IMG/VR virus record: IMGVR_UViG_3300010403_000705 | Location: 186,001 to 250,000 of that record | DNA: 64,000 bases | Reading direction: 5' to 3' (one strand) | In this document: positions 1 through 64,000 of the stretch, in pieces | Position numbering within the stretch: position 1 is the stretch's first letter | Layout: every line of letters starts with the position of its first letter | Program-made: the position numbers and the translations under genes | The notes under the pieces: model-generated | The model's input: the letters and a program-made list of their open reading frames with translations, nothing else | Told to the model about the DNA's origin: nothing | The model's database searches: none

Positions 1-1004
1 ATGGTACAACTTTATTTAAAGCAGAAGATGTAATTTTTACAGTTACTAATACTGGTCTAAAATTAAATATCACTGAAGCAGTTAGAAAAGTTCTTGGTAT
101 TTCTTCTGCAATTTCCATACCTAATAACATAAAAATTGTTAGAGTTACTAAAATGGAAAAAGTAGTAACAGTCAGCGCAAGTAATGATGAAGTACTACAA
201 GTGTTAACAGTGTATGATTTAAAAAATGCGATAGTGCAAAATAATTTATTATATCCAAATGAATTATTAGCAAATCCTACATTATCAAACTTAGATATTA
301 TATTGCCTAGTACCACAAATAATATGTTGAATAATAATACACATAATTTACCTACTTTAGGTGATAAAATTAAAATAACTTTTTATTATATTATTGAAAA
401 TGATTCGGAAAATTTGTCATATACCAGAAATGGCACACTATATACTAATAAAAAATTCGCTTTTATCAATAAAACTTATATATCTAGCGGTTTCAAATCT
501 TCTCAATCTACTAAATTTACCGCTACCTCTTTTACTCAGCCTAGTTTGGGATCTCGATATAAAACATTCTATGATTATTTAGCTCCAAAACCAAACGAAA
601 GAATCGTGGTTCGTTATAACTATAATAAAATAATCTCCGATGTTACTTTTAATTTAGAAAATACAAGACCCATTAATGCAGATGTTATTGCTCGTGAAGC
701 AAAACAAGTGCTTATAGATTTAACTATGAATGTAGTAATAAACGAAACTGCACAATCGTCTACAACAACAATTTTGCAAAACTTACGAGATCAATTAATT
801 TCTGCCATGACTACTACTAAATTAGGAGATATAGTTGATACATTTAGTTTGATTAATGTGGCTCAAGCTGTAAAAGGTATCGCTCGTGCTAGAATACTTT
901 ATTTTAATAAGAGTGGCAAATTAGGGCAAGTATTAAATGTTCAAGCCCAACAAGACGAATATCTAACACCTAATAATGTGATTATTAATACAGAGACCAG
1001 ATAA
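1..1004 (+). CDS. Baseplate J-like (wedge) protein, 5'-truncated
   Basis: Frame is open from position 3, so the gene starts before the window. C-terminus (LENTRPINADVIAREAKQVLIDLTMNVVI...SLINVAQAVKGIARARILYFN) resembles baseplate J C-terminal domains. Sits directly upstream of tail megaproteins. Confidence 0.6.
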   Translation, partial: GTTLFKAEDVIFTVTNTGLKLNITEAVRKVLGISSAISIPNNIKIVRVTKMEKVVTVSASNDEVLQVLTVYDLKNAIVQNNLLYPNELLANPTLSNLDIILPSTTNNMLNNNTHNLPTLGDKIKITFYYIIENDSENLSYTRNGTLYTNKKFAFINKTYISSGFKSSQSTKFTATSFTQPSLGSRYKTFYDYLAPKPNERIVVRYNYNKIISDVTFNLENTRPINADVIAREAKQVLIDLTMNVVINETAQSSTTTILQNLRDQLISAMTTTKLGDIVDTFSLINVAQAVKGIARARILYFNKSGKLGQVLNVQAQQDEYLTPNNVIINTETR

Positions 1005-1007
1005 ATC

Positions 1008-4000
1008 ATGCAAAATTTAAGAATCATTAATGTACAAGTAAACAATAGTTCAAATATTGATGTTATTTTTACAGACAACTTAACTAGTAATCTTACAACA
1101 TCAAATGTAGTTATTATAACAGATACGCCAGACGTACCTTCTTCTGAGGTGTTAGAAATAAAAGTAATAGGTAATACGCTAAGCATTATTTGTCAACCAT
1201 TAACTCCATTAGCCGCTTATTTTGTTAAATTTGAATCTACAACTTTACACCCATTTATTTCTTTAAATGGAGAAGCTAAAATATCTGAAGATGGCGTTTC
1301 AAATAAATATTTAATACTTGGACCATTAGCTCCAGATAATGCTGTCAAAAATTATTTTCTTTCTTATTTTAAAGATAATGTTTATGATATTAACGATGAT
1401 AATGCTCTTGTCACAAAATATATAAACTCTTTATCTATAGCTTTATCTAGAGCCTTATATGATATTGGTCAATTGAAAAATGAAAATTATCTTTCTTTTA
1501 CTGTTACTGATGAACAAAAAACAAGAGGTGAAGGACCATTTGATAGATTAAATGAAGAGGGAGCATATGATATCATTAGAGTAGGCAGAAATGTAAGTAC
1601 TGCTAATGCAAAAATGATATTTTCTATAGATAATTTTCCTACTTTCCCGATTACCTTACAACAACAGAGTAATATAGAATATTTAAAGACTAATTCTATA
1701 GACGAGGCGGGTTATTTTAACATCAATAATCTAATTTTAAATTTAAATACTTCTCCCATAACAAAAATTAAAAGTATCATTTTTACGTTAACTACTAACA
1801 ATCCAATTTACGTATATGATATAGAAAAATTAGGTTATCAGATAAGAAATTCTAGATATGATCAAGAGTTCGCTTTTGATTATATTTTGTTAAATGATAA
1901 TCAGGTGAAAATTAGTGATAAAATTTTAGAGGATGCTAATTTTTCTTTAAATAATATTTTTAACATAGAAGTTAATTATGAATCAAAGGATTTAGGTAGA
2001 ATTATAGAGGATAATAGTTTAACAATAACAACTGTAAAAACCTCTATTCGAGAAGTGTTACCCCCAATAATTAATATTTTTAATCTAAAGCACGCTCCTA
2101 TTGTAGATGTTAATGGTAATACTAATCAACTTAATGGTATAATTTTTACCGACCCTAATACCACTACTGGGTCTAAACATCCGGCTTTTATAACAGAATT
2201 ACCATTTCGATTAAATGGATTACCTTTTAGTCCTGGACAATATAGTATAGATTATTCTACTGGAACTGTTTATGTGTATGGTGCTGATTTGTCTAATGAT
2301 GGTACAGGTCCTTTTCCACCATTAGCTACTTATAATTATTTGTTAGTATATAAACAAGAACAAGACTACATTTTTGATTCAGATTTATCTGATTTAGTTG
2401 CTTTACCTCATGGTAATTTAATTTCCTCACAAGGTAATATTAGTTTTAATTATGAAGAAGTTTTAATTCCGGGCACAGATTATATAGCAGGTTTACATAG
2501 AGAAGCTTTGGCAGAAAGAATTAATAATAATCTAGTAGCTGCAAATACTATTAAAACATTACATTCACCTATTACAAATGTTTTTAGAATTTATAATGAA
2601 ACCTCGGGTGAAATTTATACTCTAGATAGATGGAATAATAATAAAATATATTTTAGATACAATAATCCACCTGCCGTAAAACAAATAACTAATGAAAGAG
2701 TAACGTTTAATTCGGTTATAAATGAGTTATTATTTATTAATACTTATTTTGTAAATTCTAATAACATTAATATTATTAAAATATTGCTTAAAAATAATTC
2801 CATAATCTCTAGCACAGAAGACAGTTTGGCGACTTCTTTTAATAGTAGTTTAAGATTTGCAAATACTAATATTTTCCTTAATGAAAAATGGTTTGATAGG
2901 CAGTCCGAAGAAACATTTAATACGAATAGACTATTTAATATAGGTGAATACATGGTGGATTACATAAATGGTATTATATATTGTGCCGTTACTGATCCAC
3001 AAAATTTTAACATTGGTACAGCGTCATATAAAAATAAAGCTATTACTACATTATTCCCACATCTTATTAGCGTAGAAGATATTTATTATCAAACTGATAT
3101 TCTAGGTAAAAGAAATAAAAAATTTTCTTATTTATCATTTGGTGATAAGACAATAGTTCCAGATATTTTAGATTTTGCAGATGAGTTATCATTAAACAAC
3201 AATGCTGTTTCAATTTATCAAGTGAATAATAATACCGTAGGTGTTTTTGTTGATAATGTGGTGTTTGTTCCTGGCGTTACTAATCAAATTAAATTTGTTC
3301 GTGGTATATTTGAATATAATGATTTACTTTATAATACTCATCCATTAAATTTTGCCAATTTCAGTTTGAGTGATGGCTTTGATATTCATATTAGCCCAAT
3401 ATCAGGGCAAGTATTTGAAAATGTACAATTTGATGGAATGAATTATTATGTTTTGATTAATCAAAACATAACATATTTATCAAGTAGTATAACATATACT
3501 TTTAATATTACTAGATTATCTGATTCGATAACACTTTGGGATACTGCTGGTATAATTATTCCAGGTAATCCAACTAAATTAATTTTATCTGGTATAGGTT
3601 CTCCTATAGAAGGAGATTTAGTCAGTATTAATTTTTCGTTTAATATAAATAATCTATCACGAGTAGTAGTAGATTATAATAAAGGAGAATATTATATTGA
3701 TTACACATACATAGCGGATGAAATTATCATTAGTTATGAATATGGAGATAATGTAATAGATTTTAGGCAAAACAAAAATCTGCCTGCTAATACTTCTTAT
3801 TATGTGACTTACAAAGCGGGAGCACTAAGAGATGCTTTGTTGAGAAATTTTGGTACATTAGTTGATATACCTGAATTATCTAATTTTGATATCGATTTTG
3901 ACCGAGAAAGATATCGTGATGCTTTGACAGCCGCTTTAACATCTTTTATACAAGGACCAACCTTATCAGCTATTAAAAATATTGGAAAAACTATTTCTCA

Positions 4001-7000
4001 TATTACACCAGAAGTTATAGAGTCTGTTTTTCAAAATTGGTCATTAGGAAATACTTTATTAAGTCAGGAACAAATTAAGACTACTGGTAATTTTCAATTG
4101 CTACCAGCCAAATTTGATAACGGAGTATTAATTAATTCACCTGATCAAATTATAAAATTTCCTATTAATTCTAATGTTAGATTTGAAGAAGGTACGTTTG
4201 AAACTTGGATAAATCCGTTGTGGAACGGTTTAGATAATGATGCTACACTAGTTTTCAATATATTACAAGATGGATATGTCATAGATCCTAGTAAAGTATT
4301 TATTGGGATAGCAGAGTATCATCCTATCATAAATAATGGTATATTTTCTATTTCTAAATTAACTAACGTATCGGGTATTCCAAACAAAAACAAAGATGGA
4401 ATTTTTATATATTATGACCAAGATATTTCTGGAAATTTTCAAAGATGGTATGTAGAAATAATAGATGGATATGTGGCTGCTGATAGTTCTAATTATAAAA
4501 TCAAAATTACATCTACAGGTGGTTTTTATGATACAAAGAGTTTGAATACGCCAAAACCATCCAATCTTAATATTTTTACAGGAACCAGCAGTATTAATTT
4601 AAGCATCAACGGAACAGCACCTATAGATGAAGGAATTACGTTTGTTTCTGATGTGGATCATTACATTTTGGACACCGGGCAAGAAAAAAATAAAAATAGA
4701 CTATCTATTTATAAGGATATTAGTGGTTATCTTAATTTTAGAGTATACGATAATAATAGAGTACCTTATACATTGAGTGCAGATATTTCTGGATGGAAGG
4801 CTGGTGATTTACACCATATGGCTACCTCATGGAAATTAAACACTATAAATAATAGAGACGAGATGCATTTATTTATAGATGGTTTTGAAGTGCCCAATAT
4901 TATTAAGTATGGACAAAAATTGAAACCTTACTTACATGAGAAATTTAGGACAGTTGATCCTGAAGAAATTATTGGTTTAGTTGATAGAGATATATTATCA
5001 TCTACTGATCTGCAAACCACTACTGGTAGCGTAGCCGTCACTTCTAGCATTAATTTTAGTACATATAACATTTTTGTAGGTGACACAATTCATATAGATG
5101 AAATAGGTTTTGCTAATCCTGGATATACTATTTTATCTATTAATGGGCAAAATTTGATCTTATCTGCTCCTATGCCGCAGACATTAAGCAACGGTAGATT
5201 CTCTATTAATAGAACCCAATTTACGGTAATTTCAAATATTGATGTTTCGCCCAATATTTCAGTGTCTACTATACATGCATTGATATCTGGTACAGATATC
5301 AATGCATTAGCTGGATCTAACTTAGTAACTTCCTCAAGCATAAATTTTTCTACCTTAAATGTACAACCAGGTTATACAATAAGAATTGATAATTTACTTT
5401 TAAGGACAGTCTATACTATTTTGCAAGTAATAGGTAATTCACTCATCATTGATGATACATTGCCTGTTAATATTACAAACACAGATTTTAAAATATATAG
5501 TCATGTAGAAAATGAAATTCCGGGTATTCGCGCTTTGTATCCAGCATATCATATTTCTAAAGATACTAATTTTAATAACGTATTAACGATTTCGGACAAA
5601 GCAGTAGCAGGAGATTTAATACTCATCAGGACTTTAGGATTAAATCATAGAAAAATAAAAAAAGAGTATTATGTATGGAGTGATAATACGGAAAATATAT
5701 TAATGACTAATTTGCCAGCTCCTATTTCATTAGATGAGGTAAGAATTACCAAAATAATTTTGCCCAAAACCTCTATTGACCTAACTAATTCAACACTATT
5801 AGGTGGCATTCTAACATCAAATAATTTAGTAACCGCCCAACCATCATCATTACAAGGTGGAAGAAGTTTAAGCATAACTCTAAGTGGGACTAATGTAGAT
5901 TTTTCGACTCCAGTACAGGTACTAATAAATGGTATTAGTGAGACTGGTCTTACTAATGAAACCATTATATTTAATGAATATGGTACATTAGATTTTATAA
6001 ATTTGTACTCGTTAGTTAATTATATTAATATTATTGTAAAACCTATTAATATTAATAGGGCGGCAGCTGTGGTAACTGTAAAAGAAAAATATTCTATTAC
6101 ACATCCAGAATCTGATGGATATTATCCTATTGTTAGAGTTAGTTATCCAATAGCATATGGATATACTCTTTATCAAAGTGGAGTAAATACAGTAACAGAT
6201 GATAATAATTTGTTTAGTAATTTAGATATTAATAATTATTTGTTAATTACTACACCAGAAAATGTAGTTGGATTTTATAAAATTATTGGAGTATCCAGTG
6301 ACAGAAAAACTTTGCTTGTAGATGCATCACTCGGACCTTTTACCAATGGTACGTATCAAATTTTGAATGTTAGTACATATAGAAGTGGTTTACAGAACGG
6401 TTTTTTTACATTTGAAAATAGTGTTCTATTTGGTCAACCATACTTTTTAAATAAAGGGTTTTATGAATTTGAATATTTTACTTATACCAAGATTAAATTA
6501 GATCCAATGAATACAAAGGTATTTTTAGGAACGGATTTTCAAGGAACACATCAATTATATGGTATAATGGATCAAGTAAAAATATATTCAACTATGTTAA
6601 CAGATACACGTACTGGTGAAAATATTCCTAATAATCAAAGATCTATCACTAAAGATTTTAATTCTTTAAAATCTTTAAAAAAAGATAACAATACCCTTAT
6701 GTTAATCGATTTCAATAAATTTCCATTTATTAATTCAGCAGATTTTTATACCTCTTTGGGTTCAATTAAAAAACATTTTAACTCTTCTGTAGTAGTCAAT
6801 GAAAATTTTGAGAATAGTTTAGTATTATTAGATGATCCAATTATTTTATCTAATGATGGTATTTTAGATGCTAGAAAAGAAGGCACCATAGAATTTTGGA
6901 TGAACCCATTATTTGATACCTATAATGATCCTAATAAAAGATTTTATTTTGATGCATTTGGAGCAATTGAAGAAGAAGCAATTAGTACAGATAATGTTTC

Positions 7001-8126
7001 TGTAAAATTATCCAATTCTGCTAGTACTATTTTAAGTGTTAAGTTAAAAAGCGGAGATTCGCGTATAGATTATTTTGCAGGTGGAAGAATAGAGATTGAT
7101 ACTCAAAATGCCATATCAGAAGAAGGTATTAGTTTAACTAATAACTCTATAATTGTTTCAAAACCAGCCTTGCAAATAATTAGTGTAAAAATAATTGGCG
7201 ATCTAACTAATACGGATTATTTTACTAATGGTAGTATTAGTACTGATATGAAAACTATATATTTAGGTAAGTTATTACCAGCAAATAACTTACCTTTATC
7301 TATTGTATATCAAACAACAGAAAATAATAACCGTACTATTAACACTCAAATCATAAGATTAAATAAAAAATTACCTTATCAAAAATCACATGTACTAGTA
7401 AATTATATACCTAAAGGTATGCAAGGAGACCGTATAGCTATTTTTAAAGATGAAGTCGGACATATAAATTTTGCTCTTACTGCATCTCATAAAGATTATA
7501 TTATAAGAGCACCGATATTTTGGTCCAAAAACACTTGGCATAGAATTAAAGCTAGTTATAAAGTTAATAGTAAAAATAATACTGATGAAATGAGACTATT
7601 TTTAGATGGTTATCAGTATAATAATATTTTAGTTGGCAGTAATATTATTTTTGGTAATTTACCTATCATTGTAGGTGAAGTTACGCTAGGTGATGGTTAT
7701 GGATCTTTGGGAAATGTCAGATTTAAAGATTCCATTAATGAGTTATTTATAGGAACACAATATAATAAAGAGTTTCCTATCTTTGCTTTACTAGATAATT
7801 TAAGAATTAGTAGTAATGCTAGACCTATTTATGCGCCTTATGGCGAACCAATTGACGTTAATTATACTTCTAATCTAGATATGGTGTTTCCAGTAACAGA
7901 AGATTTATTTACAACTTATCTCTTAAATTCCGATATTATTTCTGTTATAAATGATGATTTTGCTGTATTAAAAAATAGAGAAACAGGTCTATTCGATTTT
8001 TCTGTTAATATAATTGATTCTTTGGGTATAGTTAGTAATAGTATAAAGTCTAGAGAGGCTTTAGAAAAATTGATAAAAGTTCTCAAACCTGCTAACTCTA
8101 GGGTATTTATACAGTATATTAAATGA
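1008..8126 (+). CDS. Baseplate/tail megaprotein (2372 aa): wedge-like segment, two interrupted LamG-like domains, internal ~60-aa repeats
   Basis: RERYRDALTAALTSFIQGPTLSAIK resembles baseplate wedge/tail-I proteins. LamG-like motifs GTFETWINP / HHMATSW / EMHLFIDG / GIMDQVKIYS occur, then again as GTIEFWMNP / WHRIKASY / EMRLFLDG / LLDNLRIS. Confidence 0.6.
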   Translation: MQNLRIINVQVNNSSNIDVIFTDNLTSNLTTSNVVIITDTPDVPSSEVLEIKVIGNTLSIICQPLTPLAAYFVKFESTTLHPFISLNGEAKISEDGVSNKYLILGPLAPDNAVKNYFLSYFKDNVYDINDDNALVTKYINSLSIALSRALYDIGQLKNENYLSFTVTDEQKTRGEGPFDRLNEEGAYDIIRVGRNVSTANAKMIFSIDNFPTFPITLQQQSNIEYLKTNSIDEAGYFNINNLILNLNTSPITKIKSIIFTLTTNNPIYVYDIEKLGYQIRNSRYDQEFAFDYILLNDNQVKISDKILEDANFSLNNIFNIEVNYESKDLGRIIEDNSLTITTVKTSIREVLPPIINIFNLKHAPIVDVNGNTNQLNGIIFTDPNTTTGSKHPAFITELPFRLNGLPFSPGQYSIDYSTGTVYVYGADLSNDGTGPFPPLATYNYLLVYKQEQDYIFDSDLSDLVALPHGNLISSQGNISFNYEEVLIPGTDYIAGLHREALAERINNNLVAANTIKTLHSPITNVFRIYNETSGEIYTLDRWNNNKIYFRYNNPPAVKQITNERVTFNSVINELLFINTYFVNSNNINIIKILLKNNSIISSTEDSLATSFNSSLRFANTNIFLNEKWFDRQSEETFNTNRLFNIGEYMVDYINGIIYCAVTDPQNFNIGTASYKNKAITTLFPHLISVEDIYYQTDILGKRNKKFSYLSFGDKTIVPDILDFADELSLNNNAVSIYQVNNNTVGVFVDNVVFVPGVTNQIKFVRGIFEYNDLLYNTHPLNFANFSLSDGFDIHISPISGQVFENVQFDGMNYYVLINQNITYLSSSITYTFNITRLSDSITLWDTAGIIIPGNPTKLILSGIGSPIEGDLVSINFSFNINNLSRVVVDYNKGEYYIDYTYIADEIIISYEYGDNVIDFRQNKNLPANTSYYVTYKAGALRDALLRNFGTLVDIPELSNFDIDFDRERYRDALTAALTSFIQGPTLSAIKNIGKTISHITPEVIESVFQNWSLGNTLLSQEQIKTTGNFQLLPAKFDNGVLINSPDQIIKFPINSNVRFEEGTFETWINPLWNGLDNDATLVFNILQDGYVIDPSKVFIGIAEYHPIINNGIFSISKLTNVSGIPNKNKDGIFIYYDQDISGNFQRWYVEIIDGYVAADSSNYKIKITSTGGFYDTKSLNTPKPSNLNIFTGTSSINLSINGTAPIDEGITFVSDVDHYILDTGQEKNKNRLSIYKDISGYLNFRVYDNNRVPYTLSADISGWKAGDLHHMATSWKLNTINNRDEMHLFIDGFEVPNIIKYGQKLKPYLHEKFRTVDPEEIIGLVDRDILSSTDLQTTTGSVAVTSSINFSTYNIFVGDTIHIDEIGFANPGYTILSINGQNLILSAPMPQTLSNGRFSINRTQFTVISNIDVSPNISVSTIHALISGTDINALAGSNLVTSSSINFSTLNVQPGYTIRIDNLLLRTVYTILQVIGNSLIIDDTLPVNITNTDFKIYSHVENEIPGIRALYPAYHISKDTNFNNVLTISDKAVAGDLILIRTLGLNHRKIKKEYYVWSDNTENILMTNLPAPISLDEVRITKIILPKTSIDLTNSTLLGGILTSNNLVTAQPSSLQGGRSLSITLSGTNVDFSTPVQVLINGISETGLTNETIIFNEYGTLDFINLYSLVNYINIIVKPININRAAAVVTVKEKYSITHPESDGYYPIVRVSYPIAYGYTLYQSGVNTVTDDNNLFSNLDINNYLLITTPENVVGFYKIIGVSSDRKTLLVDASLGPFTNGTYQILNVSTYRSGLQNGFFTFENSVLFGQPYFLNKGFYEFEYFTYTKIKLDPMNTKVFLGTDFQGTHQLYGIMDQVKIYSTMLTDTRTGENIPNNQRSITKDFNSLKSLKKDNNTLMLIDFNKFPFINSADFYTSLGSIKKHFNSSVVVNENFENSLVLLDDPIILSNDGILDARKEGTIEFWMNPLFDTYNDPNKRFYFDAFGAIEEEAISTDNVSVKLSNSASTILSVKLKSGDSRIDYFAGGRIEIDTQNAISEEGISLTNNSIIVSKPALQIISVKIIGDLTNTDYFTNGSISTDMKTIYLGKLLPANNLPLSIVYQTTENNNRTINTQIIRLNKKLPYQKSHVLVNYIPKGMQGDRIAIFKDEVGHINFALTASHKDYIIRAPIFWSKNTWHRIKASYKVNSKNNTDEMRLFLDGYQYNNILVGSNIIFGNLPIIVGEVTLGDGYGSLGNVRFKDSINELFIGTQYNKEFPIFALLDNLRISSNARPIYAPYGEPIDVNYTSNLDMVFPVTEDLFTTYLLNSDIISVINDDFAVLKNRETGLFDFSVNIIDSLGIVSNSIKSREALEKLIKVLKPANSRVFIQYIK

Positions 8127-8130
8127 GAAA

Positions 8131-11100
8131 ATGATGACAAAAAGAAATCCCGTATCTGCTCTACAAAATATTTGGTTTGATTCTCAACAAGTTGATGATA
8201 CTGATTTAACTTTGGAACAAGATTATAATAATATTATCAATTCTGGCGTGATCAACAATCATATAGGTTCTGGCGCATTATCAGAAGTGTTAGAGCAAAA
8301 TGTTTTATTTGACTCTACGCTTATAACAGGTTTTTTGGATGGTGCCATAATACAAACGCAGCAACAACCTGCTGATAAAAATTTTGGCAATCAATTAGAA
8401 ATAGAATTATCACAATCTACAGTTGCTGGTAAGAAAGCTATTAAGATATGCGTTATTGGTTTAGATTTTCAAAGTAATTTAATATATGAAACATTTTATT
8501 TTAAAACTAATGAAATTCAAATTAGTTATAGACATTTTACAAATATATTACTTATATTATTTAATGATTTCATTGGAGACTCATCATTATCATTAAATTT
8601 AGGTGGTAGAATATTTATTAGAGAAGCTCAACCATTAACTTTGTCAAGAAACCCTATCATGGTGGCACAAAATGTACAGCCTAACCTGTTTTTTAGAGAT
8701 TTCTTTCTAGAAGGTTTTATATCTTTACAAAACCTTTTGACAAATGCATTACCTTTATATAATATAGATAGTTTAAACATATTTACGACACCACTGGATA
8801 ATAAAATACTTTTAAGTAATGATGTTACTACCCAAATAGGACAAAAATTTACAGCAACCACTAATAATATACAAAAAGTTACTTTTTTATTATCAGTCCA
8901 AAATACTGAGACCGGCAATGAGACAGATTTAGTATGGAATGGTGATTTGGTAATTAGTATTTATCCTTTACAATCTACTGTAGATTGCTCTTCTGATATC
9001 GCGCCTAATTTAGCTATAGATTTTTCTCCATCTAATATTCCAGTGGGACAGATCAGTGTAAATTATGCTACGTTACAAGCAGCTGGTATTATATTAGACT
9101 CAGTTCCGCAGCCCGTAGATTTTGTTTTTAGTAATAGTCCTATAGCCTCTGGTAATGTGTTAACTGTGGGAAACTATTATGCTGTTACCATAAAAAGATC
9201 AGGATCTGCTAATAAATGTAACATTTTAATTGCAGTAGGATCTAACAGAACTATTGATTCTAGAATAACCACTTTCACTGGAACTTTATGGGTAGATATA
9301 CCAGAACAAGACTTATGGTTTGAAATATGGACAGATTCTGCTAAAATATCTGATGGTCAAGCTTATGAAAATGGTTATGGAATAATCTTACCTAAAATTA
9401 AAGAAAATATTAATACTTCATCCAATATTGATTACTGCTTAACTAATTTGCAATTTACAGGGAATGAAGTATTTCGCGCAGTAGTTGCAGCCGTAACTGA
9501 AGAATCTGTTGCTATTCCAGATCAACGTACCGGGAATCCAATTTTGTCCAGACAGCAATTGATTCCTGATATTAAATTATTAAATACTATAGATATTACT
9601 AATTTAGAAAAGGCTTCTGAACCATTAATTATTGGTGCTATTGCAGATAAGAATAGAAAATTTTTTGATTCTATTTCTTCAATTATAAATTGTAAATTAT
9701 ATAGTGCCGCTATGGTACATGACGAATTAATAATTAAAATAGTGGATGATCCAACTGATACAATCAGATTCGACACATCTGTTAATAGTTTAATTACTAA
9801 TCTATTAAATGGTGATCTAGCTGATGCACAGATATACCCTAATTCTAATAATACGAATGTTTTTTTTAGAATTGCTTCAGCAAAATTAGCTTCATCAATT
9901 TTAGGCGATGTTAATGGTGATGGTATTATAGATGTTGAAGATCTAGATCTATTAAATACTTATCTAGATTATAATTTAAATATTGGATTACCTGTTAATA
10001 CTTCAATAACCACAGATGGTTATACAACTATTTTTACTAATGGTTATACTACTTATACACTTCCATTTAGTAATTTGTTTGGTATCAATTTTCAATTGGT
10101 AGATGTTATCAATGGAACTGTTGTTGCTAGTGGGAATGATGGTGTGTTGGTTGCTAATCCAGTAAATAATAGGTTAGCTCAATTCACTAGTGCTAGTGTC
10201 GCTTTTAACGTTATTGTTGGGCTAAGTTCTTTTAAACTTATTATTTTATCTCCACTTAATCAAGAGAATCATGGTGGATTTGAAATAGTTTCTATTGATT
10301 CTTTAACTGATGTTATCACCATAAGAAAAATTTTCTTAACTGGTGATGTTATCATGGAAATGTTAAGAGCAGATATTGATGGAGATTTTCATGTTACTTA
10401 TAATGATGGATATTTGTTACAAAATTATATAGATAGAGCTGAATTGAGTTTTTCGCCTGTTAATACATATCCTGGTCCAGCTACTAATCCATTTACTAAA
10501 ATTGGAACTAGGTTTAATACAATAAGATTAAGATTAGAAAAATTTGTTGATAGAAATGATGATTATTCGCCAGTTATTTTAGATAGGGCTAGCGTTGTAC
10601 ATACTTCTCCTGATATTTTTATGTCAGATGGATATTTTGAAGAACATAATTTTTATGCGGGACCTGTTTCAGTATCTATACAAAAACAGTTAACTTGGGA
10701 TGAGTCACTTATTGTTTCAAATAGCAAGTCTAGATTAGTTCCTACAATTTTTACTAATATATTTGGTTCTAATGAAAAGAGTTGTCAGATAAATGGGGTA
10801 AATATTAATATTTATGGATCAAAACCAGATTTTGATCCAGGTCGTGTTGATGTATTTGTTCCAGATAATCTGATCATAGGAAAAGGTGGTGAATTACACA
10901 GACCAGATGGTAATTTTTACAAAGTAGATTTTGAAGTAGGTACTATAGTACTAGAAATACCTGATGGCTTATTTGGTTCTGAAAGAACTATCAATATCCT
11001 AGATGATTTTATAGCTGATTATACTGGGGACGGAAGAACTCGTTTGGGTTTTCCATCTATGAAGTTCGCAGACTGCTCATTAGTGACAGCAGACGCTCTG

Positions 11101-12129
11101 ACAAAAGATCAATTAAGATTTTCTGTTGCTGTACAATCATTTTCTCCTAATACGAATGGATTTGGAGACGGATACAATGATTCATTTGTTGATGGTAAAA
11201 TAGGAGTAGCGATAGATTACCAAACAGGTTTACTTACACTTAATTTTACTAATTTGTTTCAAGATGCTGTACTGCAAACTCTTAGCACAAAAATACAGAT
11301 TCATGTATTCTTAAAAAAAGGTGGATTTAATAATCAAACATTATTTGTTGATGCTGTAAAAATGCAAAATATGTTAAAATTAATTAGCGTTTTCAGTGGA
11401 GCGGTTGATGGCGGACCTTCTGCTTTGGTTGATCTACAAAGTGATGTGACGGGCATTTTACCTATTATACATGGTGGGACAGGATTGAATGGTGTAGGCG
11501 CATTTGGAACAGTATTAACTAGTAACGGTAGTGGTTTAAGTTATCAATTTGTGTCAGACATGGGAAACGTAATAGCTTTTTCTACCGGAATAGCGGATGC
11601 AGATAAAGTACCTAAAACTGATGGATATGGATTTTTAGATCCTAGTTTTATGTATAAAAATCCTGTATATATTTATGGTACGGCGGGTGTATTTTCTAAT
11701 GATAGTGCTACTCCTGCTATTATCGGAGCTTTTCCATTTAGATTCGACAAATATATTTTACAAAGTTTACAGAGTATAAAATTAGAAGTAATTCTAGAAA
11801 CTACAAATACTATAAATACCGCTCGAATACAATTATTTAATACAACAACAAATACTTATATAAATATTAATGGTGTTAGTCCGATATTAGCGACTACTAG
11901 TAATTCTCCAACATTATTAACTTCAAGTGACATTAAAAATTTATTATCAGAAGGGGCTTCAGATTTTATTTATGAGATTCATTTAAGTTTATCTCCTTCT
12001 AGTGCTCTAGAAACAGCTATTTGTAAAATGGCTAGAATAGTATTGACATATGCTAATCCGTTAGTCACACCCCCTCTTGCGCATAGTTCAAATTTTGTGC
12101 CTTTCTTACCTTCACCAATTTCAGTATGA
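8131..12129 (+). CDS. Virion structural/tail-associated protein (1332 aa) with dockerin-like Ca-binding repeats and a tail-fibre-type GGTG segment
   Basis: LGDVNGDGIIDVEDLDLLNTYL and ADIDGDFHVTYNDGYLLQNYI repeats; TGILPIIHGGTGLNGVGAFGTVLTSNG segment; structural operon context. Confidence 0.55.
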   Translation: MMTKRNPVSALQNIWFDSQQVDDTDLTLEQDYNNIINSGVINNHIGSGALSEVLEQNVLFDSTLITGFLDGAIIQTQQQPADKNFGNQLEIELSQSTVAGKKAIKICVIGLDFQSNLIYETFYFKTNEIQISYRHFTNILLILFNDFIGDSSLSLNLGGRIFIREAQPLTLSRNPIMVAQNVQPNLFFRDFFLEGFISLQNLLTNALPLYNIDSLNIFTTPLDNKILLSNDVTTQIGQKFTATTNNIQKVTFLLSVQNTETGNETDLVWNGDLVISIYPLQSTVDCSSDIAPNLAIDFSPSNIPVGQISVNYATLQAAGIILDSVPQPVDFVFSNSPIASGNVLTVGNYYAVTIKRSGSANKCNILIAVGSNRTIDSRITTFTGTLWVDIPEQDLWFEIWTDSAKISDGQAYENGYGIILPKIKENINTSSNIDYCLTNLQFTGNEVFRAVVAAVTEESVAIPDQRTGNPILSRQQLIPDIKLLNTIDITNLEKASEPLIIGAIADKNRKFFDSISSIINCKLYSAAMVHDELIIKIVDDPTDTIRFDTSVNSLITNLLNGDLADAQIYPNSNNTNVFFRIASAKLASSILGDVNGDGIIDVEDLDLLNTYLDYNLNIGLPVNTSITTDGYTTIFTNGYTTYTLPFSNLFGINFQLVDVINGTVVASGNDGVLVANPVNNRLAQFTSASVAFNVIVGLSSFKLIILSPLNQENHGGFEIVSIDSLTDVITIRKIFLTGDVIMEMLRADIDGDFHVTYNDGYLLQNYIDRAELSFSPVNTYPGPATNPFTKIGTRFNTIRLRLEKFVDRNDDYSPVILDRASVVHTSPDIFMSDGYFEEHNFYAGPVSVSIQKQLTWDESLIVSNSKSRLVPTIFTNIFGSNEKSCQINGVNINIYGSKPDFDPGRVDVFVPDNLIIGKGGELHRPDGNFYKVDFEVGTIVLEIPDGLFGSERTINILDDFIADYTGDGRTRLGFPSMKFADCSLVTADALTKDQLRFSVAVQSFSPNTNGFGDGYNDSFVDGKIGVAIDYQTGLLTLNFTNLFQDAVLQTLSTKIQIHVFLKKGGFNNQTLFVDAVKMQNMLKLISVFSGAVDGGPSALVDLQSDVTGILPIIHGGTGLNGVGAFGTVLTSNGSGLSYQFVSDMGNVIAFSTGIADADKVPKTDGYGFLDPSFMYKNPVYIYGTAGVFSNDSATPAIIGAFPFRFDKYILQSLQSIKLEVILETTNTINTARIQLFNTTTNTYININGVSPILATTSNSPTLLTSSDIKNLLSEGASDFIYEIHLSLSPSSALETAICKMARIVLTYANPLVTPPLAHSSNFVPFLPSPISV

Positions 12130-12220
12130 TTATTTTAAATATGAAAATAAAAGTATTATGAAAATGACTTTTCGAAGGCGTCAAATTTACTGATTTTTAC
12201 ATGACGATATAGATACCATC

Positions 12221-13357
12221 ATGAAAATATGTTGGTTCGGATTTTTATCAAGAAATCACTCTTGGAGTATTGTAGCACAGAATATTTCTAGAGAATTAAT
12301 TAGAATGGGACATCAAGTAGATTTATTTTCTACTAATGGTATAGAACATTTTCCAGAAGATTTGAAACCTTATCTTAAAGGTTTTATTGAGGAAAATTTA
12401 CAGGTTGATAATACTAATTATATAAAATTAATAGGATCAAAACTAGACAAGAATTATGATATGCAGCTATCATATACTGCATTGAAAAATTTTCCTCATT
12501 ATTTTATTAGAGGGTCTTTAAATAGGTTTGGCATTTGGAATTATGAGACTACTGTCTTGCCTAAAACTTTTGCTAAACAACATAAATATGTAGATAAATT
12601 ATTACCTTCTTCTAATTTTTCTAAAAATATTTTTATGAATAATGGTATTCCTGAAGAAAAACAAATGGTAGTTCCTCATGGTATACATCTTGAAAAGTTT
12701 TTAAAGACAGAAAGATTTCCATTAAAAAGTAAGAAAAAATATAAGATACTAGCTAATATTGCACAACCACATCTAAGAAAAAATATTCCTGCATTATTAA
12801 AAACTTTTGGGAAAGCATTTACCAAGGATGATGATGTATGTTTAGTTTTAAAAATTTCTAAGAGAAATACTGGTTCTGCTTTTGAGGTTAATTTTGACCA
12901 ATTATATAAGGAATTTAAAAGTAATTTCAGAAATCATGGTGACATTGAAATTATAGATAAGTTCATTATTGATATTGAATCTTTATATAATGCATGTGAT
13001 GTTGTAATCACAATGGCACATAGTGAATGTTTCTGGATGCCTGGTATAGAAGGTTTTGCAGCTAATAAAATTGTTATTGCGCCAAGATATGGTGGACAAT
13101 TAGACTACATGAATGATAGTAATTCTATTTTAATTGGTGGAAAAGAAATTCGTGCAGATATGAAAATGCAGTATTGGGAACCTTCTCCATATGCTAAAGT
13201 ATTTGATCCAGATATAAATGAATGTGTACATAAGTTAAAAGATGTTATATCTAATTATGATGATTATCTGAAAAAATTCAGCCCTAAAATGCAAGAGATA
13301 TTACCTCACTATACCTGGACTAATGTCTCAAAAAAAATAATAAGTTTTTGTAAATAA
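12221..13357 (+). CDS. Glycosyltransferase, GT-B fold (GT4-like)
   Basis: VVPHGIHLEKF, RKNIPALLKTF, LYNACDVVITMAHSECFWMPGIEGFA (ExF...E motif). Confidence 0.85.
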   Translation: MKICWFGFLSRNHSWSIVAQNISRELIRMGHQVDLFSTNGIEHFPEDLKPYLKGFIEENLQVDNTNYIKLIGSKLDKNYDMQLSYTALKNFPHYFIRGSLNRFGIWNYETTVLPKTFAKQHKYVDKLLPSSNFSKNIFMNNGIPEEKQMVVPHGIHLEKFLKTERFPLKSKKKYKILANIAQPHLRKNIPALLKTFGKAFTKDDDVCLVLKISKRNTGSAFEVNFDQLYKEFKSNFRNHGDIEIIDKFIIDIESLYNACDVVITMAHSECFWMPGIEGFAANKIVIAPRYGGQLDYMNDSNSILIGGKEIRADMKMQYWEPSPYAKVFDPDINECVHKLKDVISNYDDYLKKFSPKMQEILPHYTWTNVSKKIISFCK

Positions 13358-13362
13358 ATAAT

Positions 13363-13593
13363 ATGAATATACCATATACTTCAGTAAGACAAAATATAGT
13401 AGTTTTGCCGGCTGATGCGCCCATAAACTCGATAGGCATTCACGATTGGAATATTATTAATGCTCACGGTAAATTTCTTCATAAAAGTAGACGCTTGATT
13501 CTTGGATGGACAATGAAAGAAAATATAGGAGTAGGTGTAGCAAACATTAAAGGTATTAAAAAATTCACATTAATTAATAAGTCAAGAAAATAA
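13363..13593 (+). CDS. Hypothetical protein
   Basis: 76-aa ORF tightly packed between co-oriented genes. Confidence 0.6.
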   Translation: MNIPYTSVRQNIVVLPADAPINSIGIHDWNIINAHGKFLHKSRRLILGWTMKENIGVGVANIKGIKKFTLINKSRK

Positions 13594-13606
13594 CTCTGGA
13601 AAAATA

Positions 13607-14314
13607 ATGAATAAAATATTAAGTATTGTTATACCAGTTTTTAATAAATATAACTTTACTAAATCTTGTTTAAATGATTTAGTAAAGTTACCATCTGATC
13701 ACGAAATAATTATTATTGATAATGGTAGTTCTGATGAAACTCAATCATCATTAGAATTTTCTAAAGAGATAACCTATCATAGAAATAAATATAATCAGGG
13801 TTTTGCTAAAGCTTGTAACATTGGATATTCTATATCTCAGTCATCTAATGTGCTATTTTTAAATAACGACATTAGAGTTAAATCTAATCATAGTGCTTGG
13901 ACACAAATACTAATAGATCATTGCAACACATCACTAGTAGGTCCCACCATGGGGCAACTAGATAACGAATTTAATTTTATTCAAGAAGCTAATCATATAT
14001 TACCTGGTAAATCTTATATGTCAGGTTGGTGCGTGGCTTCATCTAAAGAAATTTGGAAAAAACTAGAAATTCCTTGTGGACCTTTATCATTAAATGATTA
14101 TACTGTACATCAAATTTTTTCTGAGGAATTTGGTTTAGCCTATTTTGAAGATACGGATTTAGGATTCAGAGCTAGAAAATTAAATATTCCAATGAAAGTA
14201 GTACAAATCCCTGTAGTACATTTTGGACAACAGACTAGTAAACAATTGAATACCAGACAATTATATAAAACGGCTAGAGAAATTTTTGTTAAAAAATGGA
14301 AAAATACTAAATGA
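13607..14314 (+). CDS. Glycosyltransferase family 2
   Basis: LSIVIPVFNK, IIIIDNGSSDET, NQGFAKACNIG, VLFLNND, YFEDTDLGFRA. Confidence 0.9.
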   Translation: MNKILSIVIPVFNKYNFTKSCLNDLVKLPSDHEIIIIDNGSSDETQSSLEFSKEITYHRNKYNQGFAKACNIGYSISQSSNVLFLNNDIRVKSNHSAWTQILIDHCNTSLVGPTMGQLDNEFNFIQEANHILPGKSYMSGWCVASSKEIWKKLEIPCGPLSLNDYTVHQIFSEEFGLAYFEDTDLGFRARKLNIPMKVVQIPVVHFGQQTSKQLNTRQLYKTAREIFVKKWKNTK

Positions 14315-14667
14315 TAACTGCCAATAATTTATATATAAGAGATGGTTATTTTGTATTTTTGCCATGGAATAGAAACAATATTAGTAAATCTTGGAGTCGA
14401 AATATAACCTCATCTGGACATATTCCAATAGATCAAATAGTAGTAGTACCTCCTACTGCAGTTAATGTCAATGGTTTTTCTAAAACATTCAATACTATGG
14501 GAGTGGTTAGATTTCCGTATTCTCCTAAATTAAAATATATCGAATACTTCTATAAAAATTTTTATGCTTTACAATACCAATGTTGGACAGAAAAGCATGT
14601 TGAGAACATAAAAAATCTTTTAGATATGATAATAGTTAGATTTGAGAAGTTAATGATTTTTACTTAA
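14311..14667 (+). CDS. Hypothetical protein with shared C-terminal tag (RFEKLMIFT)
   Basis: ATGA overlap with the upstream gene; C-terminus fits the window-wide tag. Confidence 0.7.
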   Translation: MITANNLYIRDGYFVFLPWNRNNISKSWSRNITSSGHIPIDQIVVVPPTAVNVNGFSKTFNTMGVVRFPYSPKLKYIEYFYKNFYALQYQCWTEKHVENIKNLLDMIIVRFEKLMIFT

Positions 14668-14773
14668 ATTTATATAATTGCCTTGCTATATTTTACATCA
14701 TTCTAGCCAATTGACAAACTGCGTAAGTATGTCTAAATTACCAGAAGCTAATTTTATAGAAAGGATGTGTCCC

Positions 14774-15640
14774 ATTCCTGAAGGTGTCGAGGTGCGCATT
14801 AGCGCAGAATTAATTAAGCCATTGGTTATTAATAAAATAGTTGATAAAATTTATGTGGGTAATAACAGTAGATATGTTAATAACCCACCAGAAGGATATA
14901 ACGAATTTAATAAATGTATTAAAAAAATAGAAGATATTGGAAGCACAAAAAGTCATGTGAAAATTTCAGATATAAAAACAAAGGGAAAATTTACATATTG
15001 GACTTTTAATAATAATTGGTATATGTTCTCTACATTTGGAATGACAGGGCAATGGTCACCTAATGAGGGAAAGCATGTTTGTTTTTGTTTTAGATTATAT
15101 GATGAGAAGAATGATATATTTAATTATATATATTTCAATGATCCTAGACATTTTGGAACTATCAGATTTGTGTATTCTGATAAAGAATTAAAAAATAAAC
15201 TTAATGAACTAGGTTGGGATCCGCTTAGTAGTTCTGGATTGAATGATGCTTGGTTAAATTGGATTCATAGCGAATTAATGAAATTAAATAAACCTATTGG
15301 ACAAGCTCTTTTAGACCAAACTATTTTTGCAGGAGTAGGAAACTATATAAGAGCAGAAGCTTTATATCTTGCTAAACTATCTCCCTGGAGAATTTCTAAT
15401 ACCTTATCTAAAAATGAAATAAAACACTTATCACAAGCCATCATAGATGTAATGCAAGAATCTTATAAACATCAAGGAGCTACCTTATTAACATATAAAG
15501 ATTCGTATGGTAATGAAGGAAAGTATTCCTCTTGTTTTAAAGTTTATGGTAGGCATACTGATACATTAGGTAATACAATAAAAACAGAATTGACTCCTGA
15601 AGGAAGAACTATTCATTGGTGCCCTAATATTCAAAAATAA
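14774..15640 (+). CDS. mutM: Fpg/Nei-family DNA glycosylase, proposed ATT start
   Basis: PEGVEVR N-terminal motif, TKGKFTYW, FGMTGQW, FNDPRHFG, H2TH motif LLDQTIFAGVGNYIRAEALY, GRTIHWCPNIQ. AAGGA at 14761-14765 lies 8 nt before ATT-CCT-GAA. Confidence 0.85.
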   Translation: MPEGVEVRISAELIKPLVINKIVDKIYVGNNSRYVNNPPEGYNEFNKCIKKIEDIGSTKSHVKISDIKTKGKFTYWTFNNNWYMFSTFGMTGQWSPNEGKHVCFCFRLYDEKNDIFNYIYFNDPRHFGTIRFVYSDKELKNKLNELGWDPLSSSGLNDAWLNWIHSELMKLNKPIGQALLDQTIFAGVGNYIRAEALYLAKLSPWRISNTLSKNEIKHLSQAIIDVMQESYKHQGATLLTYKDSYGNEGKYSSCFKVYGRHTDTLGNTIKTELTPEGRTIHWCPNIQK

Positions 15641-15659
15641 AAATTGTAGAGGAAATATA

Positions 15660-16022
15660 ATGAATAAATATATCGGTTTGATTTTATTATCTTTGTCTTG
15701 TAGTTGTTCATCATCTAGTCATGATAGGGCAATTATTTCTGCCAATGAAATTCATGAAATAGCAATTTCAGAGGCTAGAATTATTAATACATATTGTGTT
15801 TCAAAATACGAATCATCTAAAACTAAAGAAGATATTGTAGCTGTCGACAAAATTTGTTTACCGGCACAAAAATCTTATCATGCTGTTAAATCAGCTTGGG
15901 AAACTTTAGTATTAGTTATTAAAAATCCTGAGCAAAATAATGTTTCACAAATAGAAAAATCGGTACTAAATTTGTCTAGGTCTTTATTAGAGTTAGAGCA
16001 AATAACAGATGAAATGAGATAA
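15660..16022 (+). CDS. Putative lipoprotein
   Basis: MNKYIGLILLSLSC: short signal peptide with lipobox-like Cys; GAGGA upstream. Confidence 0.6.
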   Translation: MNKYIGLILLSLSCSCSSSSHDRAIISANEIHEIAISEARIINTYCVSKYESSKTKEDIVAVDKICLPAQKSYHAVKSAWETLVLVIKNPEQNNVSQIEKSVLNLSRSLLELEQITDEMR

Positions 16023-16023
16023 C

Positions 16024-16197
16024 ATGAAGCCTGCAGAAATTATAACACTATTAACATTCCTTGATGAACTTTTTAATTTAGGAGGAAAATTAATTATCGC
16101 TGCTATTCAAAAAAATCCAGAATTGCAAGTTGAACCTTTGCCAGAATTGCAAATTGATTTAGCTAGAGCACAGGCTATCGCAAAGATAGAAAAATAA
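16024..16197 (+). CDS. Small hypothetical protein (57 aa, not in ORF track)
   Basis: Translated by hand: MKPAEIITLLTFLDELFNLGGKLIIAAIQKNPELQVEPLPELQIDLARAQAIAKIEK; starts 1 nt after the upstream stop. Confidence 0.6.
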   Translation: MKPAEIITLLTFLDELFNLGGKLIIAAIQKNPELQVEPLPELQIDLARAQAIAKIEK

Positions 16198-16255
16198 TTG
16201 TGGGTAGCTAACATCAATATAATAAAAAAGAATAATTGAAAGGACATAATTTTAA

Positions 16256-17083
16256 ATGAGTCATGTTTGGATATTTACATTAACATGGAATGGCATCGAC
16301 AAACTATCTAAACTTAAAGAGTCTTTGATTCCGGCTTTGCAAGGAATAAATTATACTTGGTTGATTAAAGATAATGCTTCTAAAGATGATACTGTAGAAA
16401 AAGCTTTACAATGGGGAGATAAAGTTAAAATTATTCCTTATAAAAACAATTTACAGAATTTTTCAGCTGGTATGAATTACCTATTTAATGAAGCTTCACC
16501 GGCAGATAAAGATTTAATAATATTACTCAACAATGACATCATTGTTAATGATAAAAAATCCATTAAGAATATGATAGATTTAATGATGGCAGATGATGAT
16601 GTTGGTGTTGTAGGAGCAAGATTGTTATATACAGAAACAGATCGATTACAGCATGCAGGCGTAGTATTTTCTAATAGATTCAAATTACCGTTACATTTTA
16701 GATTGAATGAACAAACAGATAAAAATGCTGAAAAAAATAGAATTTTTCAAGTAGTTACTGGCGCAATATTGTTGACCAAAGCTGAATATTTTAAAAATGT
16801 TTGTACCAGTAACATTTCTGGAATAAATGGTATGGATGAAAATTATCATTGGGCATTTGATGATGTGGATTTGTGTTTATCTATTCATCACAATATGAAA
16901 AAGAAGATTGTATATTGCGGTAATACTAATATTTTTCATGAAGAAAGTGCGACTTTAAAAAAGAATCCTACTAATAAATTATTTTTGCCACACAATACCG
17001 GTTATTTAAAACAAAAATGGGAAAAAAGATATGTATTAGATCAAGATACATATATAAAAGATGCAAAATATAATCTTTATTAA
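16256..17083 (+). CDS. Glycosyltransferase family 2
   Basis: LIKDNASKDDT, NFSAGMN, ILLNNDI, VGVVGARLLY, LQHAG, VTGAILL, FDDVDLCL. Confidence 0.9.
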   Translation: MSHVWIFTLTWNGIDKLSKLKESLIPALQGINYTWLIKDNASKDDTVEKALQWGDKVKIIPYKNNLQNFSAGMNYLFNEASPADKDLIILLNNDIIVNDKKSIKNMIDLMMADDDVGVVGARLLYTETDRLQHAGVVFSNRFKLPLHFRLNEQTDKNAEKNRIFQVVTGAILLTKAEYFKNVCTSNISGINGMDENYHWAFDDVDLCLSIHHNMKKKIVYCGNTNIFHEESATLKKNPTNKLFLPHNTGYLKQKWEKRYVLDQDTYIKDAKYNLY

Positions 17084-17091
17084 GAGAAAAT

Positions 17092-18054
17092 ATGAATAAG
17101 AAAAAAGTATTGATAACAGGTTCTTGTGGATTTATATTTGGAAATTTTATTAGAAAAGCCATTTATGAAAAACAACCATATCAATTTGTAAGTTTGGATA
17201 GAGTGACCGCTAATGCTGTTAATTCAATGTATTGGAATAAAAATCATGTTTTCCATATAGCTGATATAAGGGACCAACATACTATAGACGTAATTTTTCA
17301 ATTTGAAAAACCAGATATTGTTATTCATGGAGCTGCAGAAACTTTTGTTGATTATTCTTTAGAAGATCCTAATTCTTTTATTACATCTAATGTTTTAGGG
17401 ACGCAAGTTATTATAAACGCTTGCCTTAAACATAAAGTAGAAAAATTAATTTATATATCTACTGATGAAGTATATGGACAATTAACAGATGAGTCATCTA
17501 AGTCTTGGACAGAATCTTCTGCATTAAATCCAAGAAATCCATATGCTGCTGCCAAAGCTGCGGGAGAGTTATTAGTGAAAGCAGCGTCTGATTCTCATGG
17601 ATTAATTTATAACATTACTAGAAGCTCAAATAATTATGGACCTCGCCAGACACCAGAAAAATTAATTCCAAAGGTTATAAAATGCATTTTGCATAACGAA
17701 AAAATACCTGTCTATGGTCAAGGCTTGCAGATCAGAGATTGGACACATGTATTTGACAATTGTGCAGCTATATTAACTATCTTAAATAAAGGTGAATCTA
17801 ATCAGATATATAATATTTCTGCTAATCAGGAATTTTCAAATATCGAAGTTGTGCAGAAAATATGTAACTATATGTCTCGGGGACACGAACTTATTACATT
17901 TATTCAAGACCCACGAAAATCACATGATTTTAGATATAGTATAAATTGTGATAAGATAAGGACACTAGGGTGGGAGCCAAAAATAAAATTTAAAGATGGT
18001 GTAGGAGACCAATGTATATTATGGTATTTAAACAATCAATGGTGGTTTAAATAA
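17092..18054 (+). CDS. rmlB: dTDP-glucose 4,6-dehydratase-like extended SDR
   Basis: VLITGSCGFI, HGAAETFVD, ISTDEVYG, YAAAK (YxxxK), SSNNYGPRQTPEKLIP, GLQIRDW, HDFRY. Confidence 0.85.
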   Translation: MNKKKVLITGSCGFIFGNFIRKAIYEKQPYQFVSLDRVTANAVNSMYWNKNHVFHIADIRDQHTIDVIFQFEKPDIVIHGAAETFVDYSLEDPNSFITSNVLGTQVIINACLKHKVEKLIYISTDEVYGQLTDESSKSWTESSALNPRNPYAAAKAAGELLVKAASDSHGLIYNITRSSNNYGPRQTPEKLIPKVIKCILHNEKIPVYGQGLQIRDWTHVFDNCAAILTILNKGESNQIYNISANQEFSNIEVVQKICNYMSRGHELITFIQDPRKSHDFRYSINCDKIRTLGWEPKIKFKDGVGDQCILWYLNNQWWFK

Positions 18055-18093
18055 TTAAATATTCATAAGATATAATAATAGTGAGTAATATTT

Positions 18094-18351
18094 ATGTCAT
18101 TGAAATATGCCTTAGATTTGTTAAAAGCAGCACATAGTATTATCGAGATAAAAGACGGACCTTTTAGTAAAGGTAAACACGCCTTGACACTCGAAAAAGA
18201 CTATTTAATGTTAAGTATTAATACGGGTTTGGAATTTAAAAATTTTATTCTTGATGATAGGGATTTGAATAAAGACCCTCAAGATCTTATTTTAGAGATA
18301 TTGGGATATTTAGAAACATATCCTACACTAGATTTAAAAGGAATGAATTAA
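18094..18351 (+). CDS. Hypothetical protein
   Basis: 85-aa ORF abutting the tubulin gene. Confidence 0.65.
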   Translation: MSLKYALDLLKAAHSIIEIKDGPFSKGKHALTLEKDYLMLSINTGLEFKNFILDDRDLNKDPQDLILEILGYLETYPTLDLKGMN

Positions 18352-19752
18352 ATGCCAGTAATACATTCAATACAACACGATAAACCAGAGGAAGTGATTG
18401 ACGATATGAGTGACAATAAAGATAAATTAATTAATGAAACAAATAATGAAGAATTGAATAAAAAAGAACAAGAAAAATTAGCAGCTCTAAAAGCAAAAAA
18501 TCAAGCAAAACAACAAGAAAATCAAACAAAACAGGAGAGTAAATTGGCATCCAAAATTGTTGCAAAAAAAGAGAGAAGTCTGTCACTAGGCGTTTTAGGA
18601 TCTGGGCAGGCAGGATCTAGAATTGCTGAGGCATTTTATAAACTTGGTTACGACACTATAGTAGTTAATACAGCAATGCAAGATTTAAAATTTATTGATA
18701 TTCCAGATTCTAATAAATTGTTACTTGAATACGGTTTGGGAGGCGCAGCTAAAGAAATTGAAATTGGTAGATCTGCCGCTGAAGCTCATCGTGGAGAAGT
18801 TTTGCAATTAGTTAATGATAAATTATCTAATTCTCAAGTCAATGTATTATGTTTAAGTTTAGGTGGTGGATCCGGAGCAGGATCCTGTGAAACTTTAGTA
18901 GATCTTTTATCAGAACTAGGTAAACCTTTAATAGTAATTACAGTATTACCAATGGATACTGAAGATGCACAAACTAAAAGTAATGCACTAGAAACTTTAT
19001 CTAAATTAGCTAGGTTAACTCAAAATAAAAAAGTTAACAATTTGATTGTCGTAGATAATGCAAAAATTGAAGCCATATATCATCATATTAATCAAGTAGA
19101 TTTTTATAACGTAGCCAACAAGGCTATTGTAGATCCAATTGATGTTTTTAATACATTATCTTCTATGCCTTCCTCTACTAAAGCATTAGATCCTATGGAG
19201 TGGTCTAAATTATTTATAGATGGTGAGGGTCTTAGTGTATATGGAGAATTTTCAGTCGATAATTATCAAGAAGACACTGCTATAGCAGAAGCAGTTATTA
19301 ACAATCTTGCCGGAAATCTGTTAGCAGAAGGTTTTGATCTAAAACAATCAAAATATGTAGGTTTTATTATCGCCGCAAATAAAGAAGTTTGGTCCAAAAT
19401 TCCAGCTTCTAGTGTTAATTATGCTAGTAGTATGATTAATGATTTATGTGGAAATCCAAAAGGCGTGTTTAAGGGTATGTATATCATAGATTCTCCGGAA
19501 AATAATGTGAAAGTATTTTCGATGTTTTCTGGTCTAGGTTTGCCTACGGTAAGAGTTGAACAGCTAAAAGCTGAAACTAAAGAATTGCAGAGTAAGGTAA
19601 AGAATAAGGATGAATCAAGAAACTTAACCTTACAATTAGACACTGGAACAAATGAAACGGTATCAGCCGCTCAAAAAATTAAAGAAAAGATCGCTCAAAA
19701 ATCTTCGGCTTTTGGCAAATTAATGGGCGGGGTTGTAGATAGGAGAAAATAA
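18352..19752 (+). CDS. Tubulin/FtsZ-family GTPase (PhuZ/TubZ-like)
   Basis: GVLGSGQAGSRIA, VVNTAMQDL, GLGGAAK, signature LGGGSGAG, IVVDN, DPMEW; charged N-terminal extension. True start may be 18406. Confidence 0.85.
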   Translation: MPVIHSIQHDKPEEVIDDMSDNKDKLINETNNEELNKKEQEKLAALKAKNQAKQQENQTKQESKLASKIVAKKERSLSLGVLGSGQAGSRIAEAFYKLGYDTIVVNTAMQDLKFIDIPDSNKLLLEYGLGGAAKEIEIGRSAAEAHRGEVLQLVNDKLSNSQVNVLCLSLGGGSGAGSCETLVDLLSELGKPLIVITVLPMDTEDAQTKSNALETLSKLARLTQNKKVNNLIVVDNAKIEAIYHHINQVDFYNVANKAIVDPIDVFNTLSSMPSSTKALDPMEWSKLFIDGEGLSVYGEFSVDNYQEDTAIAEAVINNLAGNLLAEGFDLKQSKYVGFIIAANKEVWSKIPASSVNYASSMINDLCGNPKGVFKGMYIIDSPENNVKVFSMFSGLGLPTVRVEQLKAETKELQSKVKNKDESRNLTLQLDTGTNETVSAAQKIKEKIAQKSSAFGKLMGGVVDRRK

Positions 19753-19955
19753 TGACACAAACATTTAGTAATTATCTAGATTCGGTAGTAGGGCAGGATT
19801 TTAATTTTTGGCTCAATAGCCCAGTCCTCAATGGCAGATATGAAGTGCCAGGTAAGATATTGCTTTCAGAAGATGATTATATAGTAGTATTAGTAGATTC
19901 AAATATAAAAATGTATATCAAAAAAAATGCCATATCAGCTTTAACATATCTTTAA
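19752..19955 (+). CDS. Small protein, possible Sm/LSm-like beta fold
   Basis: 67 aa; short helix, then beta pattern GKILLSEDDYIVVL...MYIKKNAISAL. Confidence 0.45.
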   Translation: MTQTFSNYLDSVVGQDFNFWLNSPVLNGRYEVPGKILLSEDDYIVVLVDSNIKMYIKKNAISALTYL

Positions 19956-19967
19956 TAGAGGTAAAAG

Positions 19968-20180
19968 ATGACAATCCTCACTATAGGAGATATAGTTACT
20001 TCATTAATTAATAAAGAAGTGGTAGTGTTTGGAAATAACACTATTCGAATTCGAGGCATACTTATAGATTTTAATGGCTATGTTTTACATGTACAAAATA
20101 ATAAAAAAAACTATTACATAAAAATTGAAAGTTTAGATGCTATAAAAACTGCAGAAGAGGTGAAAATTATTAGTCAGTAA
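19968..20180 (+). CDS. Small protein, possible Sm/LSm-like beta fold
   Basis: 70 aa; LINKEVVVF...IRGILIDFNGYVLHV...YYIKIESLDAI. Confidence 0.5.
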   Translation: MTILTIGDIVTSLINKEVVVFGNNTIRIRGILIDFNGYVLHVQNNKKNYYIKIESLDAIKTAEEVKIISQ

Positions 20181-20222
20181 TTATGGATTTTATAAAAGGT
20201 ATATTACAGATATATATGATTT

Positions 20223-21695
20223 ATGCCTTTTAATACAAAAATCACGATATTAAACAACAAAAAATGCCAGATTATTTCGGACGATGTAGCTATGTTAAAA
20301 AAGCTACATCGTCATTTATCATTTAAGATTGCTGGCGCTGAGTATTCCGCAGCTTATCAAAATGGTTGGAGCGGTATTACCTACTTACTAAGTAAAAATG
20401 GAAAATTTGATTTGGGATTATTAGAGAAAGTCAAAATATTTCTAGATAAATCTTTTATTAGTTATTCTATAGAAGATACAAGAAAACCTAAAATTATAAA
20501 CGAAGAATTAGATATTTCTAATAATTTGAAAAAATACGATTTAATTCCAAGAGAACATCAATTACGAATTAAAGAAATTACATCAACTTATGATCGTGGT
20601 ATTATAAGAGCGGCTACTGGAGCAGGTAAGACTTTATGCGCTGCTCTTATAACTGCAAAAATAAATAAGCCTACAATCATTTATGTAATTGGATTAGATT
20701 TGCTGGATCAGTTTTATAAATTATTCAGTAAACTTTTTGATGAGGAAATTGGGTATATTGGTAACGGTGTTTGTAACCCTGCTAGGATTACTATTGCATC
20801 TATTTGGACTATTGGTAGAGCGTTAAATTTAGATAAAAATACTATTACTGATGATGAAATAGAACTGTCAGAAAAAGATATAGATGAAAATAATAGCGCT
20901 AAAATCATCAGTTTATTAAAACAAACTAAGCTACATATTTTTGATGAAAGTCATGTTGTAACAACAAGTACAATCACTGAAATATATAAAAACATAGATC
21001 CAGAATACATTTACGGATTCAGTGGAACTCCATTTAGAGATGATGGTTCTGATTTACAGATTAATGGCATTTTAGGCGAACAAATTATTAATGTACCTGC
21101 TTCGGAATTAATAGAAAAAGGTCTGTTAGCTAAACCTATTATAAAGTTTGTTACAGTACCCAAGATGTTAACCTTAGGTACACAATACTTATCAGTATAC
21201 AAAGATTACATAGTTGAAAATGAAGTGCGTAATGATATTATAATTAATAATATTAAAGACTTGCTAAAAAAGAAATATACTCCACTTGTTTTATTTAAAC
21301 AAATCAAACATGGTAATATCATTTTTGAAAAAATGGTAGCACAAGGTATTAAATGTGGAATGTTGTATGGTAATGATTCTTTAGAAAAAAGGAATGAAGT
21401 AAAATATATGCTTTTATCCAAAGAGATAGAAGTAATATTAGCGAGTACTATTTTTGATTTAGGTTTAGATTTACCAGAATTAAGTGGTTTAGTTTTGTGT
21501 GGTGGTGGCAAAAGTAGTATCAGAGCCTTGCAAAGAATCGGTAGAGTACTACGCATGATTCCAGGCAAAAAAATCGCCGCAGTTGTAGACTTTTATGATC
21601 AAGCTAAGTTTCTTAAAAAACATTCACATATAAGACAGAAAGTATATGAATCTGAGCCGGGATTTAAAATTATTAAATCTAAAGAAATGAAATAA
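20223..21695 (+). CDS. Superfamily 2 helicase (UvsW-like)
   Basis: ATGAGKT, DESH, GFSGTPFRDD, STIFDLGLDLPEL, QRIGRVLR. Confidence 0.9.
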   Translation: MPFNTKITILNNKKCQIISDDVAMLKKLHRHLSFKIAGAEYSAAYQNGWSGITYLLSKNGKFDLGLLEKVKIFLDKSFISYSIEDTRKPKIINEELDISNNLKKYDLIPREHQLRIKEITSTYDRGIIRAATGAGKTLCAALITAKINKPTIIYVIGLDLLDQFYKLFSKLFDEEIGYIGNGVCNPARITIASIWTIGRALNLDKNTITDDEIELSEKDIDENNSAKIISLLKQTKLHIFDESHVVTTSTITEIYKNIDPEYIYGFSGTPFRDDGSDLQINGILGEQIINVPASELIEKGLLAKPIIKFVTVPKMLTLGTQYLSVYKDYIVENEVRNDIIINNIKDLLKKKYTPLVLFKQIKHGNIIFEKMVAQGIKCGMLYGNDSLEKRNEVKYMLLSKEIEVILASTIFDLGLDLPELSGLVLCGGGKSSIRALQRIGRVLRMIPGKKIAAVVDFYDQAKFLKKHSHIRQKVYESEPGFKIIKSKEMK

Positions 21696-21697
21696 AT

Positions 21698-21726
21698 TTG
21701 ACATAGTTAATGTACATGATTATACT
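21698..21726 (+). promoter_or_regulatory. Sigma70-type promoter
   Basis: TTGACA (21698-21703), 17 nt, TATACT (21721-21726), upstream of the replication operon. Confidence 0.75.
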
Positions 21727-21750
21727 ATAACATATTTAAGCATTTTAAAA

Positions 21751-22080
21751 ATGAAAAATAAAATTATTAAGACATCATATACTATGGGTGCTAGTGTATT
21801 TATAATTAAAGTGTTTCCAGAACTTGAGATAATACAACTCCCTGATATATATGCTAATTCTTCAGATATAACACATAGATTATATAGTAAAAACATAAAT
21901 TTCTTCTTTCTAACAACATTATCAAAACAAGAATTACAACGAGCTTTCTATTCGTTTAATAGTAATATGTTGGCATTGAAATTTCCTAGTTCTTATTTGA
22001 TTATGCCTCTTAATATGATAGATTTATTAGAAATTCTTAAAGAGATAGAGAGATTAAAAAATTTGAAAGCATTTTGGTAA
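21751..22080 (+). CDS. Hypothetical protein with C-terminal tag (RLKNLKAFW)
   Basis: First ORF after the promoter; tag at the stop. Confidence 0.75.
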   Translation: MKNKIIKTSYTMGASVFIIKVFPELEIIQLPDIYANSSDITHRLYSKNINFFFLTTLSKQELQRAFYSFNSNMLALKFPSSYLIMPLNMIDLLEILKEIERLKNLKAFW

Positions 22081-22084
22081 ATTT

Positions 22085-22690
22085 ATGATTAATAAAAACT
22101 CAGAATTAACGGGCGGAGAATTATATGATCCGCCTAATGAATATTACAGAAATTTCTTTAAAAAATTCGAAGAAATTGAAACATTAGAAGTACATAAATG
22201 GAAGCCTGTTCATATCTTATCTTACTTCTGTAAGAAGTATAAAGATCATTATAATGTTAATTATCAATTCAAGTTTAATACCTCATCGCCATCAAAATGT
22301 TTTGAAATTTTTCAGATAAAAAAATTGGCAATGCATTTAACAGCCAGTCCTGTTTTGTTGAAAGAATATATAGATTGGATATTTATTGATAAAATAATAA
22401 AAGCAAAAAGAAAATTTACATCCATTTCTTTTATAACTAATGAAACAACAGTCAAAGAATATAAATTTAATGTTTTATTATCAGATAAGAAAAATGCTAA
22501 TATTAACAGGTCAACTTTGTTATCCAATGAATATAAAACAGTATTTGCCCAACTAAACTTCCCAGCTAATACATATGGTGATTTGGCTTTTATATCACAA
22601 ATGCCTGATATGCCTATTGAATTAGTTAAAGCATTTACAATGCTAGAAAGCATGGGATTTGATAAAAATATATTAAAAAAAATAGTATGA
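22085..22690 (+). CDS. Hypothetical protein, possibly replication-associated
   Basis: 201 aa, upstream of DnaC/DnaB-like genes; no motif recognised. Confidence 0.6.
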   Translation: MINKNSELTGGELYDPPNEYYRNFFKKFEEIETLEVHKWKPVHILSYFCKKYKDHYNVNYQFKFNTSSPSKCFEIFQIKKLAMHLTASPVLLKEYIDWIFIDKIIKAKRKFTSISFITNETTVKEYKFNVLLSDKKNANINRSTLLSNEYKTVFAQLNFPANTYGDLAFISQMPDMPIELVKAFTMLESMGFDKNILKKIV

Positions 22691-23067
22691 TGTTATTTAA
22701 AGTTGATAAAAAGATGATGGATGATTTTAATGGAATATCACCCAATAAATTGTTAGATATAATAGGGATTCCATGGACTATGATGTCTGCTGAACCCAAC
22801 TCAATTGAAAAGGATATCATTTCAATACTGAAATTTCAATATAACCATCTGATAATAGTAAAGGGAGGACAAATCCAATATGCTAAAACAACATCAATAG
22901 ATTTTAGTAGAGAGATCGAAACAGATAAGTTAGTAGGTTTCTATATCGACAATTATGATTTGAACCAAACGAACTATTTGTGTTGCATTGTTTTATCATA
23001 CATAAATGATTATGACGAATTAATCAAAACAATGATACGACACGCAAATATGAAAGCATTTTTATGA
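22687..23067 (+). CDS. Hypothetical protein with C-terminal tag (RHANMKAFL)
   Basis: ATGA overlaps at both ends. Confidence 0.75.
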   Translation: MMLFKVDKKMMDDFNGISPNKLLDIIGIPWTMMSAEPNSIEKDIISILKFQYNHLIIVKGGQIQYAKTTSIDFSREIETDKLVGFYIDNYDLNQTNYLCCIVLSYINDYDELIKTMIRHANMKAFL

Positions 23068-23336
23068 GAATTATGAAAAATTATTTTAATAATTTGATAA
23101 ATTTAATATTAAAAAATGAGCCTATTGATATTGAAATTAAGCATGTTAAAAAAGCCTTGAAGAGATATAAAAATGAACTAATTGATATAGAAATAAGCTG
23201 GGACAATTCTGATCAAATTTGTTGTATCGATTGCATGTTCCCGGAAAGAGTTGATTTATTAAAAAAGATTGAGCGAGTTGAATTTCAATTAAATCGTTTG
23301 ATTTATAAAAAAAATAAGCGTAAACAAAATCTATGA
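23064..23336 (+). CDS. Hypothetical protein
   Basis: 90 aa, overlapping start/stop with neighbours. Confidence 0.65.
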   Translation: MRIMKNYFNNLINLILKNEPIDIEIKHVKKALKRYKNELIDIEISWDNSDQICCIDCMFPERVDLLKKIERVEFQLNRLIYKKNKRKQNL

Positions 23337-23725
23337 ATCAGTATATAGAGTTGGAAACTTCTAATATTTTTTTGGGAATTGAACATAAAATAGATATGGC
23401 TTTAATTAAAGAAGGATGCCGTATTTTTAATATACCATATATAGGTGGCGGAATATTTTTCGTACCACAAGAAAAATTATCCTCCATTATTGTATCTACA
23501 ATTGATCTACAAATTAAAAATATCTCAAACACTAAAGATGAGATAGATGCTTTTAAGCAACAAATAGAAAAACAACTTTATGGTAGAGATCATCTTATTA
23601 TATATACTAGACTTAATAAGTATCACCCAAGATATGTATATTATAATGCTGTTGCTATCGCCTCTTCCAACGTTAATGACTTCAAAAAAGTAATGAGAAT
23701 TCACAAAATGAAAGCGTTTTTATGA
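23333..23725 (+). CDS. Hypothetical protein with C-terminal tag (RIHKMKAFL)
   Basis: ATGA overlaps at both ends. Confidence 0.75.
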   Translation: MNQYIELETSNIFLGIEHKIDMALIKEGCRIFNIPYIGGGIFFVPQEKLSSIIVSTIDLQIKNISNTKDEIDAFKQQIEKQLYGRDHLIIYTRLNKYHPRYVYYNAVAIASSNVNDFKKVMRIHKMKAFL

Positions 23726-24123
23726 TACCACAAAAAGGACAACATATTAAATGTATAATGCGAAATAACTTGATTATTGATGGAATTGTTGAATCTTGGT
23801 CTGGTGCTCAATCCGTATTACGATCTATAGATAATACTGGATTCTCTATCATTCAACATACCGATCAAGATATAGTAGCAATAAAAATAATTATAAAGGA
23901 TTCGGTAAAAATAAAAAATGAGTTAGAAGAAAAATTTGAAGAAGTCCATCAACTGCCTAGTAGTAATGAATTAAGAATTAAAAATATGGCAGAGTTGAAA
24001 ACTATGATGGCAGAACAAGAAAAACAAATTATTTCAGAAAAAATTAAAAACCATCATATTAAAGATATTAAAAGGGTAATATATGAGCAACCTAGATTTT
24101 TCCAGAAGTCGCGCACTAAATAA
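23722..24123 (+). CDS. Hypothetical protein (Sm-like N-terminus plus coiled coil)
   Basis: GQHIKCIMRNNLIIDGIVESW...IVAIKII followed by a heptad-rich helix. Confidence 0.6.
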   Translation: MIPQKGQHIKCIMRNNLIIDGIVESWSGAQSVLRSIDNTGFSIIQHTDQDIVAIKIIIKDSVKIKNELEEKFEEVHQLPSSNELRIKNMAELKTMMAEQEKQIISEKIKNHHIKDIKRVIYEQPRFFQKSRTK

Positions 24124-24787
24124 CATTCCACAAAAAAAATTGGAAGAGAAATTATCCTCTATTATTGCATCTACGAATGATCTACAAATTAAAAATATAA
24201 AATTAATTGCTATTAATAGGTATGCAGAAAGTAATATTCCAATAGAGTATTGGGATTTGAAAATGGAAAAAGATTTTCATGGTGATTTGAGATTATTAAA
24301 TAAGTATAAAGAATATATAAATGACTTAAAAAAATCTTATATTGAAGGAGTTTCCATTTGTTTTGCTGGTGCACATGGACTGGGCAAAACAATGACTGTT
24401 TCTTGTATTTTAAAAAAAGCCTGTAATAAAAATTTTAGTTGTTTATACACCACCCTAAGTGATATTGTAACTGTATTAACTCAATCTTCTGGAGAAGACA
24501 AATATTTATCCAAGAGAGAATTATCTTTAGTTGATTTTTTGGTAATTGATGAATTTGATTCTAGGTTTATGTCTTCTGACAATGCGGCTGATCTATATGC
24601 TAGAAGTTTAGAGGGAGTATTTAGAACACGAAGTCAAAACAAGTTACCTACATTAATGTGTACTAATAGTCCTAATATCATAGAGTCTTTTAATGGATCA
24701 TTAAAGGTATCTCTTGATAGTTTGATGAAAGGTTATTTAAAGACTTTTCCCGTGTTTGGAGAGGATTTTAGAAAGAAAAAAATATGA
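24083..24787 (+). CDS. DnaC/IstB-like AAA+ helicase loader
   Basis: Walker A GAHGLGKT, Walker B FLVIDE, TLMCTN; immediately before DnaB. Confidence 0.85.
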   Translation: MSNLDFSRSRALNNIPQKKLEEKLSSIIASTNDLQIKNIKLIAINRYAESNIPIEYWDLKMEKDFHGDLRLLNKYKEYINDLKKSYIEGVSICFAGAHGLGKTMTVSCILKKACNKNFSCLYTTLSDIVTVLTQSSGEDKYLSKRELSLVDFLVIDEFDSRFMSSDNAADLYARSLEGVFRTRSQNKLPTLMCTNSPNIIESFNGSLKVSLDSLMKGYLKTFPVFGEDFRKKKI

Positions 24788-26196
24788 GTTATAATTTAGA
24801 TTTAGTTATATTGAAAACTTTAATTAGCAATAAAAAATATGCTTTAGATTTTGCTAATGAATGTGATACTAAATTATTTGCACCAGAAGTATGGAATTTT
24901 GCCAACATAGTTGTTGGCTATGTTAGAACTTATAAAGATATTCCAACTATAAGAGTTATAGTTGAAAAATTAAATAAAGGTAATAATGATAAGTTAATTG
25001 AAAGCATTAATAAAACTTGGGAACAACTAGATGGTATCGAATACAACGACAAAGAATATAAACATGACTTAGAAAAAATAAAGAAAAGATTTGCAGAAAA
25101 GCAAATTACATCGATAAAAGAAAAATTATCTTGTATAGAGTCTGGGTCCGACATTGATGTTAATAAAACTGTAATTGAACTACAAAAAACAGTTCAATCT
25201 ATTAAAAGTTTAAATCAAACCAAAGCTTACGAAAGGAAAACTTTAAAAGAAGCCGTTCCAATTTTTAGGGATGAATATAATGCAAAAATGGATGATCCTC
25301 ATTTTGATAGGGGTGTCAAAACTGGTTACTCATATTTTGACAATGTAACTGATGGTTTAAGACCTGGAGAATTAATTCTTATTGGAGGTGAATCTGGTGG
25401 CGGTAAGTCTATGTTGCTAATGAACATGGCAGTTCAGTTGTGGATGCAAGAGAATTCTATCTATACGGAAGAAAACCAATTTACCTCTGGACATGGTGTA
25501 TTGTATTTTTCATTAGAAATGCCATTCAAACCGTGCTTGAATCGTGTTTTATCTAGGATGTCTAATACTCCATCTAAATTAATTAGAAACGCTAAACTAA
25601 ATCCAGAAGAAGCTATTAAATTAAAAAAAGCATTAAAATTTATCACTAAGTATCCTCACCAATTTGAAATAGTAGATATTCCTAGAGGTGCTACTATGGA
25701 AAGTTTAGAATTGATATATGAGGATGCCAAAGCTAATTATGATCCCAAGATTGTAGTAATTGATTATCTCGGATTGATGGATTATTCTGGCTCAGAAATG
25801 GACGATTGGTTAAAACTTGGTAAGATAGCAGAAAGGATTCATGAATTTGCTAGGGTGCATAATCTTATTGTTTTAAGTGCTGTTCAGTTAAACCGTTCTA
25901 AAGGTGGAAAAGAGATAGAAGATAAAATTGGACTGCATAGAATTGGTCGATCAGCCTTGATAATGCAAAATGCAAACATTGCCATCCAAATAGAAACTCG
26001 AGGCAATGAAAAGCAGTATCCGGATATGTATTATCATCTAATCAAAAATCGAGACGGTGAATTAGGCAAAGGAAAATTAATAAAAAATTTAGCATGCGGC
26101 ACATTACTAGATGATAAAATTGAAGAGGATAATACAGAATTTTACGATAGAGATCCAGATGATATTTCAGAAAAATTAGATTTATTAGATATATAA
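24784..26196 (+). CDS. dnaB: DnaB-like replicative helicase
   Basis: GVKTGYSYFD, GLRPGELILIGGESGGGKS, YFSLEM, VVIDYLGLM, AVQLNR, IKNRDG. Confidence 0.92.
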   Translation: MSYNLDLVILKTLISNKKYALDFANECDTKLFAPEVWNFANIVVGYVRTYKDIPTIRVIVEKLNKGNNDKLIESINKTWEQLDGIEYNDKEYKHDLEKIKKRFAEKQITSIKEKLSCIESGSDIDVNKTVIELQKTVQSIKSLNQTKAYERKTLKEAVPIFRDEYNAKMDDPHFDRGVKTGYSYFDNVTDGLRPGELILIGGESGGGKSMLLMNMAVQLWMQENSIYTEENQFTSGHGVLYFSLEMPFKPCLNRVLSRMSNTPSKLIRNAKLNPEEAIKLKKALKFITKYPHQFEIVDIPRGATMESLELIYEDAKANYDPKIVVIDYLGLMDYSGSEMDDWLKLGKIAERIHEFARVHNLIVLSAVQLNRSKGGKEIEDKIGLHRIGRSALIMQNANIAIQIETRGNEKQYPDMYYHLIKNRDGELGKGKLIKNLACGTLLDDKIEEDNTEFYDRDPDDISEKLDLLDI

Positions 26197-26229
26197 AAAT
26201 TACCAAATTAAAAACATATTGGCAAAAAT

Positions 26230-26421
26230 ATGAAATCAGATGAAGAAGTTATTGCTGAAGCAAGCAGAATAGAATACGAAGAAAAAACTGGTAAGTTGTT
26301 TATTGTTTTTGAGGTGATTAATGAAAAATTAAAACAAGACATCAAAAAAAATTGGACAAAAGATATTGAATATAAAATAATAGACAAATGTTTAGTTTTA
26401 AATTTAAATGAAGATGAATGA
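26230..26421 (+). CDS. Hypothetical protein
   Basis: 63-aa ORF in operon. Confidence 0.6.
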   Translation: MKSDEEVIAEASRIEYEEKTGKLFIVFEVINEKLKQDIKKNWTKDIEYKIIDKCLVLNLNEDE

Positions 26422-26758
26422 AAACATATTTGACAATATTAAAGCAATTTGCGCTAATTATCCTAATATTTCTCTATCCATTCAAGATTGGTGCTCTATA
26501 ATGAAAGATAAAAATTCTCTTTGGAAAATGGTAGATATAGTAACAACCAAAGATCTTCTAATGAATGGAAACTATGGTATTTTATTTGGATGTAGAATAA
26601 TTGTTAGCAGGGTTATTCCAGAGGGAAATTTTAGAGTATCAATGAAAATAGATCCTATTAATCCAAGCAAGAAATTAGAAGATTGGTCTCCACAAATGAA
26701 TCTAAAAATCAATTTACATGATATAGAAAGATATCTAAAATTAGTAGCATTTTGGTGA
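26408..26758 (+). CDS. Hypothetical protein with C-terminal tag (RYLKLVAFW)
   Basis: Tag at the stop. Confidence 0.7.
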   Translation: MKMNENIFDNIKAICANYPNISLSIQDWCSIMKDKNSLWKMVDIVTTKDLLMNGNYGILFGCRIIVSRVIPEGNFRVSMKIDPINPSKKLEDWSPQMNLKINLHDIERYLKLVAFW

Positions 26759-26761
26759 AAA

Positions 26762-26950
26762 ATGAATACGACTGTCAATGAATTACCACATTTTATAAAT
26801 GATAAGTTACATAGGCAAGATGGTCCAGCTCTAGTAAATTATCTTTGTCGCAAGGGAGTAAATTATTGGTTTTTTAATGGACTGATAATACCAAACTGTT
26901 CAACACAGGAATATTTTAATAAAGCAATTAAGTTATTAGTTTTCTTGTAA
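26762..26950 (+). CDS. Single LHRxDGPA-repeat protein with C-terminal tag (KAIKLLVFL)
   Basis: DKLHRQDGPALV...YWFFNG, a repeat unit common in large phages and giant viruses. Confidence 0.7.
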   Translation: MNTTVNELPHFINDKLHRQDGPALVNYLCRKGVNYWFFNGLIIPNCSTQEYFNKAIKLLVFL

Positions 26951-26997
26951 AATAACTTAATTAATACCACAAATAAATTTAACAATAAGGGAAAACA

Positions 26998-27315
26998 ATG
27001 CCTACATATTTATATAAATGTCCGATCCATAATGAATTTGAAGAAGAACACTCAATAAAAATTAAACTAGATTTTTGTCCTAAGTGCAAAGAAGAAGGTA
27101 AGGATGAGATTAAAATCGAAAGATTAATTAATTGTATGACAATAGGAGTAGTAGAACTTACAGGACAAGATTTAGTAAATAAAATTAAACAAGACGCCAA
27201 AAATTTGAAAGAAGATGCATCAAAAAACGAGAAGATTTATGCTAATCTGTTAGGAGAGGACAAATATCAAAATCTTCAATCGCAAATGGATCGAAGGAAG
27301 TATAACCGTAAATAA
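26998..27315 (+). CDS. FmdB-family zinc-ribbon protein
   Basis: MPTYLYKCPIHNEFE...CPKC...IERLI; AAGGGA upstream. Confidence 0.8.
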   Translation: MPTYLYKCPIHNEFEEEHSIKIKLDFCPKCKEEGKDEIKIERLINCMTIGVVELTGQDLVNKIKQDAKNLKEDASKNEKIYANLLGEDKYQNLQSQMDRRKYNRK

Positions 27316-27445
27316 CTATTGTAAAAAATATATATTTTTTACTTCTATAAAACAAAAAAAATCTGGCAATTGACATTCCAAAAAAAGAATTTAACTTATC
27401 TCTACAGTAGTTAATATCTTAATAAAAATTTTGGAGATGCTTATT

Positions 27446-27634
27446 ATGCCCACATACTTATATAAATGTGAAAAACATAGTGAATTTGAATATGAACATT
27501 CAATAAAAGAAAAAATAGAATTTTGCCCTAAATGTAAAGAAGAAGGGCAAACAAAGGAAGTAACTAGATTAATTTGCCCTGGTATTGGATTTATTTTAAG
27601 TGGTTCGGGTTGGGCTAAGGATAATTATAGTTAA
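27446..27634 (+). CDS. FmdB-family zinc-ribbon protein (paralog)
   Basis: MPTYLYKCEKHSEFE...CPKC...VTRLI...GFILSGSGW; GGAG upstream. Confidence 0.85.
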   Translation: MPTYLYKCEKHSEFEYEHSIKEKIEFCPKCKEEGQTKEVTRLICPGIGFILSGSGWAKDNYS

Positions 27635-27693
27635 ACTAACTGTATCAATAATTAAGTATAACAATACTTCCATTTCATAGCGAGAATTTACTA

Positions 27694-28314
27694 ATGTTAA
27701 CAGAACAAGAAGCGCAAGATTTGATGATTAAATTAATTGATCTTAGATCAAAATCCGATAATCCAAACAATTTAAATGAATTAAAAAAACATGAACAGGT
27801 TTGTATTGAAAAGTTTAAATATCTAGTGACAATGAAAACTGGTCGATATAAAGCTTTTAGTAATTATGATGATTTAAATCAAGAAGGTTTTGAGGCTTTA
27901 ATTAAGGCTATGAATAATTATAACCCTAAGAGAGGCTCTTTTTTTTGGTGGGCACATAAATATATCGACACGCGAATTTCTAGAAGTGCTAATTTACATA
28001 CTACCATTAGATATCCTTTAAAGGTTGCAAAAAATAACACGCCACATAAAGAGACAATAATGCCAACTCTAATTGAAGAAAGACATTGCCCAGATAAAGA
28101 ATTGGAAAATTCTCAATTAGATCATGCAATACAGGGTGTGTTTACACTATTAACCACTGAACAAAAACAAGTAATTAATTTAGCATATGGTTTTGATGGA
28201 GATAAACCAATGTCTATCAATAAGATATGTAAAAAATTAAACATGTCTCGATTAAACTGTATTAAAACTATTAACAATGCTCTTTCATTAATGAAAGAGA
28301 ATATTAAAATATAA
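27694..28314 (+). CDS. Sigma70-family RNA polymerase sigma factor
   Basis: Region 2 DDLNQEGFEALIKAMNNYNPKRGSFFWWAHKYI; region 4 LTTEQKQVINLAYG...MSINKICKKLNMSR. Confidence 0.85.
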   Translation: MLTEQEAQDLMIKLIDLRSKSDNPNNLNELKKHEQVCIEKFKYLVTMKTGRYKAFSNYDDLNQEGFEALIKAMNNYNPKRGSFFWWAHKYIDTRISRSANLHTTIRYPLKVAKNNTPHKETIMPTLIEERHCPDKELENSQLDHAIQGVFTLLTTEQKQVINLAYGFDGDKPMSINKICKKLNMSRLNCIKTINNALSLMKENIKI

Positions 28315-28344
28315 TAATTACAAATAAGGTTTTCGTAGGTTAAT

Positions 28345-29319
28345 ATGAGTTTATTTACGCCGAGACCCACTTATGCACCTTTTGAGTATCCGAAGGCTTA
28401 TAATTACTGGGAACTACAACAGCAATCCCACTGGTTGCATACAGAAATTTCCATGGCATCAGATATCAATGATTGGAAATTGAATCTTAATGAAACTGAA
28501 AAAAATGTTATTGGGCATATCTTAAAAGGTTTTACACAATCTGAAGTTTTTATACAAGAGTATTGGGGGCAAATGGTTGGGAAGTGGTTTAAGAAGCCAG
28601 AAATTCAGATGATGGCAGCCACCTTTTCTGCTTTTGAATCTATACATGCAGTATCTTACGCATACCTCAACCAATCTCTAGGATTAGAAGATTTTGATTC
28701 ATTTCTTCATGAACCTACAGCAAAAGCAAAAATTGATAGATTAATTAATACAAAAGGTAAATCGAAAGAAGAAATTGCTAAGAGTTTAGCAATATTTTCT
28801 GCTTTTAATGAAGGAGTAAATCTTTTTTCTTCATTTGCGGTGTTATTGAATTTTTCTAGATTCAACAAATTAAAAGGGGTTGGGCAAATAATAGCTTTTT
28901 CTATCAAAGATGAATCTTTACATTCTGAAGCAGGTTGCTGGTTATTTAGAGTTCTAGTGGAAGAGTTTCCAGAAATTTTTAATGATATTTTAAAAAAAGA
29001 AATTTATGATGCCGCTCGATTAACAGTTGAGCTTGAAGATAATTTTATCAATAAAGCTTTTGAACTAGGACCAATAGAAGGTATTGACTCTCATGATTTA
29101 AAGACTTTTATTAGATTTAGAGCAAATACTAAGTTAAATGATTTAGGTTTGAAAAAAATCTGGAAGAATTTAGATAAACAAGCACTCGAAAGAATGTCAT
29201 GGTTTGACATTATGAGTGCGGGTGTTTCACACGCAGACTTTTTTGCATCGAGAGTTTCTGATTATGCTAAAGGTGCAATAGACTTTTCTAATATTTGGGA
29301 TGACAATACCGATGAGTAA
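28345..29319 (+). CDS. nrdB: Ribonucleotide reductase class Ia beta subunit
   Basis: ESIHAVSY (ExxH plus radical Tyr), EGVNLFSSF, DESLH (ExxH), DFFASRV. Confidence 0.93.
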   Translation: MSLFTPRPTYAPFEYPKAYNYWELQQQSHWLHTEISMASDINDWKLNLNETEKNVIGHILKGFTQSEVFIQEYWGQMVGKWFKKPEIQMMAATFSAFESIHAVSYAYLNQSLGLEDFDSFLHEPTAKAKIDRLINTKGKSKEEIAKSLAIFSAFNEGVNLFSSFAVLLNFSRFNKLKGVGQIIAFSIKDESLHSEAGCWLFRVLVEEFPEIFNDILKKEIYDAARLTVELEDNFINKAFELGPIEGIDSHDLKTFIRFRANTKLNDLGLKKIWKNLDKQALERMSWFDIMSAGVSHADFFASRVSDYAKGAIDFSNIWDDNTDE

Positions 29320-31009
29320 ATTGGACGAACTTAAAAGTAATAATGATGCACCAGAGTGGATGAACGAAGAAGGATTTAAGACGTTAAATTCTGGTTATCT
29401 ATTAAATAATGAAACACCACGTGAAATGTATATACGTATATCTAAAGCTGCTGCTAGTTATTATTTAGATAGTGAAGAATATGAAAAGAAGTTTTTTCAT
29501 ATTCTTTGGAAAAACTGGCTATGTCCAGCCTCGCCTATATTAAGTAATTTAGGTACTAACAGAGGTTTGCCTATCTCTTGTAATACAATTCATGTAGATG
29601 ACAGCCTAGATTCTATTTTTATGAAAAATTACGAATTTGCCACACTATCTAAAAATGGTGCAGGTGTAGGTATTTACTTTGGAGATATTAGAGGTCGTGG
29701 AGTGCCTATTAAAGGCAATGGATATTCTGAAGGTATTATTCCTTGGGCTAGGGTATTTGACATAACAACTCTATCAGTTAATCAAGGATCTACTAGACGT
29801 GGAGCCTCCGCTATTTATCTACCTATTGACCATCCAGATATTCAAGAATTTATTAATATAAGAAGACCTACTGGAGATGTTAACCGTAGATGTTTAAATA
29901 TCAATCATGGCGTCTGCATCAGCGATTCATGGATGAAAACCATGCTTAAAGGAGATAAAGAAAAAAGAAAATTATGGACAGAAATATTAAAAGCTAGGGT
30001 AGAAACTGGCGAACCTTATATGTTTTTTACAGATAATGTAAATGTAAATAATCCAGAATGTTATATAAAAAATGGTTTAACTGTCAAGAGCTCTAATATT
30101 TGCAGTGAAATAGCATTATATACAGATCCGGACCATAGTTTTGTATGCTGTTTATCTTCTTTAAATTTAGTTCGTTGGCATGAATGGAAAAACACAGATA
30201 CTGTTAATCTAGCCGTGAGGTTCTTAGATGCTGTATTATCAGAATATATTGAAAAAGCTGGCGTAATGAAAGGTATGGAAGCTTCTAGAAGATCGGCTTT
30301 AAAAGGTAGAGCCATCGGTATTGGTGTATTAGGTTGGCATTCTTTTCTTCAAGAAGAAAAAATATCTTTTGATAGCTTTGATGCTATGAATTTAAATGCT
30401 GAAATTTTTAAGACAATAAATAAAAAAGCCAATGAAGAAACTGCCATTCTAGCGCAAGAATTAGGAGAACCAGAATGGTGTAGAGGTTTTAACAGACGTA
30501 ATACACATTTGATTGCTATTGCGCCTACAGTAAGTAATTCAACTATTTCTGGCGGTTATAGTGCTGGTATAGAACCAATTTCAGCTAATGTATTCTCTCA
30601 AAAATCTGCTAAAGGTACCTTTATACGCAAAAATACTGTATTAGAAAAATTATTAAAAGATAAAGAACAAAACACTCCAGAAGTATGGAAATCTATAAAT
30701 GAACAAAATGGAAGTGTACAACATTTAGATTGTTTAAGTAAAGAAGAGAAAGAAATATTCTTAACAGCCAGAGAAATAAACCAACATACAATAGTTAAGC
30801 TAGCCGTTCAAAGGCAGAAATGGGTTGATCAAGCACAATCTGTTAATTTATTTTTTGCTACGAACTCATTGCCCAAATATATTCATGATGTACATGTTCA
30901 AGCATGGAAAAATGGATTAAAAACATTATATTATTTGCGTAGCGATGGAGTAATAAAAAGTGATTTGGCTTTTAGAAATAAAGATGAATGCAAAGCTTGT
31001 GAAGGTTAA
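29312..31009 (+). CDS. nrdA: Ribonucleotide reductase class Ia alpha subunit, short, no ATP cone seen
   Basis: PISC, SNICSEI, CCLSSLNL, RAIGIG, IAPTVSNS, LKTLYY, C-terminal CKAC. Confidence 0.93.
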   Translation: MSKLDELKSNNDAPEWMNEEGFKTLNSGYLLNNETPREMYIRISKAAASYYLDSEEYEKKFFHILWKNWLCPASPILSNLGTNRGLPISCNTIHVDDSLDSIFMKNYEFATLSKNGAGVGIYFGDIRGRGVPIKGNGYSEGIIPWARVFDITTLSVNQGSTRRGASAIYLPIDHPDIQEFINIRRPTGDVNRRCLNINHGVCISDSWMKTMLKGDKEKRKLWTEILKARVETGEPYMFFTDNVNVNNPECYIKNGLTVKSSNICSEIALYTDPDHSFVCCLSSLNLVRWHEWKNTDTVNLAVRFLDAVLSEYIEKAGVMKGMEASRRSALKGRAIGIGVLGWHSFLQEEKISFDSFDAMNLNAEIFKTINKKANEETAILAQELGEPEWCRGFNRRNTHLIAIAPTVSNSTISGGYSAGIEPISANVFSQKSAKGTFIRKNTVLEKLLKDKEQNTPEVWKSINEQNGSVQHLDCLSKEEKEIFLTAREINQHTIVKLAVQRQKWVDQAQSVNLFFATNSLPKYIHDVHVQAWKNGLKTLYYLRSDGVIKSDLAFRNKDECKACEG

Positions 31010-31071
31010 TTTTCTTACGAATGTATCAGATCAAATATCTAAAAATATTTTTTAATGTGAGTATTATATAA

Positions 31072-31455
31072 ATGCAAGGAACAATTCTTCTCAATTACAA
31101 TGAGAATATACATAAAGTAGAAGAAGAAGAAAAAAATAGATTTCTGAAGGGATTGCTTGACCAAATGGGTATTCCTATTAGTGAATTTTGGTCAGATGAT
31201 CAACCATTATCAATAGATCAAAAAATAAAATTAAGGAATTTGCTCATTACTTATTCTATTCAAGTTATAGATGATTTAGATGGACATTTGACGATATATG
31301 TCGAAGGTGAATTAGTAGGAGAATGGAAAAAATCTACTTATAAATTGAAAAGAGATTTAAGCCAAATTGATCCAAAAAAGCAATTGTATTTAGAGATGGA
31401 AATTAATTGTTGGTCTTTATTTGAAGACTCAGGAACAGGAAATTATGATTTATAA
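31072..31455 (+). CDS. Hypothetical protein
   Basis: 127-aa ORF. Confidence 0.7.
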   Translation: MQGTILLNYNENIHKVEEEEKNRFLKGLLDQMGIPISEFWSDDQPLSIDQKIKLRNLLITYSIQVIDDLDGHLTIYVEGELVGEWKKSTYKLKRDLSQIDPKKQLYLEMEINCWSLFEDSGTGNYDL

Positions 31456-31579
31456 ATCGATAACTGAAGCCAGTAAAATATTAGCCATTGCTGGCACTAA
31501 TATTTCCAAGGTATGTAAAGGTAAAAAAACAGCTGGTGGATATTTTTGGAAATACAATGAGGTAAAATTAGATGCGTAA
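31445..31579 (+). CDS. Stand-alone NUMOD1/IENR1-like HTH (44 aa, not in ORF track)
   Basis: Translated by hand: MIYKSITEASKILAIAGTNISKVCKGKKTAGGYFWKYNEVKLDA; overlaps both neighbours. Confidence 0.7.
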   Translation: MIYKSITEASKILAIAGTNISKVCKGKKTAGGYFWKYNEVKLDA

Positions 31580-32885
31580 AACTTATATTCTTGATACATC
31601 AGTCTTAATTCAAGATCCTGGGGCTTATAAATATTTTAATCATAGTGATGTAGTAATCCCAATTGCTGTCATAACTGAATTAGATAAATTAAAAAAGCAA
31701 CTCAATGAAGTAGGTAAAAATGCTAGAGTAGCAATAAGATTATTGGATGAGATATCTAATATTGGGGATATTAGTACAGGTATATTATTAGAAAATGATA
31801 TTCTTTTAAAAATTGACGCATCTTATTATGATTTGAACAATCCTATTTTTCTAGGATTCGGTGATCATAATTATGGCGATACACAAATCTTAGCTTGCAT
31901 GTATATTACTTGGAAAGAACATCCATATAATGATGTAATTTTGGTAAGTAATGATTTTAATTTAAGATTAAAAGTCAAAGGTAGAGGCATGAGTGCCCAG
32001 GCTCACGAGAATGTGAAGTATTCATTAAATGAATTATATACTGGCATGCAAACTATTGTAAACGAAGAAGCAGGATATCAACTACAGCAACATAATTATA
32101 TTGATCCAGTTACGTTTGGATTTGATTTGAAACCTAATGAATGTGTATTATTCCAAAATGATTCTGGCGATGGCATTGCAATGGGTCGTCAAATTAATTA
32201 TAATAAGATTAAGTTATTAAAAAAACATTTTCCTTGGGGTGTATCTAGTAGGAATAAAGAACAATCTTTTGCTATTGATTTATTAATGGATAAGAATATA
32301 GATCTTGTAACCTTAATTGGAAGAGCGGGCACAGGAAAAAGTTTAATAGTATTAGCTAGTGCTCTCGAATTAGTTTTAAATAGAAAAGAATACAGTAAAT
32401 TTATTATATATAGACCAATCCAACCTGTTGGAAATGATATAGGTTATTTACCTGGGACAATGGAAGAAAAATTAGCACCATGGTTTCAAGCTATTATGGA
32501 CAATTTCGAATTTCTATTTTCTTCAAAAAATGGTAATACTGATTGGAAAAGAAATCTGGAAATGTATCAAAAAAAAGGTTCCATAGAAATGGAAGCCATT
32601 ACATACATTCGTGGTAGAAGTATTCCTAATTCAATAATTTTAATAGATGAGTGTCAGAATTTATCCAAAGAGGATGTAAAGACTATATTGACGCGTGCAG
32701 GAGAAGGTACAAAAATAATTTTAACAGGTGATATAGAGCAAATCGACAATTCTTCATTAGATGCAACCAGTAATGGTTTAGCTCATGTAATTGAAAAGTT
32801 TAAAGATTCCGAACTAGCTGGACATGTGACATTTATTCAAGGTGAAAGAAGTAAATTAGCATCTAAAGCTGCTGATATTTTATGA
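31572..32885 (+). CDS. phoH: PIN-PhoH (PhoH2-type) protein
   Basis: PIN: YILDTSVL, ITELD, GDTQI, LVSND. PhoH: GRAGTGKS, GYLPG, YIRGRS, IDECQN, TGDIEQID. Confidence 0.92.
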   Translation: MRKTYILDTSVLIQDPGAYKYFNHSDVVIPIAVITELDKLKKQLNEVGKNARVAIRLLDEISNIGDISTGILLENDILLKIDASYYDLNNPIFLGFGDHNYGDTQILACMYITWKEHPYNDVILVSNDFNLRLKVKGRGMSAQAHENVKYSLNELYTGMQTIVNEEAGYQLQQHNYIDPVTFGFDLKPNECVLFQNDSGDGIAMGRQINYNKIKLLKKHFPWGVSSRNKEQSFAIDLLMDKNIDLVTLIGRAGTGKSLIVLASALELVLNRKEYSKFIIYRPIQPVGNDIGYLPGTMEEKLAPWFQAIMDNFEFLFSSKNGNTDWKRNLEMYQKKGSIEMEAITYIRGRSIPNSIILIDECQNLSKEDVKTILTRAGEGTKIILTGDIEQIDNSSLDATSNGLAHVIEKFKDSELAGHVTFIQGERSKLASKAADIL

Positions 32886-32895
32886 AAGGTATATT

Positions 32896-33168
32896 ATGAG
32901 TTTAGAAAAAAATAATGAGCCTGTAGAAGTAGAAACAAAACCAAAATTACAAGAAGTAGATAGATTAGTGTTAGAGGTGGCTAAAGCAAATAAAAAAACT
33001 GCTTTAGCTTATGCAGAAAAAGCTTTGGCTCAAAATGAAACTGCTGAATTGGCATATAAATATGTTGTTATACAATTATATATGAAATATAATCTAACAG
33101 AAGCTGATGCTATTAATGAATTTGGAGAAATCATTAAAAATGGCGCTTTATTAAAAGGTCAACAATAA
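32896..33168 (+). CDS. Hypothetical helical protein
   Basis: 90 aa, GAAAGG upstream. Confidence 0.7.
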   Translation: MSLEKNNEPVEVETKPKLQEVDRLVLEVAKANKKTALAYAEKALAQNETAELAYKYVVIQLYMKYNLTEADAINEFGEIIKNGALLKGQQ

Positions 33169-33414
33169 ATGGATTTAAAAGAATTAACAGATTTAATTGC
33201 TGTTAGACAATATGTTATTAATACAACAGGTAACATGAGCATAGATAGAGCAACAGTTAATGAACTTAATGGCATACTTATCTTACTAGATAAAAAAATA
33301 ATTAGTATTTTGAAAGATACTGAATTTAAAAATTACATAGGGTATCAAAATGTCAAGCAAGCAATACAAGATGTAGCTCGCATAACTAATATAAAATCTG
33401 GATTAAAAAAGTAA
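33169..33414 (+). CDS. Hypothetical protein
   Basis: 81 aa, abuts the upstream stop. Confidence 0.7.
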   Translation: MDLKELTDLIAVRQYVINTTGNMSIDRATVNELNGILILLDKKIISILKDTEFKNYIGYQNVKQAIQDVARITNIKSGLKK

Positions 33415-33437
33415 TTTTTGTTTAAGGTATATTCAAA

Positions 33438-34244
33438 ATGAGATTATCGTCAAACGAAGCATTTGCTTCAAATAATTTTATTACTCTAAAAAACCAAGAT
33501 TGGTTAGAAAAACAAAGAGTTGCTGGTAGAGTAGTTGCTGATGTTCTTTCGTTATTAGAAGCACAGGTAAAGAATAACACTAATTTATCATTAAATGAAT
33601 TAAATAAAATTGCTGAAGAATTTATTTTGGATAATAGATGCCAACTTACATTTAAAGGATACAAAGGTTTTCCAGCTGGAGTCTGTATTTCTGTTAATAA
33701 ACAATTGGTACATGGAATACCGTCTGATTATCATTTACAATCAGGGGATATAGTTAGTTTTGATTTAGGAGCTACTTTTGAAGGAGCAATTGCTGATGCA
33801 GCTATAACATGTATATATGGAAAACCTAAATCAGATATGCATATTATGTTAATAGAAGCTACTAAAGATTGTTTAATGAATGGCATTAATACTATCAAGA
33901 TTGGTAAAAAATTAGGATGTATTGGAGATGCTATTAGTAAATGTAATAAGAAATATGGTTTTGGATTAATAACTAAATATGGTGGTCATGGTTTAGATTG
34001 GAATAAACCCCACGCCCCACCATTTGTAGAAAATAAATCAAGTAGTGAGCAGGGTATAAGAATTCAATCCGGATTAACTATTGCTATAGAACCAATGTTG
34101 ATAATAGGTGACACTTATACTTATGTAGACAAAGATGGTTGGACAGTTTATGGTTCTGGTATTAGTGCTCATTTCGAACATTCAATTTTTATTCATGAAA
34201 ACAAAGTAGAGATACTTACACAAAGGAATTGTGACATCTACTAA
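33438..34244 (+). CDS. map: Methionine aminopeptidase type I
   Basis: CISVNKQLVHGIP, DIVSFDLG, IADAAIT, GGHG, AIEPM, SAHFEHS. Confidence 0.92.
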   Translation: MRLSSNEAFASNNFITLKNQDWLEKQRVAGRVVADVLSLLEAQVKNNTNLSLNELNKIAEEFILDNRCQLTFKGYKGFPAGVCISVNKQLVHGIPSDYHLQSGDIVSFDLGATFEGAIADAAITCIYGKPKSDMHIMLIEATKDCLMNGINTIKIGKKLGCIGDAISKCNKKYGFGLITKYGGHGLDWNKPHAPPFVENKSSSEQGIRIQSGLTIAIEPMLIIGDTYTYVDKDGWTVYGSGISAHFEHSIFIHENKVEILTQRNCDIY

Positions 34245-34578
34245 TTTAGTATTTATTTCAAAAAATACCAATAAAGGTATAAAGCTCTTTAGATGTCTAT
34301 ATTGTAATGATAATATAAAAGCTCATTTTTTATCAGAAACTAGATGTTATTTTTACTGTAAAATCTGTAAATGTCAGTTCATAAACCAACACGATATTTT
34401 AGTTGAAATAGATATTAAAACAAAAATTAATAGCAAATTTTATACTGTGAAATTAGATCTAGCAAAGAATCGAACTAATTTAGTTTCAGGTCACATAATA
34501 TATTCATGTGATGAGTGTGTATTGGTTACCCCTCAAAATATAAACAATAAAATACGCATGTGGTTATTAATGCAGTAA
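34231..34578 (+). CDS. Zinc-ribbon protein with C-terminal tag (KIRMWLLMQ); outlier of the 55.7-61.2 kb family
   Basis: CLYC...CKIC, TPQNINNKIRMWLLMQ. Confidence 0.65.
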   Translation: MTSTNLVFISKNTNKGIKLFRCLYCNDNIKAHFLSETRCYFYCKICKCQFINQHDILVEIDIKTKINSKFYTVKLDLAKNRTNLVSGHIIYSCDECVLVTPQNINNKIRMWLLMQ

Positions 34579-34591
34579 AATGGAGAATAGA

Positions 34592-35104
34592 ATGAAAAAA
34601 TACTTATCAATGTTAATATTTTTATTTATTGGGTGTACGACTAGCGAAACAAACGTAAATGCACCTAATGATGAAGATGCTGGGTCTGTGCCTCCATGTA
34701 TTTCTGATATTGTAGAATGTCAACCACATCAATGTGGTGAGATACTAGATAACTGTGGAAATATTTTCAACTGTTATTGTGATTCGTTAAAATATGATAG
34801 AGAATGTGGTTCACAAGGTTTTGATCTTAATGGAGAGATAGTATCTATGGATAAAAATGTCTGTGGATTTGGATGTTTTTCTTTACCGTTAAATAGTGAA
34901 GATATTAATTGTGAAGATTTAATTTTTCCTAATAGTTCTCATGCTGATAATATTTACAAATGGTGGTGTCCAGATGATAAAAGTGGACATGTGTTTAGTC
35001 CCAACAATTACACTTCTAAATCTGGAACTTCTTGTAGCAGTGATGGTACCATCACTAGTCATTTTGGGTTACTGGGCAATGTTTTTTGCTGTAACAACAA
35101 ATAA
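34592..35104 (+). CDS. Cysteine-rich lipoprotein
   Basis: MKKYLSMLIFLFIGC lipobox; CQPHQCGEILDNCGNIFNCYC and further Cys pairs. Confidence 0.7.
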   Translation: MKKYLSMLIFLFIGCTTSETNVNAPNDEDAGSVPPCISDIVECQPHQCGEILDNCGNIFNCYCDSLKYDRECGSQGFDLNGEIVSMDKNVCGFGCFSLPLNSEDINCEDLIFPNSSHADNIYKWWCPDDKSGHVFSPNNYTSKSGTSCSSDGTITSHFGLLGNVFCCNNK

Positions 35105-35109
35105 AATAT

Positions 35110-35430
35110 ATGTGTAATAAAAATGATAACCAACAACATCAAAATAATATATTGATAAATGAAGAATTATCTAAACATTCATGGAGAACTATAAGGAAAT
35201 TTGAAGAATTATTTCCGTGTTTAAATCCATTACATATTATTGAAGTGCAGAATAAAGAGTATCTTGATGAACAAAAAATTATTTCTTTAAAAATGAAGCT
35301 AGCTAAGAATCAAGGAACAGAATATAAAAAAATTCCTGAAACATTTACGACAGAACATATTCGTTACGAATCTGTCGAAGAATTTTGGCAAAGATGGAAT
35401 CGTTTCAAAAAAGTAAAATCATTTATATAA
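35110..35430 (+). CDS. Hypothetical protein with C-terminal tag (RFKKVKSFI)
   Basis: Tag at the stop. Confidence 0.7.
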   Translation: MCNKNDNQQHQNNILINEELSKHSWRTIRKFEELFPCLNPLHIIEVQNKEYLDEQKIISLKMKLAKNQGTEYKKIPETFTTEHIRYESVEEFWQRWNRFKKVKSFI

Positions 35431-35498
35431 AAATAAGATGTTGTATTGCTTACTATTACACGCATATTTTTTAAATATATTACAAAATTAAAGTTTTT

Positions 35499-35669
35499 AT
35501 GAAAATACAATTTGATGATAAATCTTATATAGAATGTCGTAAGTTAAATGACAAAATAATTGTTATAGTTTCAGCCAAAGATTACAATAATCCGCTAAAA
35601 AAAATTACTAACTCTGTAGAATTAAATATTGAAGAATTCAGAAAATTAATTTCAGATGTCCAGACGTAA
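35499..35669 (+). CDS. Small hypothetical protein (56 aa, not in ORF track)
   Basis: MKIQFDDKSYIECRKLNDKIIVIVSAKDYNNPLKKITNSVELNIEEFRKLISDVQT; overlaps the next start. Confidence 0.6.
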   Translation: MKIQFDDKSYIECRKLNDKIIVIVSAKDYNNPLKKITNSVELNIEEFRKLISDVQT

Positions 35670-36141
35670 GTTATTTTTACATAATGACGAGCTAATTAAT
35701 CAAAAAGCTGAAGAAAGAGCGGAAGAACTATGGAATAAATTAATTATTGATTATCCTTTAAAAGAATCTTCTTTATTAAATAATCTGTTTAAAAATATTA
35801 AACATATTACATATGCTTATATTGCTGGATTTACAGATTTCCACAAAAAATTTGATGAAAATTTTTGTATAACTGCTATTCATAAAACACAAAATAGCTG
35901 GGCAGCCTCATTAGATATTAATCAATGTTTGAATAAAAGAAGCTGGCTATTAAATAATGCATGTAATAATAAGTGGCGCAGTAAATTTACTATTTATTAT
36001 ATTGATCATCAGTTTGATATAGATTATCCATGTCCTCATGGTGATGATTATAAGGATGTATATTTAATGTTTTTTACTGAAGACGAAAAACAAACCGCTC
36101 AAATGTTAGAAAAATTTAATAGATTAAAGGCATTTGTATGA
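35656..36141 (+). CDS. Hypothetical protein with C-terminal tag (KFNRLKAFV)
   Basis: ATGA overlap with the next gene. Confidence 0.72.
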   Translation: MSRRKLFLHNDELINQKAEERAEELWNKLIIDYPLKESSLLNNLFKNIKHITYAYIAGFTDFHKKFDENFCITAIHKTQNSWAASLDINQCLNKRSWLLNNACNNKWRSKFTIYYIDHQFDIDYPCPHGDDYKDVYLMFFTEDEKQTAQMLEKFNRLKAFV

Positions 36142-36689
36142 AGATTTATTTTATTGGGTCACATTCAACAGGAAAAACTACATGTGCAAGATACGTTTCT
36201 GAGACGTATAAAATACCTATGATTACTGAAGTGGCACGCATGATTTTATCAGAAAAAGAATTACATTTAGATTCTTTGCGTACTAATTTGGATATAGTAG
36301 ATGACTATCAATCAAAAATATTTAATAGACAGATTGAACAAGAAAGTAAATATAATAGTTTTGTATCTGATAGAAGTTTTGATTGTCTGGCTTATGCTGC
36401 GCAGCATGCTAGAATTTTGCCATCTCTCTTAAAATCAGCTGAGTTAAAAAATTATATAGATAATTTAAAATCATATGACTCTTTCATTTTTTTTATTAGA
36501 CCATCGAAGGCAACTTTAAAAGATGATGGCATAAGAGAGAATTTAACCTGGGAGGGTATAATTTCTATAGATGCTCAAGTTAAATTCTTATGTGAAATGT
36601 TTGAATTAAGATATTTTCAAATTAACACTGATAATATGCAAGAAAGAGTTAAATTAGTAAATTCAGTATTATCACTATATAGAATATAA
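36138..36689 (+). CDS. P-loop NTPase (AAA_28/NadR-like, possible nucleotide kinase)
   Basis: IYFIGSHSTGKTT, ITEVAR, FVSDRSFDCLAY. Confidence 0.75.
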   Translation: MKIYFIGSHSTGKTTCARYVSETYKIPMITEVARMILSEKELHLDSLRTNLDIVDDYQSKIFNRQIEQESKYNSFVSDRSFDCLAYAAQHARILPSLLKSAELKNYIDNLKSYDSFIFFIRPSKATLKDDGIRENLTWEGIISIDAQVKFLCEMFELRYFQINTDNMQERVKLVNSVLSLYRI

Positions 36690-36737
36690 TCTCTACTAAA
36701 CTTATGACATTCTCTTGAATATAATGAGAGGGATTGC

Positions 36738-38054
36738 ATGACTAATATTTTAAAACCTGGCTATCTTAGGTGGGATGGTTTAAAATTCGTTTTAGACCCT
36801 GACATAGAAGTAACGGGGGCAGTAGGACCACAAGGTGCTCCAGGTCCGATCGGACCTGGACTTGGTATAGTAGGAGCTAACGAACAACCAGTTTGGTATA
36901 TTGATTCTATTAATGGGGATAATGATAGAGATGGAGCAACACCCAATACTTCTATTAACTCTATCGCTGAGTTTACCAAAAGAATTGGAGCACAAGTTAT
37001 AAATTCAGGGGTGACTGTAAATATCTTACAATCAGACGCGTCATTTTGGGATATAGATATCAATGTTGGAATCACTGGAGTGGTTACTTTTGTAGGACAA
37101 AAAAACATAGTAATTTCTAGTACGCTTAGCGTAGTAAACGTTTGGAATCCCAACACTCAAACTATTGGTTCTTATCAATTATCTGGTAATCCCGACATTT
37201 CTACTTTTTGCAAAAATTCTTTTATACAAACTGTAGGAGGAAATAAATTTAGTCCTATTGGTAAGAGCCTTGGGGCGGGTGCATTTAATGGTGTATGGAG
37301 AGATACAGGAGATAATTCTACAGAACCATCAGTGTCTGATGCCATAGAAATTTATCAAATTAATTCGGTAAATTTAATAAATATTTCAGCTCAAGGTTCT
37401 GGTACAATAAATTTTGTAAATATAGAAATAGATCAATTATTGAATAGAGGTCTAACTAATATTTCATTGCGTGGTTGTAAAATAAATGTTTTAACTAATT
37501 TCTCCACACCTAATTCTCTATTTATTTCTAGTTCTCATGTGGGCAGTTTAACTCTGGCAAATACTATTGGAGATTGTTTTCTCAGTGGTAACGTAGTTTT
37601 ACAATCAAGTATTTTTTATAGATTTACTGCTTTTGGTTTTGGCAATATTACTATAGTAGGACCAGTAATTATTCAAAATACCACCTTAAATCTTGACGGC
37701 AACACAAATGCTTTTAGTTTTAGTGGTCCTGTTAGTTTATGTATAACACCTTTTGGAATGCTTGCAATAAATGATTATGATGATACTGGAATTGGTATTG
37801 AAATAGGCGCCAATAGTTTATTACGTGTTGAGTCGTATTTATTTATAGTTGCTGATAATGCAGAAAATACTGGTATACATATCAAATCTGGTGGTTATTT
37901 ATTTTTTAAATCTGGATTCTTGCCTGTTGTTGCTGCAGTACAACCTTCCGCACCGTGGAACATAGGTGGTATTTCAAAAACGCAATTAGATATTGCTCTT
38001 GGTAATGGTTTCGTAAACTCTACTAATTTGGCTTGTGTAGCCATAGAAGCATAA
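36738..38054 (+). CDS. Tail fibre/spike-like protein (short Gly-X-Y stretch plus probable beta-helix)
   Basis: GAVGPQGAPGPIGPG; WYIDSINGDNDRDG...SINSIAE; repetitive beta pattern. Confidence 0.6.
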   Translation: MTNILKPGYLRWDGLKFVLDPDIEVTGAVGPQGAPGPIGPGLGIVGANEQPVWYIDSINGDNDRDGATPNTSINSIAEFTKRIGAQVINSGVTVNILQSDASFWDIDINVGITGVVTFVGQKNIVISSTLSVVNVWNPNTQTIGSYQLSGNPDISTFCKNSFIQTVGGNKFSPIGKSLGAGAFNGVWRDTGDNSTEPSVSDAIEIYQINSVNLINISAQGSGTINFVNIEIDQLLNRGLTNISLRGCKINVLTNFSTPNSLFISSSHVGSLTLANTIGDCFLSGNVVLQSSIFYRFTAFGFGNITIVGPVIIQNTTLNLDGNTNAFSFSGPVSLCITPFGMLAINDYDDTGIGIEIGANSLLRVESYLFIVADNAENTGIHIKSGGYLFFKSGFLPVVAAVQPSAPWNIGGISKTQLDIALGNGFVNSTNLACVAIEA

Positions 38055-38056
38055 AT

Positions 38057-39283
38057 ATGACAATACAATATTACATGAGAGCGTTCAAAACAACTGTTCC
38101 AACTGGTTATGTTGATTGGATAGTTAATGATCAACCAGACAATACTGGTATTTATTCTGGATATCCAATAAATTCTTTAATTAATATTATTGTAACTAAA
38201 ACAGTCTCATCTAAAATAGAAAATTTTCTCAAAGCACAAAATCCCTCAGACGGGTATTTTTTTCATATTAATAGTTATGATTGGTTACACCCTAACGCTC
38301 CTATTACAATACCCACAAAAAATACAGGTATCGCTATCGTGCGAGGTTCAGTAGATGGAATCACGCCTAGAGATTACGCGACTATTTTATGGAATGAAAA
38401 TACTCAACAATGGAAATTTGCGTACAATATAAATGGAGACGGATATACTATTGGAAATTCTTTACCTATAGCAGTAGGAGATTTGCAACTTGATGGATAC
38501 ATAACCATAGGTAATAACTCAGCACAATCTGGTATTATTAGAATACCCAACCAAAATTTTATTAATTCTAGAAATGTTTTAAATAATGCTGATATTACAC
38601 TTATTGGTACAGATAACTTAAATAGAGTCCAAATAGGTTCTCTTTCATCGACCATTCATATACTTAATAATTTAACCAGTGATGGTTATATTGTTATAGG
38701 AAATAATCCTTCGCAATCTGGTTTATTAAGAACAAGTAGTTCTACCACTATTATCACATCTAGAAATTCAAGCAATAGTGCTGATTTAACGTTATTATCT
38801 ACGGATGCTTCTAATAGAATTTTGTTAGGAAGTACATCGCTAGCGGGACATATTTTTAATACATCTAGTTCATCATTATATGATTTTCAAATTAATTCTT
38901 CCTCTCAACTTCAAATTGGATCTCAATTTATTAGATATGGTGTTAATCCGGCTACAACAGGTTTTTTACGAGCACCTAATAATTCAATTGGGGCAGCAGC
39001 TAGAAATGCTGCTAATAATGATGATGTACTTATTTGGTCTGTAGATAATTTTGATATCTTACAGCTAGGAACAAACAACAATAGAGTTTCCATAAATGCA
39101 AATAATATATCATTGATGTCTGCTATTGGATCATTTGCCAATGGTAATAAGGTTATATTTATAATCAATGCTACTAGTATTCCTGACACTTTTCCTAGTG
39201 GAGGAGGTGTTTTATATGTAGATAATGGGGCACTAAAATATGTAGGATCTAATGGTACAATTACTACTATTGCTAGTGCATGA
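38057..39283 (+). CDS. Tail fibre-like protein with three internal repeats
   Basis: Repeat IG.N.AQSG..R.PN...I.SRN..N.ADI.L...D..NR..IG occurs three times; C-terminal GGGVLYVDNGALKY.GSNGTITTIA. Confidence 0.6.
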   Translation: MTIQYYMRAFKTTVPTGYVDWIVNDQPDNTGIYSGYPINSLINIIVTKTVSSKIENFLKAQNPSDGYFFHINSYDWLHPNAPITIPTKNTGIAIVRGSVDGITPRDYATILWNENTQQWKFAYNINGDGYTIGNSLPIAVGDLQLDGYITIGNNSAQSGIIRIPNQNFINSRNVLNNADITLIGTDNLNRVQIGSLSSTIHILNNLTSDGYIVIGNNPSQSGLLRTSSSTTIITSRNSSNSADLTLLSTDASNRILLGSTSLAGHIFNTSSSSLYDFQINSSSQLQIGSQFIRYGVNPATTGFLRAPNNSIGAAARNAANNDDVLIWSVDNFDILQLGTNNNRVSINANNISLMSAIGSFANGNKVIFIINATSIPDTFPSGGGVLYVDNGALKYVGSNGTITTIASA

Positions 39284-39300
39284 TATAAGGACAAAAAATT

Positions 39301-39699
39301 ATGGCAGGTATCGTATTAATTAATGATATTGTAGAAGGTTCGATATTAAGTAGCGCCAGTTCAACTGATATATTATTATATGATACCGCAGTTGGACTAA
39401 GAGGTAATGTACTAAACAGTGCTACCTTTTCCATGACATCTACTATAGTAGGTTATGATAGTATTAACAAATTAGGTGCTGGTGGAAGGATAACTAGTTT
39501 TTTTAGAATTAATGAAGGAATAGTGCAAATAGGAGCTACTCACATAGATGTTCCTGTAACAGCAGATCTATTAGTTCCTTCTGTTACTTTTTCACATGTT
39601 ATATCTAGCTTATCTGTAATTCTAAGAGTTTCTGGTTCTGAAGGCGGACAAACAGTATTATGGCGCGGCAGATCAGAAATTACTGTTATAAAATCTTAA
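39301..39699 (+). CDS. Hypothetical beta-rich protein, probably structural
   Basis: Follows the fibre genes; AAGGA upstream. Confidence 0.6.
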   Translation: MAGIVLINDIVEGSILSSASSTDILLYDTAVGLRGNVLNSATFSMTSTIVGYDSINKLGAGGRITSFFRINEGIVQIGATHIDVPVTADLLVPSVTFSHVISSLSVILRVSGSEGGQTVLWRGRSEITVIKS

Positions 39700-39744
39700 T
39701 GAAATTATGTTAAATAACATAATGCCATTTTTACTATAAATAAT

Positions 39745-40239
39745 ATGAAAACAAATATAATTTTTAAATTAGCCGATAAATTTATATATAAATTACAAAA
39801 ACATGCACAAAGCAGTGAGGTAGACAATTCATCAGTGATTTTAGCAGTTAGACCAACTGTTAATAGTATATTAACAAAAATAAATTTTAATTCACTTATA
39901 TCCAAGACTTTGCAAGATGTAGTAAACAAAATAAGTGAAGCAAATCAAGAAATACACGGAGATATAAAAATAGATATTTTTGTAACTAATGCAACTGGCG
40001 GAATTGGAAAATGGCGAATTGATCATGCTACCAGTGGTTTAAAATTTACTGGATCTTTGGTAAATGACAAAACTGTAGGACCAGTTTTTAAACAACTTAT
40101 CTCTAAAGCAAATAGTTTAATTTTCCCATCCTTGGAAAAAGAGTTTAATAGAATATCACAAGTTGATAAACAAGGTTGGGCGGGCGACAAAATTACAAAT
40201 CATGAGACCAATATTAATGAAGTTAATTTAAATGTTTGA
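39745..40239 (+). CDS. Hypothetical protein with N-terminal KLADKF...HAQ motif
   Basis: 164 aa; motif shared with 53699 and 55065. Confidence 0.65.
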   Translation: MKTNIIFKLADKFIYKLQKHAQSSEVDNSSVILAVRPTVNSILTKINFNSLISKTLQDVVNKISEANQEIHGDIKIDIFVTNATGGIGKWRIDHATSGLKFTGSLVNDKTVGPVFKQLISKANSLIFPSLEKEFNRISQVDKQGWAGDKITNHETNINEVNLNV

Positions 40240-40308
40240 GTAATCAAATTTTCTAGTGAATTTATACGTCTATTGATATAATACGATTGTCTAGTCATTA
40301 GGATACAC

Positions 40309-41517
40309 ATGAATATTTTTGATGTTGGAATTATTGGCGCAGGAGTTGCAGGTGCTTTTGCTACCTTAAAAATAGCTAAAGATTACAAAAATATAAAAAC
40401 TATAGTCTTTGACGTAGGGCGTCCGCCAATGAAAAGAAGAAGACAATTAGAAGGTTGGTTAGGATGTTTACCAAATAGTGATGGCAAATTATATGCAAAC
40501 GATATTAATAAAGTATCTGCAATAGTAGGTAACAAAAAAGGTAAATCTTCTAATACTTGGTTCAATAATATTATATCTAATGTTAATGATTTTAGCATTA
40601 TAAAAGATAAATCTCCATCAACATCTATGGATAAAAAATTGAGGAAAATTGGATATGATATTTCTTTAAATGATTATATTCAAATATATCCTAAAGATAT
40701 ACATGCTTTATCTAAATATATGGCAGAAGCTATAGAATATTGTGATAACATAAATTTTAGTTTTGATAACGAAGTAAAAAATGTTTTTAAACAAAAAAAC
40801 ATTTTCATAGTAGTAACAGAAAAAGAAGAATATAAGTGTAAAAATATTATAATTGCGACTGGTAGAAGTGGATGGCGTTGGACACAAGAGTTATATTCTA
40901 AATTAGGAATTATAAAAGATAATAGTGTATCAAAATATGGAATAAGAATAGAATTAAATACATCTTATATGAAGGATTTTAATAAATCTAACTGCACTTT
41001 AACAAAAAATGACATTGAAATTGGTCCATTTAATTGGTTTGGTACTGTAATACCTGAAGATCATATAGATTTAGCTATTTCTTCTTTTAGATCAAATGAA
41101 AATAGATGGAAAACTGATAAAGTTTCCTTTACATTATTTGGTAATAGAATATTTCCTAATAAGGGTTTTGAACAAACAGACAGAATTGGTAAACTAACTT
41201 TTGTTTTAGCTAATGATAGAATTATTAAAGAAAAAGTATCAATGATTTTAAATAACAAAAGTAAAATATCTATTATTCCGGAATATGATTGGATGAAAGC
41301 AGTTCTAACTGAATTATCTATAGCAGTACCAGAAATTACTACTAAAGCGTATTTTCATGTACCTACAATTTTACCTAGCATCCCTAAAATAATTATTAAA
41401 CCTAATCTAGAAACAGAAGTAGATGGCATGTTTGTTGTAGGAGAAAGTGCAGGAATTAATGGTATATTATCAGCAGCTACTATGGGAATTATTGCAGCTG
41501 ATAATATATGTAAATAA
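40309..41517 (+). CDS. FAD-dependent oxidoreductase (COG2509-like, divergent)
   Basis: DVGIIGAGVAG, NSDGKL, IIATGRSG, FVVGESAGINGILSAATMG. Confidence 0.8.
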   Translation: MNIFDVGIIGAGVAGAFATLKIAKDYKNIKTIVFDVGRPPMKRRRQLEGWLGCLPNSDGKLYANDINKVSAIVGNKKGKSSNTWFNNIISNVNDFSIIKDKSPSTSMDKKLRKIGYDISLNDYIQIYPKDIHALSKYMAEAIEYCDNINFSFDNEVKNVFKQKNIFIVVTEKEEYKCKNIIIATGRSGWRWTQELYSKLGIIKDNSVSKYGIRIELNTSYMKDFNKSNCTLTKNDIEIGPFNWFGTVIPEDHIDLAISSFRSNENRWKTDKVSFTLFGNRIFPNKGFEQTDRIGKLTFVLANDRIIKEKVSMILNNKSKISIIPEYDWMKAVLTELSIAVPEITTKAYFHVPTILPSIPKIIIKPNLETEVDGMFVVGESAGINGILSAATMGIIAADNICK

Positions 41518-41526
41518 GGAATGTAA

Positions 41527-41880
41527 ATGAAAACTACTGCTAGTCACACCACCTCAGAACAATCATCAAACTCGGAAGATTTTAAAGATCAGAATCTTAA
41601 ATATAGTTTAAGTAAATTTGAATATGATTTATATCATGACGAAGATAATAAATTAGAAAAAATAATAAGAGTAAAAAGATTTGCTAACTCTAAAGAAGAA
41701 AAATGGAAAATATTTGAAGATAATAAAATTATTTTAACTGTTGAGGGTTCTAAATTAAATAATAAAGAAAAAGAATTTTTAAGAACACCAGAGGGAGTTA
41801 ATTTTTTAATTTTACAATACAAAAATGGAATCGAATCTTTTAGTATCATAAAAAACGAAATAAAGAAAAAACTAAAATAA
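41527..41880 (+). CDS. Hypothetical protein
   Basis: 117 aa, AAGGA upstream. Confidence 0.7.
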   Translation: MKTTASHTTSEQSSNSEDFKDQNLKYSLSKFEYDLYHDEDNKLEKIIRVKRFANSKEEKWKIFEDNKIILTVEGSKLNNKEKEFLRTPEGVNFLILQYKNGIESFSIIKNEIKKKLK

Positions 41881-41942
41881 TATGCGTCTTGACTTTCATA
41901 TTATCATGTTTATTATATAAGATAATAAATGAGGTAATTATA

Positions 41943-42533
41943 ATGGAATATATAATATATTTAGCTGATACAGAGACCACAGGGTTAGATAGCCATAATA
42001 ATGATATTATTGAATTATCATTTTATAGGTTGAATGATGGTATACAAAAAACCTGGTTTCTAAAACCACTAAACTATTCTACAATTGATTCTGCTGCATT
42101 GAGAGTAAATGGTCATAAATTAGAAGATTTGAGATTAGAAACAAAATATGGAAAAGAAACATATCAAGATCCTTCAAAAGTTATTGTAGAAGTAGAGAAC
42201 TGGATTGCTGAAGATGGATTGCCAACGGATAATCGTGTTCTTTGTGGGCATAATGTACATTTTGATAAAAATATGTTAGAACAGTTATGGATAAAATGTG
42301 AATCTGCAGATTCTTACCCTCTAAGTAAAAAACGTACTTTGGATACTATGCAAATAGAATTTTTTCTAGATTGGTGCAAAGGTTCCATGGCAGAAGGATA
42401 TAGCTTAGCCAATTTAGTTAAAAAGTATGGTGTAAAGAATGAAAAAGCACATTCTGCCGCTGCTGACACTAAAGCTACTAAAGAAGTTTTTGAGAGGCAG
42501 GTAGAAATATTTAGAAAAATTTTAAATGCTTAA
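41943..42533 (+). CDS. DEDDh 3'-5' exonuclease (DnaQ-like)
   Basis: DTETTG, GHNVHFD, DTMQI, HSAAADT; GAGGT upstream of ATG 41943. Confidence 0.88.
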   Translation: MEYIIYLADTETTGLDSHNNDIIELSFYRLNDGIQKTWFLKPLNYSTIDSAALRVNGHKLEDLRLETKYGKETYQDPSKVIVEVENWIAEDGLPTDNRVLCGHNVHFDKNMLEQLWIKCESADSYPLSKKRTLDTMQIEFFLDWCKGSMAEGYSLANLVKKYGVKNEKAHSAAADTKATKEVFERQVEIFRKILNA

Positions 42534-43515
42534 AATTTTATATGCAGCTAATAATAGTTATGATGCGAGAATCTCTTTACAGAGGTTTTTGTTTTATGTC
42601 AAAGATAAACCTTATACTATTAAAATAGCTGCATATAAAAAATCTAGCCCTCCAGTGAATATTGATTGGACTTTAGATTCTTTATTAAACATTTATAATC
42701 CTAACCATGTTTCTTTAGAAGACAATGATAATCTATTAACATATTATGAGCAAATAAAATATTATTCTCCAGACCTTATAATTAGTGATTTAGAATATTT
42801 TACTTCTTACATAGCTAACTTACTAAATGTTAATTTATGGCAATGCAGCCCTTTATTAATCAACTATGCCATTAATAAAGAAGAAAAATATAATTTGGGT
42901 TTATTTAAAAAATATTCATATCTCCTCAATAGAAACCCAACTATAAACCAAAGAAATATTAACATTATTGATAACTCCAATAAAAATTTTATCTATTCCC
43001 ATTTTGGAGATTTATCACACCCCCCAACAATAAAAAAAAATTATGAATGGATTAGACCATATCATAAAATTGGCAAGGTTTCTAAACCTTGCCAACATAA
43101 TATCGTTGTTGGTTCCCTAAACAATAATAAAGATATTTTTTCTTTTCTAAAAAATAATTCTGACTGCATAAATTTTAGCCATTTTTTAGGAGAAAAATAT
43201 GATAATATAAGTATAAAAAATTATGATAATCAAGAAGAATATTTTTGTAATTTACGTAATTGCAGACTATTTGTGTGTGAGGGACAAATAAATTTTCTTG
43301 CTGATGCTTTCTATAACAAAAAATATACTGTAGTTGTATTAAATTTTAATAATTTAGATGGCATAATTAATAGTGCTTTTTCAGAAAAGTTTAAGTTATC
43401 AGTTTGTATTTATGACAAAAATAAAAATTTAGATTTAATAGAAATTCCAAAGATAGATTATCAATATAATAATAAAATACATTATCTTCATGAAAAAATA
43501 GAAACACTAATATAA
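42526..43515 (+). CDS. Divergent glycosyltransferase-like protein (MJ1255-like)
   Basis: LKILYAA, PDLIISDLEYFT, CRLFVCEG...LADAFY. Confidence 0.5.
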   Translation: MLKILYAANNSYDARISLQRFLFYVKDKPYTIKIAAYKKSSPPVNIDWTLDSLLNIYNPNHVSLEDNDNLLTYYEQIKYYSPDLIISDLEYFTSYIANLLNVNLWQCSPLLINYAINKEEKYNLGLFKKYSYLLNRNPTINQRNINIIDNSNKNFIYSHFGDLSHPPTIKKNYEWIRPYHKIGKVSKPCQHNIVVGSLNNNKDIFSFLKNNSDCINFSHFLGEKYDNISIKNYDNQEEYFCNLRNCRLFVCEGQINFLADAFYNKKYTVVVLNFNNLDGIINSAFSEKFKLSVCIYDKNKNLDLIEIPKIDYQYNNKIHYLHEKIETLI

Positions 43516-43559
43516 ACTTGATATATCTAGAATTGTCAGATCAATTAACAAGGATTATC

Positions 43560-44048
43560 ATGAATAAACAGGAAGAAAAATTAGATAATAGATTTAAACC
43601 TCAAGGCAAGATGAAAATAATTAAAGGTAGTATCTTAGCTCCTGAAAATGCCGGATTGAGATTCGTACTATCAGTAAATAATATGTTAGGAAAAACTGAT
43701 GGTTCATGGTTAAAGATCTTTGATAAGAAGTGGAAGAAAGTTAGAGAAGAAACAAAAGGCTGGTATAATACTAGAACTGGAGCTTACAAACTAGGTGCTG
43801 TTAATACTACAGCTGTACAAAGTGATACCTGGGTAATTCATCTCTTGTGCCAAGATGAAAAAATGAATACTGATTTAAAAAGTCTTGGAGATTGTTTAAA
43901 AAAAGTGTGTAATATGGCTAAATATGAAAAAGCTACTGTGCACGTTTCTAGTCTAATTACTGAAAGTATACCAGAATTAACTGAATTAGTAGCGCAACAC
44001 TTAGTATCTAATGGTGTAAGTGTATATTTTTACGATGAACCTAAATAA
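43560..44048 (+). CDS. Macro-domain-like protein (divergent)
   Basis: KIIKGSILAP, VNNMLG, KKW, KLGAV, VIHLLCQ, ATVH, VYFY follow the macro-domain layout. Confidence 0.6.
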   Translation: MNKQEEKLDNRFKPQGKMKIIKGSILAPENAGLRFVLSVNNMLGKTDGSWLKIFDKKWKKVREETKGWYNTRTGAYKLGAVNTTAVQSDTWVIHLLCQDEKMNTDLKSLGDCLKKVCNMAKYEKATVHVSSLITESIPELTELVAQHLVSNGVSVYFYDEPK

Positions 44049-44072
44049 AATATTTACGAATAATTAAATAAT

Positions 44073-44114
44073 AGAATCCAATTCAGGAAATTTCCTGAAT
44101 TGGATTCTTTTTTT
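44073..44114 (+). terminator. 36-bp perfect palindrome plus T tract
   Basis: AGAATCCAATTCAGGAAA|TTTCCTGAATTGGATTCT, then a T run; intergenic. Confidence 0.7.
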
Positions 44115-44140
44115 AATAGGTTATAATTGGATATTCAAAT

Positions 44141-44833
44141 ATGAATTTAGATAATTTATTAAACGATGCTATTAAAAATCTATTTGGCATAAACCCTTCC
44201 TTATCTGTAAAAAAAGTCAATCCAAAGAACTTATTAAATACTTCCATAAATGAACATGGCGAGGGAACTAGTTCTTTCGGTAGTAAAGTATTATCTAAAG
44301 CTAGGTCAGACATAGGAGTACATGAAGACTTAGGTAAGAATGATGGTAAAAGAATAAGAGAGTATTTTAAATATTTTAAAATGGGTGGAGGACAGGATTG
44401 GTGTGCGGCGGCAGTATCTGCATGGTTAATAGAAGCTGGCGGCGGACCAATTTCTGGAGCTGTTGGTGCCAGAAATGTTGGCGCTCAATTTGCACAAGCA
44501 GGAAGGTGGGTAGCAAGAGATAAAATATCTGCAAATCACATGATTCCAGGTAATATAGTCGTCTGGAGTCGAGGAGGTCCGGATTCTTGGAAAGGTCATA
44601 TAGGTGTTATAGAATCTTTTGATGGTCGTAATTCTTTCACATCTATCGAAGGAAACTCTGGACCACGCTCTGATGCAGTGGTTGTAAATACTCATTCCAT
44701 TAAAGACGCTAATTTATTAGGAGTAGGAATATTGTCTGATTATGTTCCAAGCTTTTCTAAAAAAAGTTTTGATAAAATTGATAAAATGGCGAATATATAT
44801 TACCAAAAAGCTTTTAAACTTATTAATTTTTGA
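44141..44833 (+). CDS. CHAP-domain peptidoglycan hydrolase
   Basis: QDWCAAAVSAW (Cys), PGNIVVW, GHIGVI (His), SIEGNSG. Confidence 0.8.
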   Translation: MNLDNLLNDAIKNLFGINPSLSVKKVNPKNLLNTSINEHGEGTSSFGSKVLSKARSDIGVHEDLGKNDGKRIREYFKYFKMGGGQDWCAAAVSAWLIEAGGGPISGAVGARNVGAQFAQAGRWVARDKISANHMIPGNIVVWSRGGPDSWKGHIGVIESFDGRNSFTSIEGNSGPRSDAVVVNTHSIKDANLLGVGILSDYVPSFSKKSFDKIDKMANIYYQKAFKLINF

Positions 44834-45303
44834 CAATGATTTGTAAATTCTGTATGACAGCGTTTTCCTTTAATTTTAGGTTGAACACACAATCCTATAG
44901 ATAGTAAATCATTTCTATTATATATCTTCAAATATTTTTTAAAAACAAAAATATTGAAAGGTTCGTTACCATAAGTTACAACAGCAGTCTCTAGTAATGG
45001 ATTTAATTGTTCTTTAATATGATCAATATAATATTCTTTAGAAATAACCCAACTAGGACAATGATAAACATTTATTTGATGTCCACAGGTAACAATACCT
45101 GTCCCAAAACTACAAAGTGTAATATTATTTGATGTTACTATATTATTTAAATGTATCTCTGTCCATTGTTTAGTTTGTCCATCATACATTGAATTTTCAC
45201 GTATATATGGAAATTCAGGATTACTACAAAGAGTTAGAATACCATTTCTATTATAAAAAGAAAAATCTTGATAATTTTTAGCTACTGTTTCATATACCTT
45301 CAT
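44800..45303 (-). CDS. Hypothetical protein with C-terminal tag (KLISLKAFW)
   Basis: Likely start MKVYETV at 45303; 3' end overlaps the CHAP gene antisense. Confidence 0.7.
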   Translation of the reverse strand: MKVYETVAKNYQDFSFYNRNGILTLCSNPEFPYIRENSMYDGQTKQWTEIHLNNIVTSNNITLCSFGTGIVTCGHQINVYHCPSWVISKEYYIDHIKEQLNPLLETAVVTYGNEPFNIFVFKKYLKIYNRNDLLSIGLCVQPKIKGKRCHTEFTNHCQKLISLKAFW

Positions 45304-45940
45304 AAATTTTCTCTTTCGTCCAACCAAAAGCTGATAAGGATAAATTGAATTTTTCAGTTTCATACACTTTTTGTAACATGTTTTTAGCTATTTTACGAAC
45401 TTCTAATTGGGCATGTGTGCTATTCCTTAGTCCTTGAAAATGCATAAAAGATCGAAAATTAAACATAATATCTGCTGTTAGTTGATTAGCATATGGAAGA
45501 TAAAATCTAGCACTCTCTTTAGCACGTTTTTTAGAAATACCAGAATTAATAAGCCTACTTAAACATTCATGATATTTTTTTAAAGATTCTTCGCAATGAT
45601 GAATCAATAGTAATTGCTCATCTTTTTCCCAATCAGAAGGTATATAATATTTATCATCTTTTAATTCTTTATATCTTGGTGATTCAGAATTAAAAGAAAC
45701 TCCAATCCTGTGTTTTAGAATATGTATATGTGTAGCCATATCTGTTGTAATTAAAAAATGCAAACTAGATTTTTCAAAAGGTGTATGATGACCCTCTTCT
45801 CCCAACATATTTAATAATTTATCTACTCTATTTCTTTTTTCCTCATTTATTTCTCTTTTAGTTGATGTCCATGCAGATAGCGCGTGCGTTTCATCTGATC
45901 CGTAAAAACCTACTAATTCTATTTTATTTTCATGTTTCAT
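45290..45940 (-). CDS. thyX: Flavin-dependent thymidylate synthase
   Basis: HHTPFE, KHRIGVSFNSESPRY (RHRx7S-type motif), ESARFYLP, NFRSFMHF..LR, HAQLEVR. Confidence 0.92.
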   Translation of the reverse strand: MKHENKIELVGFYGSDETHALSAWTSTKREINEEKRNRVDKLLNMLGEEGHHTPFEKSSLHFLITTDMATHIHILKHRIGVSFNSESPRYKELKDDKYYIPSDWEKDEQLLLIHHCEESLKKYHECLSRLINSGISKKRAKESARFYLPYANQLTADIMFNFRSFMHFQGLRNSTHAQLEVRKIAKNMLQKVYETEKFNLSLSAFGWTKEKIYEGI

Positions 45941-45957
45941 TGTTATTTCCTTAATAA

Positions 45958-47010
45958 TTATTTTATGATTACATCATGAGGGTGTGACTCACGTAGTCCC
46001 GATGTAGTAATTTTAATAAATACTGGATTATCTTTGAGTTTCATTACATGATTTACCCCTTGATATGAACATCCAGATTGTATTCCTTCTAACATTTTAG
46101 TAAGAATATTTTTAAAACTACCTTTGGAGGGAACTATAGCCGCTACTCCTTCTATATGATTTGCTTTATGAGTAGAACTTCCTACATATTCTTTGTATGA
46201 TCTTCCGTCGATAGTTAAAATTTCTCCTGGTGTCTCTTCGCAGCCGGCAAATACATTACCAACCATAACCATATCAGATAAACATAAAGCTTTTACAGTA
46301 TCACCCGCATTTTTAATACCACCATCAGATATTATTAATCTTTGTTTGGAAGAGTGATGAGAAGATGCTTCTATTTTTTTTAGAGATTGACTAGCTTCCA
46401 TTAAAGCTGATAACTGAGGTACTCCGTTACCAGTTTCTATTCTTGTTGTACATAAAGATCCTGGTCCTACACCTACTTTAACAATATCTGCCCCAGCTGC
46501 CCATAAACTATAGGCACCATTATAAGTTGCCACGTTCCCAGCAATTAATAATACATGTGGATACATATTTGAAATATATTCACACATGTCTATACATAAT
46601 TTTGAATGACCATGAGCCACATCAATGCATAATATTTTAGCACCTCGTGCTACTAAATAATCTACTTCCAAATTATCTTCACTTTTTACACCCACAGAAA
46701 AACCTAGAAAAGACCAAACACTTTCATTAAATTCCTCTTGCAATTTATGCAAAATATTTAATTGCTCATCTACAGATATAAACCTATGCAATAAACCTAA
46801 TCCACCAGAAAGGTAGACAGCTCTTGCCATTTGATATCCTATAATGGTTTTCATATTAGCAGGAATTATAGGATGCTTCATTGTTTTATTTAATTTATCA
46901 ATTTTCACTGATAAATCTATTAATGAACGAGTTTTAATTTCTGAATATCGAGGCTCCAATAAAACATCATCAAATGTTAATCCATCTTTAATCATTTCTA
47001 GTTTCTCCAT
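45958..47010 (-). CDS. IMP dehydrogenase / GMP reductase family, no CBS domains
   Basis: [47 protein letters not shown]. Confidence 0.9.
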
Positions 47011-47119
47011 ATTTAAGCATAGTTATAGAATATAATACTGCATGACTTACATTTAAACATATAAATATAAAATTAAATGTCAAGTGATTAATATAAGATA
47101 AAATTATCAAGGGGAATTT

Positions 47120-47839
47120 ATGGATATCAAATCTTGGATAAACTCTTTACCAAATAACCCATGTTTAGAAAGAGATCGGGCAATTTTAAAAGCGGTGGAA
47201 AATAATATAATAAGTTATAAATGGGTATCCATAACATCTAAAATCAAAAATCATACTGCTATTTTTCAAGTATGTGATGATGCTATTCGTGTGGAAATAG
47301 AAGATGGAACTAGGTTTAGGTTTCAGGTATCAGCTACTTTAGCACAACAATGTGCGGATGCGATGGATGCTTCTTTTATTACGGCTAAGATTAGTGATTT
47401 ATCTTATCAACAAGCAGAAATAATTGTAGATGCATCTATATTATATCCTACTCCAGACATGGTTACAATCAACAGATCTAAAGATTGGAACAGGATGGTA
47501 GAAAAAAAACGTGCTGGCAGAATAGGTTTATTTAGAGATTGTGGTAAATCATGGATACTCAGCAACAGATTATCGACTACTAATGGTGCTATTAATTATG
47601 GATTCTACGATCATACTGCTCCTTATGTAGGACCAGGAGGATTAAATATGTGGCAAACTGTTGGTACTAGGCATGATAGGTTACATACTGATTATAGTCA
47701 AACTTTGCTTTTAATGAATAAAAAATGTCAAGTAGATGGAAAATCTACGAATGTAGTTGAAGTAATGAAAAATCCAGAATTAGCTTCTCTTTTAAGTTAT
47801 GAAGGCGTATTACACCACACTAGACAACCAGGAGTTTAA
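47120..47839 (+). CDS. Uncharacterised conserved-looking protein (paralog of 47842)
   Basis: AQQCADAMDASFITAKISDLSY...HTDYSQTLLL; aligns with the next gene. Confidence 0.75.
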   Translation: MDIKSWINSLPNNPCLERDRAILKAVENNIISYKWVSITSKIKNHTAIFQVCDDAIRVEIEDGTRFRFQVSATLAQQCADAMDASFITAKISDLSYQQAEIIVDASILYPTPDMVTINRSKDWNRMVEKKRAGRIGLFRDCGKSWILSNRLSTTNGAINYGFYDHTAPYVGPGGLNMWQTVGTRHDRLHTDYSQTLLLMNKKCQVDGKSTNVVEVMKNPELASLLSYEGVLHHTRQPGV

Positions 47840-47841
47840 AT

Positions 47842-48759
47842 ATGAGTTTTAAAGATGAATTTCTAAGAACTCCTTCAGGTCCAATAAGGGAAGCTTTGAT
47901 TTATCAGGCGGCTATTAAGCAGGGTCCACCTAAAAATTTAGTACCAGTTACTGTGCCTGGACCTAACGGAACTAAAATAACTTATAAAGTTATGGCTGAT
48001 TATATGATGATTGATGGTATAAGAGTTCCTATGACACCTTTAACTGCACAAAAAATAGCTAATTATTTTGGCATGTCATTACCAACAGATAAAATGTCTA
48101 AACAGATTTATAATGCTGCTGATACGAAAGTCAGAGCCGCCCCACTTTCGGGAAGCGGTTACGTTAGTCCATTAACTGGAAAAAAATATTCACCTCAGGA
48201 AGTAGTGAAGAATAGAATAGGCGAATCGGATGCCGCTGTTTATTATAGCAAATTAACTGATGAAGCAATAGCTAAATCAAAAGGTGATAACAAGCCTGTT
48301 CTTATTGGGGGTCATGGGAAAGAAATTACTGAACCAACATCTAGCGCCAGTGTAAATGATGTTAGTTTTGGAGGATGGCAAGGGGCACAAGGCGATGCAT
48401 TACAGCCATATACTTATGCTCATAAGGGACAAGCTGCTGCGCATACAGAATATGCATTAAACACACGATTAATAGATGGAAATGTAACGATAACCTTACC
48501 AAATGGAAAAACCATATCTACTACCATGGATAAATTAAGATCTAATCCAAATCTATCTAGCGCAATAGCTAACACTACTGTGGTAAGGCAATATGGTTCT
48601 AAAAACAAAGAGTCGCCATCTACTACTAAAATAGAACAAAAAATGACGACTCATCCTGTTAAGCAAATAACAGAAAACTACAATCCTAATAAACCACAAT
48701 CGGGCAGATTAACTCTACTGCAAAGAATTGATAGTTTGCTGAATCAATTTGGAAAATAA
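47842..48759 (+). CDS. Uncharacterised conserved-looking protein (paralog of 47120)
   Basis: RVPMTPLTAQKIANYFGMSLPTDKMSKQIY...GGHGK...HTEY. Confidence 0.75.
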   Translation: MSFKDEFLRTPSGPIREALIYQAAIKQGPPKNLVPVTVPGPNGTKITYKVMADYMMIDGIRVPMTPLTAQKIANYFGMSLPTDKMSKQIYNAADTKVRAAPLSGSGYVSPLTGKKYSPQEVVKNRIGESDAAVYYSKLTDEAIAKSKGDNKPVLIGGHGKEITEPTSSASVNDVSFGGWQGAQGDALQPYTYAHKGQAAAHTEYALNTRLIDGNVTITLPNGKTISTTMDKLRSNPNLSSAIANTTVVRQYGSKNKESPSTTKIEQKMTTHPVKQITENYNPNKPQSGRLTLLQRIDSLLNQFGK

Positions 48760-48764
48760 ATTGA

Positions 48765-49004
48765 TTACCAAAAAGTCTTCATTTTTAGCATCCTTACAAA
48801 TTCATCTTCTCGGTAGCCTTTATTATCAAAAGATATCAAATATTCCGTTAGATTATTTGATGTTGTTATGAAGAATATGGTTAACTTAGGGGTCTTAAAA
48901 GTAAAAGATTTTACACTTCCCACTTCATGAATACTTTTTATATTACTTTCGGATAAATCACCAATGAATTTTTTTATGTCTGTATGAATGTCATTAATTT
49001 CCAT
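48765..49004 (-). CDS. Hypothetical protein with C-terminal tag (RMLKMKTFW)
   Basis: Abuts the IF-1 stop. Confidence 0.7.
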   Translation of the reverse strand: MEINDIHTDIKKFIGDLSESNIKSIHEVGSVKSFTFKTPKLTIFFITTSNNLTEYLISFDNKGYREDEFVRMLKMKTFW

Positions 49005-49223
49005 CTATATTTTATGTCTGTATGTTATGCGTCCCTGAGATGTATCATATTCTGACACTTCAACAGTTACCTTATCACCTATTAAAATCTTTACTGAATT
49101 AACCCTTATTTTACCACTCAGGGTGCAAAGCACAATTAAGGAATCATTAACTTTAACTTTAAATTTTCCTTTGTTAGCATCTACTACTTCGCCTTGTAAT
49201 TCTAATCTATCTCTGTTAGACAT
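49005..49223 (-). CDS. infA: Translation initiation factor IF-1
   Basis: LELQGEVVD...FKVK...LCTLSGKIR...ILIGDKVTVEVSEYDTSQGRITYR. Confidence 0.93.
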   Translation of the reverse strand: MSNRDRLELQGEVVDANKGKFKVKVNDSLIVLCTLSGKIRVNSVKILIGDKVTVEVSEYDTSQGRITYRHKI

Positions 49224-49899
49224 ATTTTTTGTCTTCTAATCCTTTTGAAATAAAAATTGAAAAATCAACATCATGCCGCTTTTTCAAAATGTTTAAAAAA
49301 TTCTCTGTAAGAGGTAGACAACATATCCACTCAGTTACCGAGTTGCAAGGTGTCATAAAATTTTCTTTATTTGATAATTCATGAAAATATTTAATATTTA
49401 AATAATTATAGATGCGTTTTAACCTTTTTAATCCTAAAAGTAAAGGAGAGTTGTTGTTCCATTTAGAATCATCATATATATAAGATCTTAAATAATTATC
49501 CACACCCAAAAAAGTTACCATAATATACGTTTTTTTTGTATCTTCATTAATTCCAATAATAAAATGTGCTATTTTGCTAAAACTAAGTATCTTATCTATA
49601 GATAATCCAAAATACAAATCAGTTGATGTAAGTATGCCATTATTACGTATTTTTAAATCATTATATATAATTTTAATTCTCTTATTTTTTACAATATTTA
49701 ATGAATTACCAAATTCATCAAACCATTCTTTATATAATTTAAGATTATATTTTTTTCTTTGTTCACCAAATAATTCTAAGGGTTTTAATCTACAAGATTT
49801 AATAATAAAAACTAGTTCTGGTATCTCAGTAAAAGCAGCTGCCAAAACTATTGCTTTGTGTATTTGTAAATAAAATTTTTCTAGAGATGGTGTTTTCAT
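49216..49899 (-). CDS. Hypothetical protein
   Basis: 227-aa ORF in the minus-strand operon. Confidence 0.7.
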   Translation of the reverse strand: MKTPSLEKFYLQIHKAIVLAAAFTEIPELVFIIKSCRLKPLELFGEQRKKYNLKLYKEWFDEFGNSLNIVKNKRIKIIYNDLKIRNNGILTSTDLYFGLSIDKILSFSKIAHFIIGINEDTKKTYIMVTFLGVDNYLRSYIYDDSKWNNNSPLLLGLKRLKRIYNYLNIKYFHELSNKENFMTPCNSVTEWICCLPLTENFLNILKKRHDVDFSIFISKGLEDKKYV

Positions 49900-50538
49900 T
49901 TAATCATCTAATAAAGACAAATCTAATCCCTCATAATCATTTTCAGATGAAGATATAGTATGTACTGCGGTTTTTATAAAAGGTAAATAATCTATACCTT
50001 TTTCTTCTACCAAGTTTCTATGTAGTAAATAACAATTTCTGCTATCAACTTTAGCATTATGCGCTTCTGATATTTTTTTTACACCAACAATATCACAAGC
50101 GGCGTGTAAATTAACCTTTGGTTTTATTATTCCATTTTTTTTTGCATATTCTTTGGTAAGAGAAATAGTGTCTAGCCATAAATGTGCTGGAAAAATATTA
50201 TTTTCACTTTCCCATAAAGCATGTAAAAACCTTCTATCAAAAGCAGCGTTGTGCGCAACTATTACTCTGTGCGCAGATGTCACCCCATCTTCTGCAAAGA
50301 ATTTATTACATTCCGATACTACAACAGATTTATCATAACCTTTATCTAAATCAGCTAATGTTTTTTTTGTAATAGTTAAAGCGTCGAAACTAGCACGCTC
50401 TGGATAAATACATTTTATACATCTATGTAATTGTACACGATCTTTTACTCTGATTATTCCTATTTCTGTCATTTCATGGAAATTAACTTTTAATCCTGTT
50501 GTTTCTGTATCAATTACATAATATTGGAGCCCTAACAT
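49900..50538 (-). CDS. DEDDh 3'-5' exonuclease (second copy)
   Basis: VIDTETTG, AHNAAFD, DTISL, HNAKVD. Confidence 0.88.
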   Translation of the reverse strand: MLGLQYYVIDTETTGLKVNFHEMTEIGIIRVKDRVQLHRCIKCIYPERASFDALTITKKTLADLDKGYDKSVVVSECNKFFAEDGVTSAHRVIVAHNAAFDRRFLHALWESENNIFPAHLWLDTISLTKEYAKKNGIIKPKVNLHAACDIVGVKKISEAHNAKVDSRNCYLLHRNLVEEKGIDYLPFIKTAVHTISSSENDYEGLDLSLLDD

Positions 50539-50542
50539 ATTT

Positions 50543-50824
50543 TCACCAAAATGCTTTCATCTTTTTTATTTTTTCTATTAGTAGTTTCATTTCATCCAAA
50601 TGGCTTGTTATTTTACGTTTATCCTCCATTTCTTCTATTATCGAAAGATCTGAATTTTTTAATTGTTCTATAAGAATACAAAATTCTTGATAATCCTCAA
50701 TTATATTCGTAATGTCATTGGGTGTTCCTACAACTAATTTTTTCTTAGCCATCTCATGAAATGACACTACAACATTTAGTATATGTTTATACGGATTCTT
50801 GATTATTTTTGTCTTTTTTGTCAT
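50543..50824 (-). CDS. Hypothetical protein with C-terminal tag (KIKKMKAFW)
   Basis: Tag at the stop. Confidence 0.72.
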   Translation of the reverse strand: MTKKTKIIKNPYKHILNVVVSFHEMAKKKLVVGTPNDITNIIEDYQEFCILIEQLKNSDLSIIEEMEDKRKITSHLDEMKLLIEKIKKMKAFW

Positions 50825-51297
50825 TTAAACATTTTCTCTTTTATAAACAAAGGTAGCATATTTTTTTTGTTAAAATATTCTAGTGTTTTTTGAGGAACAT
50901 ATTGTAAACCACTAATAATTTTTCTACAATTTATAGATCCACACTTACATTCCATTTGCCATTCGTCTAAGTTATCAGTTGAACTAGTAGAATAATCAAA
51001 AGTGATTTCTGTATTTTCTAGAATTACATACAGAGAATAAAGTATAGCTCTATTTCCAACTATATGTAGATAACAATTAGGATCACAACTATGATTAATT
51101 TCATCATCTATTCCGCCAGAGGGACCAATAAATAAGTTTGGAGCTACCTGTAACATAGCTGGATGTTGCGGTAAATTTTCCCCATTAAACAAATCTCCAG
51201 TTATTTCCATTATAGGAATGTTAGAGGGTATTTTTATTGTCGTAAACACTCCCTTTCCGATCTTGTTTGGAATAACTTTTAAATACTGATTATACAT
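50821..51297 (-). CDS. SET-domain protein with post-SET cysteines
   Basis: GKGVF, INHSCDPNC, EITFDY, CKCGSINCR. Confidence 0.9.
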   Translation of the reverse strand: MYNQYLKVIPNKIGKGVFTTIKIPSNIPIMEITGDLFNGENLPQHPAMLQVAPNLFIGPSGGIDDEINHSCDPNCYLHIVGNRAILYSLYVILENTEITFDYSTSSTDNLDEWQMECKCGSINCRKIISGLQYVPQKTLEYFNKKNMLPLFIKEKMFK

Positions 51298-51507
51298 TTA
51301 CCAAAATGCTTTCATATTAAAAAAAGAACTGATTTCCTTGCCTACAAAAATTGCACCATCTTTTTCTATAGAAATTAAATTATTTTTTTCAAAATTAAAC
51401 ATAATGCCACCACTTGTTATAGCAAGGGTATTTTTTTGTTTATTTTCTGCTATATCAAAATCAGAATCACATAAATTGACATATTTTATTAACTCACTCA
51501 ATATCAT
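51298..51507 (-). CDS. Hypothetical protein with C-terminal tag (FFNMKAFW)
   Basis: Stop abuts the SET start. Confidence 0.7.
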   Translation of the reverse strand: MILSELIKYVNLCDSDFDIAENKQKNTLAITSGGIMFNFEKNNLISIEKDGAIFVGKEISSFFNMKAFW

Positions 51508-51743
51508 ATCAAATTCCTAAAAAACTTAATCATATTACTTCCTGCATCATAAACTGTAATTTTTAGTTCTTTACGACCAATTAAACGATGTCTTACTCCA
51601 TTAGGAGATTGATTTTTGATTAAAGTCGTAGCTTGTTGAGGATCTTCTGCTAGAACACGATAAGTTAAAGTAGCCGGTAACAGACACTCTATTTTTACAT
51701 CATAATAGAATTTAGGTTTTTGTTCGGGATTGTTCATAAACAT
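51504..51743 (-). CDS. Hypothetical protein
   Basis: 79 aa in operon. Confidence 0.7.
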   Translation of the reverse strand: MFMNNPEQKPKFYYDVKIECLLPATLTYRVLAEDPQQATTLIKNQSPNGVRHRLIGRKELKITVYDAGSNMIKFFRNLI

Positions 51744-51758
51744 ATTTATATCAATGAT

Positions 51759-52469
51759 CTATAAGATCATAGAATCTACTAAGAAATAATATTTCACATC
51801 TGCTGGAGATAATGGAGATATTTTGAAAGGGGTCGGCTCTTTATTAAACCAATCAGTTCTTTTACAATTTAAGATATCTCTTCCTTCAGTGGCTAACAAT
51901 AACTTATCAGCCAATTTAACTGACTCTGGTTCTTCCTTGGGAAGGGAAAATCTAATACAAATTGCCGCCATTAATTTAGCTTCAACTTCTCTATAATTTT
52001 CAAATTTACCTGAATATTTTAATGGTCTACTGAAATCACTAATGTAAGCTTCACCTGCGTCATGCAACAATCCCCATAAACGATCTTTCCAATCACACAG
52101 ATAACTTACTAAAACAGAGTGCTGAGCTACACTATAAAATTCTTTCACATGCCCATTAAATCGACACTGCATAGATAGTGCCCTTGCTATATCTTGTATA
52201 ACAATAGTTTCAGGTTTAGGATTTAACGGAGTAAATCTTTGTCCAGAATAAGTCTGAATCCACGGCTCGTTAGGATCAAAAACACCTGAGCTGAACTCGT
52301 ATTTATTGATTTTATCAAGTTGATCTTTATTTTTTAATTCTGGATGTTCAGCGAAAAATTTCTCTATGACTAATTTTTCTTCTTCAGAGATTAGAGGTAG
52401 AAGATTGATATTCGACTTCTTATCCATTACTTCAATATTGGTTATTCCGCGATACTCTATTGTATTCAT
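51759..52469 (-). CDS. HD-domain phosphohydrolase (YfbR-like 5'-deoxynucleotidase family)
   Basis: DIARALSMQCRFNGH, YSVAQHS, LLHDAGEAYISD, KLADKLLLATE; possible 1-nt frameshift near the 3' end. Confidence 0.85.
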   Translation of the reverse strand: MNTIEYRGITNIEVMDKKSNINLLPLISEEEKLVIEKFFAEHPELKNKDQLDKINKYEFSSGVFDPNEPWIQTYSGQRFTPLNPKPETIVIQDIARALSMQCRFNGHVKEFYSVAQHSVLVSYLCDWKDRLWGLLHDAGEAYISDFSRPLKYSGKFENYREVEAKLMAAICIRFSLPKEEPESVKLADKLLLATEGRDILNCKRTDWFNKEPTPFKISPLSPADVKYYFLVDSMIL

Positions 52470-52494
52470 TTATTTATTCTTTCTTTCCTTCCTA

Positions 52495-53058
52495 TTATTT
52501 CTCATCGGTAGATCCAAAACCACCTTTTCTAAACGATTCCCTTTTTCTACATAAATCATCAAAATCCTCATTTGATATTTTATTGATATTCATCTCTATT
52601 CTTTTAAAGGGAATTATTTGGGCTATTGGTTCTCCAAATCTTATCGTCAATATATTTTTCCGCCAGTATCTTTGGCACGGTAAACCAATCGGATCATAAT
52701 CCGTAGCCATTTTCTCTTCTTCCTCGGGTAGATATTGTCCAGCAATTAATAATTCATTATTATAATGTTCGTCTATAATTCCTATTAGATTATGTATATA
52801 CTTTTTTGCAAAGGTTGAGCTTCTAGGATGCAGTTGAAACCACCAATGTTTTTCAGGAAACACTCTAAATCCTAGAGGTATTCTAAAATATTGTTTCGGT
52901 TGTAAAACAATATCTTTTCTATCAGTAGGTGCTGCTTTTACATCCCACCCTGTAGAATAAGGCTCTCCTTTTTGTGGTAAGAATAGATCGCCCGTGTCCT
53001 TCAAATCTTCTCTGATAGCAAACTTAAAAATTGGAATATTATCCATGTATCTCTCCAT
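52495..53058 (-). CDS. dut: Trimeric dUTPase with an insertion
   Basis: Motifs STGWDV, PRSS, GIIDEHY, IAQII, RKGGFGSTD. Confidence 0.85.
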   Translation of the reverse strand: MERYMDNIPIFKFAIREDLKDTGDLFLPQKGEPYSTGWDVKAAPTDRKDIVLQPKQYFRIPLGFRVFPEKHWWFQLHPRSSTFAKKYIHNLIGIIDEHYNNELLIAGQYLPEEEEKMATDYDPIGLPCQRYWRKNILTIRFGEPIAQIIPFKRIEMNINKISNEDFDDLCRKRESFRKGGFGSTDEK

Positions 53059-53120
53059 ATCTGAAAAAAATTTTAATCATAAAGTCAAAATTGTCAAGGG
53101 TATAAAATATCATATAGTTT

Positions 53121-53639
53121 ATGAAAATACCTTCTGCAATTATTTTTATTAACGCCGATTTATCAGATATTACTAAAAATAACTTAAAAACTCAACTAGA
53201 TATTACTGAAATTATGAATGATGTAGAATTTGATGCCCGAGTAAGAGCAGATCCAAACTACCCAATTTTTGTTCATTTAAATAATCAAAGAATACTAGTT
53301 ATTCGTCAGACTTTGCGGGATTATACAAATCGACAACTTGCGGATGTCGTATTATTTGTCAAGCAAGGTCTAGCTACAGTTTTACAAAATAATTTTGGAC
53401 CGCCCACACTCTCCTTACCTATAGATCGTATAAATATTTTTAATTTATTGGAAGGTATTAAAAATATTTATAGAACATTTATTTGTCGTAAATGTAAATG
53501 CTGCTGTAGGTGTTGTTGCTTTAAGCACTTACCAGTCCAATTACAACAAATGTTAATTAATCCATTTGATGCTAGTGGGGTACATGACGCTAATTGTGAC
53601 AATGAATATAATAATATAGATTTTATAAATAGGAAATAA
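53121..53639 (+). CDS. Hypothetical protein with Cys cluster
   Basis: CRKCKCCCRCCC near the C-terminus. Confidence 0.7.
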   Translation: MKIPSAIIFINADLSDITKNNLKTQLDITEIMNDVEFDARVRADPNYPIFVHLNNQRILVIRQTLRDYTNRQLADVVLFVKQGLATVLQNNFGPPTLSLPIDRINIFNLLEGIKNIYRTFICRKCKCCCRCCCFKHLPVQLQQMLINPFDASGVHDANCDNEYNNIDFINRK

Positions 53640-53698
53640 TGTTATAATATAACATCATAATAATAGAACAGTGTATTTATACAAGAAGGTAATTAGCA

Positions 53699-54409
53699 AT
53701 GACTGATACAAAATCTTTACTCAAAAAAGCAGAAGTATTCGAAAGGTTAGCAATCTATGGTAGTAGAAGAGCATTTCTTAATTCCATAGCGCAAAATTCT
53801 GATATGCCTAATCAACAATTTAGTAATGCTAGGAAATACTTGCAAATGGCTAAAGATACCGTAAGAGACGACGTATTATCTCAACTTAATGGTAATATAT
53901 CTTCTGCATTTTCCTCTGTACAATCAGCCCCATCAGACATACCAGCATTAGAGAAACAATTTAATACTTTAAATTCTATTAGAAATGCAATATATAGAAA
54001 AAGTAAAGATGATATTTCGGGAACTTCCAATCAAGTTGCTTTGACTATGGGAAAATATTTAGGTCTAGTTTCTGATTTACTCAAATCACTAAAAGAATCA
54101 AATTTAGAAGAGAATTTGTTGAATTCTTCAGTACAACCAGAACCACCTACTGAGGATGTTAAATCTGATGCCTGGCTGGGTAAAACACCTAGCAAAATTG
54201 ACCCTAAAGTTCAATCTTCATTAAATGAATTATTAGGAATTAAGCTCAAAACTGACGGATGGATAGGCGCACAAACAGCCGCCGCTTTACAAATGTATAA
54301 AAATAAATATAATAATACCAAACATGTATTTGACCCTTCTTTATATCAAGATGTCATCAATAGTGCCAATGATAAAAAATCTGGATTAATTAGAAATACG
54401 CCTTTCTAA
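53699..54409 (+). CDS. Protein with C-terminal peptidoglycan-binding-like domain and N-terminal KKAEVF...IAQ motif
   Basis: VQSSLNELLGIKLKTDGWIGAQTAAALQMYK matches the PG_binding_1 pattern (DG..G..T..A). Confidence 0.65.
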   Translation: MTDTKSLLKKAEVFERLAIYGSRRAFLNSIAQNSDMPNQQFSNARKYLQMAKDTVRDDVLSQLNGNISSAFSSVQSAPSDIPALEKQFNTLNSIRNAIYRKSKDDISGTSNQVALTMGKYLGLVSDLLKSLKESNLEENLLNSSVQPEPPTEDVKSDAWLGKTPSKIDPKVQSSLNELLGIKLKTDGWIGAQTAAALQMYKNKYNNTKHVFDPSLYQDVINSANDKKSGLIRNTPF

Positions 54410-54500
54410 TTAAATAAAATATATTTAAGTAACTCTCGACAAAAAGTTGGGGACTATATAATAGGGGAAGTAGTTACTATAATATATAAGAAATAATTTC

Positions 54501-55019
54501 TTATATAAATGCAGTCAATTTTCTTATTGCTTGTAACCATCTGACGATATCTATTAAGACGTCTATAGTAATAGAATTTCCATATTTGAATTGATTAAAA
54601 TATGAATTCCAATTACATTTACTAAATCTAGAATCTTTAGTAGAATCTAATTTATAAAGCATTTTACAATTTCCTCCAGCTTGTGTATGTGTTTTTTCTT
54701 CATAGATACACATGTTCATTTTTAAATCGGACATGTCCGATTTAGTATAATCTGACTTGGTGATTTTAATCAAAAAATCACCAACTTTGATTGTGTTAGA
54801 TTTTAGAATGAAATCTTTTATCTTGTCTTTTTTGACGTCTGTTAAATCAACCATACCTTTATCTTTTGATTTAATTTTCTGTTTAATTTCAGATTCTGCT
54901 GGAATCCATGTCTCTTGATATACATCATCCGATGATGTATCATGATACTGTTGATCGACTAGACTCTTAATTAAATTATAGTATTCTTCAGTAGTAAAAG
55001 ATGTAGATCGTTTTATCAT
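54501..55019 (-). CDS. Hypothetical protein with C-terminal tag (AIRKLTAFI)
   Basis: Tag at the stop. Confidence 0.7.
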   Translation of the reverse strand: MIKRSTSFTTEEYYNLIKSLVDQQYHDTSSDDVYQETWIPAESEIKQKIKSKDKGMVDLTDVKKDKIKDFILKSNTIKVGDFLIKITKSDYTKSDMSDLKMNMCIYEEKTHTQAGGNCKMLYKLDSTKDSRFSKCNWNSYFNQFKYGNSITIDVLIDIVRWLQAIRKLTAFI

Positions 55020-55064
55020 AATATATTAAATATAACTTAGTATTAATAACTTGGTATTATTGCT

Positions 55065-55718
55065 ATGAATTTGATAAAAATAGTTAGAATGGCTGATTTA
55101 TATTATGTATTAGCTACTAATAAATCAGAAAAACTTCCAGAGAATAGTAACTCTTTATCTATTATATTAAAAAATATAGAAAATTTAGATACCTACCAAG
55201 CCAGAAAAAAATATGCAGAAAAAAATTTAAAACATTTATCTTCAGGATCATCAAGGATTGTATACGAATCACCAGAAGGTACCATAATTAAAATAGCAAA
55301 AAATGATAAGGGTATTGCACAAAATGAAGCAGAGTCTAACCCACAAATGAAATCTGATTTCTTAAATAAAATTATTAAACACGCCAAAAATTTTTCATGG
55401 ATCGAGACTTTTTATTTGGATAAAATAACAGAAGAAGATTTTAAGGATATGACTAAGTTGAAATTTTCGGATTTTGGCGATTCAATTAGTTATGGTTTGC
55501 GAGAAGTATCAAAATCTTCTTCAAAAGATAAACCTAAAAATTTTGATGAGGTCTGCAAATCAAAAATCTACAAAGAAATGAAAAGAATTGGTGAAAAGTT
55601 TAAATTGATGCCTGGAGATATAGCTAGAATATCTTCTTGGGGCACTAAAAATAATAAACCAATTTTAATAGATGCTGGATTAACAAAAGATATTTTTGAT
55701 AAATTTTATGAAGATTAA
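55065..55718 (+). CDS. Protein-kinase-like fold protein
   Basis: LSSGSSRIVY (Gly loop), IIKIA, QNEAE, GDIARISSWG, ILIDAG. Confidence 0.6.
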   Translation: MNLIKIVRMADLYYVLATNKSEKLPENSNSLSIILKNIENLDTYQARKKYAEKNLKHLSSGSSRIVYESPEGTIIKIAKNDKGIAQNEAESNPQMKSDFLNKIIKHAKNFSWIETFYLDKITEEDFKDMTKLKFSDFGDSISYGLREVSKSSSKDKPKNFDEVCKSKIYKEMKRIGEKFKLMPGDIARISSWGTKNNKPILIDAGLTKDIFDKFYED

Positions 55719-55780
55719 GATTTTTGCGATTATGGGTGATTGTGCATAATATATCAAAATTTAATAAACTTATTGACTTT

Positions 55781-56314
55781 ATGAAGATCAATACAAATTG
55801 TGTATTTTGTGGTAATAAAACACCCTTTCTTTTTAAAGAATATATGCACGAAAATGATGAACATCTTACTTATAAGTTAGATAAAGATAATAATGTAAAT
55901 CTACAAATTAGTCAATCTACTTTAAGAAATTTACAAGCTGAAAAATCTGCTTTTGTTGGCGAAGATTTTCCTAATTATTTTGTGAATTGTAATTCACAAA
56001 ATAATAGTTACTCGATCAGTTTACGCACAGATCCTATGAAAACTTGTCCGTTATTTTTTAGTGATTCTGGAACTATTGCTCCTTTTGAATTTGATTTTTT
56101 AAGATTTGAAATAATAAAAAATCAAAATGATTCTACTATTATTGTGATTAATAATTATTTTCATAGAAAAACTTTTTTAATTGACATATCCACAAGCGAG
56201 ACTCATTCTTCCATGAGACGCAGTGATTTTGTTGAGTTACCATTAATAGATTTTGATTTTACTAATAAAGAAAAAATATCACAAAAAATTAAAACTTTAA
56301 TCACATTTTTATAA
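55781..56314 (+). CDS. Zinc-ribbon array member 1 (CVFC; ends KIKTLITFL)
   Basis: Likely start MKINTNC at 55781. Confidence 0.75.
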   Translation: MKINTNCVFCGNKTPFLFKEYMHENDEHLTYKLDKDNNVNLQISQSTLRNLQAEKSAFVGEDFPNYFVNCNSQNNSYSISLRTDPMKTCPLFFSDSGTIAPFEFDFLRFEIIKNQNDSTIIVINNYFHRKTFLIDISTSETHSSMRRSDFVELPLIDFDFTNKEKISQKIKTLITFL

Positions 56315-56895
56315 TGTTTTATAAAATACAAGACTTACTAGAGTATAAAAAATATTGTTCTATTTGTGATTACCCACTTTTGGCTATATTAAAAGATCGT
56401 AGTAGTGGAATACCAAATATAAATGTGAAGTTAAACAAAAATATATTCAAATTCAGATTACAATATACTTCAGCAAGTGATTACTTAAATGAAATTTGCA
56501 TTTTAAATGTAGATACTAATGAGTTAAGCATTCTCAACAAGGATAATGATTTATTAATCATACCGGTGGTAGAAAGAATTTTTGGATATGCTTGTGTGGC
56601 AGTAGAACTGCATTGCGTAAATAATAAATGCAAATATAATTATTACGTATGTACCACTTTCTTAAAACCAATTGCAAATAAGGATATTATAATTATTAAT
56701 CCAATTCTTATTGATATAGATTGCTATAATATCTCACATTTTTGGATTCAAAATGATTATTTAAATAAAATTACTAATATTTTTTCTACCTCTAAGCCGC
56801 AAAATAAACCCATTTCGGTTCCTTTATTGGAAATCGACCCCAATAACAAAAATAAAATTTTTAATAGAATTAAAACGATTGTTAATTTTTCTTGA
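56314..56895 (+). CDS. Zinc-ribbon array member 2 (CSIC; ends RIKTIVNFS)
   Basis: TAATG overlap with the upstream gene. Confidence 0.78.
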   Translation: MFYKIQDLLEYKKYCSICDYPLLAILKDRSSGIPNINVKLNKNIFKFRLQYTSASDYLNEICILNVDTNELSILNKDNDLLIIPVVERIFGYACVAVELHCVNNKCKYNYYVCTTFLKPIANKDIIIINPILIDIDCYNISHFWIQNDYLNKITNIFSTSKPQNKPISVPLLEIDPNNKNKIFNRIKTIVNFS

Positions 56896-57641
56896 AAAGA
56901 AAGATACCTGTCATGCAAGATTTTTTATTGTCTAATAAAGTATGTCCTATTTGTCAGAATCCATTAACCTTATTCATGAAATGGTCTAGCCATGATCTGG
57001 TTATTAATAAACTTTTTAAAGGATATGAAACAAAAGATAATACATATCAATTTAAAGAATACATTGCAGCTGCGCCAATTGCGGAAAATAATTTTCATTC
57101 TTCAGATGAAATGTTGAGAAATGTGAAAGTTCTGATGATTCTAAAATTTATTAATAATGAATGCAATTTTCAATTTAATTCTCTAATAGCAGAGAAAATG
57201 GCTAAAGAACAGGAAGAATTATTTTTTTATTATATATGTAATCCTGCCGGTATTAAACCAGATAATATGATTAATATTTATGAAGCGTGTTATTATAGAG
57301 CCACTCCTCTTATGAAATTTATTGAGGGAGATTCTAGTTTATTGAAAATAAAACAATTAGACGAAAAATATAATGTCATTAATAGTTTAGAGTCTTTTAC
57401 TATAAAAGACGAAACTACTGATTCTGAATTAAAAAAGATATATATAGTTTATTTAAATTATCTTGATGAAAAACTTTCTTTTTATTACTACACGGCTACT
57501 GCTGAACAAGAAGCGTCAGAACATTATAATCCTAATATTTTTGTGGGTGAAATTCCTATTCCCAAAAATGGATTAAATCTTGATTTAAACGCCAGAGATA
57601 AATTAATTTCTAGAATGGATTCTTGGATTCTTATGTCATAA
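56892..57641 (+). CDS. Zinc-ribbon array member 3 (CPIC; ends RMDSWILMS)
   Basis: TTGA overlap; start could be 56913. Confidence 0.75.
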   Translation: MKRKIPVMQDFLLSNKVCPICQNPLTLFMKWSSHDLVINKLFKGYETKDNTYQFKEYIAAAPIAENNFHSSDEMLRNVKVLMILKFINNECNFQFNSLIAEKMAKEQEELFFYYICNPAGIKPDNMINIYEACYYRATPLMKFIEGDSSLLKIKQLDEKYNVINSLESFTIKDETTDSELKKIYIVYLNYLDEKLSFYYYTATAEQEASEHYNPNIFVGEIPIPKNGLNLDLNARDKLISRMDSWILMS

Positions 57642-57714
57642 TAGACACTATTACCCATCCAGCATAGAAACCTAGAAAATTGACATCTTTCTATCGGAAT
57701 AAAAAAAAATTTAT

Positions 57715-58800
57715 ATGCAAACAATAAATCAACTATTAGAATCTTGTAAAAATAAATTGGTATTTCTGCAAAATATGATACCTATCACGCAAAATCAAAA
57801 TAGGTTAAAAGAAATAGATGATTTGGTAAGTAATAGTAATATCTGGGCTTCTCCTAAAGAAGCCGCTTCTCTAATGAAAGAACGTCAAAAAGTTTCTGAC
57901 ATATTAAAGAAATTGTCTTCTTATCAAGATCAGATTAATTTTTACATAGAGTGTCAACAGTATATGCCAGAAGAATTAATAAAAATTTCTTCACAGGTAG
58001 AAGATTTGCATAAAGATATTTCTTTGTTTGAATTTAAACAGATGATGAATGATCCTATAGATGATAGTCCAGCTATTCTTACTATTAATGCTGGTGCTGG
58101 CGGATTAGAAGCTGCCAATTGGACCAGTATGTTATTGCGTATGTATTCTAGATATGCAGATTCAAATAAGTTTAAACTAGAAATGCTAGATATGAAACCC
58201 TCAGAAGAACATGCAAGTATTTGTACTGACTGTGTTTCTATAAGAGTGGAAGGTCCGTACGCATATGGATTTTTAAAAGGTGAGGCGGGAGTTCATAGAT
58301 TAATAAGAAATTCTCCGTTCAATTCAGGAGATGCTAGGCATACTTCTTTTGCTGCCGTGGCTGTTTTACCAGATATTGAAGACAAATTATCAATTGATAT
58401 TCAAATAAATGAGAAAGATATAGAAATTACTACTATGCGCGCCTCTGGTGCAGGTGGACAAAATGTTAATAAAGTAGAAAGTGCTGTTAGATTAAAACAC
58501 ATTCCAACAGGAATTGTAATTAATTCTCGTTCTGAAAGAGATCAGCATACCAATAGAAAAATAGCTATGAAGATTCTGAAAGCAAAACTTTATGAAATAG
58601 AAATGCAAAAACAGAATAAAGAGAAAGAAAAATATTTCTCCAGCATGCAAGATAATTCTTTTGGTCATCAAATAAGGTCTTATATTTTATTTCCAACTCA
58701 GATGGTCAAAGATCATCGAACAAATTTTGAAGTAAGAGATGCGGAAAAAGTCTTAGATGGAGATATTGAAGAATTCATTATGGCTTATTTACATTCTTAA
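57715..58800 (+). CDS. prfB: Peptide chain release factor 2, no programmed frameshift
   Basis: [14 protein letters not shown] (SPF), [17 protein letters not shown] (GGQ), QIRSY. Confidence 0.93.
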
Positions 58801-58805
58801 TCAAA

Positions 58806-59381
58806 ATGATAAGTAATTTTACCATCAAAGATTTTATTAATTATAATAATCCATGTTTTTGCTGCGGAAATTCAGTTTCACTAAAAATGTTTTCTAGCGC
58901 AGATGAAATTATGGGCAGTGGAATAGTCCTAATTCCTGCCGTATATCAAAATGCACTAGAAGTGGATTTGGAAATTACCTATCTTTCAACTTTAAAATTA
59001 AAAATTTATCCAAAAACTAATAAATTTATTTCTTCGAGTCATGATAGCTTGACAAAATACTTACAAGGACGTAAACTGTCTTTGATAAGCAGATGTGATG
59101 GTTGTAGTACATTCGTTAAAAGTTTGAGTTTGGAATTTAATTTGGATAGAGAATTTATAAAACCTCTTTCTATTGAAGAAGAAATGTTGTTTTTATACGA
59201 TAAAGATTTTTTATTTAGGGTTAGATCTTTATTTAAAAATAATTACAGCGAATTGCTTATTATTAAATATAAAAAACCTTCCGAAACGTTCAAATTAACA
59301 ATGCCTCTTCAGCCAAGAAGTAAATTTAAAAATACACAACAGCTTCTAAAAAAAATAAAAACTTTAATGCTTTTCTCTTAA
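58806..59381 (+). CDS. Zinc-ribbon array member 4 (CFCC...CDGC; ends KIKTLMLFS)
   Basis: N-terminus IKDFINYNNPC resembles member 2 (IQDLLEYKKYC). Confidence 0.78.
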   Translation: MISNFTIKDFINYNNPCFCCGNSVSLKMFSSADEIMGSGIVLIPAVYQNALEVDLEITYLSTLKLKIYPKTNKFISSSHDSLTKYLQGRKLSLISRCDGCSTFVKSLSLEFNLDREFIKPLSIEEEMLFLYDKDFLFRVRSLFKNNYSELLIIKYKKPSETFKLTMPLQPRSKFKNTQQLLKKIKTLMLFS

Positions 59382-59425
59382 ATACATTGCTTATCATAAT
59401 GGTGTCCTTGCAGAAGGAATAAATT

Positions 59426-59767
59426 ATGAATAGTTCACACAATTGTCCGATTTGTAAAACTCTTATGATGGAAGATAAATATACTTTTCCAATCCCAGAA
59501 TCAACTGATTTGATCTGTCGTCAAGATAATCATTTTTTTGTAAAAAGAATTAGCCCAGTTACCAATCAAGTTTCGGAATTGAAAATTAAACTTCAGTGCG
59601 GAGAAGAAGAGCTGTATCTTAAAATAAATTATAATAGAAATTACACTGATGTATGGGCGACCGCAAATAATTCAAAACATATTAGAATTCCATATATCTT
59701 GATGTCAGATTTTGAAGATTTTAATAAAATTAAACATAAAATAAAAACTTGCCTTCTTTTTTCTTAA
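59426..59767 (+). CDS. Zinc-ribbon array member 5 (CPIC...C..DNH; ends KIKTCLLFS)
   Basis: AAGGA upstream. Confidence 0.78.
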   Translation: MNSSHNCPICKTLMMEDKYTFPIPESTDLICRQDNHFFVKRISPVTNQVSELKIKLQCGEEELYLKINYNRNYTDVWATANNSKHIRIPYILMSDFEDFNKIKHKIKTCLLFS

Positions 59768-59769
59768 TT

Positions 59770-60111
59770 ATGCAAATGCCAATTAAATGCCCAATCTGTT
59801 CCGGACCCATGAATAATGATTTTCTTCCATCTTCCGGCGGAAAAGAATATCTAAGGAAGTGTTGCGAAGTAAAACTAAATCATAAAATTATTTATACTTC
59901 TTCCATAAATCATGATGAGGTGCAGCAGTTTGATCTAATATTATCACTTGATAAGTTATCAGTAGCAAGATTTGTTTGGTCACCAAATCATAAAATACTT
60001 AATGTATATAAAAATAACACTCATACAACCAATATTCCATATTTTGAACCGCAATTAAATAACTTAAAAGCTCTAAAAGACAAGTTAAAATTGTATTTAT
60101 TATTCTTATAG
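59770..60111 (+). CDS. Zinc-ribbon array member 6 (CPIC...CC...NH; ends KLKLYLLFL)
   Basis: Likely start MQMPIKC at 59770. Confidence 0.75.
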   Translation: MQMPIKCPICSGPMNNDFLPSSGGKEYLRKCCEVKLNHKIIYTSSINHDEVQQFDLILSLDKLSVARFVWSPNHKILNVYKNNTHTTNIPYFEPQLNNLKALKDKLKLYLLFL

Positions 60112-60131
60112 CTGATGTTATATGAAATGCC

Positions 60132-60455
60132 ATGAAAGAGTTTTCCTATTGCCCAATTTGTGCGAATAAATTAAAAAGCCGACTGTTTAAGGATAACATT
60201 AAACTTCTTTCTTGCCAGGAAGGAGTGGCACATTACATTTCTTTTAAATTGCAAGACCAACAAATGTCAAACATGACATTATACTTAGATAATTATTCGT
60301 ACTTGGAAATGGATTTTTTAAAACAAATATCTACCTATTACTATGATCCTTTAAATGGGATGGCTAAGCTGGTGATTCCTAAAATTATAGAACCGGATTT
60401 TCCGCAACTCAAAAATTTAAAAGAAAAACTATTAAAGTATGTGTTGTTTACATAA
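60132..60455 (+). CDS. Zinc-ribbon array member 7 (CPIC...C...AH; ends KLLKYVLFT)
   Basis: Same layout as neighbours. Confidence 0.78.
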   Translation: MKEFSYCPICANKLKSRLFKDNIKLLSCQEGVAHYISFKLQDQQMSNMTLYLDNYSYLEMDFLKQISTYYYDPLNGMAKLVIPKIIEPDFPQLKNLKEKLLKYVLFT

Positions 60456-60497
60456 TCTTTTGGTAATTTACCAGTCTCTTGCATCTGTTGTTTTTAT

Positions 60498-60860
60498 ATG
60501 AAATGTGTGTTTTGTGATAATGATTGTGTCATACAAGCCAGAAGTAATTCCGCTTGTGAAAAGTATATGAAATTTGCGATGTTTTATCCTATTTGTAAAA
60601 TATGTCAAATATCCTATAAAGTCAACTGGTCAAAAAGAGAATATATATCTGCGATTGTTTTTATGATCAAAGATCAAGAAACTTGTCCAACTATTGTTAC
60701 TAATCATCTGATTATAGACGTACAAGAAAATTCTACCAAACTATTCGGTCGTGCCAATTTTGATAAACCTATTATTGATCTTTCTTATGCGATGGACATT
60801 CATCCAAATAATTTGTATGAACGTTTAACAAAATTAAAGAAATTAATTTTATTCTCATAA
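60498..60860 (+). CDS. Zinc-ribbon array member 8 (CVFC...CKIC; ends KLKKLILFS)
   Basis: Same layout as neighbours. Confidence 0.78.
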   Translation: MKCVFCDNDCVIQARSNSACEKYMKFAMFYPICKICQISYKVNWSKREYISAIVFMIKDQETCPTIVTNHLIIDVQENSTKLFGRANFDKPIIDLSYAMDIHPNNLYERLTKLKKLILFS

Positions 60861-60861
60861 T

Positions 60862-61194
60862 ATGAATTGTTATTACTGTAAACAAAATATTGATGTTATG
60901 TCATTGTGGTCTTATAGTAAAAATACTGTATTTTGTGAAAAATGTAAAGCTTATCAGAGTTATCACCAAGGATATTTATATAATATTTGTTTTATGTTCG
61001 ATGAAAATAAATCAGTCTCTGATCAGTCTACGAAAAAAGGTTACTGGATCGTAATCAATGTTGTGAGAAATCAATTCTCATTAGAGTTAAATAACTCAAT
61101 AATTATTAAGGATCTGCCCGAAGCTGATAAAATCACTCCTGCTAATGTACAAGAAACACTGTATAGACTATTGAGGTTAAAAGCGTATCTTTAA
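60862..61194 (+). CDS. Zinc-ribbon array member 9 (CYYC...CEKC; ends RLLRLKAYL)
   Basis: Zinc-ribbon body carrying the KAF-type tag variant. Confidence 0.78.
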   Translation: MNCYYCKQNIDVMSLWSYSKNTVFCEKCKAYQSYHQGYLYNICFMFDENKSVSDQSTKKGYWIVINVVRNQFSLELNNSIIIKDLPEADKITPANVQETLYRLLRLKAYL

Positions 61195-61199
61195 GTTAG

Positions 61200-61480
61200 A
61201 GAGTGTGAGGTGTGTTATTAAAAGATAATGCTATAAGATGCTTAAATAAAGATTAAGAGATAAAAATCGATTATTGGAGATATGGTTGGTAATTTGAGAA
61301 GGTTTGAGGGTGAGTAGAAGCTGAGATATGATAATACTGAGAGTAAAATGCAGTTAAATTATTACTTAACCCTCATTTGGGGGGCAAGGATCGTGCCCGC
61401 TCGACCCATCGCCAACCTTTCCATCGCTCACTGTATTGCCCTGTGGCGCGTTCTGTCTCTAAGACCTTACCCATCCTTTA
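61200..61480. other. Non-coding junction with GC-skew inversion and GC-content step
   Basis: Hand count: about 42 G vs 5 C in 61201-61350, about 15 G vs 35 C in 61391-61480; GGGGGG at 61379-61384. Confidence 0.65.
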
Positions 61481-61565
61481 TATGATGTATAATAATAAAT
61501 TTATCTTGTAGATAATGATCTTATTATTAATCATCTCCCATCATTGATCATATTAATAATTAATT

Positions 61566-61757
61566 ATGCAAACCAGACCCGTTATCGTGGTTTCCATTCA
61601 AACTAGCCTCAGATCATTCGAGATTCGGGCTTATCATGGGTCACCCATCGGCAAAAAGCGTTCGGCAGTCGATGCTATGCAAGCCGCACAACGTGGTAAG
61701 ACCGTGGTGTGGAGCAATGACGGGCGGGAACCCATCACCTTCAATGCCAGAGGCTAG
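61566..61757 (+). CDS. Small hypothetical protein
   Basis: 63 aa, first ORF after an AT-rich spacer. Confidence 0.55.
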   Translation: MQTRPVIVVSIQTSLRSFEIRAYHGSPIGKKRSAVDAMQAAQRGKTVVWSNDGREPITFNARG

Positions 61758-61761
61758 GGAT

Positions 61762-61902
61762 ATGGATCCTGTCATCATGATTCTGGTTTGGATCGGCGGG
61801 GCTTTCGGCTTTCAAGAGCGTTGGCACTGGAAGGGAACCGTAGGGTATCTGATTACTACGATGGTCTTGCAGTTCATCATCAGTTACTCACCCATCATCT
61901 AA
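61762..61902 (+). CDS. Small membrane protein (46 aa)
   Basis: MDPVIMILVWIGGAFG...KGTVGYLITTMVLQFII; GAGG/GGGA upstream. Confidence 0.55.
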   Translation: MDPVIMILVWIGGAFGFQERWHWKGTVGYLITTMVLQFIISYSPII

Positions 61903-61920
61903 TGGTCTCTGAGAGATATC

Positions 61921-62202
61921 ATGGAACTCCTTCTCACCAGCGTCCTGTTCATTGTCTGCTGTTTCATTGGCAAAGGCAAAGGAGTTGCAGCATACCTGAT
62001 TGGTACAGTGGCTATCATAGTGATGAGCAATCACCAAGCTGATATGTTGCAACTGTATAACAACCATCAGTTGCCGTTGCTTATCGGGGCTTCCATCATT
62101 CCCATCATCTCTATTATGATTAGCCGGTGGTGGGGACTATTCTTCTATCTGTTCGCTTCTATAGCAGTCACGGCTCTTGTCATAGCTACTGTCGTGGTCT
62201 AA
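61921..62202 (+). CDS. Multi-pass membrane protein (family A)
   Basis: GKGVAAYLIGT...YNNHQ...ISRWWGLFFY; GAGAG upstream. Confidence 0.75.
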   Translation: MELLLTSVLFIVCCFIGKGKGVAAYLIGTVAIIVMSNHQADMLQLYNNHQLPLLIGASIIPIISIMISRWWGLFFYLFASIAVTALVIATVVV

Positions 62203-62205
62203 TGA

Positions 62206-62234
62206 AGAGGGGGACTAGCGCCCCCTCTGTTGTT
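62206..62234 (+). terminator. Hairpin terminator-like
   Basis: AGAGGGGG-7 nt-CCCCCTCT, then GTTGTT, just after the stop. Confidence 0.65.
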
Positions 62235-62246
62235 AGAGTTGTGACT

Positions 62247-62281
62247 TGGTACATCACTTGCAGATTGCATATTCAATGCCA
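62247..62281. promoter_or_regulatory. 35-bp dyad of sigma54-like arms (copy 1)
   Basis: TGGTACATCACTTGCA-gat-TGCATATTCAATGCCA. Confidence 0.7.
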
Positions 62282-62334
62282 AGTGATGTAGATGATTGTT
62301 AGAGACCCATCAAGTAATCAATCTGAAATTAACT

Positions 62335-62637
62335 ATGCTCCTCATCTCGATCCTCTCCTTGGTTCTGTCAATCACCTCGATCTTCGTGGGTGGTGGCAAA
62401 GGAATTGCTATGTGGGTGATTGGCACGATTGCCTTAATCATCGCTGGCAACTTTCTGGGGAATGTGATTCAGATGTACAGCAATCATCAGGGACCCATCC
62501 TCCTGGCAACTGCGGGGATTCAGGTAGTGGCGATTCTCATCTCGCGGTGGTGGGGTTTGGTTTTTTACTTCGTTGCTTCGGTGGGTCTTACCCTGGTTCT
62601 TTTCCTCGGTGCCCTGGCTACCATGACGGTTGGTTGA
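62335..62637 (+). CDS. Multi-pass membrane protein (family A paralog)
   Basis: GKGIAMWVIGT...YSNHQ...ISRWWGLVFY. Confidence 0.75.
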   Translation: MLLISILSLVLSITSIFVGGGKGIAMWVIGTIALIIAGNFLGNVIQMYSNHQGPILLATAGIQVVAILISRWWGLVFYFVASVGLTLVLFLGALATMTVG

Positions 62638-62671
62638 TAGACCCATCTACTTGTTGCTCGGAGAGATAGCA

Positions 62672-62815
62672 ATGCTAACCATCTTTTGGCTGATTGGTCT
62701 GCTTTACTGTTGCATTAAGTCCGGTTCGGAAGGAGTAGCTTTTTACCTGCTGGCAACCTTCCTGTTTTTTCTTCTGTTAGGTCGTGTCAATTACAGCTTG
62801 CATAGTGGGTTCTAA
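62672..62815 (+). CDS. Small membrane protein (family A, short)
   Basis: CCIKSGSEGVAFYLLAT; GGAGA upstream. Confidence 0.6.
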   Translation: MLTIFWLIGLLYCCIKSGSEGVAFYLLATFLFFLLLGRVNYSLHSGF

Positions 62816-62835
62816 CCAATCTGTTGTATGCTGGT

Positions 62836-62870
62836 AGTCCTGGATCCTCCTAAAATAAGGATCCAGGACT
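62836..62870 (+). terminator. 13-bp stem hairpin
   Basis: AGTCCTGGATCCT-9 nt-AGGATCCAGGACT. Confidence 0.65.
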
Positions 62871-62890
62871 TACCTGTCATCTATTCTTGT

Positions 62891-62925
62891 TGGCATATCA
62901 ATTGCAATATACAGTATCTATACCA
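62891..62925. promoter_or_regulatory. 35-bp dyad of sigma54-like arms (copy 2)
   Basis: TGGCATATCAATTGCA-ata-TACAGTATCTATACCA. Confidence 0.7.
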
Positions 62926-62978
62926 AGGTGCAAAAAAGACTACTGCAAACCCATCCATTATTGATCTTGCTCTAAGTT

Positions 62979-63134
62979 ATGAAGAACCTCTTTTGGTACG
63001 GTGTGGTCTTCGTGGGCGGTTTGTTCGTTGGGACGCAGTACATCTCTCCCATCCTGCCGCAGTTGAATCATACTGTGACGGCGATTTCGGATGGCGCCAG
63101 TAGCGTCAAGTCGTCTCTTCCCAAGGTCAAGTAA
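62979..63134 (+). CDS. Small N-anchored membrane protein (family B, 51 aa, not in ORF track)
   Basis: MKNLFWYGVVFVGGLFVGTQYISPILPQLNHTVTAISDGASSVKSSLPKVK; paralog of 63170. Confidence 0.7.
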   Translation: MKNLFWYGVVFVGGLFVGTQYISPILPQLNHTVTAISDGASSVKSSLPKVK

Positions 63135-63169
63135 GTCCTGCGCCGACTCTTACATTACGATAAGCGACA

Positions 63170-63358
63170 ATGAAGACCATCTTTCTGACTTTGACTCTGG
63201 TTGTTGGTGGAATGTATGTGGGCGTCAAGTATGTGGCACCTATTGTGCCGCAAGCTCACATTCCGACGGCGGTAGAGTTCAAGGATGCTTTGCATAAGCT
63301 GCATCAGGAAGTCTCTTGTCCGGTCGGACCCAATCAGAGTAAGTGTCGCAAGATGTAA
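63170..63358 (+). CDS. Small N-anchored membrane protein (family B)
   Basis: MKTIFLTLTLVVGGMYVGVKYVAPIVPQ. Confidence 0.7.
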   Translation: MKTIFLTLTLVVGGMYVGVKYVAPIVPQAHIPTAVEFKDALHKLHQEVSCPVGPNQSKCRKM

Positions 63359-63388
63359 CCCATCACGATCGAAAGGATACTCAATATC

Positions 63389-63589
63389 ATGAATTATTCT
63401 CCGCAGAAGCGTGCTGCCCGTACTCGTGAGCTGAACCGGCTGATTGACGCGCAGCTCAAAGATGACGACGCTCGACCCGCCCGCGTCAAGCGTCTTCGGG
63501 CTCCCATCGACGACACCGATCTGCTGCCTGATCTCTACCGCTCTCCACGCGGTCGGCGTAAGCAGAAGCCGCACCATACCCACGACTGA
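63389..63589 (+). CDS. Small basic protein
   Basis: Arg-rich 66 aa, GAAAGGA upstream, GC-rich codons. Confidence 0.7.
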   Translation: MNYSPQKRAARTRELNRLIDAQLKDDDARPARVKRLRAPIDDTDLLPDLYRSPRGRRKQKPHHTHD

Positions 63590-63596
63590 ACCAACT

Positions 63597-63626
63597 ATGC
63601 CTGGCACCTTTTAGGTTGCCAGGCAT
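63597..63626 (+). terminator. Hairpin terminator-like
   Basis: ATGCCTGGCA-CC-TTTT-AGG-T-TGCCAGGCAT, then TATTATTT. Confidence 0.7.
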
Positions 63627-63646
63627 TATTATTTAAACTAGTTGTT

Positions 63647-63785
63647 TGGCATATGAGTTGCAATTAGCACAAGCTGTACCAAGGGCAAATTTAATAAGCC
63701 TGCACTTATGGCACGGAAGTTGTAATTAGCATAAGCTGTTCCAAGTCTTATGGCACGCTAGTTGCTAACTACAAGTCTTGTACCA
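63647..63785. promoter_or_regulatory. Three tandem 35-bp sigma54-like dyads (63647-63681, 63709-63743, 63751-63785)
   Basis: TGGCATATGAGTTGCA-att-AGCACAAGCTGTACCA; TGGCACGGAAGTTGTA-att-AGCATAAGCTGTTCCA; TGGCACGCTAGTTGCT-aac-TACAAGTCTTGTACCA. Confidence 0.75.
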
Positions 63786-63978
63786 AGCTCTGTGATGTCT
63801 TAGAAGACACCCATCAATTACTATGATGTTGCTTAGACACCGGTTGACGCTAAGCAAAGCGCGAAACCGAAGCGGTGGCGAATAGCTGCTGCGCCCCTTA
63901 CGGTGGTTTCTCTCTCCCATCCCGTAAAGGGGTGATCCAATAAGAGAGACAGATTCCAGCAACCAAAAGGAGCGCATC

Positions 63979-64000
63979 ATGAATTCTCGCACCGACCACA
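63979..64000 (+). CDS. Start of a CDS running off the window
   Basis: AAGGAG at 63967-63972, ATG at 63979 (MNSRTDH...). Confidence 0.55.

What the first reader, a model, noticed from the sequence alone, without database searches (positions are those of the whole stretch)
14311..61194. A stop-anchored C-terminal peptide tag shared by 23 mostly unrelated small proteins
SEEN: aligned on the stop codon, the last 9 residues are RFEKLMIFT (14311), RLKNLKAFW (21751), RHANMKAFL (22687), RIHKMKAFL (23333), RYLKLVAFW (26408), KAIKLLVFL (26762), KIRMWLLMQ (34231), RFKKVKSFI (35110), KFNRLKAFV (35656), KLISLKAFW (44800-), RMLKMKTFW (48765-), KIKKMKAFW (50543-), SFFNMKAFW (51298-), AIRKLTAFI (54501-), KIKTLITFL (55781), RIKTIVNFS (56314), RMDSWILMS (56892), KIKTLMLFS (58806), KIKTCLLFS (59426), KLKLYLLFL (59770), KLLKYVLFT (60132), KLKKLILFS (60498), RLLRLKAYL (60862). 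K/R is at -9 in 21 of 23, F at -2 in 20 of 23, and -5 is always hydrophobic, with no spacing variation. The tagged bodies differ (zinc ribbons, an LHRxDGPA repeat, unknowns) and lie on both strands. No recognisable enzyme or structural protein has the tag. Codons vary synonymously (gca/gcg/gct, aaa/aag, TAA/TGA/TAG), so selection looks protein-level. KNOWN: C-terminal peptides dock T4 gp43/gp33/gp55 on the gp45 clamp, and the hydrophobic-x-x-F-W core resembles a PIP box; C-terminal peptides also act as AAA+ protease degrons and PDZ/TPR ligands. INFERENCE: this is a portable addressing system that plugs a large, variable set of accessory proteins into one hub (sliding clamp, protease adaptor, subcellular compartment or export route). 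A nascent-peptide effect on termination/re-initiation is also possible, since many tagged genes overlap or abut the next start and the phage carries RF2 and IF-1. I know of no description of this tag.
Basis: partly seen in the sequence, partly recalled or inferred. Interest (0 to 1): 0.93.

Follow-up and report, generated by a model that had tools for sequence, protein, structure and literature searches.

The report
Stop-flush C-terminal helix motif in huge phages
About a quarter of the small genes in this stretch of an uncultured 433-kb phage, and in its relatives, end in the same 9-residue peptide exactly at the stop codon; it is real, selected at the protein level and undescribed, but nearly half its carriers are one expanded zinc-ribbon family and its binding partner is unknown.

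Summary
The motif is [KR]-h-x-[KTN]-[LMYW]-x-x-F-x-COOH. It is absent from 239 spurious AT-rich ORF ends, from reversed sequence and from 1482 ORFs of unrelated viral contigs. In 1143 ORFs pooled from the window and about 30 related huge-phage loci (GC 25-44%), 280 carry the core flush with the stop. Only 4 carry it 1-15 residues earlier. Codons vary synonymously, and in orthologues the tail is more conserved than the body.

"Mostly unrelated" is only partly right. Ten of the 23 belong to one tandemly amplified zinc-ribbon superfamily that surrounds a phage RF2 gene in every relative. There the motif is the family's last helix. The other 13 fall into many families with no detectable homology beyond the tail.

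AlphaFold places the motif at the end of a confident 14-20-residue helix. Pfam, PHROGs, PDB, cellular genomes and the literature hold nothing like it.

Best reading (about 0.45): a carboxy-terminus-anchored docking helix read by one shared, probably phage-encoded, receptor. A purely structural helix, a degron and membrane targeting remain rivals. No receptor was identified.

The parts
14311..14667 (+). Tagged ORF, 118 aa, tail RFEKLMIFT; group A (no zinc ribbon, singleton body)
21751..22080 (+). Tagged ORF, 109 aa, tail RLKNLKAFW; group A
22687..23067 (+). Tagged ORF, 126 aa, tail RHANMKAFL; group A, orthologues in L128-L130 keep the tail
23333..23725 (+). Tagged ORF, 130 aa, tail RIHKMKAFL; group A
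26408..26758 (+). Tagged ORF, 116 aa, tail RYLKLVAFW; group A
26762..26950 (+). Tagged ORF, 62 aa, HRxDGPA (MORN-like) hairpin repeats plus tail KAIKLLVFL; group A
34231..34578 (+). Tagged ORF, 115 aa, CxxC motifs, tail KIRMWLLMQ; member of the zinc-ribbon superfamily (group B)
35110..35430 (+). Tagged ORF, 106 aa, tail RFKKVKSFI; group A, related to L128-L130 and L133 proteins
35656..36141 (+). Tagged ORF, 161 aa, tail KFNRLKAFV; group A
44800..45363 (-). Tagged ORF, 187 aa at most (true start uncertain: overlaps 45290-45940), tail KLISLKAFW; group A. Its tag codons overlap the 3' end of the convergent CHAP-domain gene 44141-44833
48765..49004 (-). Tagged ORF, 79 aa, tail RMLKMKTFW; group A
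50543..50824 (-). Tagged ORF, 93 aa, helix-rich-looking body, tail KIKKMKAFW; group A
51298..51507 (-). Tagged ORF, 69 aa, tail SFFNMKAFW; group A
54501..55019 (-). Tagged ORF, 172 aa, tail AIRKLTAFI; group A. AF2 model pLDDT 70.5 with tail helix 152-171; related to the cluster whose tails end ...RLDRLKAFL
55724..56314 (+). Tagged ORF, 196 aa (177 aa from the ATG at 55781), tail KIKTLITFL; zinc-ribbon superfamily, large form
56314..56895 (+). Tagged ORF, 193 aa, tail RIKTIVNFS; zinc-ribbon superfamily, large form
56892..57641 (+). Tagged ORF, 249 aa, tail RMDSWILMS; zinc-ribbon superfamily, large form
58806..59381 (+). Tagged ORF, 191 aa, tail KIKTLMLFS; zinc-ribbon superfamily, large form. 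AF2 model pLDDT 90.5, tail helix 177-190
59426..59767 (+). Tagged ORF, 113 aa, N-terminal CPIC ribbon, tail KIKTCLLFS; zinc-ribbon superfamily, small form
59749..60111 (+). Tagged ORF, 120 aa (113 aa from the ATG at 59770), CPIC ribbon, tail KLKLYLLFL; small form
60132..60455 (+). Tagged ORF, 107 aa, CPIC ribbon, tail KLLKYVLFT; small form
60498..60860 (+). Tagged ORF, 120 aa, N-terminal Cys motifs, tail KLKKLILFS; small-form-like (assigned by Cys motifs and tail type, singleton at BLAST level)
60862..61194 (+). Tagged ORF, 110 aa, N-terminal CxxC, tail RLLRLKAYL (A-type tail on a ribbon body); small-form-like
57715..58800 (+). Untagged RF2-type release factor (PCRF + RF-1 domains, SPF motif). 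It lies inside the zinc-ribbon array here and in all 22 related loci; context, not a carrier

Best explanation
The 9-residue motif is the carboxy-terminal end of a 14-20-residue alpha-helix. I read it as a carboxy-terminus-anchored docking helix that one shared receptor recognises. The receptor is probably phage-encoded, because the motif is confined to this clade of 340-480-kb phages. Its main carrier is a hugely amplified zinc-ribbon family. The same tail has also spread to, or been acquired by, at least ten other small accessory-protein families. In this model the variable bodies supply specificity and the constant tail plugs them into a common partner. That partner could be a loading site in the capsid or another compartment, a replication or transcription hub, or a protease or adaptor.

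Shown: the motif, its flush anchoring, protein-level selection, its distribution, and which bodies are homologous.
Inferred: that the free C-terminus is part of what is recognised, that a single receptor exists, and that it is phage-encoded.
Unknown: the receptor.
For: - Flush anchoring: 280 of 284 near-terminal occurrences end exactly at the stop. The zinc-ribbon expansion of Bacillus phage G has its own conserved C-terminal helix followed by a variable 0-6-residue extension.
- The tail is the best-conserved part of the protein: 67% versus 43% identity, higher in 48 of 51 orthologue pairs. Orthologues rarely lose it: most low-scoring members of mixed clusters are degenerate tails, and a handful have none.
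- Synonymous codon turnover, and persistence across 25-44% GC.
- Group A tails sit on bodies that HHalign does not relate. Of 136 A-A cluster pairs only 4 align beyond the tail, and no A-B pair does once c115, a misclassified large-form group B cluster, is set aside. One group A body looks all-helical by eye and another carries MORN-like hairpins.
- A-type tails also occur on ribbon bodies, so the two flavours form one continuum.
- No tagged protein has an enzyme or structural Pfam or PHROG family: 136 cluster representatives were scanned. Untagged neighbours are readily annotated.
- The motif was not found in unrelated viral contigs. The single variant K-M-K-A-F-W-stop was not found at any ORF end in representative genomes of 185,579 cellular species.
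Against: - No receptor was found or tested.
- AF2 gives the tail helix high confidence (pLDDT 85-93 in the ribbon protein, 84-90 in 54501). That suggests it packs on its own body rather than dangling for a partner. I could not inspect coordinates.
- 21 of 29 tagged clusters with at least 3 members are one superfamily, so much of the motif's abundance is plain paralogy.
- The group A alignments are thin (2-13 sequences), so very remote common ancestry cannot be excluded.
- The tail profile gave no hit at E <= 0.001 against 1.84 billion proteins, so the global distribution is untested.
Confidence: 0.45

Rival explanations
1. It is a purely structural or self-association helix. All carriers would descend from one ancient small-protein family, with group A diverged beyond recognition. 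The conserved tail caps or packs on the protein's own sheet, or mediates homo-oligomerisation. No external receptor exists.
For: - The tail helix has high pLDDT in both AF2 models.
- 21 of 29 tagged clusters form one superfamily even with the last 14 residues removed.
- Foldseek links small and large ribbon forms in BFVD.
- Many bodies look like strands followed by the terminal helix.
- Phage G has an analogous ribbon family with its own conserved last helix.
Against: - A packing helix has no obvious need for flush anchoring with essentially no length variation in about 280 proteins; the phage G family varies by 0-6 residues.
- The tail is more conserved than the cores.
- Group A bodies show no profile similarity to each other or to group B, and differ in predicted class.
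Confidence: 0.25
2. It is a C-terminal degron or protease tether. The non-polar, basic-flanked C-terminus would deliver these accessory proteins, or targets bound by their bodies, to an AAA+ or tail-specific protease. The result would be timed turnover or protease saturation.
For: - The last five residues are largely non-polar, especially in group B (L-x-L-F-S type).
- Flush anchoring fits recognition of a free carboxylate.
- From established knowledge (not tested here): non-polar C-termini destabilise bacterial proteins, and ClpX reads ssrA-like and MuA-like basic-then-hydrophobic C-termini.
Against: - Conservation spans 9-12 residues with a near-invariant K/R at -9 and F at -2, more than known protease tags need.
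- The tail is a confidently folded helix, not an unstructured end.
- The one variant scanned was absent from cellular genomes.
- No protease was linked to it. The proteases next to the arrays in relatives appear to be secreted lipoproteins.
Confidence: 0.12
3. It is a membrane-targeting amphipathic helix of the MinD or FtsA kind, bringing small proteins to the inner membrane.
For: - The tail is a basic plus hydrophobic terminal helix with F and W or L at the end, and the last 12 residues carry a median net charge of +2.
Against: - The Eisenberg hydrophobic moment of the last 11 or 18 residues (0.26-0.30) equals that of untagged C-termini (0.23-0.30).
- In group B the last five residues are hydrophobic all round the helix.
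- Position-specific conservation (F in 58 of 62 families, K/R in 56 of 62) and flush anchoring exceed what lipid binding requires.
Confidence: 0.06
4. It acts as a nascent peptide. The last residues, sitting in the ribosomal exit tunnel at the stop codon, would modulate termination or re-initiation on the next, often overlapping, gene, possibly with the phage RF2.
For: - 40% of tagged genes end in an ATGA stop/start overlap, against 13% of untagged small genes.
- RF2 lies inside the array in all relatives.
- IF-1 and a methionine aminopeptidase are also encoded.
Against: - The TGA excess disappears once ATGA overlaps are removed (p = 0.055).
- 60% of tagged genes have no such overlap, and 74 of 312 have no downstream gene within 200 nt.
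- All three stop codons follow the tail.
- The motif is part of a folded helix conserved in the mature protein.
- Tandem duplication alone explains the coupling.
Confidence: 0.04

Closest known systems
C-terminal cargo-loading (targeting) peptides of encapsulins, and encapsulation helices of bacterial microcompartments
   Same: A short conserved terminal peptide or helix is shared by unrelated cargo proteins and read by one shell protein. Encapsulin shells have the phage HK97 capsid fold. This comparison rests on my own knowledge.
   Different: Those peptides sit on flexible linkers and their cargo genes lie next to the shell gene. Here the tail continues a confident helix and the genes lie among replication and nucleotide-metabolism genes. 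No shell interaction was tested, and the sequence motif is different.
Clamp-binding C-terminal peptides (T4/RB69 gp43, gp33 and gp55 on gp45; PIP box; bacterial beta-clamp motif)
   Same: Extreme C-terminal position, with hydrophobic-x-x-aromatic spacing (-5, -2) as in a PIP box.
   Different: The PIP Q position (-8) is hydrophobic in 90% of families. The last residue is aromatic in only about a third: W in 20 of 62, otherwise L or S. The T4-type peptides are acidic and hydrophobic (from memory), whereas this tail is basic. About a quarter of local ORFs carry it, far more than known clamp clients in phages.
Lineage-specific expansion of about 35 zinc-ribbon proteins in Bacillus phage G (Iyer et al. 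2021, PMC7824862)
   Same: Huge AT-rich phage; tandem arrays of proteins of about 110 aa with an N-terminal CPxC ribbon and a conserved C-terminal helix.
   Different: The phage G tail motif is different (YWKENDRYLAK-type) and is followed by 0-6 variable residues. No ORF of the ribbon expansion scores with the PSSM; one unrelated ORF in the first 50 kb scores 8.9, which I take as a chance hit. HHalign similarity is only 63-80% probability, over the ribbon alone. The phages are not close relatives.
Poxvirus ankyrin/PRANC and other viral F-box-type multigene families
   Same: Variable bodies plus a constant C-terminal module that plugs into one hub, amplified in tandem in a large virus. This comparison rests on my own knowledge.
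   Different: PRANC is a domain of about 40-50 residues that binds eukaryotic Skp1. Here the conserved part is 9-12 residues, the host is prokaryotic and no hub is known.

Membership tests
PIP-box / sliding-clamp-binding peptide | Gln at motif position 1 (here -8) | tested here: not met
   -8 is hydrophobic in 90% of 62 family representatives (I19, L13, F10, Y7, M6); Q is not among the common residues
PIP-box / sliding-clamp-binding peptide | Aliphatic residue at position 4 and two aromatics at positions 7-8 (here -5, -2, -1) | tested here: inconclusive
   -5 is hydrophobic in 97% and -2 is F in 58 of 62. But -1 is W in 20, L in 17 and S in 12 of 62
PIP-box / sliding-clamp-binding peptide | Binds the clamp's hydrophobic pocket | not testable with these tools
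   No complex prediction is available, and no clamp gene lies in the window
MinD/FtsA-type membrane-targeting sequence | Terminal helix with a high hydrophobic moment | tested here: not met
   muH is 0.26-0.30 for tagged tails versus 0.23-0.30 for untagged C-termini
Encapsulin-type cargo-loading peptide | Same short terminal peptide on unrelated cargo proteins | tested here: met
   Group A tails sit on more than 10 families unrelated by HHalign
Encapsulin-type cargo-loading peptide | Peptide separated from the cargo by a flexible linker | tested here: not met
   The tail is the end of a continuous helix: 177-190 at pLDDT 85-93, and 152-171 at pLDDT 84-90. There is no Gly/Pro/Ser enrichment at -10 to -20
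Encapsulin-type cargo-loading peptide | Binds the interior of an HK97-fold shell; cargo found in particles | not testable with these tools
   Needs virion proteomics or complex modelling
Hydrophobic C-terminal degron (ssrA-, MuA- or Tsp-type) | Non-polar extreme C-terminus exposed to a protease | tested here: inconclusive
   The last five residues are mostly non-polar in group B and K-A-F-W-like in group A, but they are predicted to be folded in a helix
One paralogous family whose last helix is the motif | Bodies homologous once the tail is removed | tested here: inconclusive
   Met for group B: 21 of 29 clusters join at HHalign probability >=80, against 1 of 500 and 0 of 400 in controls. Not met for group A: 4 related pairs among 136, and no A-B link
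Phage G zinc-ribbon expansion | Sequence homology, including the C-terminal helix motif | tested here: not met
   The tail motif is different. HHalign gives 63-80% probability over about 35 ribbon columns only. tblastn of a ribbon protein against 50,697 phage records found no match

The most novel reading that the evidence does not exclude
A clade of uncultured 340-480-kb phages uses a proteome-scale, carboxylate-anchored C-terminal address code. One phage-encoded receptor would read the same 9-residue helix end on hundreds of fast-evolving small proteins. It would load them into a compartment (capsid interior or a replication body), or use them as interchangeable adaptors that bring host targets to a common machine.
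Probability: 0.35. Interest if true: 0.85.

Novelty: new variant of a known kind. Interest (0 to 1): 0.66.

Why it matters
Huge phages carry hundreds of small genes of unknown function. A shared, strictly C-terminal tag would sort a large part of that dark proteome into one functional class. It would also give an experimental handle: tag-dependent pull-down, localisation or stability assays. If a single receptor reads the tag, this would be the first phage example of a broad peptide address system comparable to encapsulin cargo peptides or secretion signals. The tag could be reused as a portable targeting tool. Even under the modest reading, the finding defines a very large zinc-ribbon multigene family wrapped around a phage RF2 gene. 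It also yields a simple sequence rule for recognising this phage clade.

Tried and rejected
- Profile of the last 32 residues (A1) against 1.84 billion representative proteins: no hit at E <= 0.001 and nothing listed.
- The same profile against PDB sequences: only zinc-finger noise.
- Scan of representative cellular genomes for K-M-K-A-F-W-stop: 36 matches, none at an ORF end. Only this one variant was scanned.
- Megablast and tblastn against 50,697 phage records: no close isolate.
- The search for homologous proteins on the 191-aa ribbon protein: only 2 hits in 5.8 billion clusters, so I did not repeat it.
- Foldseek against PDB for both models: nothing significant; TM about 0.2, PUR-repeat and NanoLuc noise. 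My idea of a shared PC4/PUR-like four-strand-plus-helix fold for all carriers is therefore unsupported. Helical-looking bodies such as 50543 also contradict it.
- DNA-level signal (for example a reverse-strand MotA-box-like AAATGCTTT): rejected, because codons vary synonymously and the motif persists at 25-44% GC.
- TGA stop enrichment as a link to RF2: explained by ATGA overlaps.
- Sigma-70 promoter and terminator scan to time the genes: 121 sites versus 108 expected, uninformative.
- Literature searches: no description of the motif.
- Model coordinates could not be inspected, so how the tail helix packs is inferred from pLDDT alone.

Full report
**What the window is**

The window is 30% GC. 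It corresponds to about positions 186,001-250,000 of IMG/VR contig 3300010403_000705, which is 432,844 bp long. No cultured phage is close to it.

Untagged neighbours are easy to annotate:
- a tubulin/TubZ homologue, a UvsW-like helicase, DnaB, both ribonucleotide reductase subunits and PIN-PhoH;
- a sigma-70-like factor, Fpg, two DEDD exonucleases, GMP reductase/IMPDH and a dUTPase-like protein;
- a SET domain, a CHAP domain and several glycosyltransferases;
- IF-1, a methionine aminopeptidase and an RF2-type release factor (SPF motif).

**Check of the observation**

All 23 quoted 9-mers end ORFs at the stated places. I built a 12-column PSSM anchored on the stop and scored it leave-one-out. 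Nineteen of the 23 reach 5 bits or more. The controls at the same threshold were:

| Control set | Reaching >=5 bits |
|---|---|
| Internal 12-mers of window proteins | 14 of 18,795 |
| Untagged gene ends in the window | 0 of 61 |
| Non-gene AT-rich ORF ends in the window | 0 of 239 |
| ORFs of the reversed window | 0 of 104 |
| ORFs in 107 unrelated viral loci (chance DNA-pattern hits) | 0 of 1482 |

**The motif elsewhere**

A DNA pattern for K-M-K-A-F-W-stop led to other huge-phage contigs of 340-480 kb. So did searches with the DnaB and RF2 proteins.
- Loci around RF2 carry 5-25 tagged ORFs per 21 kb. One 8.5-kb fragment has 17 tagged ORFs out of 19.
- Pooling the window and related loci gives 1143 unique ORFs, of which 312 are tagged.
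- 32 of 45 loci have at least two tags, across 25-44% GC.
- Loci whose DnaB is only about 25% identical have none.

With one representative per body cluster (62 families), the motif is:

| Position | Residue(s) | Frequency |
|---|---|---|
| -9 | K/R | 90% |
| -8 | hydrophobic | 90% |
| -6 | K/T/N | 73% (K 33, T 6, N 6 of 62) |
| -5 | hydrophobic | 97% |
| -2 | F | 58 of 62 |
| -1 | W, L or S | 79% (W 20, L 17, S 12 of 62) |

A weaker heptad-like hydrophobic pattern runs back to -18.

**Anchoring and selection**

The 9-mer core is flush with the C-terminus in 280 proteins. It lies 1-15 residues upstream in only 4.

F(-2) is coded by TTT 155 times and TTC 134 times. K/R(-9) uses seven codons. 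Within-cluster pairs show 2548 synonymous tail-codon differences. Among orthologue pairs the last nine residues are 67% identical against 43% for the body, and higher in 48 of 51 pairs. In mixed clusters, most low-scoring members are degenerate versions of the same tail, not losses. Selection therefore acts on the protein and on its exact end.

**Are the bodies unrelated?**

Only in part. I removed the last 14 residues and ran HHalign between cluster alignments. At probability 80 or more, 21 of 29 tagged clusters joined into one superfamily. Controls gave 1 of 500 tagged-untagged pairs and 0 of 400 untagged-untagged pairs.

This superfamily (group B) has an N-terminal CxxC ribbon and invariant cysteines. 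It comes in small (about 110-130 aa) and large (about 190-235 aa) forms. It is tandemly amplified around the RF2 gene in every relative. In the window I assign ten ORFs to it: 34231, 55724, 56314, 56892, 58806, 59426, 59749, 60132, 60498 and 60862. Eight are placed by sequence clustering. 60498 and 60862 are placed by their N-terminal Cys motifs and tail type only.

The remaining 13 (group A, mostly K-A-F-[WLIV] tails) are different. Among 17 clusters, only 4 of 136 pairs align beyond the tail, and none aligns to group B. Their bodies range from helix-rich-looking (50543) to MORN-like hairpin repeats (26762) and mixed alpha/beta (54501). Tails of the A type also occur on ribbon bodies, so the two flavours grade into each other. 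The group A alignments are thin, so very remote homology cannot be excluded.

**Structure**

- AF2 on the 191-aa ribbon protein (16-sequence alignment) gives pLDDT 90.5 and pTM 0.85. The fold has two strand-meander-plus-helix halves, and the tail forms helix 177-190 at pLDDT 85-93.
- The 172-aa group A protein 54501 gives pLDDT 70.5, with the tail in helix 152-171 among its best-predicted parts.
- Foldseek finds nothing in the PDB. In BFVD it finds only uncharacterised paralogues from an uncultured phage.
- The tail is thus the end of an ordered helix, not a peptide on a flexible linker. I could not see coordinates, so whether it is buried is inferred.

**Tests of specific readings**

- Membrane targeting: the hydrophobic moment of the tails equals that of untagged ends, so this is not supported.
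- DNA-condensing basic proteins: body pI is about 6.3-6.7, so this is not supported.
- PIP box: the Q position is not met and the last aromatic is met only in part.
- Termination or re-initiation: tagged genes use TGA more often (60% versus 36%, p = 5e-12). This is because 40% of them end in an ATGA overlap with the next gene, against 13% of untagged genes. Without those genes the difference is not significant. Tandem duplication explains that.
- Known families: Pfam and PHROGs on 136 tagged representatives give only weak zinc-ribbon hits. The literature searches found no description.
- Closest published analogue: the roughly 35-copy zinc-ribbon expansion of Bacillus phage G (PMC7824862). I read five of its members. 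They share the architecture but have a different terminal helix motif, followed by 0-6 variable residues. This is a useful contrast to the flush anchoring seen here.

**Interpretation**

Four features are most simply explained by a docking helix whose free C-terminus is part of what a single receptor reads:
- strict flush anchoring;
- a tail more conserved than the body;
- presence on unrelated bodies;
- restriction to one phage clade.

The zinc-ribbon family would be its main and probably original carrier (confidence 0.45). The chief rival is a purely structural or self-association helix inherited by descent (0.25); the high pLDDT and the large share of paralogy favour it. A degron or protease tether (0.12), membrane targeting (0.06) and a nascent-peptide effect (0.04) are less likely. 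No receptor was identified, and that is the main gap.

**Verdict**

The motif is undescribed, and I rate it a new variant of the known kind "C-terminal targeting or docking peptide". Interest 0.66.

Noticed in passing
window 61300-64000, continuing to window-equivalent ~68700 in L123 (L123 coordinate = window coordinate - 47714); also L124 14000-21068: Directly after the last tagged gene the GC content jumps from about 30% to 44-63%. In the relative L124 it reaches 57-66%, against about 32% elsewhere on that contig. The island is therefore conserved in position across the clade. The stretch 61.3-63.9 kb has no convincing ORFs but holds dispersed 32-39-nt repeats with TTGG...CCAAGG ends. A 459-aa ORF (L123 16265-17641) is 32% identical to a 443-aa ORF in L124 and matches no Pfam or NCBIfam family. 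Rfam and tRNA scans found nothing.
   Followed up: partly
L124 13416-14138 (-) and L188 20348-21043 (-): In two relatives the gene right after the zinc-ribbon array, on the opposite strand, is a protease with a lipoprotein-like signal peptide. One is a trypsin-like serine peptidase (Trypsin_2, E = 1.5e-15). The other is an M10/matrixin-like metallopeptidase (E = 1.5e-4, below Pfam's gathering score). They are unrelated to each other, and I found no counterpart in the window.
   Followed up: partly
window 57715-58800 (+), 49005-49223 (-), 33438-34244 (+): The phage encodes an RF2-type release factor (SPF motif, no frameshift site noticed), IF-1 and a methionine aminopeptidase. The RF2 gene is embedded in the zinc-ribbon array in all 22 related loci found.
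   Followed up: partly
window 50821-51297 (-): A SET-domain protein (E = 1.3e-9) lies in an operon-like run between two tagged genes (50543 and 51298). The tags are lysine-rich. No link was tested.
   Followed up: no
window 44800-44833: Two convergent genes overlap by 34 nt: the CHAP-domain gene 44141-44833 (+) and the tagged ORF 44800-45363 (-). The tag codons are therefore also read on the other strand, where the CHAP protein ends ...QKAFKLINF.
   Followed up: no
window 34580-34630 (+): The two best internal PSSM hits in the window are at the N-terminus of ORF 34580 (MENRMKKYLSMLIFL...), immediately after the tagged gene 34231. This is probably a signal or membrane segment rather than a displaced tag.
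   Followed up: no
window 26998-27315 (+) and 27431-27634 (+): Two neighbouring small ORFs both begin MPTYLYKCP..., an FmdB-type Zn_ribbon_8. They are an untagged duplicated zinc ribbon distinct from group B.
   Followed up: no
window 55065-55718 (+): An untagged 217-aa protein is conserved next to the large ribbon genes in every relative. phmmer linked it weakly to the small ribbon proteins. It matches no Pfam or NCBIfam family. It is worth testing as a partner of the array.
   Followed up: partly
L200 (Bacillus phage G) 25800-33110: The zinc-ribbon expansion of phage G (gp32, gp34, gp35, gp37, gp46) has its own conserved C-terminal helix motif (YWKENDRYLAK-type). This suggests that 'ribbon plus conserved last helix' recurs as a design in huge phages.
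   Followed up: partly

What the first reader, a model, noticed from the sequence alone, without database searches (positions are those of the whole stretch)
55781..61194. Tandem array of nine highly diverged zinc-ribbon paralogs, all ending in the tag
SEEN: nine co-oriented genes (107-249 aa) start with CxxC near the N-terminus and usually have a second Cys/His pair. They continue through a beta-rich, low-identity middle, most (members 1-7) with a hydrophobic-P-hydrophobic turn (VELPLID, ISVPLLE, IRIPYIL, TNIPYFE, LVIPKII), and finish with the tag helix. A tenth member lies at 34231. The ends are conserved while the middle is hypervariable. INFERENCE: a diversifying adaptor family in which a variable module recognises different host targets and a constant tail recruits a shared effector. 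This resembles the logic of F-box-like adaptors or expanded anti-defence families.
Basis: partly seen in the sequence, partly recalled or inferred. Interest (0 to 1): 0.72.

Follow-up and report, generated by a model that had tools for sequence, protein, structure and literature searches.

The report
Expanded zinc-protein family in jumbo phage
Nine neighbouring genes of a roughly 430 kb soil phage belong to a large, fast-evolving and so far undescribed family of small zinc-binding proteins that all end in the same short helix, and a similar ending occurs on 7-20% of all genes in this phage group, which nobody has yet explained.

Summary
Nine co-oriented ORFs at 55.7-61.2 kb, and a tenth at 34231, share an N-terminal CxxC, a second Cys/His pair, a beta-rich middle, a hydrophobic-Pro-hydrophobic turn and a strictly C-terminal helix (...K[IL]KT[YL]LxFS-stop).

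Models built only from other phages recover all ten. The window is part of a 432,844 bp soil jumbo phage. Every relative examined has the same array around a phage RF2 gene, with 7 to about 25 copies. At least 1,111 unnamed metagenomic cluster representatives match.

AlphaFold models are very confident (pLDDT 89 and 96). They show an antiparallel beta sheet closed by the terminal helix, with no convincing match in PDB or AFDB. No Pfam, PHROGs, NCBIfam or PADLOC family matches.

Orthologs are 21-48% identical where RF2 is 57-77%. The ends are better conserved than the middle. Positive selection could not be shown because dS is saturated.

My best reading is a clade-specific arsenal of diversified binding proteins in which the "tag" is mainly the structural helix of the fold. 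The same kind of tail sits exactly at the C-terminus of 41-100 ORFs per genome with unrelated bodies, so a shared recognition signal stays a serious rival. No partner was identified.

The parts
55724..56314 (+). Member 1 (long type, 177-196 aa; start uncertain, TTG 55724 or ATG 55781). CxxC, tail ...KIKTLITFL.
   Evidence: ORF. Long-family HMM built without this genome gives E 1.6e-18, short HMM 2.3e-6. hhalign to m2 97%, to m4 96%. The ortholog in G002 begins MKLIEFM, which matches KLIDFM upstream of the ATG.
56314..56895 (+). Member 2 (long type, 193 aa). Tail ...RIKTIVNFS. Its start overlaps the stop of member 1.
   Evidence: Long HMM E 5.6e-24. Orthologs in G001-G004 are 29-48% identical.
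56892..57641 (+). Member 3 (long type; the ORF opens at TTG 56892, likely start ATG 56913, 242 aa). Tail ...RMDSWILMS. The most divergent member.
   Evidence: Long HMM E 1.7e-19. Orthologs (tail ...SWIIMS/SWVIMS) sit at the same place in G001, G002 and G004. Profile links to the other members are weak.
57715..58800 (+). Peptide chain release factor 2 (prfB, 361 aa, SPF and GGQ motifs). It is embedded in the array at the same position in all relatives examined. It is not a family member.
   Evidence: Pfam PCRF + RF-1. NCBIfam prfB 410 bits, above the cut-off of 370. Synteny in G001-G004 and in 8 further loci.
58806..59381 (+). Member 4 (long type, 191 aa). Starts 6 nt after the RF2 stop. Cys17/Cys20/Cys97/Cys100. 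Tail ...KKIKTLMLFS.
   Evidence: A3 alignment with four invariant Cys. Orthologs found in 13 viral contigs. AlphaFold pLDDT 95.6, pTM 0.88. Long HMM E 2e-38.
59426..59767 (+). Member 5 (short type, 113 aa). Cys7/Cys10/Cys31/His36. IRIPYIL turn. Tail helix 99-112 ...KIKTCLLFS.
   Evidence: A2/A4 alignments. AlphaFold pLDDT 89.3, pTM 0.81. Short HMM E 1.3e-17.
59770..60111 (+). Member 6 (short type, 113 aa from ATG 59770; the ORF opens at TTG 59749). Tail ...KLKLYLLFL. Stop codon TAG.
   Evidence: Short HMM E 8e-17. hhalign to m5 97.7%, to m7 98.3%.
60132..60455 (+). Member 7 (short type, 107 aa). Tail ...KLLKYVLFT.
   Evidence: Short HMM E 6.5e-17. hhalign to m6 is 96.7% even with the last 22 residues removed.
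60498..60860 (+). Member 8 (short type, 120 aa, extra Cys pairs). Tail ...KLKKLILFS.
   Evidence: Short HMM E 1.1e-7. hhalign to m9 97.3%, and 93% without the tail.
60862..61194 (+). Member 9 (short type, 110 aa). Tail ...RLLRLKAYL, which is closer to the LKAF[WL] variant. Last gene before the GC jump.
   Evidence: Short HMM E 1.1e-5. Orthologs in G001 and G002 are 37-40% identical.
34231..34578 (+). Dispersed tenth member (115 aa, three Cys pairs). Tail ...KIRMWLLMQ.
   Evidence: Short HMM built without this genome gives E 2.7e-5 over residues 19-113. Tail score is above the 99.9th percentile.

Best explanation
The nine genes and the tenth are members of a clade-specific multigene family of a group of roughly 430-480 kb soil jumbo phages.

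Fold. Each gene encodes one small domain of a kind not yet described. An N-terminal CPxC knuckle and a second Cys/His pair (C-x4-H in the short form, CxxC in the long form) presumably hold one zinc ion. The zinc site clamps an antiparallel, meander-like beta sheet of about 7 strands in the short form and about 11 in the long form. The last 14 or so residues form an amphipathic helix that ends the protein. The long members share both ends with the short ones and carry about 80 extra residues of sheet in between.

Evolution and expression. The family grew by tandem duplication inside an operon that also carries the phage's RF2 gene. A conserved proximal core (m1-m7) is inherited vertically. The distal part expands and contracts between phages.

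Most likely mechanism (inferred, not shown). These are a set of diversified binding proteins made together, for host take-over or counter-defence. The zinc site and the terminal helix are the constant scaffold. The sheet surface and loops diverge to bind different targets.

On this reading the "tag" is conserved mainly because its hydrophobic face (L, I, Y/L, F) packs on the sheet. Its lysine-rich face stays exposed and could add a common contact surface.
For: Shown:
- Real co-oriented ORFs with protein-level conservation of the tail.
- Family membership by HMMs built from other genomes and by profile-profile comparison, which also holds with tails removed within subfamilies.
- The same array around RF2 in four complete relatives and eight further contigs, with 7 to about 25 copies.
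- 1,111 cluster representatives at E<=1e-3 and 502 at E<=1e-10. All of the 150 best listed are about 100-139 aa full-length matches (one is a 204 aa double). All eight clusters checked are unnamed or 'hypothetical protein'.
- Invariant C7/C10/C31/H36 in the short form and C17/C20/C97/C100 in the long form.
- AlphaFold pLDDT 89.3/pTM 0.81 and 95.6/pTM 0.88. The terminal helix is at pLDDT about 90-95, as expected for a packed helix and not for a free one.
- No operon-internal terminators.
- Fast divergence with the middle least conserved. dN is 0.05-0.46 against 0.05-0.08 in conserved neighbours.

Inferred: zinc binding, the binding-protein role and co-expression.
Against: - No function is demonstrated and there are no expression data. 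The only run that holds the locus is a soil DNA metagenome.
- A purely structural helix does not explain why the protein ends exactly one residue after the Phe in 128 of 149 distant representatives and 180 of 198 clade members.
- It also does not explain why similar tails sit on bodies with no detectable similarity (113 clusters among 147 sequences).
- Coordinates of the models could not be inspected, so packing of the helix is inferred from confidence values only.
- Median pI of 8.2 and the lysine face would equally fit nucleic-acid binding.
Confidence: 0.45

Rival explanations
1. The tail is a portable C-terminal address, a true tag read by one shared machine. It would mark a large class of small, fast-turning-over phage proteins for a common fate: timed degradation, packaging into the capsid, or delivery to a compartment or chaperone. 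A concrete version is a C-degron for a Clp-type protease. The phage encodes two ClpP subunits and a tmRNA, and basic-then-hydrophobic C-termini are one known class of ClpX signals (MuA-type, from the literature as I recall it; not tested here).
For: - Tail-like ends occur in 41 of 608 ORFs in this genome against 0.6 expected. In relative G004 100 of 667 ORFs pass a strict definition, and 143 have Phe at position -2, against 0.8 expected. G003 has 21 strict and 61 with Phe at -2.
- 147 non-zinc tagged ORFs fall into 113 body clusters once the tail is removed.
- Bodies include repeat proteins of the WYxNGxLHRxDGPA type. Their homologs elsewhere occur both with and without a ...KLKAFW end.
- Tagged ORFs lying between conserved genes have few orthologs but keep the tail.
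- The terminal position is strict.
- Two bona fide ClpP-like genes (E 5e-50 and 1.6e-46), a tmRNA and RF2 are in the same genome.
Against: - In the two modelled members the tail is a confidently placed helix of the domain, not a flexible appendix.
- No reader was found. There is no PDZ or S41 protease and no recognisable ClpX; there is only a weak AAA_2 fragment in an ORF that also carries a LAGLIDADG domain.
- The zinc-family tail (18 residues from the DF motif to the end) and the KAFW tail (11 residues from EEF to the end) differ in length and may be convergent.
- All bodies glimpsed so far look beta-rich, so one helix-capped-sheet architecture could explain the sharing.
Confidence: 0.3
2. 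The family are nucleic-acid-binding proteins: specific transcription factors, or DNA- or RNA-coating proteins. Iyer et al. 2021 proposed this for the roughly 35-copy zinc-ribbon expansion of Bacillus phage G.
For: - A zinc knuckle pair and a terminal helix with one lysine-rich face (sequence).
- Median pI 8.2 against 7.6 for the genome.
- The precedent in PMC7824862.
Against: - pI ranges from 4.8 to 9.3, and m1 and m3 are acidic.
- There is no match to any DNA-binding family.
- All structural matches are at noise level.
- No repeated operator-like DNA was looked for or found.
Confidence: 0.15
3. The family works with the embedded RF2 on the ribosome, for example as accessory factors for termination or ribosome rescue.
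For: - RF2 sits at the same place inside the array in all twelve related loci.
- The m4 ortholog follows RF2 within 1-6 nt or overlaps it.
- The genome also carries a tmRNA and an amber-suppressor tRNA.
Against: - The complex prediction of RF2 with m4 scored 0.00. The tool states that this is no evidence either way.
- 7 to about 25 fast-evolving copies are hard to reconcile with a conserved partner such as RF2 or the ribosome.
- Dispersed members lie far from RF2.
Confidence: 0.07

Closest known systems
Zinc-ribbon expansion of Bacillus phage G (gp448-gp474; described as about 35 copies by Iyer, Anantharaman, Krishnan, Burroughs and Aravind 2021, PMC7824862)
   Same: A tandem, lineage-specific array of about 27 small proteins in a jumbo phage, each with a CPxC knuckle and a family-wide conserved C-terminal helix motif. 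Phage G also holds the only tubulin homolog of this phage found among 50,697 deposited phage records (23% identity).
   Different: Profile-profile comparison aligns only the 13-residue CPIC knuckle. In phage G the knuckle lies mid-protein (position about 100-130). The conserved end (YWKENDRYLxKIL) is followed by variable residues and does not match ...YLxFS-stop. This is an analog, not a demonstrable homolog.
F-box and poxvirus PRANC adaptor families (variable repeat body plus constant module that recruits a ubiquitin ligase); my own knowledge, not tested
   Different: The constant part here is a single helix of about 14 residues predicted to belong to the fold, not a 40-50 residue three-helix F-box. 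There is no Pfam F-box hit. Bacteria have no SCF system, and no recruited partner is known.
Phage and bacterial repeat proteins of the WYxNGxLHRxDGPA type (MORN-variant-like, some labelled DUF6745) that end in ...EEFxKxxKLKAFW
   Same: They carry the related KAF[WL] tail at the exact C-terminus, occur in the same phage clade, and have a beta-hairpin-rich body.
   Different: They have no zinc site, a different body and a shorter tail. At least 1,390 homologs are known, many of them outside this clade and many without the tail.
C-terminal degrons of ClpXP substrates (ssrA ...LAA; MuA-type basic-hydrophobic ends); my own knowledge
   Same: A short signal that must sit at the very C-terminus. This phage encodes ClpP x2 and a tmRNA.
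   Different: Nothing has been tested. The tail is predicted helical and packed, and known degrons are shorter and unstructured.
Classical zinc ribbons (TFIIS, TFIIB, Elf1, primase type)
   Different: No Pfam zinc-ribbon family reaches significance (best E 0.098-0.6, one member each). The knuckles are 21-77 residues apart and clamp a 7-11 stranded sheet rather than a three-stranded ribbon.

Membership tests
Classical zinc ribbon (Pfam zinc-ribbon families) | Two CxxC-type knuckles that can bind one zinc ion | tested here: met
   C7/C10/C31/H36 are invariant in 15 m5-m7 orthologs. C17/C20/C97/C100 are invariant in m4 orthologs. Metal binding itself was not measured.
Classical zinc ribbon (Pfam zinc-ribbon families) | Significant match to a curated zinc-ribbon profile, and a compact three-stranded ribbon | tested here: not met
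   No Pfam hit passes. The best zinc-finger E-values are 0.098-0.6, each in a single member. The models show 7 and about 11 strands plus helices.
F-box / PRANC adaptors | A 40-50 residue helical F-box module with a profile match | tested here: not met
   No F-box family in the Pfam scan of all ten members. The constant end is one helix of 14 residues.
F-box / PRANC adaptors | The constant module binds a shared effector (Skp1-like) | not testable with these tools
   No candidate partner is known. The only pair tried (RF2 + m4) gave no answer.
Phage G zinc-ribbon expansion (gp448-474) | Homology over the domain, not only at the knuckle | tested here: not met
   hhalign of A4 against the 25-member phage G alignment aligns 13 columns only. 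HMM hits in phage G have E 1.7e-4 to 0.07.
MORN / MORN-variant repeat proteins | Repeated YxNGxxxG-type units recognised by Pfam MORN profiles | tested here: not met
   None of the ten members hits MORN. Even the non-zinc tagged repeat protein reaches only E 0.18.
Known phage protein families (PHROGs) and defence or anti-defence catalogues (PADLOC) | Profile match of several members | tested here: not met
   PHROGs: one member, E 0.0023. PADLOC: one member, E 2.9e-4. NCBIfam: none.
ClpX-type C-terminal degron | Tail-dependent degradation by ClpXP | not testable with these tools
   There is only context: ClpP x2 and a tmRNA in the genome.

The most novel reading that the evidence does not exclude
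The C-terminal ...[KR]-hydrophobic-x-x-hydrophobic-x-x-F-x-COOH ending is a proteome-wide address label of a whole clade of soil jumbo phages. It would be written on 7-20% of their genes, whatever the fold. It would be read by one machine, for instance the phage's own ClpP pair with a host or phage unfoldase, a packaging route or a compartment. That would give the phage a built-in way to time, sort or dispose of its accessory proteins. The zinc family would then be the largest cargo class.
Probability: 0.25. Interest if true: 0.85.

Novelty: new variant of a known kind. Interest (0 to 1): 0.6.

Why it matters
Lineage-specific expansions of small proteins are where large viruses keep much of their host-manipulation repertoire, and almost none from uncultured jumbo phages is understood.

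This one gives:
- a new, confidently predicted fold with over a thousand distinct relatives in metagenomes;
- a clean natural series of copy-number change (7 to about 25) around a fixed landmark, the RF2 gene;
- a short, strictly terminal motif shared with many unrelated small genes, which can be tested directly with tail swaps and truncations.

If the tail proves to be a sorting or turnover signal, that would be a new principle of phage proteome organisation and a handy portable tag. If it is only structural, the family is still a useful marker and a candidate pool for new anti-defence or take-over proteins.

Tried and rejected
- Chance or non-genes: rejected. Evidence is protein-level conservation with synonymous changes, orthologs in 12 genomes, and HMM recovery.
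- DNA-level repeat (promoter, terminator or recombination cassette) as the cause of the shared end: rejected. Codons differ between copies, and promoter- and terminator-like sites are not enriched.
- Direct search for close relatives with single proteins: only the phage's own near-identical copies came back. Relatives were reached through the tubulin gene and through an orthogroup alignment instead. An alignment of m5-m7 was too variable for the locus finder.
- Homology with the phage G array: only the knuckle aligns.
- Internal duplication in the long members: not supported. N-terminal against C-terminal half gives 1.7%.
- Fold assignment: Foldseek on PDB and AFDB, VIA-align wide and the ESM Atlas all stay at noise level. 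The PDB sequence hit 3pmc (E 0.035) I dismissed as chance. As I recall it is a helical sensor domain; I did not check this here.
- dN/dS: dS is saturated (>1.5 or undefined) even between the closest loci, L064 and L066.
- RF2-m4 complex: score 0.00, no answer.
- Stop-codon recoding as an explanation for RF2 plus suppressor tRNA and for the low ORF density in the GC-rich block: there is no excess of same-frame ORF pairs split by one particular stop.
- Readers of C-termini: no PDZ domain and no S41 protease.
- RNA evidence: the one call made (kind 'any', which is not a search for RNA runs) listed a single soil DNA run and no RNA run.

Full report
WHAT IS THERE

The window is bases 186,001-250,000 of a single 432,844 bp contig. 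It carries hallmarks of a jumbo phage: a TubZ/PhuZ-like tubulin, UvsW and DnaB helicases and a ribonucleotide reductase, together with 38 tRNAs, a tmRNA and an amber-suppressor tRNA. The only public run that holds the locus is a soil metagenome.

At 55.7-61.2 kb there are nine co-oriented, tightly packed ORFs of 107-249 aa. Each has CxxC within the first 26 residues and ends in a related sequence, for example ...KIKTLMLFS...KIKTCLLFS...KLKLYLLFL and ...RLLRLKAYL.

The DNA that encodes the ends uses different synonymous codons in different copies, so it is the protein that is conserved and not a DNA element.

A release factor gene lies between members 3 and 4, which the finding did not mention. 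It is RF2 (Pfam PCRF + RF-1; NCBIfam prfB 410 bits, above the cut-off).

No Pfam, PHROGs, PADLOC or NCBIfam family matches the ten proteins beyond single, weak hits.

IS IT A FAMILY?

Inside this one genome the pairwise similarities are weak (phmmer E 0.001-1), so relatives were needed.

The tubulin gene led to 50 loci in IMG/VR from a clade of phages with contigs up to 481 kb. Four of these genomes are complete. In all four, and in eight further contigs found with an alignment of member 4 orthologs, the gene order is the same:
- a kinase-like gene;
- two or three long CxxC/tail genes;
- RF2;
- the member 4 ortholog;
- orthologs of members 5, 6 and 7;
- a variable run of further short members.

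Copy number in the array is 9 here and 7, 10, 25 and 20 in the four complete relatives. The further loci, some of them cut by contig ends, each hold 14-26 tagged ORFs. In total 198 distinct members were collected.

HMMs built only from members of other genomes recover all nine genes and the gene at 34231. They also recover about nine more dispersed genes of this genome.

Profile-profile comparison gives three tight subfamilies:
- m1/m2/m4 at 92-97%;
- m5/m6/m7 at 98%, and 92-97% after removal of the last 22 residues;
- m8/m9 at 97%, and 93% without the tail.

The short family matches the last 103 residues of the long family at 96.6% (E 5e-10), and it matches the long family's N-terminal knuckle separately. 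Long and short forms therefore share both ends and differ by about 80 residues in between. Member 3 is the loosest member.

A profile of the m5-m7 group finds 1,111 cluster representatives at E<=1e-3 among 1.84 billion proteins, and 502 at E<=1e-10. Nearly all of the 150 best listed are full-length matches of about 100-139 aa. None of the eight sampled clusters carries an informative name.

STRUCTURE

With a 48-sequence alignment, member 5 is predicted at pLDDT 89.3 and pTM 0.81. The model has seven antiparallel strands followed by one helix, residues 99-112, which is the "tag".

With 36 sequences, member 4 is predicted at pLDDT 95.6 and pTM 0.88. The model has a short N-terminal helix, five strands, a helix, six or seven strands and the terminal helix 177-190.

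The invariant residues are C7/C10/C31/H36 in the short form and C17/C20/C97/C100 in the long form. That fits one zinc site tying the N-terminus to the sheet. Zinc binding is inferred, not measured.

The helix has hydrophobic residues at i, i+3, i+7, i+10/11 and i+13, with lysines in between. Its pLDDT of about 90-95 suggests that it is packed on the sheet. I could not inspect coordinates.

Neither model has a convincing structural relative:

EVOLUTION

Orthologs of the nine genes are 21-48% identical across the complete relatives. RF2 is 57-77% identical and the kinase-like gene 61-70%.

Within orthogroups, identity is 30-57% around the N-terminal knuckle, 24-29% in the middle and 37-54% in the last 22 residues.

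Between the two closest loci (RF2 89% identical) dN is 0.05-0.46 for family members against 0.05-0.08 for conserved neighbours. dS is saturated there. The few computable dN/dS values are 0.03-0.12.

So the family evolves fast and copy number turns over, but positive selection is not shown.

THE TAIL IS BIGGER THAN THE FAMILY

In this genome 41 of 608 non-overlapping ORFs have a last decamer that scores above the 99.9th percentile of internal decamers, against 0.6 expected. About half of them lack an N-terminal CxxC and end in ...[KR]Lxx[LM]KAF[WLI].

In relative G004, 100 of 667 ORFs pass a strict tail definition against 0.8 expected, and 143 have Phe at position -2. In G003 the counts are 21 and 61.

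With the tail removed, 147 non-zinc tagged proteins fall into 113 clusters. The largest cluster is a repeat protein of the WYxNGxLHRxDGPA type. It has at least 1,390 homologs, some of which end in ...KLKAFW while others end differently.

Tagged ORFs that lie between well-conserved genes near the tubulin gene have only 0-3 detectable orthologs among 50 loci, and most of those hits keep the tail. Their untagged neighbours have about 35 orthologs.

Among 149 distant representatives of the zinc family, 128 have Phe at -2 and 113 end in Ser. All but about 20 of them end one residue after their last Phe.

Tagged genes are nearly absent from the large-gene block at 105-200 kb and from the GC-rich block.

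HOW IT MOST LIKELY WORKS

Best-supported reading (0.45): a clade-specific arsenal of small binding proteins. They are co-transcribed, since there are no internal terminators. The zinc site and the terminal helix form the scaffold, and the sheet surface diversifies.

Main rival (0.30): the tail is a genuine address or degron read by a shared machine. The genome-wide census and the strict terminal position argue for this. The confident, fold-integrated helix and the lack of any identified reader argue against it. There is no PDZ domain or S41 protease. Two ClpP-like genes are present, but no clear ClpX was found.

Weaker rivals:
- A nucleic-acid-binding role, as proposed for the analogous phage G expansion: 0.15.
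- A role with RF2, suggested by conserved synteny and close coupling of m4 to RF2. The complex prediction scored 0.00, which the tool says is no evidence either way: 0.07.

COMPARISON AND NOVELTY

The kind of thing, a lineage-specific tandem expansion of small zinc-knuckle proteins in a jumbo phage, has one published precedent, in phage G (PMC7824862). That array shares only the knuckle with this one.

New here are the fold, the family and its size in metagenomes, its fixed association with RF2, and above all the tail shared with many unrelated small genes. I rate this a new variant of a known kind. The proteome-wide tag is the most novel reading that the evidence does not exclude (probability about 0.25).

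Noticed in passing
window 61400-64000 (genome 247-345 kb): GC content jumps from about 28% to 45-52% right after the last array gene and stays raised for about 100 kb, with short ORFs and low coding density. In relatives G001-G004 the arrays likewise end at a jump to higher GC. No stop codon shows an excess of same-frame split ORFs, so recoding does not explain it. IMG/VR labels the record 'provirus', possibly because of this block.
   Followed up: partly
window 57715-58800; genome 55645-55997 and 58637-58710: The phage encodes RF2, a tmRNA (tag ANDNAFVPMAQAA), a tRNA with anticodon CUA (amber suppressor) and 38 tRNAs. Member 6 (59770-60111) is the only array gene that stops at TAG. Read-through would add 8 residues after the tail.
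   Followed up: partly
genome 66177-67709 (outside the window; locus L124): Two tandem ClpP-like genes (157 and 167 bits to Pfam CLP_protease). They are closer to cellular ClpP than to head-maturation proteases. A DksA/TraR-type zinc-finger ORF precedes them.
   Followed up: partly
genome 34201-36357 (locus L123:1202-3358): A 718 aa ORF with a fragment of a Clp/Hsp100-type AAA_2 domain and a LAGLIDADG domain. It may be an AAA+ ATPase interrupted by an intein. No NCBIfam model recognises it.
   Followed up: partly
window 61921-62202 and 62296-62637: Two paralogous, very hydrophobic small ORFs (93 and 113 aa, several predicted membrane spans) directly after the array, at the start of the GC-rich block. 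A similar hydrophobic ORF follows the array in relative G001.
   Followed up: no
window 14311-14667, 21751-22080, 22687-23067, 23333-23725, 26408-26758, 35110-35430, 35656-36141, 44800-45363(-), 50543-50824(-), 54501-55019(-): Ten further small ORFs without an N-terminal CxxC that end in the related tail ...LKAF[WLIV], ...KSFI or ...MIFT. They are interleaved with well-conserved untagged genes and have few detectable orthologs.
   Followed up: partly
window 44803-45363 (-): This tagged ORF (tail ISLKAFW) resembles Kelch-repeat proteins by language-model features (score 0.92, 142-156 shared features). It has no Pfam hit and a poor Atlas model. A weak lead only.
   Followed up: no
window 18352-19752: A TubZ/PhuZ-like tubulin. 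The only hit among 50,697 deposited phage records is Bacillus phage G gp138 at 23% identity. IMG/VR holds 50 loci with 64-88% identical copies, which defines an uncultured clade.
   Followed up: yes
window 1008-12129: Two giant ORFs of 2,372 and 1,332 aa with no family match apart from a Laminin_G_3 (concanavalin-like) stretch in the first.
   Followed up: no
window 59426-59767: A near-identical database variant of member 5 (P0003) reads CPMM instead of CPIC and so lacks the second zinc ligand. This may be a sequencing error or a decaying copy.
   Followed up: no

What the first reader, a model, noticed from the sequence alone, without database searches (positions are those of the whole stretch)
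61200..61565. Sharp junction: GC-skew inversion and GC step around a GGGGGG tract
SEEN: 280+ nt of non-coding DNA follow the last array gene. The + strand is G-rich and almost C-free up to about 61350 (about 42 G vs 5 C), passes CCCTCATTTGGGGGGCAAGGATCGTGCCC (small GGGCA/TGCCC hairpin), then turns C-rich. Downstream coding lines sampled are 50-60% GC, versus about 15% in a sampled core line. AT-rich spacers persist (61490-61565), so this does not look like ordinary host chromosome. INFERENCE: a physical genome end or terminal-repeat boundary, packaging site or replication origin separating the core genome from a first-injected early region adapted to a GC-rich host.
Basis: partly seen in the sequence, partly recalled or inferred. 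Interest (0 to 1): 0.6.

Follow-up and report, generated by a model that had tools for sequence, protein, structure and literature searches.

The report
Megaphage early-region boundary, GC sawtooth
The sharp GC jump is real: it is the conserved starting point of the early-gene region of a roughly 447-kb bacteriophage, and from it GC content and a one-strand 6-base word (CCCATC) fall away over more than 100 kb, an unusual genome-wide sawtooth suggesting the DNA is used, and perhaps enters the cell, from this point onward.

Summary
After the last array gene come 371 non-coding bases. A G-rich, C-poor tract (44 G, 5 C) has the strongest skew in the window. The GC step sits at 61369/61370.

It is neither an assembly chimera nor a prophage-host joint. 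The same step, next to the same genes, occurs in at least five other independently assembled megaphage contigs and about ten metagenome fragments. A single-copy conserved box lies exactly at the step.

To the right begin dozens of small, fast-evolving genes with phage-type domains and tRNAs. They carry palindromic sigma-54-like sites and the strand-specific word CCCATC (157 on +, 3 on -, in 34.6 kb).

GC is highest at the junction (GC3 0.55 here; 0.71 and 0.42 in two relatives). It decays over 100-130 kb back to the 30% GC core. Orthologues take the local composition, so the pressure is positional and lineage-specific.

Best reading: this is the zero point of an early, host-takeover region tuned to a GC-richer host, with later hand-over to phage tRNAs that read AT-rich codons.

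The parts
60862..61194 (+). Last gene of the CxxC...LFS paralogue array. It ends the 29% GC core; the RF2 gene lies at 57715-58800 inside the array.
   Evidence: ORF list; Pfam PCRF and RF-1 domains for RF2. RF2 lies 3-9 kb left of the step in G001, G002, L151 and L152 as well.
61195..61369 (+). Non-coding G-rich, C-poor tract (44 G, 5 C in 61195-61350). It contains box A at 61225-61242 (AATGYNATARGATGCT in G000, G001, G002).
   Evidence: The polarity of the tract is not conserved: L151, G001 and L152 are C-rich here because a minus-strand gene sits there.
61370..61425 (.). Junction box, single copy per genome. It consists of a C-run, T-run and G-run, then B1 (61376-61397) and B2 (61403-61422, which includes the first CCCATC at 61405). 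The GC step falls on its first base.
   Evidence: Unique in G000, G001 and G002 by fuzzy search. Aligned in 5 and in 12 relatives. Step position.
61376..61397 (-). B1 read on the minus strand. It is GGGCACG-N4-TTGCC here and TTGGCACG-N4-TTGCC in relatives, i.e. the sigma-54 -24/-12 consensus, pointing left. The N4 spacer varies freely among relatives.
   Evidence: This is a sequence resemblance only; no sigma-54 or activator gene was found in the phage.
61426..61481 (+). C-rich tract with the second CCCATC at 61470.
61482..61534 (.). AT-rich near-palindrome (25-nt arms, 76% complementary, 3-nt centre) holding a perfect TATAAT at 61488-61493. It is flanked by CCCATC at 61470 and 61537.
61566..61757 (+). 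First early ORF (63 aa). It is conserved as the first gene right of the junction in G001 (two copies) and L151.
   Evidence: alignment A3.
61921..62637 (+). Two paralogous small membrane proteins (61921-62202 and 62335-62637) with FIGKGKG...SRWWGL motifs. They are conserved right of the junction in L151 and G001.
   Evidence: alignment A4.
62247..63788 (+). Five palindromic sites of about 37 bp, TGGYAY-N5-TTGCA-N3-TGCA-N7-TRCCAA, starting at 62247, 62891, 63647, 63709 and 63751. Each lies between a gene end and the next CCCATC.
   Evidence: Six matches in the window against 0.5 expected, four of them here; the 63709 site has TTGTA rather than TTGCA and comes from the looser pattern. Genome-wide distribution and consensus.
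61405..63921 (+). Sixteen copies of CCCATC on the + strand (0.6 expected from base composition) and none on the - strand. Starts: 61405, 61470, 61537, 61644, 61731, 61891, 62101, 62306, 62494, 62642, 62950, 63048, 63359, 63503, 63810, 63916.
   Evidence: Only 4 copies occur in the preceding 61.4 kb.

Best explanation
The junction is the fixed upstream boundary (zero point) of the immediate-early, host-takeover region of a roughly 447-kb, almost unidirectionally transcribed megaphage.

Shown:
- A single-copy conserved control box lies exactly at the GC step.
- To its right begin more than 80 small genes with their own palindromic promoter- or operator-like sites, terminator-like hairpins and a CCCATC leader word.
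- GC content (GC3 above all, but also GC1, GC2 and spacers) and CCCATC density are highest at the boundary. They decline with distance over 100-130 kb to the 30% GC core.
- The decline depends on position and on lineage, not on which gene is present.

Inferred:
- The phage has a sigma-70-family gene, and no RNA polymerase of its own was detected. Early genes would therefore be read by unmodified host machinery of a GC-richer host and are kept host-like.
- Phage tRNAs for AGA, AUA, UUA and UUG are encoded inside the gradient. They then allow the AT-rich remainder of the genome to be translated.

More weakly inferred (about 0.35-0.4): a sawtooth with a single discontinuity needs a polar process that starts at this point. 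The junction may therefore lie at or within a few hundred bases of the end that enters or is used first (a terminal-repeat boundary or pac/cos site).
For: - **Step and skew.**
- **Same step beside the same genes.** RF2 and the array lie on the left; the small protein and membrane proteins lie on the right. This holds in G001 (core 0.33-0.36, then 0.61), G002 (0.26-0.30, then 0.41), L150/L151 (then 0.55-0.69) and L152 (then 0.58-0.67). About ten metagenome relatives show an AT-rich left flank and a GC-richer right flank.
- **Junction box.** Unique per genome and conserved.
- **GC-rich side is phage DNA.** It carries DUF6197, an AAA_33/polynucleotide-kinase-like ATPase, a DEAH helicase, UvrD, RtcB, amidoligases and tRNAs.
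- **Composition at the boundary.** GC3 goes from 0.17-0.21 to 0.55, 0.71 and 0.42 in G000, G001 and G002. Spacer GC goes from 0.25 to 0.45.
- **Decline with distance.** Spearman correlation of distance against GC3 is -0.82, -0.86 and -0.57.
- **Orthologues.** G000 versus G001 GC3 is 0.47/0.73, 0.30/0.61 and 0.25/0.54 in the gradient but 0.19/0.28 in the core. Displaced orthologues take the local value.
- **Faster evolution.** Mean identity is 46% in the first 35 kb against 67-68% in the core.
- **CCCATC.** 157 on + against 3 on - in 34.6 kb, with about 5.5 expected. An ATG lies exactly 23-25 nt downstream in three lineages. In G002 the word is part of the box CCCATC-N4-TAACGG-N13-ATG before about 50 of 84 early genes. 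In G003 it is part of a 13-mer repeated 38 times (42 in a shorter 8-nt form) after terminators.
- **Codons and tRNAs.** AGA, ATA and TTA rise from 7.8, 6.8 and 5.8 per 1000 in the early block to 21, 33 and 53 in the core. The first seven tRNAs after the junction are Leu-CAA, Arg-TCT, Leu-CAA, Ile-TAT, Tyr-GTA, Leu-TAA and Leu-TAA.
- **Transcription machinery.** A sigma-70-family gene is present and no RNA polymerase beta subunit was found.
- **Gene orientation.** 588 of 645 called genes are on the + strand.
Against: - No expression, read-start or coverage data could be obtained, so 'early' rests on anatomy and analogy.
- Spacer GC and GC1/GC2 also shift. Codon selection alone cannot explain this, so a DNA-level pressure is needed as well (silencer avoidance, biased repair, or unknown).
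- Replication genes (DnaB, UvsW-like helicase, ribonucleotide reductase) lie 30-40 kb upstream of the junction, at the far end of the polar map. This does not fit a simple order-of-entry timetable.
- In G000 and G001 only about 10% of CCCATC copies sit in the leader register. Most copies are therefore unexplained.
- In G001 and in L150/L151 a minus-strand trypsin-like protease gene starts 250-330 nt left of the box. The DNA on both sides is then probably used together.
- The host and its GC content are unknown.
Confidence: 0.65

Rival explanations
1. The junction is itself a physical terminus, with the GC-rich end leading into the cell. It would be the boundary of a direct terminal repeat or a cos/pac cleavage site; this was the first reader's main idea. 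It is not exclusive of the best explanation.
For: A sawtooth with one discontinuity on an otherwise circular map needs a polar start. Genes are almost all co-oriented away from it. The junction box is unique and conserved. One metagenome contig (L240) starts 1 nt before the box and another (L255) 143 nt before it. Breaks in three long contigs fall inside the first 40 kb after the junction. From my own knowledge, T7, T5, N4 and SPO1 place their early genes at the leading end.
Against: Six long contigs read through the junction, are permuted relative to each other, and have no end overlaps. No second sharp boundary that could close a terminal repeat was found; the drop at about +32 kb is gradual on a 100-nt scale. 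A divergent protease gene abuts the box in three relatives, two of them near-identical copies. No read data are available.
Confidence: 0.35
2. The junction is a unidirectional replication origin. A promoter (box A) would feed a G-rich transcript that forms an R-loop primer next to an AT-rich unwinding element. The gradient would be a replication-linked mutational effect.
For: The strongest local G-over-C skew in the window lies on the non-template strand. An AT-rich 25-nt-arm near-palindrome lies 110 nt downstream. Replication genes lie within 40 kb.
Against: The G-rich polarity is not conserved; L151, G001 and L152 are C-rich there. There are no iterons (DnaA boxes were only looked for by eye). 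GC skew stays positive genome-wide with no extremum at the junction. Replication asymmetry changes skew, not GC content by 20-35 points. The fold of the tract is not unusual (z = -1.09).
Confidence: 0.1
3. The GC-rich block is recently acquired foreign DNA, host-derived or from another phage, added at a plastic site and slowly ameliorating towards the phage's AT-rich composition. The gradient would then record gene age.
For: Few orthologues and low identity near the junction. Many ORFan genes.
Against: Shared orthologues, which are equally old in both lineages, differ by 0.26-0.31 in GC3 inside the gradient but by only 0.08-0.09 in the core. Displaced orthologues adopt the local GC3, for example 0.20 at 122 kb against 0.58 at 45 kb. 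The first genes after the junction are conserved across lineages. The CCCATC word and the palindromes are shared across lineages that peak at 42%, 52% and 61-70% GC.
Confidence: 0.07
4. The junction is an artefact: a chimeric assembly, or a prophage-host joint as the IMG/VR 'provirus' label implies.
For: IMG/VR calls G000, G001 and G003 proviruses. The step is abrupt.
Against: The same junction with conserved flanks appears in at least six independent assemblies. The GC-rich side grades back into the core with no second joint. The contigs are collinear circular permutations of 447-452 kb. The GC-rich side carries phage-type genes and shared phage-specific motifs. No tRNA or att-like repeat lies at the joint.
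Confidence: 0.02

Closest known systems
T7 class I early region at the leading (left) genome end, with host-RNA-polymerase promoters and transcription-coupled genome entry (own knowledge)
   Same: All genes are co-oriented away from one point. Host-polymerase-type promoters are clustered right after it. Small early genes come first.
   Different: The genome is ten times larger. No phage RNA polymerase was found, only a sigma factor. T7 has no composition gradient and no oriented hexamer. The ends are not shown here.
SPO1 host-takeover module within the terminal redundancy, and the T5 pre-early first-step-transfer region (own knowledge)
   Same: A dense block of many small, fast-evolving ORFs, each with its own promoter and terminator, beginning at a defined genome landmark.
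   Different: Those modules share the GC content of the rest of the genome. Here the block is 15-35 GC points above the core and fades over 100 kb. A terminal repeat is not demonstrated.
Early-versus-late codon-usage differences and phage tRNAs compensating for late-gene codons (Cowe and Sharp 1991 for T4, own knowledge; PMC5683454, listed)
   Same: Early genes use host-like codons. Phage tRNAs match codons that are enriched in later genes.
   Different: The magnitude is far larger (GC3 0.55-0.73 against 0.17-0.28). The dependence is continuous and positional, and non-coding DNA is involved too. Searches found no report of such a gradient.
Sigma-54 (RpoN) -24/-12 promoters, TGGCACG-N4-TTGCW (own knowledge)
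   Same: The junction box B1 (minus strand) and both halves of the early-region palindromes have GG and GC at the canonical spacing and near-consensus flanks.
   Different: The sites are palindromic, which suggests a dimeric binding protein. No sigma-54 or enhancer-binding ATPase gene is present in the phage. Activity is untested.
Oriented over-represented oligomers such as Chi, FtsK KOPS, or T4 RegB GGAG targets in early mRNAs (own knowledge)
   Same: CCCATC is short, strictly one-stranded, about 28-fold over-represented, and densest next to a putative end. Its orientation would suit a Chi read as GATGGG by an enzyme entering at the junction.
   Different: CCCATC sits in a fixed register 23-25 nt before start codons and within longer lineage-specific leader boxes. 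This points to transcription or RNA rather than DNA-end processing. The factor that recognises it is unknown.

Membership tests
Phage genome terminus (direct-terminal-repeat boundary, cos or pac site) | Pile-up of read starts or ends at a fixed base, and for a terminal repeat a block of about twofold coverage | not testable with these tools
Phage genome terminus (direct-terminal-repeat boundary, cos or pac site) | Independent assemblies break at the same base, or contig ends carry the repeat | tested here: inconclusive
   Six long contigs span the junction, with ends at different places and no overlaps. One short contig starts 1 nt before the box.
Replication origin | Iterons or DnaA boxes next to an AT-rich unwinding element | tested here: not met
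   An AT-rich near-palindrome is present, but there is no repeated box family. DnaA boxes were only looked for by eye.
Replication origin | Genome-wide switch or extremum of cumulative GC skew at the site | tested here: not met
   Skew is positive almost everywhere, and the inversion at the junction is only local.
Prophage-host junction (att site) | Host genes on one side; att direct repeat or tRNA target; not conserved as a unit in relatives | tested here: not met
   Phage-type genes lie on the GC-rich side. No tRNA lies at the joint. Both flanks are conserved in relatives. The maps are circularly permuted.
Early / host-takeover gene module | Dense run of small ORFs, each with its own promoter-like site and terminator, evolving faster than the core | tested here: met
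Early / host-takeover gene module | Transcribed first after infection | not testable with these tools
   No RNA data and no cultured member are available.
Sigma-54-dependent promoter | GG and GC elements 10 bp apart with TGGCAC / TTGC flanks | tested here: met
   B1 on the minus strand in relatives is TTGGCACG-N4-TTGCC. Twelve such sites occur within 40 kb after the junction in G000.
Sigma-54-dependent promoter | Dependence on RpoN and an enhancer-binding AAA+ activator | tested here: inconclusive
   The phage encodes neither. The host is unknown. The palindromic build suggests another binding protein.
Chi-like recombination or nuclease-control word | Oriented, over-represented oligomer recognised by the host's RecBCD or AddAB | tested here: inconclusive
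   Orientation and over-representation are met. The fixed register to start codons argues for an expression signal. Recognition cannot be tested.
Structured RNA gene (Rfam families, tRNA, tmRNA) | Match to a covariance model, or a fold more stable than shuffled sequence | tested here: not met
   No Rfam match at E up to 5. No tRNA or tmRNA. Fold z = -1.09.

The most novel reading that the evidence does not exclude
These 447-kb phages are read 'like a tape' from one fixed point. The genome would enter, or become accessible, slowly and in one direction, for example pulled in by host transcription. Selection would then tune base composition, codon usage and the density of an oriented CCCATC signal to the time at which each stretch arrives. 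That would give a positional GC sawtooth whose amplitude follows the host's GC content. CCCATC would be a polar signal for the machinery that moves or reads the DNA, or a shield for the exposed leading end.
Probability: 0.25. Interest if true: 0.9.

Novelty: new variant of a known kind. Interest (0 to 1): 0.72.

Why it matters
- Intragenomic composition in phages is usually treated as uniform, or as a sign of contamination. Here the IMG/VR pipeline labelled these genomes 'provirus', and about 15 kb appears to have been trimmed from this one (inferred from the length of its apparent source contig).
- A conserved, position-dependent GC and codon gradient that starts at one base and spans a quarter of a 447-kb genome would be a new kind of evidence about how very large phage genomes are deployed in time.
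- The peak GC could serve as a handle for host prediction.
- The gradient gives a natural system for separating codon-level from DNA-level selection.
- The junction box, the palindromes and the CCCATC leader are concrete, testable regulatory elements for an uncultured clade.

Tried and rejected
- **RNA gene at the junction.** No Rfam match, no tRNA, and the fold of 61195-61480 is no better than shuffles (z = -1.09). The idea of a long G-arm/C-arm hairpin was dropped.
- **Terminal overlap.** None found in G000, G001, G002 or G003.
- **Second sharp boundary that could close a terminal repeat.** GC and motif density drop at about +32 kb in G000 and G002. The drop is gradual at 100-nt scale, has no conserved element, and is not at an orthologous place in G001.
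- **More junctions in the viral collection.** The exact B1 pattern found only G001. The B2 pattern gave 51 hits, of which only the already known relatives were genuine.
- **More distant relatives.** Contigs with TerL identity of 72-74% that are 47-62% complete showed no CCCATC clusters. G004 (first 300 kb) showed no step.
- **The window's untrimmed contig.** The 447,633-bp JGI contig could not be reached as a genome.
- **CCCATC as a -35 element.** A -10-like hexamer at fixed spacing appeared only in G002, where it overlaps the start codon (TAATATG), so this was rejected.
- **Stop-codon recoding.** Reading TAG or TGA as sense barely lengthens ORFs.
- **Phage RNA polymerase.** No beta-subunit match. 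The T7-type search was uninformative because its control did not ring.
- **Literature.** Seven searches and one review found no description of such a gradient or of the motif.

Full report
**1. What the window is**

The window is bases 186,001-250,000 of a 432,844-bp IMG/VR virus record, labelled 'provirus' and 97% complete by CheckV. A metagenome scan returned a 447,633-bp JGI contig with an identical junction sequence (L231). The viral record is therefore probably a trimmed copy of that contig.

The 29% GC part carries jumbo-phage genes:
- a TubZ/PhuZ-like tubulin;
- a UvsW-like helicase and DnaB;
- ribonucleotide reductase;
- a PIN-PhoH protein;
- a release factor 2 gene;
- a large terminase at genome 118 kb;
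- a sigma-70-family gene.

No RNA polymerase beta subunit, sigma-54 or sigma-54 activator was found.

**2. The observation**

- 371 non-coding bases follow the last array gene.
- 61200-61350 holds exactly 42 G and 5 C.
- The 156-nt window at 61195 has skew +0.80, the highest of 6,385 windows (mean 0.083, sd 0.187).
- The next 111 nt are C-rich (40 C, 23 G).
- 61470-61565 is 21% GC.
- The largest GC rise in the window falls at 61369/61370, on the first base of the quoted sequence.

**3. The wider picture: a sawtooth**

In the whole record GC is 28-34% from base 1 to 247 kb. It jumps to 51-52%, then falls gradually: 44-46% to about +32 kb, 36-41% to about +100 kb, and back to about 31% by +130-150 kb. 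There is one sharp edge and no second one.

At the edge:
- GC3 rises from 0.17-0.21 to 0.55;
- GC1, GC2 and spacer GC also rise (spacers from 0.25 to 0.45);
- distance from the junction predicts GC3, with Spearman -0.82 over 196 genes.

**4. It is conserved, so it is not an artefact**

The terminase finds 164 related viral contigs at 69-83% identity. I read three of them in full: G001, G002 and G003.
- G001 (446.5 kb) has the same step: core 0.33-0.36 rising to 0.61, GC3 0.71.
- G002 (447.8 kb) has it with a lower amplitude: 0.26-0.30 rising to 0.41, GC3 0.42.
- In both, the decay runs across the arbitrary contig ends.
- Three further contigs found through RF2 have the step at 55-69% GC. Two of them are near-identical.
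- G003 (361 kb) ends inside a 55-65% GC block.

G000, G001 and G002 are collinear circular permutations of each other, and none has overlapping ends. On the left of the step lie RF2 and the paralogue array. On the right lie a small conserved protein and paralogous membrane proteins. The GC-rich side has phage-type domains and tRNAs. A chimera or a prophage-host joint is excluded for practical purposes, so the 'provirus' label is most likely caused by the GC step.

**5. The junction box**

The only well-conserved non-coding sequence lies exactly at the step (window 61370-61425). It is a C-run, T-run and G-run followed by two boxes:
- B1, GGCAA-N4-CGTGCC with flanks;
- B2, which contains the first CCCATC followed by CC-N-ACCTTT.

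The box is single-copy in each genome. A metagenome scan with B1 found about ten more distinct relatives. Each has an AT-richer left flank (0.32-0.45) and a GC-richer right flank (0.47-0.62). In most of them TGGCAY-N5-TTGC sites follow 40-60 nt to the right. Other hits from that scan were unrelated chance matches, including what looks like a tRNA arm.

Read on the minus strand, B1 is TTGGCACG-N4-TTGCC, the textbook sigma-54 -24/-12 consensus, with a freely varying spacer, and it points left. In G001 and L151 a minus-strand trypsin-like protease gene starts 250-330 nt to the left. G000 and G002 lack that gene.

The G-rich polarity itself is not conserved. The tract folds no better than shuffles, and no Rfam family or tRNA matches.

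**6. The early region's own signals**

(a) Palindromes. A palindrome of about 37 bp, TGGYAY-N5-TTGCA-N3-TGCA-N7-TRCCAA, occurs 12 times in the first 40 kb of G000 (five of them in the window), 13 times in G002 and twice in G001. It always lies in spacers, and the next CCCATC usually follows 42-64 nt downstream. Each half has sigma-54 spacing. However, the symmetry, the lack of left-right covariation and the absence of phage sigma-54 or activator genes make a dimeric binding protein at least as likely.

(b) The word CCCATC.
- In G000 it occurs 157 times on + and 3 times on - in 34.6 kb, against about 5.5 expected.
- In the window it occurs 16 times on + and 0 on -, against 0.6 expected.
- Its density falls with GC in all three genomes.
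- It is enriched in spacers, and an ATG follows exactly 23-25 nt downstream.
- In G002 it belongs to a box, CCCATC-N4-TAACGG-N13-ATG, in front of about 50 of 84 early genes.
- In G003 it belongs to a 13-mer (CCCATCGGTCAAC) repeated 38 times (42 counting the 8-nt core CCCATCGG) just after terminators.
- B2 at the junction looks like the first copy of this box, in a form resembling the longer boxes of G002 and G003.
- In G000 and G001 only about 10% of copies are in the leader register, and the rest occur in all reading frames.

A transcription- or RNA-level signal fits best. A Chi-like shield for an end entering at the junction has the right orientation and cannot be excluded.

**7. The gradient is positional and lineage-specific**

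| Distance from junction | G000 GC3 | G001 GC3 |
|---|---|---|
| 0-35 kb | 0.47 | 0.73 |
| 35-70 kb | 0.30 | 0.61 |
| 70-100 kb | 0.25 | 0.54 |
| Core | 0.19 | 0.28 |

These are orthologue pairs. Orthologues that sit at different distances in the two genomes take the local value. This argues against gene-age amelioration and for an active pressure tied to distance from the junction.

Protein identity is lowest next to the junction: 46% against 67-68% in the core.

Codons AGA, ATA and TTA rise 3- to 9-fold from the early block to the core. The first seven of the phage's 39 tRNA genes after the junction are Leu-CAA, Arg-TCT, Leu-CAA, Ile-TAT, Tyr-GTA, Leu-TAA and Leu-TAA; apart from Tyr-GTA they read exactly these codons or UUG.

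That early and late phage genes differ in codon usage is known (PMC5683454, listed; T4 work from memory). A continuous positional gradient of this size was not found in the literature searches.

**8. Interpretation**

Shown:
- a real, conserved, unique boundary;
- an early-type gene block beginning at it;
- a polar, positional composition and motif gradient.

Inferred: host-adapted early expression, with hand-over to phage tRNAs and a phage sigma factor.

Weaker inference: the polar process that sets the zero point is DNA entry or packaging, which would make the junction a terminus or pac site. One contig starting 1 nt before the box, and contig breaks clustered in the first 40 kb, are mild support. 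The divergent protease gene, and replication genes sitting at the far end of the map, are mild counter-evidence.

An origin is less likely. There are no iterons, no global skew switch and no conserved polarity of the G-rich tract.

**9. Limits**

There are no reads, no expression data and no known host. ORF calls in the GC-rich part come from a simple longest-ORF rule, and the minus-strand calls there are probably shadows. The sigma-54 reading is a sequence resemblance only.

Noticed in passing
window 55065-61194: An array of about ten paralogous small genes with an N-terminal CxxC motif and a conserved C-terminal K-x-K-x-L-x-LFS tail. The release factor 2 gene (57715-58800) is embedded in it. 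The same array with RF2 lies left of the junction in G001, L151 and G002.
   Followed up: partly
genome 58,637 (outside the window) and window 57715-58800: A tRNA with anticodon CTA, which reads TAG and which ARAGORN labels Pyl, occurs together with a phage RF2 gene. These are parts typical of TAG-recoding phages. However, ORF totals barely change if TAG is read as sense, and TAG is only a rarer stop in the core (6.5%) than in the early block (18.5%).
   Followed up: partly
window 62247, 62891, 63647, 63709, 63751; G002 and G001 early regions: A palindrome of about 37 bp whose halves each match the sigma-54 -24/-12 layout. It recurs in early-region spacers of three lineages, and the next CCCATC lies 42-64 nt downstream.
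   Followed up: partly
G002 (loci L133, L134, L112-L113), first 40 kb after its junction: Nearly every early gene is preceded by CCCATC-N4-TAACGG-N13-ATG, often without an obvious Shine-Dalgarno sequence. This may be an unusual leader or translation signal.
   Followed up: partly
G003 (loci L206-L207, reverse strand), first 28 kb: The 13-mer CCCATCGGTCAAC occurs 38 times (42 counting the 8-nt core CCCATCGG), each within a repeat of about 50 nt that follows a terminator-like hairpin. The contig starts inside one copy, so the assembly probably broke on this repeat.
   Followed up: partly
L151 13413-14138 (-); L095 6444-7175 (+ in locus, minus relative to the phage map): A trypsin-like serine protease with an N-terminal hydrophobic segment lies immediately left of the junction and is oriented away from it. 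It is seen in G001 and in L151; its near-identical copy L150 presumably has it too (not examined). It is absent from G000 and G002.
   Followed up: partly
whole record: IMG/VR labels G000, G001 and G003 'provirus', and G000 is 14.8 kb shorter than its apparent source contig (447,633 bp). The GC step probably misled the host-region trimming.
   Followed up: partly
window 18352-19752 and 27694-28314: A TubZ/PhuZ-like tubulin and a sigma-70-family sigma factor are encoded in the core. Thirty-nine tRNA genes, all on the + strand, include a cluster of about 20 at genome 401-408 kb.
   Followed up: no
genome 10-15 kb (outside the window): Four CCCATC copies occur in one 5-kb bin of the otherwise motif-free core, against about 0.2 expected.
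   Followed up: no
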